Shown piece by piece: positions 1-64,000 of a DNA stretch of 64,000 nucleotides. The notes below the pieces were generated by a model. It was not told where the DNA came from. It ran no database searches and saw only the letters and a program-made list of their open reading frames with translations. The DNA is from Heptranchias perlo (Eukaryota). Where the stretch lies: assembly GCF_035084215.1 (NCBI RefSeq), contig NC_090346.1, positions 38,626,001 through 38,690,000 of the forward strand, read 5' to 3'. The stretch's first letter is position 1; every line of letters starts with the position of its first letter. Made by a program: the position numbers and the translations under genes.

Positions 1-330
1 TTTTTTGAACACCTCCCACTAATCTTCTGTCATTTTACCCATTAACAGATTTACCCACTTTACTGTGGACCCTCTGACTCATTCCATTGAAGTCAGCCTT
101 ACCTAAATTTAGAATCTCAGGGAGAAACCCTTATCAGCTACTTTCAAACACAACGTTGAACTCAATCATATGATCGCTATTAGATAAATGTTCACGCACC
201 GTCAGGCTGTTAACTAAAATCTGGCTCATTACTCATTATTAAATCTAATATGGCCTGCCCCCTTGTTGGTTCTAGGACATATTCTTGCAGAAAGCTGCCT
301 GAACACAAGAAATTCGCTCCCTATTCAGTT
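1..330 (-). mobile_element. Degenerate CR1-type LINE fragment, endonuclease (APE) C-terminal region
   Basis: Minus strand reads EYVLEPTRGQAILDLIMSNEPD followed by a degraded SDH-like segment, typical of CR1 ORF2 endonuclease. Confidence 0.7.
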
Positions 331-1452
331 TTTCAAAACCCGTAATAATTTTAAAAACCTCAAATCTCTTTTCAGACTTTCCTGCTCCAGTGGAACTAGC
401 CCTGGAACATAAAGTCTCTTCACAACTAGTTTCCCAGCCCTGGCACATTCCTAGTGAATCTACACTATACACCCTCTATGGCTTTAATGTCCTTTCTAAA
501 ATATTTGTACAAATTTATTACTACTTTACTACTGAACTCTGTCTCTATTTATCAACCCAAAATGCTGTGACTGCAGCAATAGAACGATATCAGCAGCTGC
601 ATTTACTACTTGTATTTTTTATTTATTCTTCACTCACTCACTCACTAATTCAACCCAGTAATCCATTTACCATTCATCCTACTGGGAGAATGGGATCACA
701 TGGCTTTCCTAAAGACATTAAAAAGCATAGGAAGACTGAGAGAAAGCAGCTCATTTACAAATCAAATCAGAAAATTTTTGTAGAAGTAAAATGTCGACCA
801 AAATTTTAATATTCATCAGCGCTGCAATCAAGCCCTTCCACTTGAACATTCTTCATATGAATATCAATAAAAACTTGGCAGTTATTAAATAAAATACTCC
901 TCACTTGGGTACATAAGAGATTGGTAATGCATGTTGAAATAGAATAAATAGAACTGAAAAAGATTCTGCCTTTCCGTATCAGCTTGTTTTAGAAAATGTG
1001 GCCTGCTCCAAAACAAATCCAATTTAACAACCAAAATTTTGTACAGTACCTTTGATAACTTCACAACTGGAATGACTGTGCCACATGCAATAGTGAAAGA
1101 GGGATAGAGATAGAGAGAAAACAGAACTAGATTGCGTAGGAAAGAACAAGAGAAACCATTGCAGGAAGAAACAAGTGTTTTAAATCATGTATAATACAAT
1201 GTAAATCAAGTATAATACAATGTATATTATATCGTAAAACATCCCCATTATAAAACATCATGTCCTTCGACTTACCACAGCAACATAGGTTTTTTTTAAA
1301 GTTATATTATGTAATACTGTTACTTTTAGAGGGCTTGCTTGTTGAAGATTCAGTTTGTACCTTCCATAGAGTTAACATTGCTTAGCTGTTATTGTATATA
1401 CACAAATGCATTCTTGCCCTATAAAAATACACTATAGTGCATTAATGAGTAC

Positions 1453-1650
1453 ATAGAATCGTAGAATGATACAGCACAGAAGGAGGCCATTCTGCCCATC
1501 GTGCCTATTCCGGCTCTTTCAAAGAGCTATCCAGTTAGTCTCACTCCCGTGCTCTTTCCCCGTAGTCCTGCAAATGTTTCCCCTTCAAGTATTTCTCCAG
1601 TCCCCTTTTGAAAAATTATTACTGAATCTGCTTCCACCACCCTTTCAGGT
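1453..1650 (-). mobile_element. CR1 LINE 3' end fragment
   Basis: catagaatcgtagaat...cagcacagaaggaggccatt...gcccatc is the reverse complement of a CR1 3' tail; similar to 20309-20520. Confidence 0.75.
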
Positions 1651-1802
1651 TGTCCATTTTTCTACATACCAGAGAACCCTTAATATATTTATCTAAACTC
1701 TCCTCTCATTGAGCATGGATTTTGCTGTTTGCAAACCGATGGTGCAGCTTCTCTCGCGACCCCGCTCCTTTTACACCGTTATTCCAGTCGCCCCGCGGCG
1801 GA

Positions 1803-1905
1803 CGGTTACCCCGGCCCCCGGTTACCCTGGTACCCGGTTACCCCGGCCCCCCTGGTACCCGGTTGCCCCAGCCCCCGGTTACCCTGGTACCCGGTTGCCC
1901 CGGCC
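1803..1905. repeat. GC-rich minisatellite of alternating 16-bp units (32-bp higher-order period)
   Basis: Units cggttaccccggcccc / cggttaccctggtacc alternate about 6.5 times, with one truncated unit. Confidence 0.9.
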
Positions 1906-2064
1906 GCCCTGCGGCAGTTTGTTTATTGCCGCATTTCGCACTCTCTCCCCGCTAACCTCTTCCCTTTGGGGGGGGGGGGGCGGGGGGGAAGAGCCATTAT
2001 TCTTTTTCTCTCTATCTTTCTCCCCTTCCCCCCCAAGGTCGAGCTCCGTTGGTGCCCAACTCAC

Positions 2065-2100
2065 CAGCACCGCTCTCTCCGCCTCACTCGGAACCGCCAT
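2065..2100 (-). CDS. ROGDI: ROGDI (protein rogdi homolog) coding exon 1; remainder of gene outside window
   Basis: AGGATGG Kozak, MAVPSEAERAVL then GTGAGT donor; matches recalled ROGDI N-terminus (..AAERAVL|EEEF..) and the human neighbour order ROGDI-GLYR1-UBN1. Confidence 0.85.
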
Positions 2101-2399
2101 CCTGTTTACTGAAGGACAAGAGAACAGGGCACTGCCGGTATCCGCGGCAAAATCACTCCGCCCCACACCTGCTGTGTCCCGGTATCACGGGTCCCCGGCG
2201 CCTCGCTGCAACAGCCTGCATCGGATGATTCCCCTACTGGAAGAAAACGCAAAGGAACACACCTGCCATTAATGCGGTGACCGAGGATGGGGCCGCTTGT
2301 TATCGGTGAGATTCTACAGCAAATACAGATACGCGATTTAAGTTACTTAAAAACATTCATTTTCCCCCCCACACGAAACGTCCTAAAAATAATAACCCA

Positions 2400-3235
2400 A
2401 ACGAAGGAGGGAAATAGTAGGAGGGGTAGATTTTACAAAGATGAAGAGTTGAAGGGAGGGAATTCTAGCTTATGGGCCCTAAGGAGCTGAAGGCACAGCC
2501 GCCAGTCCCAGGCCAAGTGGAAGGGGGGGGGGGTGGATGTACCCGGGCAGAGTCATAGGAATTTGGGAAGGGGGCATTCATTTGTAGGATTGAAGGAGGT
2601 TACAGAAATAGGGAGGGTCAAGGCAATGGAAGAAATTAGACAGAAGGCTGTGAAGTTTAAATTTGAGGTATTGTAAGACAAGAAGCTGCCACGGCAACAA
2701 TAATAACTTACATTTGTATAGCCCCTTTAATGTAAAAAAATTAGGAGCTTCACAGATATAATTGGACAAAAATGGACACAACCAAAGGAGATATTAAGAG
2801 GGTTGACCAAAAGGTTGGTCAAAGAGGTGAGTATTAAGGAGGCAAAGTTAATGGGGAGTGGAGTATGGGGCCTAGAGGGCTGAAGGCATTGCCACCAATT
2901 GAAGGTGAGGGGGATGCACAAAAGGCCAATTGTCAGTGGCATGTTCTTAGGGCTGAAGGAGATTACAGATTATAGGGCAGGTTGAGGCTGTGAAGGGAAT
3001 TAAATACAAGGGTGAGAATTTTAAATTGGCGGTACAGGTGGACTGGGAGCCAATGCGGGTCAGCAAAGACAGAAGTGATGGGTGGGCAAGAGTTGATGCA
3101 GAATAGAATACTAGAAGCAGAGTTTTGGATGAGCTGAAGTTTAGAGAAGGTAGAGAATGAGAGATTGGCTAGGAGAATATTGGAGTAAGAGTCTGGAGGT
3201 GACAAAGGCATAAATGAGGATGGGCTAAAGGTACT
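2400..3235 (-). mobile_element. L2-type LINE 3' fragment(s)
   Basis: ORF 2963-3286 contains KLQLIQNSA..PITSVFADPHWLPVH..FKILTLVF, the L2 ORF2 C-terminal signature. Confidence 0.7.
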
Positions 3236-4679
3236 CTTCCTCTGAGGGTTATTTCTCAGTTGCATTATTGAGTAGAAATTGAACATTTATCAAATACCCA
3301 ATATATTTTTAAGCAATGGTAAGTGAAACAGCTCTCCTGCCAGGGTAGTTTTATAGGGAACACTATACTGCATCTACCCAACTCAAATATGACATGCTAT
3401 GAATTAGAAGTTATTGAATTAACAGTGCCCTAGATATAAAGGCGGTTTTCTTTTTACATTCACACAAACTCACCAGAAAAAATTAAGTTGCATTGCCCAC
3501 CCTCCCATTAAAATGAGGAGCCTACTGCACCCATTAAATCATGGTTTTCAAAAACTTGGACACAGAAAAAGGAAATGATGGCTATTTGGTTGCACTGATA
3601 GTGAGTAGAAAACCCAAAGAATGCAAGCTGGGAGAAGAAAAAAATTGAAATGTAACTAAACCCAGTATGTAGAAGAAAATGGTATGTAGCAGTTCAGGTA
3701 TACTTACTGCCATCTGTGCCATCATGATGTCCTTGTCAAATCTAGGGGTTAGCTAGTTCTACTGTACAGGACGTAATTATAAGACAGCACTTAAGACAAC
3801 TACTCCAAGTACTGTACTTATAGTTTAATAAAATCATCCTTGAAGCATAGTATGCCATACCACTTCATGACAAACTAATTCTGAAAACAAGAAATTCTTA
3901 GATGGTGGAATTTACTGCTGAACATGTGCTAGCAAGGTTCCATGGGATCTAAAATATAGCTTGATTAAGTGTATACATTCTAGGTATTTTTGTACATGTG
4001 AAACGAGTCACACTTTAGAAATGCCAGGGTTATTTATAATGAACACAGAATCTGGAACAAGTTAGATTGTTTATTCTCACCTTAGCTTCCTAAATGTAAT
4101 CTTACATCTGTTGCATTATTTCAGATTCTTAAGTCAGCTTCCAAAATTAGCTCAATGTACTTCCAGAATTCTCCCCTGCCAAATCTTGTTATGGTAACTA
4201 GCAAGATTGTGTAAGACAGCTGCCCATGTGACTCAGTTTCTAATCCTCTTCCTTTCCCCCCCACCCACTCCCACTATGCAAGCACCTAGTCTTTCCTGAA
4301 CGATGCCTCCAAAAAATCTGAAACTTAGACCTAAATATATGAGTACATTTTCTAATTTATGATGCAATACTTTAATGTTATGCCAAGTTTTGAATTTCCT
4401 GTTCTGTTCCAATCCCTCATCTTCTCCAGGTATATTCCAGTGTCTGCCAGCTTTTCTCATGCCACAGTTCTACTTTGTACTCACTATTGGTTGCTGTGAT
4501 GTTATCCAGGCTGACCAGCGAGTATTTCCCCATTTAGAGTTTTTTGGCAGCTGATGTTTATCAATGACTTTAGCCATGCCTAACTGTACAATGATGTGGA
4601 AATGCCGGTGATGGACTGGGGTGGACAAATGTAAGGAATCTTACAACACCAGGTTATAGTCCAACAAATTTATTTTAAA

Positions 4680-4718
4680 ATCACAAGCTTTCGGAGATTA
4701 TCTCCTTCGTCAGATGAT
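4680..4718 (-). ncRNA. Minimal type I hammerhead ribozyme motif (mirror copy)
   Basis: Reverse complement of 4723-4761. Confidence 0.65.
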
Positions 4719-4722
4719 AGCA

Positions 4723-4761
4723 ATCATCTGACGAAGGAGATAATCTCCGAAAGCTTGTGAT
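4723..4761 (+). ncRNA. Minimal type I hammerhead ribozyme motif
   Basis: AUCAU-CUGACGA-A-GGAGA-UAA-UCUCC-GAAA-GC-UU-GUGAU: stem I, conserved core, stem II, palindromic AAGCUU in place of stem III. Confidence 0.7.
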
Positions 4762-5284
4762 TTTAAAATAAATTTGTTGGACTATAACCTGGTGTTGTAA
4801 GATTCCTTACATTTAACTGTACAATGAGGAAAGCTCTAGATTAAATCTGTTTGTCAGTCATCCCTTCACTGAAAAAATTAATGATAACAAAATACACAGA
4901 CTTTTCTGAACACATTAACAAAAAGCAACATTTCTGTTCATGCTCAGTTAGAGAAATCAATCATATACACTCCCTTGACCTTGTATGGGAGACATGTAAT
5001 CAGAACTGATCTGGCAACAAGTTGAACACATGTGGAAGTCCCATGTTCATAAGGCACTAGAGAACAAACCAGTCTCCAGCCATTTTGATGTTGAAAAGGG
5101 AGTTATCAGTACTCATACAAAAAAAAATCAAATTGCACAAGGTGCACTTTGTTCAGTAAATAAGATTTAGATTCTTTAGCTCAAAATTGGAATCACCATG
5201 CGAGAAACCAAGATTTAAAAAAAATCTCAGCTTGGTGTTGCGCACTAAAATAAAATGCAGACACAATTATTAACCAGTTTCCTG

Positions 5285-8200
5285 AACAGTAAGAACAGCA
5301 TTTATTGACCAAGCTAGACTGAAACTTAATACATTTAAAAAAAACTGAAATGTATCCACTACTTTCAAATACTCATTTGACAAATTGTATACAATTTTGT
5401 ACATAACAAAATAGTTTTGTTATGGATCCATAAAAATAGCCAATTTCTGCAATATTGATCTTAAAATGAAATACCATAAGCTATATAAAAATGCAATGAC
5501 AGGATATTGTGTAGGTTTGATGCAAATTAAATCCAGGCTGCAAAGAGCAAGAAAAAGGGGTACCATAATTTCACAAAAATACTACAGTAGTTTGTGTTCA
5601 CCTATAGGAACAAATGTTCTTTATACGATACAGGTTATATCTGTAGCCATTTACTTAAGACCTTTGCAGAAGGCTTGCCAGTGATAGCTTTACAAATTAA
5701 CTGGTATTTTTCTTGAGGGTGAAACTCTGTAGATCTGTATGCGAGTAATCTGGATCCCAATCCTACCCAATAGATGTTGAATGATTATTAATGGGTGAAC
5801 ATGGACGGCATTACTGTATCTGGGGTGACATTTACCTGTGGAGTGTATTTCCAGGTAGGTTTTAACATTTAAAAAAAAAACAATTGTAGGGGGTGCAGGT
5901 TATTTTTGTGAAACTATAGCACTAAATATGCACCATTCTCTATCACAGATATAGGTCACTCTGTGCATTACAAGGCATTGGTTTAATAACTCAAGTAATC
6001 AACCCTTTGATGCCAAGTGGAAGCACAATAATGGTTTCGTGCAAGATGAAAAAAATTATTCAGGAATCATTAATTACATTACAATTAAATAAATTCTCGT
6101 TCCAAAAGTTAAGTTACAACACATAGAAATAAGATGTGAATGGCTATTAGTGTTTGTAAGCCTACATTTTGATATGTCCTGAAATCAGGTTCTTTAGTTT
6201 CTGAAACACCAAATACAGGAATGACTATAAAGTCGCATTAGAATTTACAAAAAAAAGTGGTTCTATTCACAATTATCTTTAATCCATCAGTGATGTACAG
6301 TAGTCTCATGACCCTCGGCATTCTGCAATAAAATGTTCAGCTTGAACGAAAGAGCAGGAACAGCCTTCCAGATGGTGAACTGTGCCATCATCCCTTTTTT
6401 AAAAAAACTGGAGGTGCCATACTGATCTTCTCACTGGACAAGCAAGCTGAAGACATCTCTGCAGTTTATATATTTGGTTGGAGTGATTAGCAGCATCCAT
6501 GAAAACTCAAACCCACAATTATTGAGGTAAACATACTCTTTCACATCCACCACCATCTGCCCAACTTTTGTGTACAACAGTTATCTCGAGGGTTTCCAAG
6601 TTTGGTAAAAAGTGATAGAAGTCTGAGCCTTGGGTGGAGACTAGTCCTGAAAACAGGCTATTTGAATATTTTATTTAAATATTCTACTTGTGAATAGAGC
6701 CACAACAAAGCTATCAAATGGGTTCAATTCTCATTGTATATAAGGGCAGACTCTTACTTCAGAGCATGCAAGATACAGAGGTCACACAAAGGCAAAAGTT
6801 ATTCTTGTTTGATGGCAACTGATATTTTTGTAAATGGTCTCATGGGTAGGACGAGCAGACCGTAGTAATATAGGCACAGCCTCAATGAGCTGCTGACAAT
6901 CAGGGGTGTGCATACATTTTAGATGATGGACTTCTTTTCTAACTATAGTGTCCCTTGTTCCAGAAATCCAAGGTTCAATCCCAATCAAATTTGGCCATTC
7001 TACAAACACATTAAAAGCTGCTTAATGGAATTTGACCCATCTTTAGGTCCAATAGATTAGACATGGTCATGTTGAACACTTGCCCATCATGCTTTGGTGT
7101 AGCCAAAAGTGATCACATGCCTTACAAAGTAAAGTGACCCAAGATTACATTGCACACCCACTCCATGCAACAATAAGGTGTCGTTAACATAAAAGCAATT
7201 AAAAGTAACTGGTGTCACACCCAATTTACATTCCCAAGTAGCATCTACATCCGTATATAATCAGTACAAAGACCCACAAGGATTATGGACCTAAAACGCT
7301 ATTGATAGGTTTGCATAATATTTATTTTTAATTAAGTTTATGGCCAAGAAAAAAAAAATTGCTTTTAAACCAAAAAAGGTAAATACATACAAGATTTTAA
7401 AAAAAACCTATAACTTTAGGTTGAATCCAAAATTGCAAAATGGTTTAATGTACAGGATGGGGTTTATTAAAAATGCTGAGCAAGCTATGCACAGAAAAAG
7501 GAATTTACTCGGAAACCTCTCCAGCATATACTGCTGTTTTAATACTGCAATATTCTTATAAAAGGTCCTTAAACATTGGAGTCAAGAAAAAAAAACCTGA
7601 GGTCAACCTGATCACAAAAATCATTAAAAACCTTGTGGAGTACTACACAGAGGCAACCGATAACAATGCAGCAAAATATATTTTCCTTTTGGAAAAAGTA
7701 TTCATAAGTCGCAAAGATTATGTACAGGTTTTTAACACCCAAAACAAAACCCCTCACATACAAGATAAATGTTAGTAACAACTAGACTGAGTCTGGTTTA
7801 GAAGCCGTGCAGACTTTCTTCCAATGGCATTTTGTGTTTTTTCCACTGCTTGCCTGAGCAAATCCCTTTCCCTTGAGTACAAACCACATGGAAACATTAT
7901 GTAGGACACCAGTACAGTAAATGTTTCATTTTGTACAGAACAGCAATACCAGACATTCTGATATATATATATATATATACAACCCACATTGGTATCACCA
8001 AGTTAACCAGAGTACATATTCACTAAAGTATCACCACAGTACAGGCCTGATGCTTTTTCTATGTAGCCCACTTTTCTCCCCAGCACTCAAGATATTGCTT
8101 CATGGATCTTGTACTTTGTCACTTATGACTTGGTGATACAATAATGTCGATCTGATGACTGGCAGTACCAGCACTGGGCTTGTATCAGCAGTTACCACAT

Positions 8201-8556
8201 CAGGAGGTAATTAACCAATTTGGTAAAAACAATTGTAAAGGGTTAACACTAGCATACACCTTTTGTCAACAACCCATCTTTCAATAAGTAAACTTCTTAC
8301 ACCATCCTAACAAAATTACAACAAAAAAAAAGCAGCAGATGGTCGGCACATGCTCATTTCACAGTCTCAGAGGTGCCACTTGTCAGTGCATTAATGAGAT
8401 TTGGCTGGGTATGGACCATCAATCATCCTCAGTCACCAGAGGAAAAAATTTACAATGGCCAGTGTGGCAGATTAGAGCAGTTACTGATAATGGAAACATA
8501 AAAACCAAAACAAATGGTCCAGAATTTAAAAAGAAACAATTAAAACATTGTAGCGG
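5285..8556 (-). other. GLYR1: Probable long 3' UTR of GLYR1 with alternative poly(A) signals
   Basis: No recognisable repeats for ~3.3 kb after the stop; AATAAA on - at 7463-7468, 7321-7326 and 5301-5306, the last followed by U-rich sequence. Confidence 0.5.
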
Positions 8557-8631
8557 TCACTGGTTGCAGGCCAGGTATACTGCAGACATATCATTTTCAG
8601 ACTGGTCCAAGGCCTTCGCTTTCTTAAACAC
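8557..8631 (-). CDS. GLYR1: GLYR1 exon 16 (last)
   Basis: TAG|[24 protein letters not shown]. Confidence 0.93.
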   Translation of the reverse strand: MFKKAKALDQSENDMSAVYLACNQ

Positions 8632-11600
8632 CTACAGGGAAAATAGCAAATCAAAAAAGAATGATATTAATGTTAAAACTGAACAGAATAGTATCCCATA
8701 AATTGCCACAACAAAATTCACAAATCACTGCAAAACTGTCTGGGAAAGGTGCTAAGAGACCATGGGGAAAATCAAATGAGGAATAACCCTGCATTGCTTT
8801 CGAACATCCTACTAGTCAGTTACAAAACTGCACAATGCCGAGGTACGAAAGCCAATAGATCCAATTCGTTTTTAAATGCATTTGAGTTGACACAAAATGG
8901 ACCAACATAAGCAGGATCCAAAATTCACGTTAGCTCCCATTAATTTTTAATGATGTAGAAATAGTTATGTGGCTGTTTATTGTAGGTTTCAGAACTATAG
9001 CAAAGGAAAACCTGATTAAATAAACCTAGTTTATGCAGCACCTTGCCTCATATCTGTAATACCGATGTTCAACATCATAGCAAGGACACTAATGTGGTAA
9101 TACCCTGTCTGAACATCAGCATTCTCAGATACCTGCAGATGGGTAGAAAGGTAAAATAATTTTAAAACACACCTTTCCCTGAAACAGAATCTATATTAAC
9201 AAATTCTAATATCTCCAACAGAATTAAATAATTTCAGAAGCCCCGATTTTAAACTCGGGGCAGGCGGGGGCCAAGGCAGACGGCAAACCGTCCTGATCAC
9301 GGCAGCTTGAGGCCTGGGAGATTTTAACTCCTGGGTCTCCATCTGCATGCTCCCTGTCAGTTTCCCGGCCAAAGGAACGGTCCCCAGCATTTAGATAAGT
9401 CATGGGGAGGCGGTGGGGTGGGCTTGTAACTTGGGAGGATGCCCAGATCAGGGGAAGCATAAACTTTCCTGCTCCTGCTGGCCTCCAGAAAAGTCAAAAA
9501 AGCAAAAAGGCTCAGCTTTTTGGGCCTTTTTTGGCCCCGACCCCTCTTCCCGCTAGGTGAACCCGGAAGGAAAACCACAACAGCTTCCCTGCTCAGGCCC
9601 AGAGTGGGAATAGCACTCGGGCAACAATGACATAATCGGAGCCTGATCTGCATATTTAAAGAAGGACCCCATCTGTTTCTGACAGGTTCCCTCTCGCTCA
9701 GCAGAAAAGTTCAAATCAGAGCCTGCAGGAACAGTGTGGGATGTCGGTGGGCGAGTCCCACGGCAATTTTAACTGCCCGCCCAGTTTCTGGTGCTTAGGA
9801 TTAAATTATCATCCATAAAGATACTTTGGAGAATTGAAGCAGATCAAATAATTTAAATTGAGATATGGCACTTGTCCCAAGTACAAGTACCTTGTGTTCT
9901 GTAGCAGCCTCTCTAAAGGTTAACTTACACTTAAGAAGCAAAATGGCGCTAATTACAGAGCTATATATCAAGCAGATTCCCTTGAGTAAAAGTTACCATT
10001 AAAAGGTACTTCATAGTGCAGTATCCCTACTGAAAAACTTGGGAAAGCTAACAGGGACATAGTTCTAAACCAAATTATTTCCTAATTACTGATAAAACTC
10101 ATCAAGAAACAAAATCTGACATGCCATCTCAAATATTACAGCATTTCACAATGTAATGATTGCAGTGGACAATACAGCAATCTACCTTATCATTTTCAAT
10201 TTTATTATCTTTTCACCTCTAATGCAGTCTCTGCTATGCTCAGTGTATCTCTCACCAAACAGAAAATTTAAGGTAAAACTAAATGGTATTGTGGATACAA
10301 TGCAGTGCAGGACCACCAGCTGTGACAAAATATGATACAACAGGGGTAGATTTGTACTTGCAATCCTTCAAATACCAAATTATCAATAATTCATAGGGAA
10401 AAGAATGAAGAAAGCCTTGCGGAGACATTTTACAGATACACAAACAGCACAATAATTGAGCTTGGAATATGGACTCAGAATTGACATGTATCAACCATGC
10501 CTCCAAATCCTGCAACAATAATCCATAAATATGATTGATTAAAACACAAACATTGACTACATAAGACAAACATACAAAGATAAACTACTGATCTAATGGT
10601 TACAGAAAGAAATAAGGGTTCATTTTGATATATAACACACTAGTTTATCATGCAGCTTAGAAACAGGTCAATTATACACATTTGGCTTAAAATTTGAAAG
10701 AAACAGCAGAATACAAAGACCAACAGGGACAGAGAGTACACAGCAGCAGAGTAGAAGATGTGAGAAATTTTGAGCCAGGTAGATTAATATAAATAGAAAA
10801 CAGTTTCCCCTATTTTCTTGAGGCTGTGATTAGAGATAACACTAAGCAACAGTCTGTCCCAGTGCCAAATGACATTATATGCAGAGTTTTCATCATTCCG
10901 TTCATATAATGGATTTTCACCCAACCAGTTTTCCTGTTCTGGAGAGCATATCCCTTCCAGTCTACACATTATTCCCCCCACCAATCAGGGAACCAGTCCC
11001 CGGTCCTCTGGGAAAGCTGTTCTTTATTGAGTGCCACTCTGAACAGTTCAACAGATCAGGACCTCAGTGTGTGGAAGTCACAGATATCCCATGTTGTCCC
11101 ACTCTGATACAGGGAGCTAGTCCAACATTTTTTATTTTAAAATTTGATTTGCAAACAAACATCAGGGGCATAACATGTCCAGAACTTACTTCATTGGCCG
11201 CAGCAGCCATTGGAGTTGAATGATTGACAGAATCACCCATAGCAATGGCTAACCTGAGGTCCTTTTGTATGTGTTTCAACAAGAAGTCAGGCTTGAAGTT
11301 TCCCTGTAAAATACCTGATAATGAGAGAATCACTAGTGGATACAGTTAGTGGTTTTGGAGGTAATTTATTGTTACATGTAATAAATGTTAGAACATTGTT
11401 GTTATGGGTGTAAAAAGATGGCTTTAAATTTTTTTTGAAATTACAGCTTTAAGATGAGAAAGATTTAAAAATAAAGTTAGAATTATCTGTAAATATACAG
11501 GCCAGTTTTGAGTAGAAGTAACTGATTTAACACTGGTTGTGTTCATGTGAGCAACTAACCCACAGCTTCCTCTCCGTTCTTACAGCCAACTAAAAAGCTG

Positions 11601-14600
11601 GTTTTTGGTTGGCTTGTGGCACAGCCATGTAGTATTCCAGTCCGCCATATAGTGAAATCCGATTCCATTCTACGGGCATGAATAGTAACTTTGTCTAACC
11701 AAAATCAAGTACAAAAGTCACCTTCAAGCCTGTGTTCGTGCAATGGTGCAAGCAATCCTTTGCAGCTTATTGCAAAAGTCGCTGCACTAACTTGCGTACC
11801 AGTTTTCCATGTTTCATAAGTGTTTCAAACTTAACTTAAAACTGTTCACAAGTTTCTACAAAGAGTAACTGTCCCACAAACTTCACTGGTGAGGCAGTCT
11901 CTCATTCACTTATGGGTGTTTGAATTATAGATGTTTTAAACTTAAAAAAATATATAATTAACCACCGTCACAAGCGAGAACCCATTATTTGTAAGTGTAG
12001 GCATAAAGACAACCAAATAGTGTTATTAAATACATCTCAACAGGAATGACTTGTGCACTGCACTAAAATTTCCAGTTTTCAAAAAGACATGTAGTTGTAG
12101 ATTCCACTATTCATCTCAAAGATTGATCTCTAGCATCAGTGCTTAAAGTAAAAAGTGAGGTTTTGCTAGTGGTAATGACAGATTCTCAGCCAAACAACTC
12201 TCCTCAAACTTGTTCAGCTCTACAGCACCAAAGGAGGTTCTCACAGTCTGCACTGTAGCACTATGGGGATCACTCTACTTGCTGTGCTAATTAAAAACCC
12301 AAGTAGATCACAGTTGAAATAATTTTATAAAATAGCCATAAACAATATAACATTGACTGTGCCTATCAATGATGCAGGTCCATTAACTCAAATATTACAG
12401 ATCATTTTGAAACATTGTTGTCCAATACCATAACTTCTATAGGCTGTCCATGAAATAGGTCAGGATAAAGATGTTGCTTACAATCGGACTCACATTTAAA
12501 CTGATACTAATTCCCAGTTTGTTTCCAAAAGCAACATTTGCATCTGGATTTTTGATTGAAAATTACTTTCTTTATACCAATCTGGATTTATTATATTTTA
12601 GACAATGAGAATGTTCTGCCCCTTAACAAATCCCCCAAAAGATTAGAAAGTTAGTTACTTTGGCACTTCTGGTCCAAAAAAGCACTTGCCAAAGGTCCCT
12701 GACTCAGGATGTAAAGCAAAACTTCTTGTGATTGGCTGGCTATTTTAGCCAATGTGAATCCTTCTGCTACAGAAGCCATGAAACTGCCCAGGATCATATT
12801 TACAATCAGCATCATCTTCGAGGCATTGCCAACCTCACCTGAAAAGGAAAACCAATACATTTTAGCTTGTCCATTCATGCGCTCCACTTGTCCTGAAAGC
12901 AGTACTTGCATTTAAAATTAATTTTATACAACATGCTGAGATTGTCAGATTGCCCTCGCCACCCCCAATTTGGTATGCAAATTAGGCACTAACAAGATGA
13001 GAAGTGTCATTTTAGAAAAGAAATCTCCCCATTAGGATTGTCAAAAAACAACAAAATTTATTATGTAAAAATCAACCTGAAGAAAAATATTTTAAATTAA
13101 ACACCAAATGCTGGTATCGGTTGGTATTGCATGGAAAAAGCTGACAATGCGTGAGGGCTGAACATCAGTCGATAGTCATTAAGGCATGATGCTTCACTGA
13201 TCAGGTCAATTCACGTGTGCAAATCATCTCCTCTGGGGTAAACATCATGCTCAGTAGATTTTTTTTAAAGCCGGTTCCATTAGTAAGTTTAACAGCAGTA
13301 TTAAAAAAGAAAGCAAAAATCAAAAAGGAAGACCAGGTTGATTACTGTTCTGAACAGATTTTTAAGTGGAGTAAGTGAGACCCTTCACGTAATGTTCTGT
13401 ACAAAAAACAACAAATTACCAAGTTCTATAGAATGACATTTGGTTAGCTAATAAGTTTCAAATACATTTAATTGATTGTGTAAACTGTTACTTTGGTTCG
13501 ATGTTCAATCAATTTACTTCAAAAAAAACTTTAGAAATGTTGAGCTCTACAGAACTATAAGCAATTCTATCAAAGCAATTCAAAAAATATTTTAAAAAGG
13601 AGAAATAATGTGAGGATTCTGTAAGCACAGACCTACCCAAATAGAAAGACTTCTTCCCCATGGCCTGAAAACAGCTGCTACAATCATCAAACAAAGCCTT
13701 ATCTCCAGCTGCAAGGATCACCAGCCTTCCATTTTCCGATAGCTGCCGATTCCCTGAGACTGGTGCTTCTAGAAAGCGCCCCCCTCTGGAAGTGATCACC
13801 TATGCAACAGAGTAACCATCACAGATCAGTCCTGGCTACTATGGAGTCTGTCAGTTGAAAGAGAGCACTCCAGATAAGGCCCACCAACCGTATATCTTAA
13901 CCAAGCACCAGACACACAACTGGAATCAGAACTGGGATGTGGCATTAAATGAAGCATCAGTTGAAGCATTAGATCACTACTCTGAAAACTGCGTCAGGAA
14001 GATTTGAAACCATCACTAATAATGAGGTCTAAAGCACCTGTGCTGTTAATTGTAGGCTTTGTATCAATTGGGGTTAATTGTATTCAGGTGGTGGGTATTG
14101 ACTGGGGACTCTGATTCTTTTTATCGGAGAGCTTAGCTAGGGTGTGGTGTGTGCGCAAGAGGGAACTCTGAATAAAGGCTTGGAAGCAACTAAAGACCAG
14201 GCTCTAGTATCCTTTCCTTCACCACATGGCTATCCAGTTTTAACCAGTGCAATGACATTTTTAAACCACAATTGTTCCAGCATCCATTCCATTTTGTGCC
14301 AAAATCAATCCCACCAATGTGCCAATTATACCAACTTAGAATTAAATAGTCTTAACATATTAAAAATTGTGACGTAAAAACTCATGCATATTCTCCCTTT
14401 CTCTCAAGTCACAGAATCTTCCAAGGATATGGATGCCAGCAGTACTTTGGTACATTTTTCACATGTAAATATGAAAGGGCTATCTGATCTTGGGAAGCAT
14501 CGTATCCTGTCAATCCCATCTTCAAGCAATGCCCACACCATGCACTTTCCAGGAAGGGTCACTGATAATGATCAGGAGTGGCAACCTTAGTTGGAGCAGC

Positions 14601-17600
14601 AGTGCAAAAGGGACAGTAGACCTCAGTCTCCTTGTGCTTGGAAGGGCAGAAGTTAGCTGAGATCAGCTAATTCAGCACACAACAGGATCAAACCTGGAAC
14701 ATTCTCCATTGGAATGGCTCAGCATCACACCACATGATACATTTGCTTATTGAGCCACTGGGCAAGTCAGCTTCCTGCATTTTCTATACAATGCTTTGTT
14801 GCAAGTACTATGTTAAAAGGAGAGATTGAACGAACAATAATTTAAGAAATACGTTCAGACCAGAATTAGGGAACAGGAAGATAAGGATTATCTGAGAAAA
14901 TAGAAAGACAAAGAAATTCACGAGCGACCAAAGAATACTAAAAAAAACATAGGCAATATCAGTGAAGTAATTAGGAGGGACTGAAAGTTCTAGAAGGGCA
15001 GAATGGAAACTAAATGCAAGGAAAATAAAGATGGATAACTGAAGCAAAATGTTAGAGGAACACAACAGGACAGATCATTGAAACAAAGCCGCAGCAAGAG
15101 TCTACATTTCAAAATGAGGTCAACTATTGCTGATCTACAGGGCTTGCCACTTAATTCAACCAACCCACCACATTAATAGGGAAACCTAGATTTGGGACCA
15201 GTGGAGTAAGTCATTTTCAACACCGCTATGCAACTTCCAGATCATGAAAAAGTTCTAATTTCTAGAAGTTGCTTTGAATTACATACTAACTCATTTTCTT
15301 CAAAATTGTAGAATGTCTATATTTTCATTAGTGCTTCTACTCCCTATCTAGTTGGTCTGCGATGCATGAAATATCTGGAGTATGCAGATATACAGTTCAT
15401 ACTGGCTGAATTGAAAAATGGTACAAACCCAATCTATAAAGACATGAAAGAGTAAATCTTAGTCTGTGAAAATCTGCTCATCTTATTACCTGCGAGATTT
15501 CTGTGGATGTCTCAGGATCCACTGTAGACATGTCAACGTAACATTTGCCTGGTCGAATCCCTTGCAACACCCCACTGGGACCCAGCACCAGCTGAAAGTA
15601 CAAATAAAAAACTTACTGCAATTGTTCAGATTATTAGGTTTTTTTTGTTGATGTTAAACTATAGGAATCATGTTGCGATATTAATATCAACATTCCTCCC
15701 CATAAAAGTAAACAGCATTCAATTTTTTTCTTCAAGGTAGCTATCATCATTATGGTTCTTTGCTGCGTAGCCCATCAGGTTAAGAAACATTAAGTTTACT
15801 TACATCTTTAGCTGCCTTTGGGTCAGAAATGCAAGAAAGTGTGATATCACATGTAGAAACCACCTCTGCTGGTGTTCGTCCTAAACGTGCCCCTTCCTGG
15901 AGAAAAGGCTCGCACTGCCACAAAATGGAGACACATTTGATAAATTTTCATTTCAAAAAGCAAATAATTCAGATTCATTTTAAAAAGGCCCCTCCACAAC
16001 ATACTGGTGGCCTAAAGTGCTGTGCCACAGAGCTACTAGGATGTGGCTTGATAAATTTCTGATTTCAGCCATACTGCCACTGGAAGCAGCCAGACTTATT
16101 GACCAGGAATGATATATGGACATGAAACATCCTGGGAGGTGGGGAGGCAAAGAATGAAAAGGCTTCCACACAAGCAGTATTGAAAGAGAAAAAGACATTT
16201 GATTTACCTGGTGCTTCACATCCAATGAATCACTTTTGGGGTTCAGTCACTGTTATGTAGGCAACAATAGCAGAGTTTCTCTGGTTGTTAGGACCTTGTG
16301 CACTTTAGTTCAAACTTGCAAGGCATGTTCATACACAGTAAAGGAAAGGGCTTGTATATATATATAAAAATCTTTCAGCCAATTAGGTACTTTTTTTTTG
16401 TGTGGTTAGTCATAATGTAGGGAAACACGGCAGACACTTTATACACAGCAAGGTCCCACAAATGAGATACATGACCAAATCATCTGTTTTTCAGTGATGT
16501 TGGTTGAGGGATAAATACTGGCCAGGACCCGGAGAATTCCCCTGTTCTCCCTCAAATAGTGCCATGGGATCTTTTATGTCCACCTGAGGGGGCAGATGGG
16601 TCTTGGTTTAATGTCTCACCCAAAAGACGGCACCTCCGACAGTGCACTGAAGTGTCAGCCTGGATTATGTGCTCAAATTGCTGGAGTGGGGCTGACTCAG
16701 AGGCAAGAGTGCTGCCACTGAGCCAAGGCAGACACAGTAACAACTGAGCAAATGGGCCCAAAAGGCTACACAGATCAGTAGTTTAAAAAAGGCAAACCTT
16801 ATCTCCTGTGCGATTCCACACTGTAACAGTGTGCCCCATTTTCAAGAGGTTTGCAACAATTCCACTTCCCATTAAGCCCAGACCAAGGAAGCCTATCCTG
16901 TAAAACAGCAATAAAAATTGTTTTATTCCCCAAAAATTAATATCCATCCAGGTTACACGTGTCTTGTATTTAAAATCCAATGCTGATATAGCAATCGTAC
17001 TGGAAATGCAATGTAAACGTATTTCACGAAGTAGTTCAGAGGGCTGGCAACTTTTATTAAACAAATGTTTAAAATGTAAATGTATATAAATGTCATTATT
17101 TAAAAGGCAGAAGTGAACATGAACTATCAAAGAATTCACCTGGAAGCTTGAGGGAGCCTCACCATCAGAATAACTTCTACAAGCCAAACCATCATGAAGA
17201 ACTTACTTTAACTTTAGCAGCCTTTTCTGTTCATTTGCAAACTTTTTTGATTTAAATAATATGGCATTGTGTATCTTTGGGGGGGTGGGGGGGGGGGGGG
17301 TGGGGAGGAGAAAGAAGAAAGAAGGCAATAACTGTCTGGGTTACAGAGCCCAGAGGCATCTAAGCTATCACTAGATAGTCATGAACCCTGGGTGTTTAAA
17401 TTTATCAAATCATTTCAACCAAATGTTAATTCAGTACCTCTTTCCAGTTAATTTCCCTGGTATCAGATCAGTTTACACAAATATTCAGATAAATAGACAA
17501 GGATCATAATTTGATTTATAGCTGAACACCAATGAAGCTTCCTCCTATAGGTTTATTCAACGTTTACCAGCTTCACATAATTTCTATTAGTACTACTTGT

Positions 17601-20600
17601 TAATTGTATTGATTACTGAAGTACATGAAGAACTACAATTTCAAGTGGAGAAATTGCTTTTCCTGAATTAGTTATAAATTACACAGAAAAGAGTCAAATA
17701 TACAGGGTTCTATATATATATCCTCTGAATACCCACTTAAAGAGTGAAGTTACTCTCTGCATTACAACCAATATATGTGCTAAATGTACATTATGTAGTA
17801 AACTAATTCATTGGCATTAACTAAGCATTTGTGTATTTTACCCACACTCCCAAAAATCCCTCCTAGGACTACACCAGGTTGACAGAGCTAGTGTTTAACA
17901 AGCTATTAAGCTGGAAAAGTTTAACAGCAATTAAAAGTGAACTTGCAAATTTACTCATGTTTCCCAGGTAGGAACAGAAGTAGGCCATTCTGTCCCTCAA
18001 GCGTGTTCCACCATGGCTGATCTGTACCTCAACTCTTCACCCACCTTTGCTCATATCCCTTGATACCCTTACCAAACAAAAATCTATCGACCTGTCTTGA
18101 AAATTTCAATTGACTCAGCATCCACAGTCCTTTGGAGAGTGATCTAGATTTCCACTACCTTGTGTGAAAAAGTGCTTCCTTATTTTACTCCTAAATGAGT
18201 TAGCTCTAATTTTATTATGCCCCCTTGTTCTGGATTCCCCCACCAAAGGAAATAGGCTAGATCAAATAAATCCCCATATCATTTTCAATACCTCAATTAG
18301 ATCACCCCTCCATCTTATAAACTCAAGGGAATAGAAAGTTAATAAAACCTGCTCTCATAACTTAACACTTTAAGCCCCAATATCAATCTGGTGAATTATT
18401 TACTGTACCCCCTCCAAGGCCGATATATCTTTCCTGAGATTCGGTGCCCAAAACTGAACCCAATACTCTAGATGGGGTCTGACCAAGGCTTTACAAATGA
18501 ATCATCAATTCTTCACCTTGATATTCCAATCCCCCTGAGATAAAGGCTTTTTGATTACTTTTTATACCTTTGCACCAGCTTCAGTGATCTCTACACAGAC
18601 ACTTAAATCCCTTTGCTCCTCCACAGCTGCTAGACCCTCAACATTAAAGAAAATATTCCGATTTGTTTTTCTCATCGCTAAAGTGGATGATCTCACATTA
18701 AACTCCATCTGCCATAGTTTTGCCCACTCACTTAGTCAGTCCATGTCCCTGTGTAACTTTCTGCTCCCATCTGCACAACTTACTGTGCCTCCTAACTTAG
18801 TGTCATCTGTAAGCATGGATACACAACTCTTGATTCCTTCATCCAAGTCATTAATATATACATGAAAAGCTGAGATCCCAGTATAGATCCCTGAAAATGC
18901 TGCTCAACACATCCGCCAATAAGAAAACGTTGCCTTATCCTGTCTCCTACCTCCCAACCAATTACCAACCCATGTTACAAAGTTACTTTCAATTCCATGA
19001 GCTCTCATTTTTGCTATTAATCTCACGTTCTAGAAGTCCATCTAGACAAGATCCATAGACACGCCCCTATTCACCATGCTAGCGACAGCCTCAAATTCAA
19101 CTAGATTAGTCAGACATTGCCTATCCTTCACAAATCCATGCTGACTTGCTTTGATCAGCTCATACTTGTCCAAATTCTCAGTCACACTTTCATTTTTCAT
19201 AATAGATTCCAGTTAGTTCTCCACAATTGATGTTAAACCGACGGATCTATAATTGCCAGGTTTCTCCCTCCTTCCCTTCGTAAAGTGACATTTATCCAAA
19301 TCCAAAAAGGCACAATTTCTGAATCTGGAGAGCTCTGGAAAATTATGACTAATGCATCTGTAATTTCCTCACCTATTTCTTCATAGTCTGGGGTGGCAAC
19401 TAACAGGTCCTAGAGTTCTGTCCATCTTAAGTCCCATTATTTTCTCTCTTACTTTTTGAAAAAAAACATTAAATCCACTAAGTTCTTCCCTTTGACTTAT
19501 AGTTAGGTTCCCCGGTACTGCTGGTATTTTGTCCTCTTCCCCTACTGTGAAGAGATACAAAGCACTCTTAACAAGTCTGACATTTCCTTATTGTCCACTA
19601 TAGCCTCACCTGCACTTGTCTTTAATGGGCCCTCATTCCCATTTACCACTCTCTCTCCTAATATGTTAAAGACTTTTGCTGTTAGCTTTGATATCCCTTG
19701 CATTTTTTTTTAAAAACATAGTCCCTTTTTGCACCTCTTACTAGCCCACATCAGATTAATGAAGCCCATTATAAAAGGTGACATCAAGGTAGCAGATACA
19801 GCGAATGGAAGTCCACCTTGGACCAGAGAAGGAAAGTGTAAAACTTGACTCAATTGTCGGTCTATACATCAACATGGGTGCATTAGCAAGTCTCAGTTTG
19901 TTGGACATGTTCAAAGAAGATGAACAGCAGAGACAGCATGGACTCGATGGTCCGAATGGCCTCCTTCCTTGCTGTGACCTTTCTATGATTCTAAAAGCCA
20001 TGGAAATCTGAGGCCAAAGAGGTATAACCATCAATATCCATTGGTACCCCAGACAACATGCCGACTGCCTGACATAACAATTTCAACCTCATTCAGGCAA
20101 CATATGAACTGTATCAATCACCTGGAACCAGACTTGCAACCAAGAAACAACATCAGTACTGCACTGTCAGTGATTTTAAACATGACAATGGCACTCAATT
20201 TTTCCATTTGAACCATAGGTATTTGCTGGATGCTTGGCAAAGAGAAGTTTGCAAGTTCACCATTGCATAACCCAGGTCAGATTTCCTGTTTTGACATACT
20301 GTGAATATATAGAATCATAGAAAGGTTATAGCACGGAAGGAGGCCATTTGGCCCATTGAGTCTGCACTGGCTCAATGCAAGAGCAATCCAGCTAGTCCCA
20401 CTCCCCCGCCCTATCCCTGTAGCCCTGCAAATTTTTTCCTTTCAAGTACTTATCCATTTCCCTTTTGAAAGCCATGATTGAATCTGCCTCCACCACCCCC
20501 TCAGGCAGTGCATTCCAGATCCTAACCACTCGCTGTGTAAAAAAGTTTTTCCTCATGTCACCTTTGATTCTTTTGCCAATCACCTTAAATCTATGTCCTC

Positions 20601-23600
20601 TGGTTCTTGACCCTTCCGCCAACAGGAACAGTTTCTCTCTATCTAGACCCTTCATGATTTTGAATACCTATCAAATCTCCTCGCAACCATCTCTGTTCCA
20701 AGCAGAACCACCCCAACTTCTCCAGTCTATCCACATAACTAAGTCCCTCATCCCTGGAATCATTCTAGTAAATCTCTTCTGCACCCTCTCTAAAGCCTTC
20801 ACATCTTTCCTGAAGTGCGATGCCCAGAACTGGACACAATACTCCAGTTGTGGCCGAACCAGTGTTTTATAAAGGTTCTTCACGACTTCCATACTTTTGT
20901 ACTCTATGCCTCTATTTATAAAGCCCAGGATTCTGTATGCTTTTTTAGCCGCTTTCTCAACCTGCCGTGCCACCTTCAATGTGCACATATACCCCCAGAT
21001 CTCTGTGTTCCTGTACCCCTTTTAGAATTGTGCCCTCTAGTTTATATTGCCTCTCCTCGTTCTTCCTACCGAAATGTATCACTTCACATTTCTCGGCGTT
21101 AAATTTCACCTGCCACGTGTCCGCCCATGCCACCAGCCTGTCTGTATCCTCTTGAAGTCTATCACTATCCTCCTCACTGTTTACTATCCTTCCAAGCTTT
21201 GTGTCATCTGCAAATTTTGAAATTGTGCCCTGTACATCTAAGTCATTAACATATATCAAGAAAAGCAGTGGTCCCAGCACCAACCCCTGGGGAACACCAT
21301 TGTACACCTCCCTCCAGTTCGAAAAACAACCAACCATTCATCACTACTCTCTGTTTCCTGTCACTTAGCCAATTCTGTATCCATGTTGCTACTGCCCCCT
21401 TTATTCCAGGGGCTGCAATCTTGATGATAAGCCTATCATGCGGCACTTTATCAAATGCCTTTTGAAAGTCCACATACACCACCTCAACTGCATTGCCCTC
21501 ATCTACCCTCTCTGTTACCTCATCAAAAAAGTCTATCAGGTTAGTTTAACACGATTTGCCTTTAACAAATCCATGCTGGCTTTCCCTAATCAATCCACGC
21601 TCGGCCAAGTGACTGTTAATTCTGTCCCAGATTATTGTTTCTAAAAGTTTCCCCACCACTGAGGTTAAACTGACTGGCTTATAGTTGCTGGTTTATCCTT
21701 ACACCCTTTTTTGAACAAGGGTGTAACATTCGCAATTCTCCCGTATTTATATGATTTATTAAAATCAATGCTGGCATGTAGTAGCAACAGGAGAGTTCAA
21801 CAGACTTTATCAAAAGATCTACCATTCTTAGTAAGTAGGGCACCATTGACCTCACTTATATGGCCTTTCAAGCACCTAAACGACATGTCAAGGTGTTTAA
21901 CAAAACAAAACACCGCACTATAAATGTCCAAATAGTCTGTAACCACAACCACTTTATTATGCATGTAAATGCATTATTTCCAAGCATGTCCACAATGCCA
22001 ATTAACTCAATGGATTCACAAGTTCCCCACTTATTCCATTGTATAGACGTCATTGGCTTCTCTGAGGTATAGGTTAGCTGCTGAAAACGTGGCTTAAGCC
22101 ACAACTGTCCAAACACATTTTTGTACAGGATCCTTGCAACCAGGAGAAAGGGAAATTTTCATCCCATCCCATTATTCTGAGCTGAATTTGAACCCATAGG
22201 TTGCTAATCTGACCAGTCTGCCAATGCTGAAGGGGTTGTTTGATTGATGGGCTGAAAACAGATTACTCAACCAAGCAGTTGAATATTGACCTGTTTATTT
22301 ATAAAAACCAACCACTGTATGATATCACTGTTTTTATGCTCTCTTTTTTTTTATTCGTTCACGGGATGTGGGCGTCGCTGGCAAGGCCGGCATTTATTGC
22401 CCATCCCTAATTGCCCTCGAGAAGGTGGTGGTGAGCCGCCTTCTTGAACCGCTGCAGTCCGTGTTAGAAGTCCAGTGATTATGCAGTACCAGTGACAGCT
22501 CATTAACTGGTACAACATTTAAAGTGAATGCTGAGGACTGGAATGACCATGTCAGTATGCAAATACATGGTATTTATAATGCAGATTAGTTTCTTTTGGT
22601 ATCGTTTTTCATTAAAACAGATATGGTATGGTGGCTTGATACAACACACTGTGGACATAGGTTCCCTACAATGGCAAGTCCCCATCACTGCCTGGCCAGG
22701 TTTGATGCTTCGCTAATGCAAAAAAGGAAAATTCATTGTGGGATCTTCTAATGCTCAGTCTAGCAGGCAGTAACAACTTTTATTCACTGAAATGTGGGAG
22801 CAGTTTGCTAACCTTTCCCATCAGTCACAGAAAAAATAAAGTCAGATCTTGAAACAAAAGGGGAGGAACATAGAGGAAATCAGAAAGGGTCAACGGCTTT
22901 TGAATCTTAGGATCTGTTAACTTTGAGCAATAATCCGTACCATCCACTTGAATCTGACTAAAGTTTGAATGGCATAAGTGGGCTGCCCTCAATTATTTCA
23001 AAAATGGAAAGGAGGTCAAATACCAGACTGAATGAGCCACCAGATTACCAGTGGCAAAGCCCAACAAATTAAACTATGCTCAGCAGTTGCAAAAGTAAGT
23101 CTTGTGGTCTACCCATACTGTTTAACACATAGAATTGTAATGAAAGCCCTACAGGCTGTAGGTATAAACCCAGGAAACTGAGAAGCTGTCTGCTGTCAAG
23201 ATTTGAGTTAAATGATCACATTGCTAGATGTTTATTACTGATTAATGAAGCATGACACAATAGTAATGACTATCTGTACTCATTTTAAATGGAAAATCAA
23301 TTGTGAGAAGACAGAGAATGTGCCTTCATTTGCAATTACGTAGATTTGTAAAGCTCTCTATAATCATGAGTTAGCTATGTGGCCAGAACACAGATCACAG
23401 GCTGTCAGACTAGTATTTGCACATCTCTTCAAAAACAAACTTCAATTCCTGTATCTCAATAATTTAAGATTTCAGGATTTTATGCTAGGTAAGGTTTGAT
23501 CCTGGGATTGATGCCTGACCCAAATCATTTTAACAAATGATGACGACATTTTGGATTTTAATATTTATTTTCAGGCCCTTACCGTTTGTCTGTGGGAATC

Positions 23601-26600
23601 ACACTGCCATTGGTTGCTGTACTGTCAGCTGCCTGGATGGATGTTGACTCTGCTTCCTGTGATTTAAAACAAAATTAACTCATTAACTTTCACAGGTGAG
23701 GTTTCAACTATAAACCCTTACATATCAGGATTAATTTTGGATGGGGACACACACACACTTTTAGCATTTGCTCATATTGAGCATGCTGTGCAAAATGTTT
23801 CATCACTGCTACTTATACAATTTTACACCCATTTACAGATTCAAAAACTGGTATGAATACTAGACCAGGAACTGTGGCATTTACCTTTCTGTGAAGCCAC
23901 CATCTCATGTATACAAAATGCAGTTCAAATGTTTTGTATTGCCTGCTATTACACTACAGCATGAACTGGATTTGTGATAAATGTGCATACATTAGTTTCA
24001 GTGCCAAAAGGATTATTCCAGTTTGAACCTAGTGCTTAGTTTCCCACTTAAAAAAAATGAACGATTAGTTCTTCTATAAAAGCACTTTGTGGTAATAATC
24101 CATTCTCTTGCAATGCAGCAGAATTGCTAGTCAAATTATTAAAGCAGGTTGCAGACCTAGTTTATTCCAAGAATCAATGAAAAGTCAAAAAAAATCTATT
24201 GTGTATGCAACAAGGTCTCTACTACAGTTACACTATATATTTTTTGTTATTTGTAATTTTTTTGAAAAAAGTGTGTCTGCTCCATTTCCTAGAGGTGCAA
24301 GCAGGACACACGATTCCCAGGCCTCTGTCATGGCCATTTTGAGTTGAGTAGGAAGCACAAAGATTGCCCTTGAAGTGCTTGAATTCTGCTGGATGCATCC
24401 CCATAAAATAGCACAAGTGAGAAGAATTTACCATAGGAATAGACATTTTGCTTTCTTCATGCATCTTAGTATAGTTGAAAGACTCTATTAGGAGGTCATA
24501 CATTAGTGCACAAGGTGCAGTCTAAAAAAATACATTGTAGTCTGAAAGGACTTAAGTTTTCCCCATCTATACAATGAGACAAACTTGTAGGACAGTGAGG
24601 GTATGCTTCAGTTTTTGTAAAGCAAGTGGATATTGGGACTATACAAACACCATTATTGGAAGTATTGAAGACTAAGGAAATTACTCAAACTTAAGGTAGA
24701 CAAATCATCAGGATCTAACGGTTTACATCAGAGGAGCCTGAGAGGTACAGAGGAAGTAACAGAGAACACAAGAAATAGGAGCAGGGGTAGGCCATACGGC
24801 CCCTCGAGCCTGCTCCGCCGTTCAATAAGATCACGGCTGATCATTGACCTCAACTCCACTTTCCCGCCTGATCCCCATATCCCTTGATTCCCTCAGTGTC
24901 CAAAAATCTATCCATCTCAGTCTTGAATATACTCAATGCCTGAGCATCCACAGCCCTCTGGGGTAGAGAATTCCAAAGATTCACAACCCTGAGTGAAGAA
25001 ATTCCTCCTCATCACAGTCTTCAATGGCCGACCCCTTATCCTGAGATATTGTCCCCTAGTTGTAGACTCTCCAGCCAGGGGAAGCAGCCTCTCAACATCT
25101 ATCCTGTCAAGCCCCATAAGAATTTTATACGTTTCAATGTGATCACATCTCATTCTTCTAAACTCCAGAGTATAGGCCCATTCTATTCAATCTCTCCTCA
25201 AAAGGACAACCCTCTCATCGAATGCCTTTTGAAAATCCAAAAATACTACATCCACTGGTTCTGCTTTATCTACTGCTAGTTACAACCTCAAAACTCTAAT
25301 AGATTTGTCAAACACTATTTCCCTTTCATAAAACCATACTGACTCTGTCTAATCATATTATGATTTTCTAAGTGCCCCATTACCACGTCCTTAATAATGG
25401 ACTCCAGCATTTTTCTAACTACTGATGCCAGGCTAACTGACCTGTAGTTCCCTGTTTTCTCTCACCCTCCTTTCTTGAATAGCAGTGTTACATTTGCTAC
25501 CTTCCAAACCACAAGGACCATTCTAGAGTCTAAGGATTTTTTTTAAAAAGATCACAACCAATGCAACCACTATCTCTGCAGTCACCTCTTTTAGAATCCT
25601 AGGATGTAGGTCATCAGGTCCAGGGTATTTCACTGCTTTTAGTCCCATTAATTTCTCCAATACTTTTTCTTTACTAATATTAATTACTTTAAGTTCCTCA
25701 CTCTCATTAGACCCACTATTTCTGGTACGTTTTTAGAGTGAAGACAGATACAAAATATTTGTTTAACATCTCTGCCATTTCCTTATTCCCAATTATAATT
25801 TCTCCTGTCTCTGCCTCTAAGGGATCCACGTATACTTTCACTACTCTCTTCCTTTTTATATACTTGTAGAAGCTCCTACAATATGTTTTTCTACTTCTTG
25901 CTAGTTTCTCTGACAGGATAGATGCTGAGAGGTTGTTTCCCCTGGCTGGAGAGTCTACAACTAGGGGACAGTGTCTCAGGATAAGGGGTCAGCCATTGAA
26001 GACTGAGATGAGGAGGAATTTCTTCACTCAGAGGGTTGTGAATCTTTGGAATTCTCTACCCCAGAGGGCTGTGGATGCTCAGGCATCGAGTATATTCAAG
26101 ACTGAGATGGATAGATTTTTGGACACTGAGGGAATCAAGGGATATGGGGATCAGACGGGAAAGTGGAGTTGAGGTCGAAGATCAGCTATGATCTTATTGA
26201 AGGGCGGAACAGGCTCAAGGGGCTGTATGGCCTATCCCTGCTCCTATTTCTTATTCTATTTTCTCCCTCTATCAACTTTTTGATCATCCTTTGCTGGTTT
26301 CTAAAACCCTCCCAATCCTCAGGCTTACTACAATTCTTGGCAACATTATAAAACTCTTCTTTTAATCTAATACTATCCTTAACTTCTTTAGTTAGCCACG
26401 GATGGATCACTTTTCCCATGGAGTTTTTATTCCTCAACGGAATCATTCGTTGAGAATTATGAAATATTTCTTTAACTATTCGCCAATGCATATCTACCAT
26501 CATATCCTTTAGTCTAATTTCCCGATCAACCATAGCCAACTCGCCCCTCATACCTATGTAATTGGCTATAAGACTCTAGTTTCGGACTTAAGTACGTAAC

Positions 26601-29600
26601 TCTCAAACTCAATGTGAAATTCTATCATATTATGATCACTTTTCCCCAGAGGATCCCTTACTATGAGATTACTAATTAACCCTGTCTCATTATACAAGAC
26701 AAGATCTAATTTAGCCTGTTCCCCAACATGTTGTACTCGGAAACTGCCTCAAATGCATTCCATAAACACATCCTCCAAACTACTTTTGCCAATTTTATTT
26801 GCCTAGTCTATATGAAGATTAAAGTTCCCCACGATTATTGCATTATCTTTGTTACAAGCTCCTCTTATTTCTTGATTAATACTCTGTCCAACAGTATAAC
26901 TACTATTATTGGGCCATTAAACTACTCCCACCAGTGTTTTCTGCCCCTTGTTATTTCTTATCTCCACCCATACTGATTCTACTTCCTGATCTTCTGAGCC
27001 AAAATCCTCTCACTCCTGTCTTTATGTCATCCTTTATTATCAGGGCTACCACCCCCAGCCTCCTTTTCCATTTTATCTGCCTTTTTGAAAAGAGGCTAGA
27101 CTATGATTTTTCCAAAAAATTCTAAGCAACAGAAAATTGTACCCGAGGACTAAAAGATGGCAAATGTGACATCCCTCTTCAGAAAAGATGGGGTTATGTC
27201 AGGAAACTGTCGGCCAGTTAATCTTCCTTTAGTTGTTGGTAAAGTACTAGTCTATAAATATGGGATGAAATTACTAAGCACTTGGAGAATCAGGGGTTAG
27301 ACCAAGGCCAGTCAAGGTGGATTTTTAAAAGGCAAGCTGTACTTGACTAACCTAAAAGAATTTTGAAGAACTAATAGTTCAAAGAATTACAGTGGATGTG
27401 GTTTATATGTATTTTCAAAAATCATTTGGTAAGTCATCCCATAAGAGATTTATGGCAAGGAGAATGGCACATTATGGGTATTATGGCCACATGGATAGAG
27501 GTAGTTGGAGGACAAAAAGCAATGGGCAATTGGAAAATGAGCTTTCTCCGACTGGAAAGATGTGGCAAGTAGTGTTCTACAGAGGTCCACATTAGGCCAC
27601 TCCTATTTACCGAATACGTAAATTGCAATGGACTTAGGAAATGATGCAACAATGTCAAATTTATTGATGACACCAAATTGATGGTATAGCAAATTGTGAA
27701 GATGCTTGAGATTACTGCAACAAGATACAGATAACCTGAAAAGAAAAACGGACAAGTGCAGGCAGATGCATTTCAAATGTAGAAAAATGTTAAATAATTG
27801 TGGAAGAATAGGGAAAGGAAATACATCATAAATGGTAAGATTTTAAATGGAGTAGAACAGCAAGGCAGTTTGCTATGCAGTTACATGGGTCATTAAAAAG
27901 GTGACAGCCCAAGTAGATAAGGCCATAAATAAAGCAAATGGAATCTTTGGTTTTGTATCCAGAGGAGGTTATATGGGACCTGTACAAGACTTTAGTTAGG
28001 GCACATTGGAGCATTGTGTCGAATTTTGGGCACATTATAGGAAGGAAATAAGAGCAATGGAAAGGGAGCAGCATAGAATCGCTAGGATGTTACAGGGATG
28101 AGGGTTTATACTTAAGTAGAGATGTGAGAAGTTAGTTATTTTCATTGGAACCAGGAAGGTTTAAGGCACAACTTTTAAATTAATCGCAAAAAGAATTCAA
28201 GAAGTTAGAAAATGTTCTTTACACAATGTGGAATTCCCAGTCACAAACAGTTTAAGTCCGTAAATTTTTCTAAAGGGGAAATAGTTGCTTGCTAAGGAGA
28301 AATATTAAAGGATATGGAAGTGAGCAAGAGAATGAGATTAGACTAGGTAGTTCATGTGGAAAAAAATACCGGCAAACGGCCTGTTTCTGTGCTGTAACAT
28401 TCAATAATTCCATTTGGAAGAGTGAGCAAGAATTCATTCTAGCCTTTTATTCCAAAGGACATTTAGAAATGGAAAAGAAATAGCATATTACATACCTCTT
28501 CTGCTGTGGTCTTTAGTTTTTGAATGATGGCAGAAGACGGCCCTGACTGTTAATTAATAAAAATGGAGCCAATTACTTCTTGCACGATGGAAAATAAGTC
28601 TACGCAAGGAAAGTGACCTCATTTGGTACTTAAGTACTTTAAATCCAACAGGCATTTAGCTGATACAGTCTGTAAAACATACAGCTTTATCTGGTTATTA
28701 TTTCATGTCTCCACAGGTTAAGCTTATAATACAGTTGTTTAGGAACCACTAAGGATGTATTAGTTGGGGTGAACATTTCTGTAGAAAATAGATTTTAATC
28801 CCTGTAAAACTAGTGGGAATATTTTTGAACATAAACATGCACCAAAACTACAGGAGAACTGCCACCATCTCTTTCATCCTATCCCCAAAAGAAAGGTATT
28901 CCAATTGCAGATTTTCAAAATTTAGGGATTTTTTGTTACCCAGCCACTCTGAAGTTTATGCTCAGTACAGAGGGCCTAATAGGTTGGATCACACAAACCC
29001 TAAAGTCTATTCATCCTCATCCATGCTAAGACTACATAGTTGTTCTGAGGAGGCTCATATGCTATTTCACTGTGATCAAGCACAAGACTGAACAGCGGAG
29101 ATTCAAACTGAAGTTGCTTATATTAGCCTCAACAGTAAAAAAAAAAGGGAGCTGCTTTAAGGCTTGTAAACATATAGACAAGGGTTTCCACCTCAAAATA
29201 CAGAATTGGGGCAAACAACTACAGCTTAAAATGGGGCTTTTAAAAAGTTGTCCTTTTAGGAAATCTGCCCTAACAAAATTTGATGAACTTCATCGGATGG
29301 TCAGTCTTACATGTATTAGCATAAATTCTGATCAGAACTTGCGTGTTAAGAATTGCTTTGAGTCTTTGAAACATTTAACGCTCCCAGCTTTGAATGCAAA
29401 AAGCAAAGTAAAATTTTCACTGAATTCCACTAGGTGGCTGACAAATTTATGGAATATATTTTACAATTAGTGAAGTTAACATATGGATGCTTAAAACTAT
29501 TCCATTACATTCCTCAGTGTGTTGTTTTTTTGTAAATCAGATGTTAATATATTTATCTTAAATGGGTTAATGCCAGTTTCAAAATAGTACACAGAGGAAT

Positions 29601-32600
29601 TTTGCACAAATGTGTTAAGCATTCGCATGTGAACTATATCCCAATGAAAGTTGCATGACATGCAATCTGTGATATTAAAAATATTGCATTTTTCCAAGTC
29701 ATAGAATATTTATATTATCTTTAATTTTCAACTAGTTATTTTATCCAATGATGTCAACCCTCTTACTTTTCCTGGTAAGTACAAGAGTACTCCCCAAACA
29801 CTTTCCTTACCATTATGCAAAATTGTTTTTTGGACTACAAAGTAGACCCCCATTCTATATTCAAAAATACAATCCAGATTGGTCTCTTCAGTTGAAGATT
29901 TGACCTTTTTTAAAAATAGATAATTTTTGTGACCAATATATCTTTGAATTATGTAGATTGGGAAGGGAAAATATTAGACTACAACACCAGTTCAGTGTGT
30001 TAAAGCATCACTGCGCTATGCCCAAATATTGATTTTGTCCCCACGCACAGGTTGAGCTGCTGATTTCAGCCAATGTTATGGGCAATGCTTTCCCGCAGTA
30101 AGAGAAAGGGAGAAACACACACACATTGGGCAGACATTTGCTGACAACTACTGTGGCACTTCCTACTTACAGCCTGGGAGCAGGCTGTTCATTTGAGTTC
30201 TCAACCAAAATGGTGGTGCACGGAAATCAGGAACTAAGGGAAAATGTAAGTGGAGAAGGAGTCTCAACCTTTAAAAAGTTATGTAAACTGAGTAACTAAT
30301 GTGGTAGTGTTTTGCATCACGATTCATGCAAAATACAGTTATCATAACTATTGCCATCAAGTAATTAAAGGCAGGGAATTGAAGAGACTTGAAGGATACA
30401 CAAGTATTTTTTTTAATACCAATTTCTCACACCCCCATATAAAAAGTTACTAGAGATTTTTTTTTAAAAAACAAACCTTCAGCAGCATCTGCTTTAGGTG
30501 AAATTTTTTTTTTTCTGTTTTGGTTTATGCCTTTAAAAAGGAATTTAATTCAGATTTTATACTTTTACCAGGAAAGTGATTGGAAAAAAATAAATCACAT
30601 TATAAGTGCAGTTTGCTTCAAAAAGATGAGCCTTTGCTCTTATTCAATGTTCCCTACTCCCAGTCCTACTTTTTAAACTCAAAGTAGCCACTTAAATTTT
30701 ACAATTTTAACTTTACTAGTTACTTTAAGCAATGTTTGAACATCAGCAAGTATCAAATTAGTAGATCAAAGCCCACTTCAAAAGGGGGTCTATTTTCACA
30801 AGTTTTAACAGACCTAAAACACTTACTAGGTGTAGTACAGTGCATTTTTTTTTTAATTAAGTGAACCGTTTAAACCAGGTATTTCTACACTGTAAAAAGA
30901 AAAATTAATATAAAATTAGGGTCTATACTTTATTCAAATGATCAGGATATCGAAATAAAAAAGTGAGAACACAGGGAAAGAATCGACTAATATTTTATGA
31001 TCCAGTAATAGGTCAAGCTAGTCGCTTCCCACCAGTAGGTTCAGTTCCTATTGTTACCTGACCCCAGGTGTGACCTTGGATGCACAGTTAAGCAGGATGC
31101 CTCATGGTATTGTATCCTAATTTGAGGAATAGAGGAATAACATTTGTAGACCACCCTTGTCCTGCAGCAATTGCAACCTCAGTTGGCTAAACACACTGGC
31201 AGTCACCAACACCTCCTCATCAAAGAGGGAAAACACACAGACAACAGATCTAGGAAAATGAAGATGGAAATGGAAAAGTGAAGAAACATAAATAAATAAA
31301 TAGGGAGACCAATGCTTTCTGCTATCTAGTGTTCAGCTTATTACTGGAAAAAAAAAACTGCACTTCTAGGCTGCACACTAAATGCACCATCTTACCTTCT
31401 CAGACTGACTGAGCAGAAAGTGATGGAAGTGAGGGTCGTCCTTTACTTGCTGCAATTAGAAAAACCAAATCTGAGCACTGAGTAATCATACTCGGATCCT
31501 ATAACTGAAGATTTATACTTGTGATTTGAGTGGAAGAATAGCACCAACCATTCCCTCCCGAGTGAGCTAGAAGTTTATGAATTGAAATCTAGTTGACAGA
31601 AAACAGTAGCTTTGCAGCAATTTGGTGTTTTGGAAAGGGAGAAAGAAAGGAAGTTCAGCACTTTCTGCATCATCAGTCCCCATCTTTTGTGCAGGAAGAT
31701 ACTAGATCACCAGTTTCCACTGCCAAAACCAGGGCTCTCCAATCAATAAGGGAACATTGTGATTCCCACCATTTTCTCCCATGCACGTAAACTTATATTA
31801 TAACTCCACAATTGGAACCACTTACCAAGTAACACATATAAAGGGGGAAAAATACACTGAAAATTACTGATAAAATTATTCCACTTTAGAATTTCCAAAT
31901 TTATGTTGCTTTAGTATTTGCAACTGCACAAGGTCCCCCCCATTAAATAGGTGTTGTCACCCAATACATTTGCAGTGACCATGTCAATATGATGTCCTTT
32001 AAACAGCCCAAATACTTATGGTCACTAGTCTCCCAGTGAATCAGATTGTAAAATACACCAACTCAGCAAACCTCAACTATTTCATGTCCTCTAGTGAAGG
32101 TAGTTTTCCAAAAACAATTTTCCTCAATATAAAAATCACTTCAACTGAAGGTGAAATTGGTGAAGTAGAGCGCAACTTGGTTTTTGAAAGCCGAAGTGTC
32201 CGAGTATGAAGTAGGAAAAACTATAGGTTTCCAAATTGTCTCTTCAGTAGTGCTGTAAATTCAATCATCGGTTTCTTGGTTAAAAAAGGTTTTTCAATTC
32301 CTGAAAGGTTCAAGTGCATTAGCTTCTTTCTATTCCTGACTTTTCTGGCTTCCATATCAATCCTGTTTTGTACTCTACTTGACCTGTTTAATTCTCTTTT
32401 TAAAATCTCCTTTATAAAATGTGGTGCAGCCTTTTCAAGTTCAAGACCATAGAAAGTAGAAGAAATGGTCATATGGAATACATGAACAAGACAAGTAACG
32501 AAAGTCATATTGAGTGCAAGTTTATCAAAATAACATTTACCATTGAATATACTCACCCTTTTAGAAACACACTGTGGTCACTTGCTGTAGCTGGCACTGC

Positions 32601-35600
32601 AGGCCAATTCTGTTATAAAATGACTAACACCCGAATAAAAAGCCAAGCGATTTGTACTACAGATTAGCATTGTGAATACTTTCAACTCCCAACAGGAGAG
32701 AGTACTTTATAATTGGAGATTGATGGGAATGCAGATTTAAAACCATTCTTTTATCACACTAATCTTTTAAAACCTATACTGTAAAGCTGTTTTAATCCTC
32801 CATATCAAACTGCAAACAAAAACAGCAGGGAACTGAAGCTGAAAATGTCATAAAATAAACCATGTTGCATGTTTCATTTTTGAACCTCTTCCTTTATGTT
32901 GCAATGATTTGGGGAAAAGCAGGTTAACCATTTTAGTGGACCAAATAAAAATAGGTGTTAAAAGATGCACATCTTTTTCTCTACACAACATGTAGAAATA
33001 TTTATTGTTAACCTTTGAAGACCGGTACAGCAGAGCCTGCCAGGAAAACTATTCTTTGGTCGCCATACATAGGTAGCACAAGTGCAATTTTCAAGAGGGA
33101 GCCATAAACAATGAACATATCACATGCAACAGTATCTGTGGAGCATCTACTGTGTAAAACTAAGTAACTATACAATTTTTTCTCCTGATTGAGAAGACCG
33201 AATAACAAAATTACAAGGGGATAGAAATGGTATTCAGTTGAGTGTTCCATACCATTCTTTTAAAGTTTCTGAAACAATAACAGCCATCCAACTCCAATAT
33301 TCCCTAGATTTACTGTTACAAACCCAGCTGTCTCCAATATGAATGCATGGGGTGCTATAGGATGTTGATGGCCCTCTAATACACCCAACTAGAGCTGATC
33401 AGAATGTCAGTAAAAACCCAAAATGGTAGGCCTCTGTGATTTTAGGAATTAAAGAAACTGTGACTCACCTTCCATTTGTATCCCACGACTGGACCCGTAA
33501 CCAACCTCTTCACTGTGGACGGCTCAGGGAAAGAGTCCTTAAGTGGGAGAAAAAAAATACAGAAGTCCTTACATCTTCTAAACAAGCTGTAAATTATCTC
33601 CTGTACATATTACTATAAAATTTATTATTTTATCTAACTGACCAGATGGTTTAATTGCTCCATGCTAGAAGCCTCAATCATGACTGTGTCACTGTGATAT
33701 AGTGGGAGTTTTGTGAACCCTAGACATTTCCCTGCAGGGACGGGGGACAAGCGTACGCGCACAGTTCTTGGGCTAGTCTTGCACGCATGCTAGCAACTAG
33801 TTCAAGGATACACTGGAGGTGGCCAGGGAGCTGGACACACTGGCCTGCCAATCACAGCTTCTGTATGGTACAGAGAGAAAAATAAAGGTGTATCCCAAAA
33901 ATAAAGAGACACTACTGTGTTTAGACAGTTTCAGTACTCTACCTAAAACTAACCTTTTCTTCCTTTGGTGGTCGACCCCTTTTCCTTGTATTGTGTTCTG
34001 AAATTTCTGCTGTGGAGGAATTTTGTCCTTTATCTTCAGATGAAATGTGTCTGTTTTTGTCTTCTGAGGAGGTGAGTGCAGATACCTAAAAAAGAATTAA
34101 AAGTAAAGACGACACTGATCCCTCCCAATAATCCAGAAATGTGTTAATTGTCCCCTTAAATGAAGTGACATGACAGTTGTTAAATGTTATTTCAATGGAC
34201 TCCATGTTTAATCAATTTAGACCTAATCCATATTACAATATAACTTGAAGATACATCATTTAAAAAAAATCCTGCACAATTAACCTAAAGCTCAACTTCA
34301 AATGACTGCAGCAGTGTTCCACTGCACAAAGTTTTAGTATTGGTTACAACAGTTTGAAACTCTTGATTCAAATTCTCAGTACTGTGGAACCTTCATCTAA
34401 AAAGTGGAGGAGACCAGTGAATAAGATCAATCATGTTCCAAATTCTAATTCTCTATCTTCTGAATATCAGAGAGAGAGATGGCTGTTCACTTTAAATTTT
34501 GTTGAGCACAGCAGACAGTTGAGCTGAATGTAGCAGATGACATCCATGGCCTTTCATGCTCCCTCAGGAGGCAGCGTGGAAATAGGTTTTAATTACAAAG
34601 CAAGTAGAAGCCTTTAAATACAGACTGCAAGCTTTGTCCTGGCAACAGTCAATTTAAGGTAAAGGGCTAGTTAAGACGTGTGAATGAATTGGTGTCCAGT
34701 ATCTAGCTGACATTCAGGAAATCACTTCAATTTGATAAGCTTTGTTTGTTAATGGAAGAAATCTTTTGATTTACTGTATTTCAGTTTTGAAATTCAATGG
34801 GTATGAGATATATTTCAGGCAGTGTGTTTCCAGCTCTTCAGAGCCTTTAAAATTAGAGGGTGAAGTTCTAAGATGGTTAGATGAAACCTTGTGTCTTAAG
34901 TTTTATAATATGGACATTGGACCAAGCTTAGTATTAATAAGAGTTAGTAAGATCTCACTTTTTTTGTACATCCAAATTGATTGAAATTAAACGGTCTATC
35001 ATCAAGTGAAATCTGGTGTATTGATGTTCTACTTGTTATTGTAACATAAAATCATGATTTATAGTTTACTACAGCTAGAGCACTTATTCTTCCCCTACCC
35101 AAAGATCAGGAAAACATGAGAAGGCTCATGTTAATTTAGCAAACTAATTACAGTGATGTGTTTCTGTTCCATCCCTGGGCAACTCTACATCAGATATTGT
35201 GTATACAAAGTCACAATCTGGTCCATAGGGAGCATGGGCTCACTTACAGGGGTGTTCTGTGGTGCTGGGCACCAGGGAAATATCTGGTGAAGCCTTAATA
35301 AAAAAAAGGAACCTCCACCTCTCATCTTTGTAATATTGATACCAAGAGAAGGGAGGAAGAAAATAAATCCAAAACTAAGGAAACAGAAAAACCTCAGCAG
35401 TATGAAACCAACTGAAAATGGCTAAATACAACAGTAAAATTAACTATTTTTAACTGGAAAAATACAGAAAAGGGGAGAAATGAAACAAGGAAGTGAATTT
35501 ACTTTTTTCTACACAAAGAATGAAAAGTATAGTTTATAGACAGGACTTTTAGGCCATTAGTACGGCCTATATCAGATTCCAGAGGTGAAAGGTTAAAGCC

Positions 35601-38600
35601 ATACACATACAATTAAAAAAAAATACATCTTACTTTATTTGAAAACAACACATTAGAGTAAATAGGCTGCTGAAATTAACATATTAGTTAACAAGTTGGA
35701 TATTCAAAATTACAGGAAGATTTATCTACCAGAATCTGCAAAAAAAAAACCAGAAAAGTGATCGGACACAAAAACCACACACAAGAATTAACAGACTGCA
35801 ATTTTGCAGCTGAATTTTGAAGCCCACTGATTATCTCACCAGTGTTTTGTTGATAGAAAGAATGCTAATCATGTACAGCTGTGAAATAGAGCTTCTAATT
35901 TCTAATACCTATGAGACAGTTTCATTCCTCATGTTCATTTTTTAAAATAGCATTGAATTTTAAGAGCAAACGAAGCCTCTGAGCAAAACAAGAAGGGGAA
36001 AGGGAAGCTGGTCAATTGAGTGGCAGTGCAGCAAGAGGGAATGGATAAGGCAGGGGCTGAGTCAAGGGCAAAGATATAGATAGTGATAAGAATGAGGGGG
36101 TGGTTGGAAGGGGTGAGTGAAACACAAGTGATTGGGGGAAGGGAATTGTTGAGGGTCACATTTTCCCTGCAGCCCCAACCCTAACTGCAGCCTATAGCCA
36201 TCAGCGGCTCCTTTCCTTGCTACATCACACCATGCCATCCTAAAGGAAAGAATAAGAGTGAAGGGGAGAGAAGCAGCAAAGGAGGGGCAGAAAAGAGATA
36301 GAGAAGAAAGGAGAAACAGCAACACAAAGACATCAGAGACAGATAAGAGAATTAAGCTATTCTATGTCTTATTGTATGCGACTAGTGACATATTAAAAAT
36401 CTTGCATCTATGCATACTTCCTGGCAACTTTTGCCATTATAAAATTCTCACATCTTCATTTATATTGGAAACTGCCCTTGTAAATGTGTCATTCTGTAAT
36501 TATACGTCCCATTCAGAGCTAGCACCACCAATGGCAGGAGGGTGTAGTTACTGCGTGACAAATTTACATACAGTTTCTATTATAAATGTAGCCATAGGAA
36601 TTTATAATGGCAATGTAAAATTAAGGACAGAATGTATGATTTTAAAATTGGGACTGAATTACATCTGTCCTCTAACCCCACTTAATCCAAAGGCTAGACC
36701 TGATCTTGATTCAGTGTGTGCAATGTCACAAGAAATCAACTAGTATTAATATTTTCAAAATTTTGCATCTGTGCACACTTCCTATCAACTTTACAATATA
36801 AATTTCTGTGCCCACACTTTTTGTGGAAACTGGTCACGGTGTAATTACACCCCGTCCCCAACAAAAAAAATCAATTGCATTGAATCTAGTCGCCAACAAT
36901 TTTCAGGACCAGTCTACATCATTTATTCAAGATCAGAGTTGGTAAAACTTTAAAGCATTAATAGGTGATGCAATTGTCATTATTTTTCCCAGATGTCACA
37001 TTTTAATCATTGTATCTCTTCAAATTTTAAAGAGCAAATGTTCAAAGGACAAACATTCCAGCCACAAATCACACAGTAATCATTCCTAACATTAATAGTC
37101 CAACTTATTGGAATCAATTTATTGGGGAACAAAGTCCATCATTAAATCCATTTTTACTTCATTACCCATTTGAATAAAACAGTTTAGATGCTATTGTATG
37201 GTAGACAGAATACATTCTAAAGTGCTGTAAGGCTGTGATTTATACTCCACTTGTGACACTGGCCATAACTCCTTCGTGGCGTCCCTCATGACAAGTCAAT
37301 CCCACAGGTCAGGTCTTCATAACATTCCCTCAACACTTCCAAAAGTTTTCAATAGCAACCAAAACATCTCGATTCATTTGATCATTGATAGAAAGTGTGA
37401 AATTATACCTAATTATTTGCACATTTTGTTTCCACAGATTCAAGCAGTAGGAAATGTCCCTACTGTTTCTCAATTATTTCCATTGCAAAATTGAGTTCCT
37501 TAAGCTGTTAATATCTCTGTAGCATTGTTATAATGCAGAATAATTACAGACCTTATTATAACTGCCCAAGACCATTTACTGCAGTATCAATTCCAGCCAG
37601 GCAGTAACACATTCATGCAGCATTGCTCAAACTTCAATTCCATCACCCATGTAAAGAACACTATGCACATGTGCTTAACACACATGCTCTGAGCTCCACT
37701 CACCGCAAGTGAGATTTAAATGTTTAGAGCACATAAGCAGGAGCATCAGCACTCTCCAGGTAGGTTTAAAAATAATTCGGAAAGCTCCGAGGATCACCAG
37801 GTTTGACACCATATTGGAATTACACTTAATGTGCATTCCCTGATCCTGGAACTATAAGGCATCTTTATATGGAAACTAGTTTGCAGCAATGCTAGAGTTG
37901 CAGTATAAATGAATACTAACATGAACCTCTGACCGATTCCCTCAAACCAACCCAGAGTGATCATTTTTGATCCACTAGATTAAAAAAAGGTACACCTTAC
38001 CTTGGATTTTTTAATGAATTCCTCAACTGCTTCCACTGCCTGTTGGAAACGTTTCCCTTTGGCAATTTTTATCATTTCCTCCTTGTGAAGGTGGTAGGAT
38101 TTAAGTTGGTCTACTTTGATCCACGCACTGCAACAAAACTTAGTCAATTTCTAGAATCATCTTGCTTGAATTGGACTGCTATGTCTTTAAACAGATGACA
38201 TTTATAAAGCCTCTAAAATGGCTACTGCTCATTGACTTTTGCCATTAAAAGCAAGCAATATATACCCTATATATTTTGTGACTTGATACAGTGTTCAACT
38301 GTCTTCATGGCATAGTCAACAAGAAACTATATTCTGTGCCTCATTAATTTTGTTACTGCATTGGGAGCCTGCAGTCACCTACTGAAGATAGCATTAGTGT
38401 TAAGCACAAGTAGAAAGTTTCAGGAAAGCACCTGAATTATAACACACGTGATCAGCTAAATTTGGGGAAAATTGGTTTCCACTAAAGGATTCCTGAATAA
38501 ACAGCTTCTACTGCACTATTAGTTACAAAGCTACTCAAATGTCAGAAGTATATGTAATATCTCTGCACAATTAAAATGGTTCATTTGTGGCATTTTACTT

Positions 38601-41600
38601 TCACACCTTATCACCCTTTACCCGATCCTCTTTACTGCACACACATTAGCTATTAATATTGCTGAGCAATTTCACCACTGTGTCTTGGTTCCATGTGGTT
38701 ATTACGGTGAAAGCTAATTACATTGGATTAACAGTATTACTGTAATCGGGTACATTTCATCATCATGGTATGCAAGTTGAAAACTAGCAAATCCAACCAA
38801 CAGTCACTTTCCTAGATCTGTAGACAGTTTTAAGGATTAAAGAGAGAACATTCTCTATCTTTCCCCCTAGTAAAATAAATATTGTGTTATATTTCTCATC
38901 TGCAGAAGCTTCACATTTAATCTCCTCCAACTCCTGGAGACTTGCTATATCAGGTCTAAATGGTACAAAAGAGCCACTTGTACTACTTAGACAGGATCAG
39001 CAATTTTACACTTCAGTGCCACCTGAATAATGCTATATACCTAGTAGATACTTAATGTTAAAAATAGATGACCTCTTCCGATTGACATGTAGGACCAAGA
39101 AGAAAGTTGATCTGTGCCAACACAGAGCTTCTTATTGATGGATCCCAACACTGCAGCTTTCTTGACGTTCAAAGGAAACGTGCTATTTCCCTATGAGCTG
39201 CAAGGGGAGCAGGAAGTTGGCTAATGCTAAAAAGGGAAGCAAGAGCAAAGGAATTTTAAGTATTTCCCCAACAGTGTAGTGGGACATAGATCTAGCTGTG
39301 TTACATCTGACCCATGAATGCTTGATAGAGACTGGAAATAAAGAGTGTTCCATTGCTCAGCAATTCCCATCATGACAAGTTGAAAAATTATCCAAATATA
39401 AACACATGTAAACAACTCGTATAGCACCTTCAATGTATACAGAGTAGAACCAAGAGCATTGGAATAATAGCCTGGAGAAGGCAAAAAGATGGAGAAGGGG
39501 TTCAGTAGCAAAGGGGCTTAAGCAGGCAATGAGTGCAGATGAAAACAAGCTGTTTCTGTGATGGATGGGATGTGAGATTTGAAGTTCAGTATTAATCAGC
39601 ACATCCAAGGTTTTGTACAGTCTTGCTCAGCCTAAGTGAAAGGCCAGGGATGGAGATAGAATCAGCATTAAAGGGAGCAGAGTTTGAGGCAGGTGCCAAA
39701 AACAATGGCTTTGGTCTTCCTGAAGATCGGATGAAGGAATGTTACTTGTCCATGATGTGATGAAGTGGGAGAGATAGAGCTCGGTGTTGTCAGCATACAG
39801 ATGGAAGATGACCCCGTGCTTGATGTCATAGAAGTATCATATAGATGAGGAAGAACAGGCCATGGATAGATCCTTGGAGCAGCTCTAGAGGTGAAGGTGT
39901 GAGAAGAGAAGCAAAGTGATTGCTGGAGGTGCGCTGGCTGTGACCAAATAGTTAAGAGTAGAAACCCACCATCCCAGAGCTGGACAATTAAGAGGCAATG
40001 GAGGAGAGCAGTATGATCTACCACACCAGATGCTAGGAAAAGATTGAGGAGGTCAAGGAGAGATAAGACACCATGGTCATAGTCATAGTTGATGTCATTT
40101 AGGACTCTAGCCATGGTGATCTCAGTAGTGTGAAATGGACAGAAGCTGGACTGGAAAGATTCAAACAGGGAGTTTCAAGATATATACGTGGAGTTGGGAG
40201 GCAAGGACACATTCAAGGACCTTAGGGAGGTTAGAGATGGGCTTACAGTTAGACAAAATTGATGGGTCAAGAATAAGATTTTTGATTAGTGGGCGTTAGC
40301 AGCAGTTCTGAATGGGATAGGGACAGCACCTGAATAAAGTGAACTGTTATTCTCACCTAGGATGGGGCCAGCAGGTGTTGTTAACTGATCAATAATTGGA
40401 TGGGAAGGGTATCAAGGGAGCAGGAAAGGGATCTCATGTAAGAAATGAGTGGAGGGGACAAGGGAGAAAGATGGAGGAATAATTGCCAAGTGACAAGAGA
40501 TCAGGGCTGGAGTGTTTGGGAGGCTGTAGCTAAATTGTTCAGTCCAATATAGCAAAGCAGTTTGTGGGTTTTATAAAACAGTCCAAGGCCCAACACTAGT
40601 GATGTTCTAAATATTCTGCTAGTGCAGAAGAAAAAAAGGCCAGCATAAAATGCTTTTACAAGTGAACATCCTCCATTACCCACATGCAGAATAATAATTT
40701 CCCAATATGCACTCATCTTGGAACATCTTTAGACATACAGTAAATTACTATAACAAGCAACTCACAAAACACAAAAAATATTAAAATGCAGATGTCAGGT
40801 AGAATATTGTTGATTCACTTGATGTCTAAATAACTAATCAACTTCAACTGAAAGATTTTTTAAAAATAACTAACACCATTTTGTAATTTCTTCCTAAATG
40901 GTAATCTCTATGTGGAGTACAGGGTGCTCCACCTCAAGATCACCAGCACATCCTCAAACTTGCCTCATTGTTGACCCAGCCTTTCTAAAGAATATTGAAC
41001 CATGCCTTTTCAATTGTGTGTTAAAAAAAAAGTAACTACTTACTGGTCTTCAGTTCCAAAGAATTTTACAAAGAAGCATTTTTTCCCCCTTGGTTTCTTT
41101 AGATCTTTGGGTGGATTAACAATCTTAAAACAGAAAAAAGTTCAAACATTTATTATTGACAATTAATTGTGAACTGGTTATACAGCCACAAACAAATAAG
41201 TACCACTATTCCCCAAGGGAGAAAAAAAACAAGCAGAACTTTTAAAAAGTTATGGCTGTCACTTCAACAATGGTTGTTGTCAATCAGCATGATAGTAAGA
41301 CGTCCTATATCCATTGGTGATGCTGCTGACTCCAATCTGAAGATAATTACTGTGTGACCATTATTTTCCACCAGATGTCAAGGTACAGCATTCGCTGCAA
41401 CAGAATAATAAAAAGCATAGCTCTGTTGCTAAGCAATATCCTAGCTTGAAATCAAGAGTCTAAGTTGCTGACTGGTTCAAACCAAACTTTATTCCTTTTA
41501 TAGATACAGTTACATCAATATTTTTACCAATCACCTGATTGATAGATCCAGGAATGGTGGTATTTCCACATTCTACAATGTGCAATTTCTTAATATCTAC

Positions 41601-43575
41601 ATGAATGTAATTAACCTATTTATCTGAATAAGATATCAGAAATCATGTAAGGCAATAACATTAGCCAACCAAATCACATTTCAAAATTACATATTTTTGC
41701 ACTACTTGCTGAGTTATACATATTAGCCATCCAATAACAGATATTTAGTCACCTGCTCACACATACCATCTTGGCCTGATTGAGTTTACCTATGAAGATG
41801 TTAATCTTACAGTTTTACTTATCAGGTACTTAGTAAAGCAATGATCTCCCCGAAAGTTTTTTGGGGAAAAAAAAATCTTAAAAACTTCAAAACTGAGTTT
41901 CATTAATTGACTGAAGAGCTCCCAGCCTAACACAAAGACATTTTTCACTGGATAAAGAGACACAAATAAAGTTGCTACCTTTTATCAAGTCCAAAACAGG
42001 ACAGAAGGCAGGGTTTGGGTACAGCTTAGAAAAATGTTTTAAAAATTCTATTGAGACAAATTACTTCAACTACTATGTAGTCATATTTCTCCCTCTGTTG
42101 CAGGATTTCCTGGCAACTATTTGTGCCTCTGTGCTTCTGACTCTATTCATCAATAATTCTATTATAGATTTTGCATTAAGTTTTCTACCCAGTTTTTGTA
42201 TTAGTTTCTATTGAGGCAATCCTTTGCTTTCCAGTTATTGTGCAAGGTTTTTTTTAAAAAACTTGTTTCTGTTTATCTATTTAGTTTGCTAATGTATCTG
42301 ACATCAGTAATGACATTAATTGTGGCTAGTTATTTAGAGACATTGGTTATATTTTATGTTTATTTCAATGCTGTCTCTCCAGCTCACATCTTGTCCAAGC
42401 TCCGGTGCCAAGGAGCTGGAAGAACTCCCTGTCTCTAAGAGCAGATTCCTGAACTAGACCAGAAGCCAAAACATAACAGCATTATGTTCCAGAACTTCTT
42501 GCATTACTAAACATGGTTCCAGCTTCAGCAACTTTATATTTCTCTTTGAAGTAACTGCTTGAATGCCTCCCACTAATCCTACTTCAGCCAGTCAATGTTG
42601 CAGCTCATCAAAAGCTGCTCACCCTGCAGCTCTTCATATTTTGCCATTAACTCCCAGGACCAGCTGTTCCTCTCCTTGTTGGCATTAATCTTCATTTCAA
42701 GGCCCTGGTGGTTTTCTGGTCAGAGAATAGTTCAAATTGATCTGGTTTTAATAATTTACTAAAAACGCAGCAAAAGCAACAACAACAAAAATCACTGAAA
42801 ACAAGGAATAAAAAAGTTTACTATATGGTTTACACAAAAAAGGACAACTTGCAGAAAACCATTATCCAGCCAAAAAAACAGACGGACGGCAACAATAGAG
42901 ACAGATTAGATTTCAGATCGAAAGATCTAACTTGAGCGTAAAAATAAATTTAAAACATAGTTGCTCTCTAAACTAATCACATTTTGCAAAATTAATTCTT
43001 TTTTCATATTAACGTATTTAAACAGTTCAAGAGGTACCAATCGCAGTGAGCAGTCAAGCTCCACTAACAATTCCTGTTAAAATAAATCACGAGGTTTGGT
43101 GTTCGATAAATTGTACAAAAGGGAAAGTAGTCCCACTACCTGTACAGTAAACATATGATTTTCTCGTTCTTATATAAATGAACAAGATTCTCAGGGTCAA
43201 TCATGGGACCTATTGTATTAGTCTCAACACACAACCACCATACTGCCCTTCCCCCTCCATTTTATTCGATTGACCCTCGACCATAAACCCGCTGTTTCCT
43301 TACGTTAGGCAACAGGTCACTACCGTTTCAGATACACCGCAACACCTTTATACGTTCCTTATTTCTGTTACTAACTCACCTTTCCGGGCCAGGGCGGATA
43401 TCTACCCAGCTTCCCCCTGAAAAAAAAATGCAAAAGAAAACCAGATTTAAAAGATACTCAGTGTCATTGCTTGGGGGGGGGAAACATTCCACACTGATCG
43501 CATAAAATCAGTACAACGAAAAGCTGCAGTCTCTTACCAGACCAAATCTCCCACCCGTAAACTCACTGTCGCCAT
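8557..43575 (-). CDS. GLYR1: GLYR1 (NPAC/NP60): PWWP + AT-hook + LSD2-binding linker + beta-hydroxyacid-dehydrogenase-like domain; 16 coding exons, 505 aa
   Basis: join(43538-43575,43380-43416,41044-41123,38001-38127,33954-34085,33469-33537,31396-31449,28496-28546,23583-23656,16798-16897,15804-15914,15490-15591,13637-13799,12659-12838,11190-11314,8557-8631); all introns GT-AG, phases consistent, 1518 nt open to TGA. Confidence 0.96.
9240..9815. mobile_element. GC-rich interspersed element, possibly non-autonomous DNA transposon-like
   Basis: Abrupt GC/CpG-rich block in intron 15 with recurring (g/a)attttaa(a)c motifs and a degenerate inverted end; family not determinable. Confidence 0.4.
11190..11314 (-). 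CDS. GLYR1: GLYR1 exon 15
   Basis: (S)[41 protein letters not shown]|GTAAGT. Confidence 0.95.
12659..12838 (-). CDS. GLYR1: GLYR1 exon 14
   Basis: (G)[26 protein letters not shown]...FLDQKCQ; CAG/GTAACT. Confidence 0.95.
13637..13799 (-). CDS. GLYR1: GLYR1 exon 13
   Basis: [16 protein letters not shown]...AMGKKSFYL; TAG/GTAGGT. Confidence 0.95.
14044..14246 (+). mobile_element. Probable solo LTR of an LTR retrotransposon
   Basis: Begins TGTTAA, ends TTAACCA, internal AATAAA at ~14171, flanked by 4-bp direct repeat GTGC (14040-14043, 14247-14250). Confidence 0.6.
14540..14762 (-). mobile_element. Old tRNA-derived SINE fragment
   Basis: Minus strand has A-box-like TGGCTCAAT and B-box-like GGTTTGATCC. 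Confidence 0.45.
15490..15591 (-). CDS. GLYR1: GLYR1 exon 12
   Basis: [34 protein letters not shown]; CAG/GTAATA. Confidence 0.95.
15804..15914 (-). CDS. GLYR1: GLYR1 exon 11
   Basis: [37 protein letters not shown]; CAG/GTAAGT. Confidence 0.95.
16340..16733 (-). mobile_element. tRNA-derived SINE (SacSINE1/DeuSINE-like)
   Basis: Head GCCTTGGCTCAGTGGCAGCACTCTTGCCTCTGAGTCAG plus central domain (gatcccatggcactatt); same family as 61348-61615. Confidence 0.75.
16798..16897 (-). CDS. GLYR1: GLYR1 exon 10 (Rossmann GxGxxG motif)
   Basis: [33 protein letters not shown]; CAG/GTTTGC. Confidence 0.95.
17969..19745 (-). mobile_element. Degenerate CR1 LINE (RT region to 3' end)
   Basis: CR1 3' tail at the left end and decayed RT-coding sequence parallel to 20309-21741. 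Confidence 0.8.
19850..19993 (+). mobile_element. CR1 3' end fragment
   Basis: ..gcatggactcgatggtccgaatggcctcctt..ttctatgattcta tail. Confidence 0.65.
20309..21741 (-). mobile_element. CR1 LINE, 5'-truncated, relatively young; frameshifted RT
   Basis: ORF pieces [66 protein letters not shown] and a ctatgattcta tail. Confidence 0.93.
22344..22463 (-). mobile_element. Short young non-LTR retroelement 3' fragment
   Basis: Poly-T (A-tail on -) next to CpG-retaining 120-bp GC-rich sequence. Confidence 0.6.
23583..23656 (-). CDS. GLYR1: GLYR1 exon 9
   Basis: [24 protein letters not shown](R); CAG/GTAAGG. Confidence 0.95.
24765..27090 (-). mobile_element. CR1 on - with internal deletions, inserted in the older CR1
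   Basis: 3' tail at 24765; RT and endonuclease remnants (ORFs 24917-25153, 26186-26551). Confidence 0.85.
25911..26252 (+). mobile_element. CR1 3' end inserted in opposite orientation inside the - strand CR1
   Basis: ORF 25933-26172 [32 protein letters not shown]; near-identical inverted copy of 24770-25109. Confidence 0.88.
28496..28546 (-). CDS. GLYR1: GLYR1 exon 8
   Basis: [17 protein letters not shown], 51 nt, phase 0/0; CAG/GTATGT. Confidence 0.85.
31396..31449 (-). CDS. GLYR1: GLYR1 exon 7 (LSD2/KDM1B-binding linker)
   Basis: [18 protein letters not shown]; CAG/GTAAGA. Confidence 0.95.
33469..33537 (-). CDS. GLYR1: GLYR1 exon 6
   Basis: [23 protein letters not shown]; AAG/GTGAGT. 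Confidence 0.88.
33954..34085 (-). CDS. GLYR1: GLYR1 exon 5 (AT-hook)
   Basis: [13 protein letters not shown]...[11 protein letters not shown]; TAG/GTTAGT. Confidence 0.9.
38001..38127 (-). CDS. GLYR1: GLYR1 exon 4 (PWWP C-terminal part)
   Basis: [42 protein letters not shown]; CAG/GTAAGG. Confidence 0.95.
39440..40480 (-). mobile_element. Degenerate L2-type LINE RT fragment
   Basis: ORF 39668-40114 begins [28 protein letters not shown], matching the L2 RT 'LLDLSAAFDTVDH' region; purine-rich + strand. Confidence 0.7.
41044..41123 (-). CDS. GLYR1: GLYR1 exon 3 (PWWP)
   Basis: [26 protein letters not shown](H); AAG/GTAAGT. Confidence 0.96.
43380..43416 (-). CDS. GLYR1: GLYR1 exon 2 (PWWP motif as PPWP)
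   Basis: [12 protein letters not shown]; CAG/GTGAGT. Confidence 0.96.
43538..43575 (-). CDS. GLYR1: GLYR1 coding exon 1
   Basis: AAGATGG Kozak; [12 protein letters not shown](W)|GTAAGA. Confidence 0.95.
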
Positions 43576-44029
43576 CTTACTCGCAAACCAACTCACCCAC
43601 AGCCCGCTGGGAGCAGTCAACCCACGGCCTCCCACGTGATCCTGGCACCGGTTAAAGGTCAATATCATCAATTAATCCTGATTTTTTTTTTTAAAAAATT
43701 ATATGCGAATACCTATTACAAGCTGAACTACCGTTAGTTACTTTAACAAAATAAATTCTTGGAAAGAAAAATTATGCGCGAGGCGTTTTCCGAAACGTAC
43801 CCTTACGGGGTGTCAGTGCGTGCGCGTGCGCACGGTGGGGCGCAGGTCGGGAAGATGGCGGCGGCCGAAGTTTGTGGGGTTTGTTTTTGTTGCCGTTGAA
43901 GCGATTGCGATTGTTCCAGACGCGTCCACCTCCAGCGGCAGGCAGGCAGGCGGGCGAGCGAGCGAGCGAGCGAGACTGGACGAGGAACAGTGACAGAAGC
44001 GAAAAGACTAAGCCTGCACGACACGGAAC
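43576..44029. promoter_or_regulatory. Bidirectional CpG-island promoter and 5' UTRs of GLYR1 and UBN1
   Basis: 454 bp between divergent ATGs; CACGTG E-box 43633-43638; NRF1-like TGCGCGTGCGCA 43821-43832; YY1-type AAGATGGCGGC 43852-43862. Confidence 0.85.
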
Positions 44030-44242
44030 ATGGCCGAACCGCGACGAGTGTCCCTGACTACGCTTCCCGTCTCGGCTCCTCTCCTAAAGAAAAATAAAGA
44101 GGAGGAGGACGAAGAGGAAGAGGTGGTGGTGGTGGAGGGGCAAATATCGGCCGTCACATCGCGCCACACGCTGGCTCTCTTTGAGTCGAGCGAGAAGAGT
44201 TGCCCCGAGTTTTATTACCCCGAGTTAATGCGAGTGCGGAAG
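44030..44242 (+). CDS. UBN1: UBN1 coding exon 1 (NHRD)
   Basis: [13 protein letters not shown]...[25 protein letters not shown]|GTAAGC. Confidence 0.92.
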
Positions 44243-47200
44243 GTAAGCAAGCCTTGCCGCTTCTTGACATTCGAGGCAGCAGAGTTGGGGTGAAAAGTAA
44301 CGGAGATGGGCTCAACCTGGAGACACCCCCCCCCCCCCCAGCCCAGCAACAGCTAATATGGAGACAATATATACATATATTTTAAGAAGTCAGTTACTTA
44401 GAGGTGGAAATTCTCTCTCGAGTTCTTCGATCGGTGCATAAAATTAGCTCATCTTTTTCTACTTAGTTGTTACGAGTTTACATCGACATGTTAATCCTGC
44501 TCAGTCAGTGTTCTCCTTTAGAGAGAGAGACAGATGGGAATAAACAGACCGATCTGGCTGACATGTGACCTAAATGGGAAGCCATAATTCAGTAGTCGTA
44601 CCCGTTTTGAGTTTTTTGAGCTCCCATTAATTCTTGATTTTGAGACTTGAAGCTGTATTTCAAACAGTGATCGGCATATAGAGCACTATTTAAATAGATT
44701 AGATAATAACTTTAATATTCTGCATTAACTATGCGTTATTTAAAATGCTGGGATCTCCTCGATCTTTGGTAGGCCCAATATCATAAAACTACATCAAAAG
44801 CAAAATACTGCGGATGCTGGAAATCTGAAATAAAACCAGAAAATGTTGGAGAAGCTCAGCAAGTGAGGCAGTATCTGTGGAGAAAGAATAGAGTTAACGT
44901 TTCAGGTCGAAGACCTTTCCTCAGACGACCTTTTTTCGTCAGTTCTGACGAAAGGTGTTCGACCTGAAACGTTAACTCTGTTCTTTCTCCATTTGCCTCA
45001 CTTGCTGAGCTTCTCCAGCATTTTCTGGTTTTATATCCTAAAACTACATTGTTTTAGTATTGCTTACATACTGATTTGAGTTATCATGAACAATTAAAAA
45101 ATCTGCAGTTCGATCTTGAATATAATATTTCTAAATTATTATCAAGCAACTATTGCTAAGTAATATGGGAAAACGAGGTTACAGCTTTAAGATATCCGTC
45201 CATACTTTTTTTAAAACTTAACGTACATATGCAATAGGAAAAAGTTTGACAGCCGGCAACTGATTAGTACTATCCATTTAGCCCTAGCTATATCAACAAA
45301 AATTTCTATTATTCAATTATTAGCTACAATTATAGAATAGCTTTAGCTGATTTTCCACTCAATTCTGAGCAGGCAAATGGATGCTCCCTATAACACCACG
45401 GTTTGGATGTTCTGAAATTCTTTCTGACGGTTGTTTTGTTAATTATCATTTTTAAATTTTACCATAACTGTTGGTGAAATGCATCCATTCAAAACAATAT
45501 GGATGTCAAATCCTTTTGCTCAACATAAAATACAGTTGGAATGGTAGGGTCTGGAAATTTCAATGCTGTCTTGTGTTCAAATCCTGTCTAAGTTGATGAG
45601 ATGAATCTGGCTGTAGGAATTACAAAATGGAATAAGTTTTGCCTACCTGAAACTAGTTTTCAGTGTGCTGTATAACCAAAGTATCAGAGGGAACAAAAGA
45701 TATCTGGTGTTGGAAATAGAGATGTCACACTGAGACAAGGGGCATGCTTCTGCGACGACATTTACACAATTTTGCTTTACAACGACAGTAAAATTGTAGT
45801 GGAAATCTAGAATCAAGCTTGATCTGACAGAAGCAAAGCAAAGCGAGACCTTCCTCTCGACCCAATCAGAGACTTCATCTTGGGAGTCTTGCTAAGCTTC
45901 ACACCAATGCTATAATTGTAATGTACGCGCAGCTTGAGGTTGGTGCCCACCCATCTTATTTGACTCAAGTAGAGTGAACTTCACTGTGCAAGTGACATGC
46001 TGTAGATGGCGAAGCAATGCAAACAATAGTATAGACTAATGCTATTTGCAGTGCAAAGTATTCAACCCTAAATATAACATTTTGCCCATAAAAAGATGTT
46101 AGAAAGTTTACTAGAAGTTGATATTAACATATAAAGGCATAGAATTGGTTGCAATGGTTGGGGGTGAAGAAATGTTGGTGCCTCCTCATTTTTGGTTCTT
46201 GCCCTGAATACTCTGGTTACAAGTCACACTAGTTAGAATCACACAGGTATTGAGAAAATAAGTGTAAATGCAAGATTTCCAAAATGATGAAGACATTTCT
46301 GCCCAAAGAGTGTAGCTGGGTGTATCACAATTCAAAAAAAGGAAAATCTAATAGCCTTTATCAGCTGCATAAACATAATATTTAAACAGTTTTTTTTCCT
46401 TCCAAAGTTACTCATACGCAATTTTTACAGAGTAAAAATAGAAACATTCATGACTCATCTTGGTATTATTTGGTGCAAGGCATAATGTCAAATATTTTAG
46501 AAATCAATATTCAGTATCTTGTCAATATAGTTGGGAGTATAATCAATAGTACAAGTTTTCATTCCTTCTATTAGGATTTCCTCCTTTTGTTAAATCTAAC
46601 TTCATTTAAGGGGAAGCTAGATAAACACTTGAGGGAGAAAGAAATAGTAGGATATGTTGATAGGATTAGATGAAGAAGGATGGGAGGAGGCTCGTGTGGA
46701 GCATAAACACTGGCATGGACCTGTTGAGCCGAATGGCCTGTTTCTATGCCGTACATTCTTTATAATTTTCTTCACCCGTCTGTAGTACTGCAACCCCCCG
46801 TTGAATGTTTAGGTTTAGATTAGCTTCTGTATTTTGTGATAAAAGGCCTTTTTTTAACATGTAACTTAAAAAGCGTATGTGATGCATGTGATTTGTAAGC
46901 AATATTTCACTCCTTAGTATCACTGCCACCAACTGTTGGCATTTGCAATCGAAGATGCTGATTAATTGCTGTTTTTTGCTGACAATCTGTGATTCTGCAT
47001 ATGTTGTGGATCTATAAATCTCAAAAAAACCTTGTCAAGCTAAAAGTTAAAAAATAAGTCAGGTTTACCATTATTTCAGGCAACTCTTCCAAGTACTGCA
47101 ATGCTTATTTCCTCTTTCATTGCAAAAAGTAAACTTTCTAAGGTACGTCACAATAAATCATGACTGCAGTGGTGACCCCAATTAGCTTTGCCTCACCTGA

Positions 47201-50200
47201 GTTACCACCATGAAATCGCATTTATAATTCACAGAACAAACTGTCTGTAATCACCAAGCATTGTTCTGTGAATTATAAATGCGATTTCATTTCGAGGATT
47301 TCATTTCCAACAACGTTCACCTGATGAAGGAGGAAGCCTCCGAAAGCTTGTGAATTTAAAATAAAATTGCTGGACTATAACTTGGTGTTGTAAAATTGTT
47401 TACAATTCATAATTTTAAACATTCCTAGCATGTTACACTATAATCTGCATTGTTCTAATGAAAAAAGACCCTTTCAACTTCCACAGCACTGAGCCTACTT
47501 CTATTCAGAGTATAATTAATGTTATTTTTTGAGCAAAGTACATCACCTCACACTTACTGACATTGAATTCCATCTGCCAGTTTTTAGACCATTTCCCCAA
47601 CCATTCAACCCTTTGCAGTTTCCTTTGGTCTTCTAAAGAATTAACTACACCTCCTATTTTGGTATCATCTGTAAATTTTGACACCACTCCCCATAGGCTG
47701 TTATCCAAATCATTGATATACACAGTGATCAGAAATGGCCCCAGAACTGAACCATCAGGAACATCACTACCAACTTCCAACCAGTCTGAAAAACTGCTCT
47801 TAACTCCTAGTCTCGATTTTCTCCCTTCTAACCAATTTTTAATCCGGTTTGCTATCCGCCCTCTAATTCCATGCCCATTAATCTTCTCTAGTAATGTCCT
47901 ATGTGGTACCCTGTCAAAGGCTTTTGTAAAGTCCATATATACTACATCCACTGCATTTCCCCCATCTATCATGTCTGTTACCTCCTCAAAGAATTCTGCG
48001 AGGTTTGTCAAGAACAATTGTCTATTTTGAAATCTGTGCTGGCTACTTCTAACTATTTTTTCTTTCTCTAGATATGAGGAGCTTTCATCCAACTTTTCTT
48101 GCCACAGATGTTAAACTAACTGGCTGTAATTACCCGGATTAGCTCTGTCTTTTCAAAAATGGGTGCTACATTGGACACGCTCCAGTCTTCCGTCACACAT
48201 CCACACTCAAAAGAATCCTGAAATATAATCTCATGGGCCTCGGCAGTTTCCTTCCTCAGCTCCTTTAGGATATATCACGTCAAGCCCTGGCGCTTTATCT
48301 TCTCTTAGCTTAACTAACTTATCTAAAATTTTTCTTCTATCCATCACAATATCGTTCATCTCGCTCTCAACCACTTCATGATTCACCTCCTCTTCTATAT
48401 CCTTCTGTTTAGTGAAGACTGATGCAAAGTACTTATTAAATACCTCTGCTACCTTTTGATCATCCTCTTCAGATTAATAATCCTCTCCTCTCAGGGGTCT
48501 CGCCTCGCTTTTAACAATTCTCGTTTACTGATATATTTGAAGGCCTTATTGAATGCACTGAATTGTGTCTGGTGGACTTGGTGGCAGTCACTAATACAGA
48601 TACATTCTGCAGGTGATTCACTGTAAAAACAAAACCAAATTAACGCTCATTGCTGGGGGAAAATATTGTACAATTGGCGTACTTTGACTTATTTGAATTA
48701 GTGGTAACTCCAATTAATTCTTAACAGGTAGCTAGCTGGAAGATCCTTGAATGCAACTCCAAAAGTGTCTACCTTAGATTGTATTTTTGTATTAAGTCTC
48801 TACCTGATATACAGAACAAAAACATTTTGATGGGGAATAATGTAGTGAAGTTGTCGGCCTTGAAATTAAATCATTTTTGTGGGTGCAGTAGAATGAAATG
48901 CTGCCAGGCAAAATTGTTTTAATTGAAGGGCTGACATCTGAAAGCACTTGTTCATTCACAGAATACAAATCTATTTTCATTTTGGAGATGTATTTGACAG
49001 AAAAATAATGGCAAACGGGCTTATGAATAGATGGGAGGCGAAAGGGGTTGAACCTATTGATCCCAGACTCATCAATATCATCCCAGCATACATTGAAGTA
49101 AGTGGCTAGTATTGCACATTCAGCTGAGTTGGCGCAGTTGACATAGAATTCCTGTTGCAAGGTCATTTACTGTAGTACCAGATCCAAACGTGTTAACAGC
49201 AGTTGTCTCATGCATAAGGTCACTTGGTGGATCGTCCTTCGAACTATTGCCAATATCAAAACATTTCCATCCTAGCTTCCCTACTGCAGATAAGTAACTG
49301 GATCTTATTAAAGTGCACATTTAATTCCTGTCAATTAATTTACAAGCATTTGTTAATAAGTTGGTGCAGTTGAACTCTGTGATCACTTTGTTTGGTGGAG
49401 ATGCAACTTACAACTTACCTGCAGTGTTAAATACTTTACTTATTTTTGTAGTCAAAAGTCCTGGTACATTTTTGATTTTCTGATTAAAAATAGGGGTTAT
49501 GTGGAGAATACAAAGTAGGTGTTTAGACATTTGATGCTGTATGGCCTCACGTAATTTTGCTTAGGATCAGTGTTAAATGTTGAAGTGAACATTTGAGATA
49601 TTCAAAAATAGCCGAAATTAATTTGAAGGGGAACTTTTTTTCCGCCTAGGTGTGTGGTTCCCTTCTATTCTTGGCTGTGCCCTTGCGGACCAAAGGAGTC
49701 AAAAATGTGATCTGTGTTTTATTTAATAAAAGTTCAGTTTTCCATCATTTGCAGTGTAACACTATGACAACATGAGCTCAAGTAATTCTTTTGTTTTTTT
49801 AATGTCAAATGTTGCAGTGATTTGAGCAGTGGTGTTTTGTGCTTCAGCATGTTGTGCCATATCTTTTTCCTCATGATCCCCTACATGATGAGTGACTGAT
49901 TTCACCTACATTGTTAGCAGAGGTACCAAGCAGAATGTTAGATAAACTCTGCTAACCTGGGAAATGCTGCTCACACAAGCAGAAGAACATCTAGCAAAAA
50001 TGGATTAATAGCTTTCCGTTTAGCCCCTTGTAGTCAAGAATCATTGAGTTTGCAGTGAGGGAAATTAGATGAAAATTTCATTATAAGCCAAGATTAGTTG
50101 TATCCTACAAAGGGTTTTTATCTCAGTTCTAAAGTTTGTGAATGTAAGTGTTCTTGTTTGGGAGAACAGGGCAGAATTTTGTATCTTTCTCAATGGTCGT

Positions 50201-53200
50201 GAGACATGTTTGTCCTTCTGTTACATGAGTAGTGGTATGAAGATGTTTGAAACCCCAGGGTTTCCTAAATGTGCTATGTGGATACAGTAATCTCAGAATT
50301 ATGACTTTGAAAGTGAAATTTTGCTCATGTTATTGCTTGATTTAGAGGATATTAATCTCTTTTTCTTTTTCTTGGTCGGTCCCCCCTCTGCCTGTCAGTC
50401 TGGACCCTACACTGATGCCCCGCCAGCCCAGTCATCCTGTTTGAAAAGTTCCCCCTGCAGTGTGCAAAGTTTTCAAAGCTAAATAGCACAATTTATGTTG
50501 AAGTTCTAGAATGGAAATTGTTTCCCATCAAAGTTAGACAAAACTGACTGGATGGCGCTAATTGCATTCTTTAGCAGTATTAACAACCTTAATACTTGGG
50601 TCTCTAACTGAGTAAAAAAGATGCCCGCTATAAATAGAAGCTTTCACAGCCCTGGAGAATGTGTTATAAAAATTAATGGCCTGTGACTCTATTCTAAGAC
50701 TGGTGATTGATATTCAAAACAAAACTGAATGAGCCTTATATAGTAACAGCCAACCTACAGGGACCTGAACAGTGGTAATGAATGTGGTTTAAAATAGTAT
50801 GGAGTTGCACTTTAGCCCTTTGATAATTATGCTAGTATTCGTGCACTAATCTAAAAATAAAGCAATCTTACAAATATTTAGTTTTAACTGGATGATCCCT
50901 GTGGTGTTGCTAATGGAGTGCAAAGTTGTAATGTTCATCCCATCTGCCATTGAAAACCTCATCCATGCCTTTGCCACCTCCAAGTTCTATCAGTCCTCTG
51001 CTCTCCTCCTATGTTCTACCCTCCATAAATTTCAGCTCATCCAAAACTCTGCTGCCTGTATGCTAACCACCAAGTCCTGTTCATCCATCACCCTTGTCCT
51101 TGCTGACCTACATTGGCTTCTTATCTGCCAATGTTTCAAATTTAAAATTCTCATCCCTGTGTTTAAATACTTTGATGGCCAAGTCCCTCTCATTTCTGTA
51201 ACTTCCTTCAGCTCTCTATTCCTCTGACACCGACCTCTTGTGCTTCTACCCTTTCCTTCACCCCACCGTTGGTGGTTATGTCTTCAGTTACCTAGACTCC
51301 ATGCTATGGAATTCTCTCCCAAACCCCTTTGCCTCTTCCCCTTGCTCTCCTGCTTTTGGCCACCCTTCCTAATCTCTCTTTCTCTGGCTTGGCAACCTTC
51401 TTTTACCTTATTCTTCTGTGATGCACTATGGGACAGTTTTCTACATTGAAGTTGCTGTGCCAGTGTTAGTTGTTAGCTGCTAACCTGGCCTGTCTCTTTA
51501 AGACCACTGATTAGGTAGCCTCTATGGAAAGGTGATCTAAATAAATCTTGAGATTAATTAGAGATTGTTGTTGAAAGTTTCTCTGGATGTCTGCTGCTTG
51601 GCTTCTCTCATTATCTCACCAGCCTACTCAGGTTATTTCAAGGTCAGAAAAAGCAGCAGGAAATAACTAGCTTTCTTTTGTATACTCTAATTGTTCAGTT
51701 ATGATTTGTTGGATGTTTAATATGAATTATAACATTGGAGAGTTATGAGTGTGCTGAAAACTTTTGTTAAAGTTGATAAAAGTGACGGGGTATAGGTGGA
51801 AGATGATGGGTATCTGTAAATGAATTACAAGACAGTAACCCAGTTGAGAGGCTCAGATGATGTCACGAATTGTCAAGAAGCTCCCTATTTCTGTTTGGCA
51901 TTTGAAATCTGACATTGCATTACTGCCTTGTATTCACATGCTGATATTTGTTATTATTCAGGCTATATTTAATGAATATTTTGAACTATGGTTTTTATGT
52001 AGGTGTTTCGTGCTGCCGTTTTTGTCAGTGAAAGTAATAATTGCTTGATGTAGAAGAAGAGGATATATAAATTTTATGATGTAGAATCCGGAATACCTAT
52101 TATTGTATTACTTGACAGGACCTGATTGTATTACCAAGTTTATGGGAAAGTTAATTATTGTGTGTGTGCGCGTGTGTGTGTGTATATTCTGGGAATATTG
52201 TCCGGCTCCGTACATTCGTGTGTTATATTTATTCGGTATTACAGATATATTTTTGAGCAGCAATCTGATACCTAAAAGTATGAGAGTTTTGGAAGCAACA
52301 TAAAGAATCAGTAATTAAAAGAGCTAAAATAATAAATGTATAAAATCTTCAGAAAAAGTGACTGAAATCTGAAAAAGGATGTGATTTGTGAACTGTTAAT
52401 AGCACTTGATACATAGGATATTAAAAATGCAAATACTTAAAAACAGGGAACAAGTTGATATTACCTTCTGTTTGATTTAAGATATATATTTTGTATTATA
52501 AATTTAATCTATGTACATAAATATCTGGTTGTTTTGACTTCCGGAGGGAAAGATTGGCAGCATGAAAGGCTTGAACCGAATACTGGTCCATTAGATGGAG
52601 GCTTGTAAATAAAGCCATATTGATCTCAACTCTTAACACTGACTTAGCTCATTGCGTTCCACAGTTAAGAACATTTTACAGTTGTACTCCCTTTTCACAC
52701 AAAGGTCTATATTGGATCAGTGACTTTTGCAAGCCGCTGAACTGGTCTTCTGACCTTTAATATTGAACCTTAAAAACATTTTGGAAGTAGTCCCAGTTTG
52801 GGTAGTTGTTTCTCCTGTAAGTGATGAACTGGCATATCTGCACAGTGCATATATTCCATGGCTCCTCTAGTTCCTGGCATTTGGTTCTTGAGACACCATA
52901 CAGGAATAGGTAAGCAGTGATTCATTTGGTACCTGACTACTGTATATTCCTGCAAACTTTTAATGTTGCTATACTGTAGTACCATCTTGTTTATATAGAG
53001 AAGTATGAAATATTTAATTTTTAATGTACTTATAACCATTCCTGAATTTTCTTTTGTTGAGTTTCTATATTTTTGAATGTAACTTGTTTCTTCTTATGAT
53101 AACTTTCACAAATGTATCTATCTACATTTCATTCACCAGTGTTATGCAGTTTCAGAGGACTAGATCAGCACAGGTAGACTTAAAATAGAAGGGAAGAAAA

Positions 53201-56200
53201 AAATAAACTTTGTTCTCTTTTCTCCCTCATTTTTTTATTGTATATAGAATCTTACCTTATACTGCCAGGTACAGGAGAGTTATTTTTCTTTCTGCATAGG
53301 GTAGTGCTGTAACTGGATTCCCACCTTATCCCCTCTTCCTACAAAATAAACAAATCTGATTCTCCAAGGAAGCTAGTGCATGCATAGCAGAAAAAGAGTT
53401 ACCTTTTTTCTTAATATACTGTGCAGATATTTGATACCCCAAGCTCCTGATTTTTTTTTAAACAGCTGTTCAATTGTACGTTTTCATAACATTAATTGCA
53501 AAGTTATAAACTTTGCCTGTAGTTCTTGCACATTGTGCTACCCTGCTGTTAGAAATTAATGTTCTCAGAACAAAATTAAGAGTATTGCAGACTGATTGAA
53601 AATGATTATATTCTTGATCATGTATTTTGCATACTCATAATTTGGGGCATCATTTGATGAAGGTGGAAATTCTGTGAATCTTGGAGTCTGCAATTCTTGA
53701 TTTTTAGTGTATGTGTATTGTGCATCTGCTGTTGGTCATAATCTAGTCTATCTTTATTTTGTCTGGACAGTTTGGTGCATTATACTAGGATTTTTATGCC
53801 AGGCTTATGAATGTAATGGTGTAACGGTGGAGTGAAAATCTGAACATAGAGCCACCGAATCCAAACAGACTCATCTCTGTGTTGCTTCCATGGAAACCTA
53901 CCCAGGTGGTCTGTTGACAAAGCAATGTTACAGTTTCTGTGTGACATAGAGAGCCAGCACAATGCCTTATAATCCTGTTTCCAACTGCCTTTTGTACAAT
54001 CGACTGCCATAAATCTGACACCTTGGGTTGGTTGGCAGTAAGCTGGTAGGTAGGTATAGTATGTAGCAATACTATTATCCCAGTTAAAGGTGCGTGCTCC
54101 ACCTTGCTTTGAAACTTGTAGCACCTCGATGGATGCACTGGTGTGTACATGACACACAATGCAGTCCATGTACAAAGTGCTCCCAAGTTTCAGAGTAAGC
54201 CCATGCAGTCATCCGACGTGAATAACATGATGCTGTTTGTTGCATCTCCCTTTTACTGGCAGGTTAGGCCCAACAATGGCAAAATTATACTGCCCTCCAC
54301 TCTATCACAGACCTTCCCTTTTGTTCTCCCGCCCCCCCCCCCCCCACCCCTTTCATTGGCTCGGTACTGGCTTAAAAACTTTAACTCTTTAACATCTTCC
54401 AGTTCTGACAAAAGGTCTTCCACCTGAAACGTTAACTCTATTTCTTGCTCCACAGATGCTGCCTCACTTGCTGAGCATTTCCAGCATTTTCTGTTTTTAT
54501 TTGATTTCCAGCATCCGCAGCAAAATGTTACTGTTTGGTTTTCTACATGCACCTCCTTGTGGCAGGTTCTAGAGCAGCATTAGACACGGAACAGCATACT
54601 TGTCCACTCACTAAGGAATGGTGTGAAGTATGGGGGAACCTGAGGAGAACAGAAATTGAAAAATTCCTTATCCTATAAGGTAACCTGACAACTCTTATTT
54701 TTCTGTTCTGTACATGGTGTTGATTTTGATTTTTTTTATTTGTAGAAAGATGCAGCTAAACATTTTGATGATCCTTTTAATGATGACAGAAGAGAAGAAC
54801 AGAAAATTGAGACTCTGGCTAAGAAATTTGAAGAAAAATATGTGAGTCATGCTTATTCATTGTTTCATTAGTAAAGCTCACATCTCTTTTCAATCTATAT
54901 TAGCAAACAGATGAGGTAACCAGTTAATACAAAAGGTTATTTTGCTGCTCTTCTATTTTGTAAAATAAGTTCCATCCAGGTACTTTTACTGTAATTTTGA
55001 TAATTTGTGCTCTAAACTACCTGATGCAAAACTTTATAAAAATAATGGTTAAATCTGCAATGCTGCACAACTAGACCTGTTTGCAAATATTGGGCATGTT
55101 GCTATCTAAAAATTACATATCAAATTGGATTGGTTTCAGAATCTCTCTTCACCCCAACAGACACTTCAGTGGAAGTGGAGATTCATAATAAAGATCAAGT
55201 TCTCATCAGATTATAAGGTGCTTGCATAGGCTTCTTCCCTGCACGGACTGTATTTCATTTGAAGCAGTGGATAATGGTGAACTCAGTGATTGTGGAAAAT
55301 ACAATGGACAAAATTAAATGGATTTATACCACAATGGGGAACGAATATTTATTTTTCATTTGCGGTGGATTATTTTTGAAACTGGTATGTTTGACTTTCA
55401 AGGTCCCATGATGGACACACATGCATATTCCTTGTCAACAGCCTTTTAAACTGTCTTCCCTCCTACCAACACTATGGCAGGTGCAGTTATTTAATCTTTA
55501 CTACATCCACTTTTTGAAGATTCATGTTACTATAATAAAAAGACATATGTTTCTTCCACTTTGCAATGTGCACATCGGTCAGCCCGCCACTGCTCTGAAT
55601 TTATCAACTGCCACTTGACTGCACCAAAAGTACAGCAACTCCTTTTCTTGGAGCATGCAACAGCTGCCCATCGTGGTAAGCTCCCACAGAGTTCAGTGCC
55701 TACTGTAATAAATATTTCAAGAAAAACTCTGAAACTTGTCTTGTTTGAAATGCAAATTTGGGTCAATAACCTGTTGACAAACACTGGTTGTGGTGCACTG
55801 CAAGTGTAACAAGAATGTCAGTTAGTAGCAGAAAACACATTTACTCTTTAATCACTCTCTCAAAACAACTAACCAAAAGAGCAGTAAGTCCCAATAATTA
55901 ATTGTTATTATGAAGTTAACTGTTAGAAATTCAACTCCTCCCAAATAAAAGTGGCATAAACATAGCAGCAGCAAATTTTATTAAGGGCAGAAATCAATAT
56001 ATTTAACCATGAACTTCATCTGTTGCTGGAGGCAATTCAGTTCCAAGGTTAATTCTAAACTTGTTGGACCCTTCTGCCAGTTGTTTGTTCTCGAGTTGTT
56101 CTCATATCTTCAGATTCTTCTCTTGGAGAATGGCATGAAGTAGTGGAAAGATTCGCAGGCTGATTAACAAGCTGTGATGTGAATGCTCCTTCCATGGCCA

Positions 56201-59200
56201 TAACTATCTTATACCAACTGGTAAAACGGTTAGTCCTGTACAGCAGGAAGGTTTTATGGGCTCCCACAATGCATACATTGGGGGGAGGGGGCACCCACAC
56301 CCACAGAATGCGAGTATCCCTCAAGATGTCAACTCACAACTCAGAGTCTAAGCCCCGGTCTCCACTCACTTGGACTAGAGCGTGGTTCGAACCCTGCACC
56401 TTCTGATTCGGAGGCGGGAATGCTAACACTAAGCTAAAGGCTTGTTCTTTCTAGTGAGTGAAGAGATTGAAGTTGATGCAGCAGGACCTCATTCAGAACT
56501 TAGCTGCATGGAACTGCAGTAGAGACAGATTGAATAAATAAGTAACACCATTACAATTAATGATGTCTATTCATGTATAGTTTTTACATTTTAGGGCCCA
56601 AAGAAGCGTAGGAAGGATCGTATCCAAGATCTTATCGACATGGGTTATGGATACGATGAAACTGACCCATTTATAGATAACTCAGAAGCTGTAAGTAAAA
56701 GCAATTAACTAGTATTGTCCATAAGCAACAGTGACAACACTTCAAAAGTAATTAATTGCCTGTGAAGCGCTTTAGGACATCCTGAGGAAATGAAAGGTAC
56801 TATATAAATGCAACATCTCCCTTCTCCCCTCCCCCCCACGGCCAGGCCGCCTCCCCTCTTTTCCCCCCCCCCAGGCCGCTTCGTTCCCCCCGCCGCCCCC
56901 CCCCCCCCCTGGCTGCTTCGTTTTCCCAGGCCTCCTCGTTCCCTCCCCAGGCCGCCTTGTTTCTCCCCCCCCCCCTCACCCCCAGGCTGCCTCGTTTCTC
57001 CCCCCCTCACCCCCAGGCCGCCTCGTTCCCCCCCCCCCCCCCCCGCCGCCAGGCCACCTCGTCTCTTTTCCCCCCCCCCCCCCCCCCCAAGGCCGCCTCA
57101 TTCCCCCCCAGGCCCCCTGCCCCCCCCCCCCCACCCCGGCCCGCCTTCCCTCTCCCCCGTTTCCCCCCCCCGCCCCCCCCAAGTAGGCCTTCTCCCTCCC
57201 CCCACCCCACGCCCTCTCCCCCGCCCCCCTCCCCCCCGCCTCAGGAAACAAAACAAATGCAGTGCAATCCTCAGTGAGAATACGTAGAAGATGCTGAATT
57301 TTATACACAGAAAGCATGTCATTTTTCTCCTGCTCTAGTTAAAATAAATGCTTCCAATAATGTGTAACAGATTTTATGGTTCTTGCTACAAAATCTGAAT
57401 AGTTTTGTGATACTGCCTTGTGGTTTTTGTGCATAAGTTAGAGTGAAATATGTTGTGAAGCAATGTGCTTGGAAGAGTTTTCAGTCTTTGTATCATCAAG
57501 GTGCATTCTGTATCTGTGTGATACATTTAACAGTCTTCCCATGTAGGCAGCTAGGCATTTTCTGTGCATGGTATAGTAAATGATATTGCTTGAAATACAA
57601 AATAATTTCTCATTATTATGGAAAGAGCCTGAGACAATCCAATTCATTGAACCTAAATGAATTGAAGTTGCATGTGAAAAAAACATGATGTTGTATGATG
57701 CCAAGAATTTAGGTGAGGAAGAACTTTGGTATGTATTGATAGTGTTATGAAATTGCAGATTAGAAGGAGTAGATGGTTAAAAAAAGAATAAATGGTCTGT
57801 AAAGAAACCTTGGGTGGTGTAATCAGTTTGTCATAGTCTTGGTTGTTGGTAATTGTAGAAATATTTCCCATATTTCTATAGTTGCCACACCACAGTGGCA
57901 TGGTGATGTGATGTAATAGTTTGCACTGGCTGCTTTCCATGTTCAGTTTATTTTTTTAAAAATGCTCCCATCTGGAGGGGTAAAAAGCTTTGAATGTGAT
58001 GAACAGAATATTCAAAACCTCACTGAGAATTATTTTTATTTCTATAAGATTGGCTGTAAGACAGTAGCTTAATTATGATTTGGCTTATAAATCATAATAT
58101 AAGAATATTTAAGAACAAGGTAAAAGCCAACAAGCGTTTCCCTTTTTGAAAGATAAACCCCAACTACACCCTATCTCTCAGTCTCTTCTGTCACCAAAGT
58201 ACATCTAATTGCTTCCTCTTTGGTACGTTTCTGTGGTAATTTGTTGCACAGGTCTATGCCCTCTGTGCAGCAAAAATATAAACTCTTGATTTGTAGTCTA
58301 TTGCTACGCTCATGTAACCCAGCACCATATTTATTTGTTACTGCAACTAAGCATGTAGCTGAAGGTTTCATAAATTTATCTTTTATACTCTTATCTTGCT
58401 CTTTTTTGGTTCCTCGTTTCCATACAAATTTTACACTTCTCATTGAAATGCCCTCTTTTGGCTTGATTACCTATAAGAATCTGGTCATATTGTTCCTCAA
58501 TATTTGCTCTGGTATCATCTGCGGACATGGAGAATTTGATCTCGATATCCTTGTCAAAATCATTACAATAACAAGTTCCAAGCTCAATCTATGGAGAACG
58601 CCAACATGTAACTTCTGTCCACGCTGAAAAGTTCCCATTGATGATTAGAAATTTTTTTTTTCGCATCAATGATGCATACTCGTGAAAATGCAAATCATAT
58701 TACCACTGAAAAGCAAGTGCCTTCTGTTTTTAGGGAAAAAGTGCCATTCGATAGTCCTAGGAGAAAAACCATGAATCAGGAAAGGTTCATTTGTAGGAAA
58801 GATCGCCTTTAGAGCAGTGAGGTTGTGGGGGTCATTAACAGAGCTTGGCCCACAATCTCAGCTGAATAACACTGGTTGTTAGTGTATTAGTTATGCTTGG
58901 GTCCTGCAGTGAACTTCCTTATTGCAGAGTAAGAGATATTTGGAATAAGGTGGTAAGTTCTTGAGTGGAAAAAGCAGTAAATAAATTATAATTCCTGAGT
59001 TTGTAATGTTGACAAATACTGATCGAGTGTTGCAGATGAAAATTAATATTGAGAAAAGGCATTGCATTATAGGATACCAGTAATGGGGAGGGATGAAAAT
59101 GGTGACTTTCTTCTGGAAGTCTCAGGAGATGGCTCAAGAAACCAATCAACAGTTTCAATATGTAACATTTGTAAAGGCCCAGGACAATGCTGGAAAAAGA

Positions 59201-61364
59201 ATTAAACAAAGCCTTCAAACACATCATTCAAGCATTTGTGGTTCCCATGGCAGTGCTCTAATTTTTTGGCTAAAATAGGCAATAGGGGTGATTTTGAAGG
59301 AAGGCATACAGAAGCATGAGAATATTCAAGTAGAGAAACAGGCCTTTTGGCCCATCAAGTCTGTGCCAGTGTTTTTCTCCTCATAAGCCATCTAGTCAAA
59401 TTCCATCTCTTGCTCACCATCCATATCCTTTAATAATTCTGTTTCAAGAAACTAATTCCCTTTCAAAAGGCGTGATGGACTTTGCTTCATAATTACCAGA
59501 ATTTAAATAACTATCTGTTAAATTCAAAAAGAGCTGCTACTCATTGAACAAATCTCACAGAATGTTAATATTTCAATTGAATGGCTTGGCTCCCTTCCCA
59601 TAAGCTCCTGTTTTTCAGACAGACCAACTAATTATTTCAACAAAATGAGCTGGAGTATTCTTTTGTGAATAAAGCTGGTTTTTAATCCCTTATCTACTGG
59701 GACAGAATTAAAAAAGCCAATACTGAGCTAAGTCTTGGACAAAAATGCTTCATTTTATCACATTGCTCCAAGAAGTCAACAGGGATTGGTATCTTCTTGG
59801 CTCTGGATGCCACTCTGACAAAAGATGAGTGTTTTTCAAATTCTCTGCTAGCAGAGTACAGAGTAATGTCCACTCAGTACTAAATTTGCAAATCATTGAC
59901 TGTTTGGCATCACTATTTAGTTAAGAAAAAAACCCATCTGTTTGTAGAACTAAATGTCTGTACTCTGCTGGGCAGGAATTAAACATCAGATTTTTTTTTA
60001 CTAGGAAGGAACTTTTTTTTATTATTTTACTGTAATAACTAAAAGGGGAACATATTTTATATTTTTTTTAAAACTCCAATCCTGCCACAAATGCTATAAC
60101 AATTCCTGATTAAAAGTGCTTGTGTATCTTCTGACAATAGTTTTGGCATTACATATGTATTATAAAATATATATCCTTCTACCTTGCTACAAAACACATT
60201 TCCCTATATCATTGACTCTCTTTTCACCTGATCACAATACAAGGGAAGGGTTTCCATCACAGTGCATATACCACCATCTGCAGTCACAAAATGACAACAG
60301 TTGGCAAAGGGAGATATGAAAAAAGTTAAAGGAGCAGAAACAAACAGCAAAACTCTGCAGCAAAGTAGAAGTTGCAAATTGGTAAGACAGCCAACCAAAA
60401 ATGTCACAGTCTTATATATATTATATAACAGTTGGCTGGGAGTATGTTGCTGGCTGCAGAACAATCTCTGCATTTTAACATTTCCATGAGCTTTAGTTTC
60501 ATTGTCATGGTGTGTGATTTCATCAGAGATTCTCAGTAGTACTGCAGTTACTGCATACACACTATATGCAGTGTAATGTTTTTGTAATCAGCCTGGTCAA
60601 TCAGTCATAAAATAAGTCATGTCTTTTCCCAGGGAACAGATCATTTCAATAGTGCATCCTGTCAGTTCATGATCCCACCTAATGCCTTCCTTCCTTTGTG
60701 GTGTTGTAGTACGATGAACTTGTTCCAGCCTCCTTGACCACTAAGCTGGGTGGCTTTTACATCAATAGTGGAACATTGCAATTCCGTCAAGCATCTGAAT
60801 CAGATGGGGATGAAGACTTTGTAAAGGACAAGAAAAAGATGAAGTCTCCAAAGGTGAGAAAAAACTAAATTGCTAAATGCTGTATCTTCTACAGTAGTTT
60901 GGTTGTGATACTTCAGCACCTTTTGGATTTCTTACTAGGTCCAATTTGACATTTGTCAAGAGAAAAACTGCCAGATTTTCAAACAGAATTTTATTTGATC
61001 AATATTGGCTTATGATCGTCGAATCATATAAATTACTGCACCGAAAAAGGATGTTTGGCCCACCACGTCTACGTTATCTCTTCAGCTGGTGCCATTTACT
61101 CTAAACACATTTCTCTGGCCTCTCCCCATATCCTTTGATATTCTTCCTTTTTAAAAGCAATTGTTTAAGTATTTCAATAAATAGAACTATAGAAGTTTAC
61201 AACACAGAAGGAGGTCATTGTGCCCATTATGTCTGTTATCCTCTTTGCTGGAGCAATTCAAAAATAATCCGAGTGTCCACAATCTTCTCAGGGCCCCTTA
61301 TGTTTTCTGTTTCAAATATTTAAGAGCATATTTAATATATATTAAGAGTCAGCCTTGGCTCAGT

Positions 61365-61405
<41 letters not shown>

Positions 61406-62833
61406 GTCCCACTCCAGAGACTTGAGTACAAAATCTAGGCTGACACTTCAATGCAGTACTCAGGGAGGTTATCTGGTCATTGTTTCGTTGCTGTTTGTGG
61501 GAGCTTGCTGTACGTAAATTAGGCTGCCACATTTCCTACATTACAACAATGACTACACTAAAGAAAGTACTTCATTGGCTGTAGAGTGCCTTGGGGCGTC
61601 CTGAGGTGGTGAAAGTTTTCCTTTAAAAGATGCAGTGGTCTCTACTTCAGCTAGTTCATTGGTAAAGCATTCCATGCTGCAACAAACTTCTACATAAATA
61701 AATTTCTCCTGAACTCATTCCTCACTTTCTTAGTGATCATTTTAAATTGATGACCTTCTTATCACCGATTCCCCAACCAGATGACATCCTTCGTTATTTT
61801 CTCTATCAAAACCCTTTATAATTTTTAAAACTTCTATTAAATCTCCACTTAGATTTCACTGTTCCAGTGAAAATAGTCCCAGTGTCTCAGGTCTCACCTC
61901 ATAAGTGTAGTTTCCCATTCCTGGCATCATGCTGGTGAATCTACACTATACACTTTCTATGGCTTTAATGGTCATTTTATAATGAGTTTTTTTCCAAACT
62001 TTTTCTCACCTCCCAATATAGGGAAAAAAGAAGAAAGCATGTATTTAGATGGTTTTAAATTATTTAGGAGCAAATGCTTAGAAACGATAGGATAGATCAG
62101 ATTAGGCAGAAAAAGTAAAAATAAATAAATATATATAATATCTATAGTGTGTGTGTTATACACACATACATCAGACAGAGGGACCAGAGCAATAAACAAT
62201 GGCATGGGAACTTTTTATATATTGGATTATTTGTTATTTTTCATGGTGTGAAATTGTACTTTTATTATTTTAGGATGATTACATGACAGTGGAACAGCTA
62301 CTTCTGATTTAGGAACTTTGTTTCTGTAATATAGCTTTAGTGTTTCTTTTACCATCATAGCACACCAGCTGAAAATTTATAGAACCAATTTGCCCAAAGA
62401 GACAGGAGTTTCTCTGGATCAGTCAGTGGTATAAAGGTTAAAGTAAAATCTATATATGAGTTAATATTTTATATATGGTATGTGCAATATCTATGTATGA
62501 GGTATACTATCCAAAATCACTTCAATCTAAACCAGATGAATATCTTACACTAATGATTTATTTAAAACCTAGTTGAAAATTGTATAAGACACCTCCACAA
62601 ATGCCATTTGCATGCATTACAAAGAACAATTCAGATGGATTTCAAAGATATAATGCATTTTGGGTTAAGTTTGATAACTCTACTGTTGCCTTAGTTTAGT
62701 TCTAATATTCCTTTTGATTTTAAAAGAAACGGAAATTAAAAGAAGGAAATGAAAAGATAAAGAAAAGAAGAAAAGAAGATGGACATGAGAAAGAGAAGAA
62801 ATCTCAAAAATCTAAAATTTCCAAACAGGCTGG
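44030..62833 (+). CDS. UBN1: Ubinuclein-1 (HIRA complex H3.3 chaperone subunit), 5' part: 5 coding exons, continues beyond window
   Basis: join(44030-44242,54746-54841,56595-56690,60710-60853,62727-62833); NHRD (CPEFYYPEL) and HRD/HUN ([34 protein letters not shown]); UBN1 rather than UBN2 from head-to-head position with GLYR1. Confidence 0.92.
44795..45034. mobile_element. Penelope-like element remnant, second family: inverted pLTR pair with 17-bp TSD
   Basis: Arms ~44830-44925 and ~44944-45034 are imperfect reverse complements; atatcataaaactacat 44778-44794 vs atatcctaaaactacat 45033-45049. Confidence 0.8.
44941..44977 (+). ncRNA. Minimal type I hammerhead ribozyme motif
   Basis: AGUU-CUGACGA-A-AGGU-GUUCG-ACCU-GAAA-CG-UU-AACU. 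Confidence 0.7.
46590..46765 (+). mobile_element. CR1 3' end fragment
   Basis: tcatttaaggggaagctagataaacac...gccgaatggcctgtttct. Confidence 0.75.
47210..47406 (+). mobile_element. Penelope-like pLTR fragment with 5' 30-bp perfect inverted duplication
   Basis: 47210-47239 and 47261-47290 are exact reverse complements; 47316-47400 is homologous to 4723-4812. Confidence 0.75.
47316..47354 (+). ncRNA. Minimal type I hammerhead ribozyme motif (canonical CUGAUGA)
   Basis: UUCAC-CUGAUGA-A-GGAGG-AAG-CCUCC-GAAA-GC-UU-GUGAA; stems I and II fully Watson-Crick. Confidence 0.75.
47505..48545 (-). mobile_element. CR1 LINE RT fragment
   Basis: ORF 47505-48092: [37 protein letters not shown]. Confidence 0.92.
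50935..51460 (+). mobile_element. L2-type LINE 3' fragment
   Basis: [38 protein letters not shown]. Confidence 0.78.
54293..54520 (+). mobile_element. Penelope-like pLTR copy (same family as 44795-45034) with mutated hammerhead core
   Basis: 54401-54437 AGUU-CUGACAA-A-AGGU-CUUCC-ACCU-GAAA-CG-UU-AACU, followed by gcctcacttgctgagc..ccagcattttctg..ccagcatccgcag. Confidence 0.78.
54746..54841 (+). CDS. UBN1: UBN1 coding exon 2
   Basis: [32 protein letters not shown]; TAG/GTGAGT. Confidence 0.93.
56375..56442 (-). mobile_element. tRNA-derived SINE head fragment
   Basis: Minus strand TAGCTTAGTGTTAG (A box-like) and GGTTCGAACC (B box). Confidence 0.55.
56595..56690 (+). CDS. UBN1: UBN1 coding exon 3 (HRD)
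   Basis: [32 protein letters not shown]; TAG/GTAAGT. Confidence 0.96.
56725..56815 (+). mobile_element. SINE/L2-type 3' tail fragment
   Basis: acacttcaaaagta..tgtgaagcgctttaggacatcctgagg..tatataaatgcaa, homologous to 61550-61615. Confidence 0.65.
56817..57241. repeat. C-rich minisatellite / low-complexity tract
   Basis: Recurring ccccaggccgcctcgtt(t)c units separated by long C runs. Confidence 0.9.
58100..58520 (-). mobile_element. Very degenerate CR1-like 3' fragment
   Basis: taagaatatttaagaac tail-like start and weak parallels to the other CR1 3' ends. Confidence 0.4.
59310..59490 (-). mobile_element. CR1 3' end fragment
   Basis: agaaacaggcc..ggcccatcaagtctgtgccagtgttt, reverse complement of the 46590-46765 type. 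Confidence 0.65.
60710..60853 (+). CDS. UBN1: UBN1 coding exon 4 (HRD)
   Basis: [48 protein letters not shown]; TAG/GTGAGA. Confidence 0.96.
61015..61970 (-). mobile_element. CR1 3' fragments (61015-61160; 61180-61970, the latter interrupted by a SINE)
   Basis: Two CR1 tail starts; CR1 sequence resumes after 61615. Confidence 0.65.
61348..61615 (+). mobile_element. tRNA-derived SINE (SacSINE1/DeuSINE-like), internally deleted, nested in CR1
   Basis: A box TGGCTCAGTGG and B box GGTTCAAGTCC; tail homologous to 56725-56815. Confidence 0.8.
62727..62833 (+). CDS. UBN1: UBN1 coding exon 5 (Lys-rich)
   Basis: [35 protein letters not shown](G); AAG/GTAAGT. Confidence 0.92.
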
Positions 62834-64000
62834 GTAAGTCACGTGGGGTTTTAAGGATCTATTCAAGCCAGAGAAGCAACATACCAATATAAGTGCTTCT
62901 GTATTGAAATTGGAAGTGCCAACCTTTTACTTTGCTGTAGTCGTGCTAAAGTAAAATGATTGATGTTCTTTCCTGTCACTCTCCCAAACCTGGAGACAGG
63001 ATGAAGGAAAGTGGGATTGACTATTATGGTTTAATTCCATAATTGTTCAAATATAAACACTAAGGATGACACCGTATACTTTTAGCCCCAATATTCTGTG
63101 CCATTAAGTGTTAGGATGCTAGTTCGTAAACATCTACATACTGGATCTCAGTCACAAGCAGAGGTCAGTTATGACCTATGGGGAGATATGAGAAATTGGG
63201 CAAGTCCCACCAATGCTCTTTTGTGCAGCTCTTAGCAGGTTGCTTGTCCATTTTTTGTTACCCAGAGTTGGTGCATGGTATGGATGGAATTTCTTTTAAA
63301 AAGGAGTCTTGCCCTCAAAAATAAACTTTCTTTTTGGAATGGAGGAAGTTTTCTTTTTAGAAACTAGAGTAGTGTTAGCATAATCACTTGTTATATGTAA
63401 TATGTGCCCACAGAATACATTCTTTTTCCTGGCTAAGATTTTTCCTGTGTAATGTGGAGTCACGTATAATTGATTTTGGGGTAAATTTTCAATGTAAAAT
63501 GGTTTGTATTATAGGAATGTCAAAAATTCTGGTAATTGTAATGTACATTTTCAAAAGAACATTGACCTGCCCTTTCTAAGTCACTCTCTGGGTGTAGCTT
63601 CTTGGCTGTTCTTAGAGTTAATATGGTTGCTGAGAAAGCAGCTGCTCTACCTTAAATAACCGTTAGTTTGTGTAAATGTATCTGTTTTATAAACTGGACA
63701 CAGTAAGGTGGCATCTTAATCACAAAACGTTCTGCTCTTTTTGTCACCACTGCGTCATTTCCAGTTCCAACTCAATTGGTCACAATTCCAAACCACTCTG
63801 TCTTCAAAACTGTTCCTGGAAAAAAAAGAGAAAATTCAGTCTATAATCTTATCTTTTAAAGTGTGACATTTAATTAGGTACTAAGTTCTGAGTGCCCACC
63901 TAATATTTTGTATAGTTTTGAGTAAAAAATGAAAAACTTTCATTCCATCGGTGCAGGGTGTGTTTGAGGGAGGCCCCAGCGGTGAAAGGAGAAGGTTCAA

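What the first reader, a model, noticed from the sequence alone, without database searches (positions are those of the whole stretch)
4595..54520. Dispersed family of minimal hammerhead-ribozyme motifs with covarying stems in Penelope-like insertions
Seen: six motifs at four loci (4723-4761 +, 4680-4718 -, 44941-44977 +, 44892-44925 - with damaged stem I, 47316-47354 +, 54401-54437 +) share stemI-CUGANGA-A-stemII-GAAA-NN-UU-stemI'. Stem sequences differ but pairing is kept: stem I AUCAU/GUGAU, UUCAC/GUGAA, AGUU/AACU; stem II GGAGA/UCUCC, GGAGG/CCUCC, AGGU/ACCU. Stem III is replaced by a palindrome (AAGCUU or AACGUU), and all copies have one extra A after the CUGANGA box. Established: Penelope-like elements carry minimal type I hammerheads in their pLTRs, proposed to cleave as dimers through a palindromic loop 3. 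Inference: two distinct PLE families with a variant-core ribozyme have been active in this genome. The phenomenon is known in general; these families and the extra-A variant may be undescribed.
Basis: partly seen in the sequence, partly recalled or inferred. Interest (0 to 1): 0.8.

Follow-up and report, generated by a model that had tools for sequence, protein, structure and literature searches.

The report
Penelope retrotransposon minimal hammerhead ribozymes
The motifs are real small self-cutting-RNA (hammerhead) sequences at the tail ends of broken copies of two Penelope-like jumping genes, a combination already described, so the kind is ordinary; only the tendency of short copies to stop just upstream of the ribozyme may be new.

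Summary
They are minimal type I hammerheads in pLTR remnants of two Penelope-like elements. Family A matches, at 99-100%, the pLTR of a genomic copy with an intact 891-aa RT + GIY-YIG ORF; family B lies about 300 nt downstream of a decayed ORF 30% identical to it. Target-site duplications, inverted arms and the two-ended 'tail' fit published PLE anatomy. Stems covary, and amplified variants never damage core or stems. The 'extra A' is not a variant: it is the published consensus (CUGANGAH, Cervera and De la Pena 2014). About 105,000 such cores occur genome-wide. This scan found the same kind before in other genomes. One unexplained pattern: 5' ends of short family A copies pile up 0-21 nt upstream of the core, not at the cleavage site; a cap-G test of the transcript-start explanation was negative. 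New member of a known kind; cleavage untested.

The parts
4581..4594 (+). left target-site duplication (14 bp, last 4 nt shared with the element's tail end)
   Evidence: identical 14-mer at 4581-4594 and 4814-4827
4591..4718 (-). family A1 inverted pLTR arm with the ~36-nt tail, ending at the element's ATG
   Evidence: 99.2% to the L031 unit; 3' end +94 nt from the cleavage site
4680..4718 (-). minimal hammerhead, family A1, intact; predicted cut 3' of 4685
4721..4814 (+). family A1 direct pLTR arm without tail
   Evidence: 100% to the L031 unit; 3' end +58 nt; 92-bp perfect inverted repeat with the left arm
4723..4761 (+). minimal hammerhead, family A1, intact; predicted cut after 4756
4814..4827 (+). 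right target-site duplication
44784..44794 (+). left target-site duplication of the family B inverted insertion (11 bp; partner 45039-45049)
44795..44925 (-). family B inverted pLTR arm with tail
   Evidence: 92% to L119
44891..44929 (-). minimal hammerhead, family B, core intact, 5' strand of stem I lost at the inversion junction
44940..45037 (+). family B direct pLTR arm without tail; hammerhead 44940-44978 with intact core, predicted cut after 44973; sense strand of intron 1 of the ubinuclein gene
   Evidence: 88% to L119
47210..47239 (-). 30-nt inverted fragment of the family A2 pLTR (rest of the left arm missing; no TSD found)
47234..47407 (+). family A2 5'-truncated pLTR; hammerhead 47316-47354 intact, predicted cut after 47349; sense strand of the same intron
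   Evidence: 98.3% to L297 and L069
54290..54520 (+). family B solo 5'-truncated pLTR; hammerhead 54400-54438 with G8-to-A core change (predicted dead); possible 7-bp TSD at 54279-54285 / 54520-54526
   Evidence: 88-89% to L101 and L119
5300..43579 (-). host gene GLYR1/N-PAC (context only; ends approximate); the 4.6-4.8 kb insertion lies about 0.5 kb beyond a likely poly(A) signal at 5301
   Evidence: one exon matches PDB 2uyy N-PAC at E 9.5e-24; exons and signal; gene ends inferred
44030..64000 (+). host ubinuclein gene (context only); first coding exon 44030-44242, next exon near 54748, so three of the four insertions are in its first intron
   Evidence: two exons match Pfam HUN; exon borders read; UBN1 rather than UBN2 is recalled synteny

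Best explanation
The four loci are dead, 5'-truncated insertions of two endonuclease-containing Penelope-like retrotransposons, and the motifs are the minimal type I hammerheads these elements carry in their pLTR, about 92 nt upstream of the ATG in family A. SHOWN here: the link to RT + GIY-YIG ORFs, the tandem and inverted structure, TSDs of 11-14 bp, two classes of 3' end about 35 nt apart, covariation, and purifying selection on core and stems among amplified variants. FROM THE LITERATURE: the element is transcribed from a pLTR promoter; the protein nicks both DNA strands and starts reverse transcription at two internal sites (the 'tail'); the ribozyme lacks its own helix III and cleaves weakly as a dimer through the palindrome, or with the element's protein as helper. 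INFERRED: priming from both nicks gives the two head-to-head arms, one from each start site; the template mostly has an uncleaved ribozyme, because nearly all copies run through the cleavage site; the ribozyme matters in the master elements, whereas the window's copies are passengers (no ORF; the inverted pairs would fold into long hairpins that bury the motifs; the two intact sense-strand intronic copies have different palindromes and cannot pair into helix III with each other).
For: Window arms 99-100% identical to the pLTR of L031, which holds a tandem unit (period 3041) with an intact 891-aa ORF: Pfam RVT_1 E 1.5e-10, GIY-YIG E 4e-4 below cut-off, DKG, YIDD, CX4CxxC linker and two Cys between the GIY and YIG halves. 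Family B hammerhead 296-338 nt downstream of a family B ORF hit in 14 of 19 loci chosen by protein alone; that ORF is 30% identical to family A over 497 aa. 3' ends bimodal: about +51..+60 and +87..+101 nt from the cut site in A, +66..+73 (15 of 21) and +103..+104 (4 of 21) in B. Covariation on 21 distinct motifs: 96.7% of cells paired, 9 of 10 pairs with two-sided change, score 0.653 against 0.251 shuffled and at most 0.142 when slid. Among 15 family A variants seen 3 or more times (211 of 302 instances), 0 of 14 distinct substitutions hit the core, the palindrome or break the 8 scored stem pairs; among 44 singletons, 32 of 66 changes do (Fisher p 0.0005). Genome-wide exact counts: A1 5,347, A2 29,600, B 1,283, generic core with the same spacing 105,665 against 1,134 for the reversed control.
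Against: No cleavage was measured. Most two-sided changes come from one comparison (family A against B) and related sequences inflate the shuffle test; two-sided changes inside family A are few (fifth stem II pair, one L188-type variant). One amplified variant has an A-C mismatch at the fifth stem II pair. Monomer folds are weak (z -2.1 to +0.5). No intact family B ORF was found among the 128 best hits (longest open frame 691 aa). GIY-YIG scores are below Pfam's cut-off. Published dimers cleave poorly and 8 of 9 Xenopus dimers did not cleave.
Confidence: 0.92

Rival explanations
1. The fold is conserved as a protein-binding or dimerisation signal for the retrotransposition complex rather than, or as well as, as a catalyst.
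For: Genomic copies almost never break at the cut site (160 genome-wide, beside 94,058 downstream anchors). In the anole element, catalytic mutants inserted normally in vitro and no reads began or ended at the cut site (PMC11167929).
Against: All catalytic-core letters, not only the stems, are invariant in amplified variants of both families; the anole ribozyme did cleave with protein.
Confidence: 0.2
2. The short copies are a separate non-autonomous family (SINE- or retrozyme-like) with its own transcript.
For: Short hammerhead+tail copies outnumber long ones in A2 (34 of 50 end within 21 nt of the core).
Against: Their 5' ends are spread over about 20 nt rather than fixed, they share subfamily-specific sequence with full pLTRs, and many are arms of inverted insertions; no tandem arrays of short units in the window.
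Confidence: 0.1
3. One or more window copies has been co-opted to cut or regulate the ubinuclein pre-mRNA.
For: Two intact cores lie on the sense strand of its first intron (44940, 47316), one about 0.7 kb from exon 1.
Against: At one core per about 31 kb genome-wide, intronic copies are expected; the 44940 copy is 88% diverged, is part of a hairpin, and its palindrome mismatches that of 47316; the 54400 copy has lost G8.
Confidence: 0.03
4. Chance matches in AT-rich DNA.
For: Rfam finds no hammerhead.
Against: 0 of 60 shuffles; 93-fold genome-wide excess over the control pattern; fixed position in PLE pLTRs.
Confidence: 0.01

Closest known systems
Minimal hammerheads (min-HHR) of metazoan Penelope-like elements (Cervera and De la Pena 2014, PMC4209133)
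   Same: Type I, CUGANGAH core with an unpaired nt at 9/10.1, stem I of 4-5 bp, no helix III, palindromic 15.2-16.2, U-rich 5' and AU-rich 3' flanks, mostly in truncated copies, often paired on opposite strands.
   Different: No cartilaginous fish in their Fig. S3 or supplement text; about 105,000 cores here against about 4,000 (coelacanth) and 9,000 (Xenopus) there, by different search methods; stem II is short (5 bp); family B has A-U at 10.1-11.1 instead of the usual G-C (also seen in a few of their rows).
Neptune-type EN+ PLEs (Craig et al. 2021, PMC8557442)
   Same: Single ORF, RT followed by C-terminal GIY-YIG with CCHH-type motif, CX2-5CxxC linker, partial tandems, inverted 5'-truncated copy, 30-40-bp tail.
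   Different: Clade placed by motif only, no tree; Nematis shares the linker motif. Family B's linker is decayed in the copy examined.
Poseidon element of Anolis (Frangieh et al. 2024, PMC11167929)
   Same: Two reverse-transcription start sites that define the tail; hammerhead just upstream; genomic copies run through the cut site.
   Different: There the ORF starts inside the ribozyme and the RT start sites are in the ORF; here ribozyme and both ends lie in the 5' UTR, the long end falling on the ATG in family A.
Non-LTR retrozymes (PMC7229834 listing only; bioRxiv 10.64898/2026.07.22.740005)
   Same: Type I hammerhead in pLTR-related repeats.
   Different: Retrozymes are tandem arrays of non-coding units; the window's copies are dispersed, TSD-flanked truncations of coding elements.

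Membership tests
PLE minimal hammerhead (min-HHR) | Core CUGANGA ... GAAA ... UH | tested here: met
   5 of 6 window copies exact; 54405 copy G8-to-A
PLE minimal hammerhead (min-HHR) | One unpaired nt between positions 9 and 10.1 | tested here: met
   6 of 6 have A; published consensus H
PLE minimal hammerhead (min-HHR) | Stems I and II supported by covariation | tested here: met
   mostly between families
PLE minimal hammerhead (min-HHR) | Palindromic 15.2-16.2 replacing helix III | tested here: met
   GC in A, CG in B; 6-bp self-duplex of -4.3 and -3.5 kcal/mol
PLE minimal hammerhead (min-HHR) | G10.1-C11.1 pair (highly conserved, not universal) | tested here: inconclusive
   G-C in family A, A-U in family B; exceptions exist in the published alignment
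PLE minimal hammerhead (min-HHR) | Self-cleavage as dimer or with protein | not testable with these tools
   needs in vitro assay
EN+ Penelope-like element | Single ORF with RT and C-terminal GIY-YIG | tested here: met
   family A intact 891 aa; family B decayed homolog
EN+ Penelope-like element | pLTRs from partial tandems, inverted 5'-truncated copy, TSD | tested here: met
   L031 tandem plus inverted arm; TSDs of 14 and 11 bp in the window, about 11-14 bp in L031-L034
EN+ Penelope-like element | 30-40-bp tail on one arm | tested here: met
Neptune clade | CX2-5CxxC linker between RT and EN (absent in Penelope/Poseidon) | tested here: met
   residues 753-761 of P0001 (criterion)
Neptune clade | RT phylogeny with reference elements | not tested
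   no Repbase or Dfam references at hand; no PDB relative
Rfam hammerhead families | Covariance-model hit | tested here: not met
Non-LTR retrozyme | Tandem array of non-coding hammerhead units | tested here: not met
   dispersed copies in the window; not surveyed genome-wide

The most novel reading that the evidence does not exclude
Short family A copies are run-off ('strong-stop'-like) cDNAs: reverse transcription starts at the tail sites of the 5' pLTR copy and ends at the RNA's own 5' end, a transcription start 10-17 nt upstream of an uncleaved hammerhead (or at a protein-bound boundary there, as telomerase RT stops at a template boundary). The tens of thousands of hammerhead+tail copies would then be a genomic map of the PLE transcript start and would explain why min-HHRs are so abundant as single motifs in animal genomes. 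Basis: 31 of 83 arms (24 separate insertions) picked by a downstream anchor end 1-21 nt upstream of the core, against 0 between -20 and -10 and 4 between -100 and -50 from the cut site; junction-verified excess in A1 (13 against 7, p 4e-5) and A2 (25 against 4, p 3e-13) but not in B (4 against 7, p 0.21); the mode shifts from about -10 (A1) to about -17 (A2), onto the A of an initiator-like TTTCA motif. Against: no cap-derived G (p 0.59), the peak is broad (424 against 270 three nt inside), and stalling after unwinding the ribozyme or microhomology joining explains it as well.
Probability: 0.3. Interest if true: 0.55.

Novelty: new member of a known kind. Interest (0 to 1): 0.25.

Why it matters
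The ribozyme kind and its extra nucleotide are in print, so the finding as posed is ordinary. What this genome adds is scale and a clean test system: about 105,000 cores, a very young family with an intact ORF and thousands of identical ribozyme copies, and many subfamilies that show selection on the catalytic core. That makes the open question of whether and when PLE hammerheads cleave in vivo approachable, and the pile-up of 5' ends just upstream of the core is a concrete clue to the unresolved PLE integration mechanism.

Tried and rejected
1) Rfam: no hammerhead hit. 2) Genomic trace of in vivo cleavage: copies starting exactly at the cut site number 160 against 56 three nt upstream; by eye about 30 of the 100 listed rows are one-letter insertion variants or stem I microhomology junctions; the +3 control (1,875) was swamped by insertion subfamilies and dropped. 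In the sample, 4 of 83 arms end within 3 nt of the site. A small excess is not excluded; a major class is. 3) Cap-G signature at the initiator-like A: among the first 100 of 424 and of 270 listed matches, after dropping by eye rows flanked by the inverted arm or likely point mutants (59 and 69 rows), G:A was 13:15 against 10:16, p 0.59; not supported. 4) First boundary mapping crossed palindromic junctions and was replaced by mapping against ORF-linked pLTRs; 20 of 103 arms in a host satellite were left out, and one or two nested short copies were classed as long. 5) First family A variant count had a faulty pattern; redone. 6) Expression: no RNA holder listed; laying four contig-only runs cannot show starts, ends or levels, so it is not used. 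7) No TSD for the 47.2-47.4 kb copy. 8) No solved structure related to the ORF. 9) Lunse et al. 2017 (PMC5785218) is not held; it may describe further variants. Dfam and Repbase could not be searched, so these families may already be catalogued. Supplements of the 2026 bioRxiv preprint (one chondrichthyan genome surveyed) and file 1 of PMC4209133 were not seen.
Full report
Observation. A descriptor scan found five with an exact core and a sixth with one mismatch; 60 dinucleotide shuffles gave none at no mismatch and at most one at one mismatch. All have one extra A after CUGANGA. Corrections: the copy at 54405 has G8 changed to A, and the 44896 (-) copy has lost the 5' strand of stem I at an inversion junction. 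Rfam has no matching family.

Setting. The window lies in a 3.25-Gb genome, probably a shark or relative; that label is recalled from the repeats and echoed by earlier notes on other genomes, and was not tested. It holds a GLYR1/N-PAC gene on the minus strand head to head with a ubinuclein gene. Three insertions are in the first ubinuclein intron; the fourth lies about 0.5 kb past a likely GLYR1 poly(A) signal.

Family A. The 73-nt query from 4723 returned 40 scored candidates of 781, all identical, many as opposite-strand pairs up to 3.5 kb apart. Locus L031 holds an inverted arm, a 5'-truncated unit and a full unit (period 3041) with an intact 891-aa ORF starting about 92 nt after the predicted cut site. 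It has an RT domain, a C-terminal GIY-YIG (E 4e-4, below cut-off), two cysteines between the GIY and YIG halves, and a CX4CxxC linker, which by the criteria in PMC8557442 (passages) points to Neptune or Nematis rather than Poseidon; only Neptune and Poseidon were found in vertebrates in the 2026 preprint. The window's arms at 4591-4718 (-) and 4721-4814 (+) match this pLTR at 99-100% and are flanked by a 14-bp duplication. The 47.3-kb copy is a sister subfamily (A2) whose linked ORF fragments are mostly 92-98% identical to A1.

Family B. ORF remnants lay beside 6 of the 30 first family B loci. A protein search gave 128 scored hits of 45,330 candidates, 72-83% identical to the query apart from itself, none longer than 691 open residues. 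Of 19 loci picked this way, 14 have the family B hammerhead 296-338 nt downstream on the same strand. The ORF is 30% identical to family A over 497 aa. So two distinct PLE families, B older and decayed. The window's inverted B insertion has an 11-bp duplication.

Ends. The 3' ends fall in two classes about 35 nt apart in both families, inverted insertions usually carrying one of each. This is the 'tail' that PMC11167929 (parts 1-2 of 4 read) traced to two internal start sites of reverse transcription.

Structure and selection. On 21 distinct motifs, 96.7% of cells pair, 9 of 10 pairs show two-sided changes, and the covariation score is 0.653 against 0.251 in shuffles and at most 0.142 when partners are slid. 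Most of that signal is one contrast, A against B. A more independent test: in 302 family A instances, the 15 variants seen three or more times carry 14 distinct substitutions, none in the core or palindrome and none breaking the eight scored pairs, while 32 of 66 changes in 44 singletons do (p 0.0005; singletons further than 3 changes from a shared variant were left out). Masters are therefore under selection for an intact hammerhead; inserted copies decay.

Abundance. Exact 29-nt patterns occur 5,347 (A1), 29,600 (A2) and 1,283 (B) times, controls 0. The generic core with the same spacing occurs 105,665 times against 1,134 for the reversed control, one per 31 kb, so five in 64 kb (two of them paired arms) is unremarkable.

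Comparison with what is known. PMC4209133 (parts 1-3 of 4, supplement file 2 part 2 and a term search) describes this motif in PLE pLTRs, names the nucleotide between 9 and 10.1 and the palindromic 15.2-16.2 as consistent features, gives the consensus CUGANGAH, notes opposite-strand pairs and single truncated copies, and reports no monomer and low dimer cleavage. The extra A is thus the norm. A review (PMC6765202, passages) repeats the dimer model and cites Lunse et al., which I could not read. The 2026 preprint (parts 1-3 of 5) covers one chondrichthyan genome. Penelope expansion in whale shark introns is noted in 10.1101/443036 (passages). PMC6155905 (passages) adds nothing on sharks. Searches for shark PLE hammerheads found no dedicated paper, but Dfam and Repbase were not available. 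Earlier notes of this scan report the same kind in at least two other genomes.

Mechanism. Most likely the element is transcribed from its pLTR promoter (shown for Drosophila Penelope in PMC2377424, passages and Discussion; an initiator-like motif in rotifer pLTRs in PMC3846280, passages). The ribozyme completes helix III by pairing its 6-nt palindrome with a second copy (-4.3 and -3.5 kcal/mol) or with protein help, and processes element RNA at some stage. Integration uses mostly uncleaved RNA: only 160 copies start exactly at the cut site (the pattern catches about half of such breaks), beside 94,058 downstream anchors. The count three nt upstream is 56, so a small excess is possible. The window's copies are most likely inert: no ORF, long hairpins in the inverted pairs, and mismatched palindromes between the two intact intronic sense copies (inference from the sequence).

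Unexplained pattern. Among 83 family A arms chosen by an anchor downstream of the ribozyme (the first 100 listed of 94,058 plus 3 neighbours, 20 in a host satellite dropped), 31 (24 insertions) have their 5' end 1-21 nt upstream of the core, none between -20 and -10 and four between -100 and -50 from the cut site. In core-anchored samples the junction-verified excess holds for A1 (13 against 7 in the next 78 nt, of 53 arms) and A2 (25 against 4, of 50) but not B (4 against 7, of 21); paired arms are not independent. Both inverted insertions in the window have their junction there. The mode sits near -10 in A1 and -17 in A2, at the A of an initiator-like motif (consensus recalled), which suggests run-off at a transcription start. 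The cap-G test was negative and the peak is broad, so stalling after the ribozyme or microhomology joining remain equal rivals. I found no description of this pattern in searches or in the scan's notes.

Verdict. Real, correctly spotted, and a new member of a kind described in 2014. Interest 0.25; the 5'-end pile-up is the one lead worth following.

Noticed in passing
window 43579 (-) and 44030 (+): GLYR1/N-PAC and a ubinuclein gene start head to head about 450 nt apart in a CpG island (43.2-44.5 kb); the family B inverted insertion sits 0.55 kb into the first ubinuclein intron.
   Followed up: partly
window 4591-4594; L031 1116-1120; loci: The long 3' end of family A falls on or within a few nt of the element's ATG, and often shares 2-4 nt with the target-site duplication, suggesting microhomology at priming.
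   Followed up: partly
L182-L329: Family A has many subfamilies whose pLTR upstream of the ribozyme is highly variable while the ribozyme and tail are nearly fixed.
   Followed up: partly
G000:C1:3.93-4.02 Mb (L243-L248): Family A arms inserted in, and amplified with, a host tandem repeat rich in AG; several nested copies.
   Followed up: no
rows: About one in six copies that begin at the cut site join the inverted arm through the 5-nt self-complementarity of stem I.
   Followed up: no
window 24770-25109 and 25911-26252: A 340-nt inverted repeat at 94-95% identity, about 0.8-1 kb apart, made of a different (LINE/SINE-like) repeat.
   Followed up: no
window 1780-1910 and 56810-57240: Two GC-rich short-unit tandem repeats.
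   Followed up: no
window 56145-56212 (-): Weak Rfam match to the CPEB3 ribozyme (18 bits, E 4.3), most likely chance.
   Followed up: no
window about 2080-2180 (-): A third gene appears to start here, possibly ROGDI (recalled motif and synteny only).
   Followed up: no
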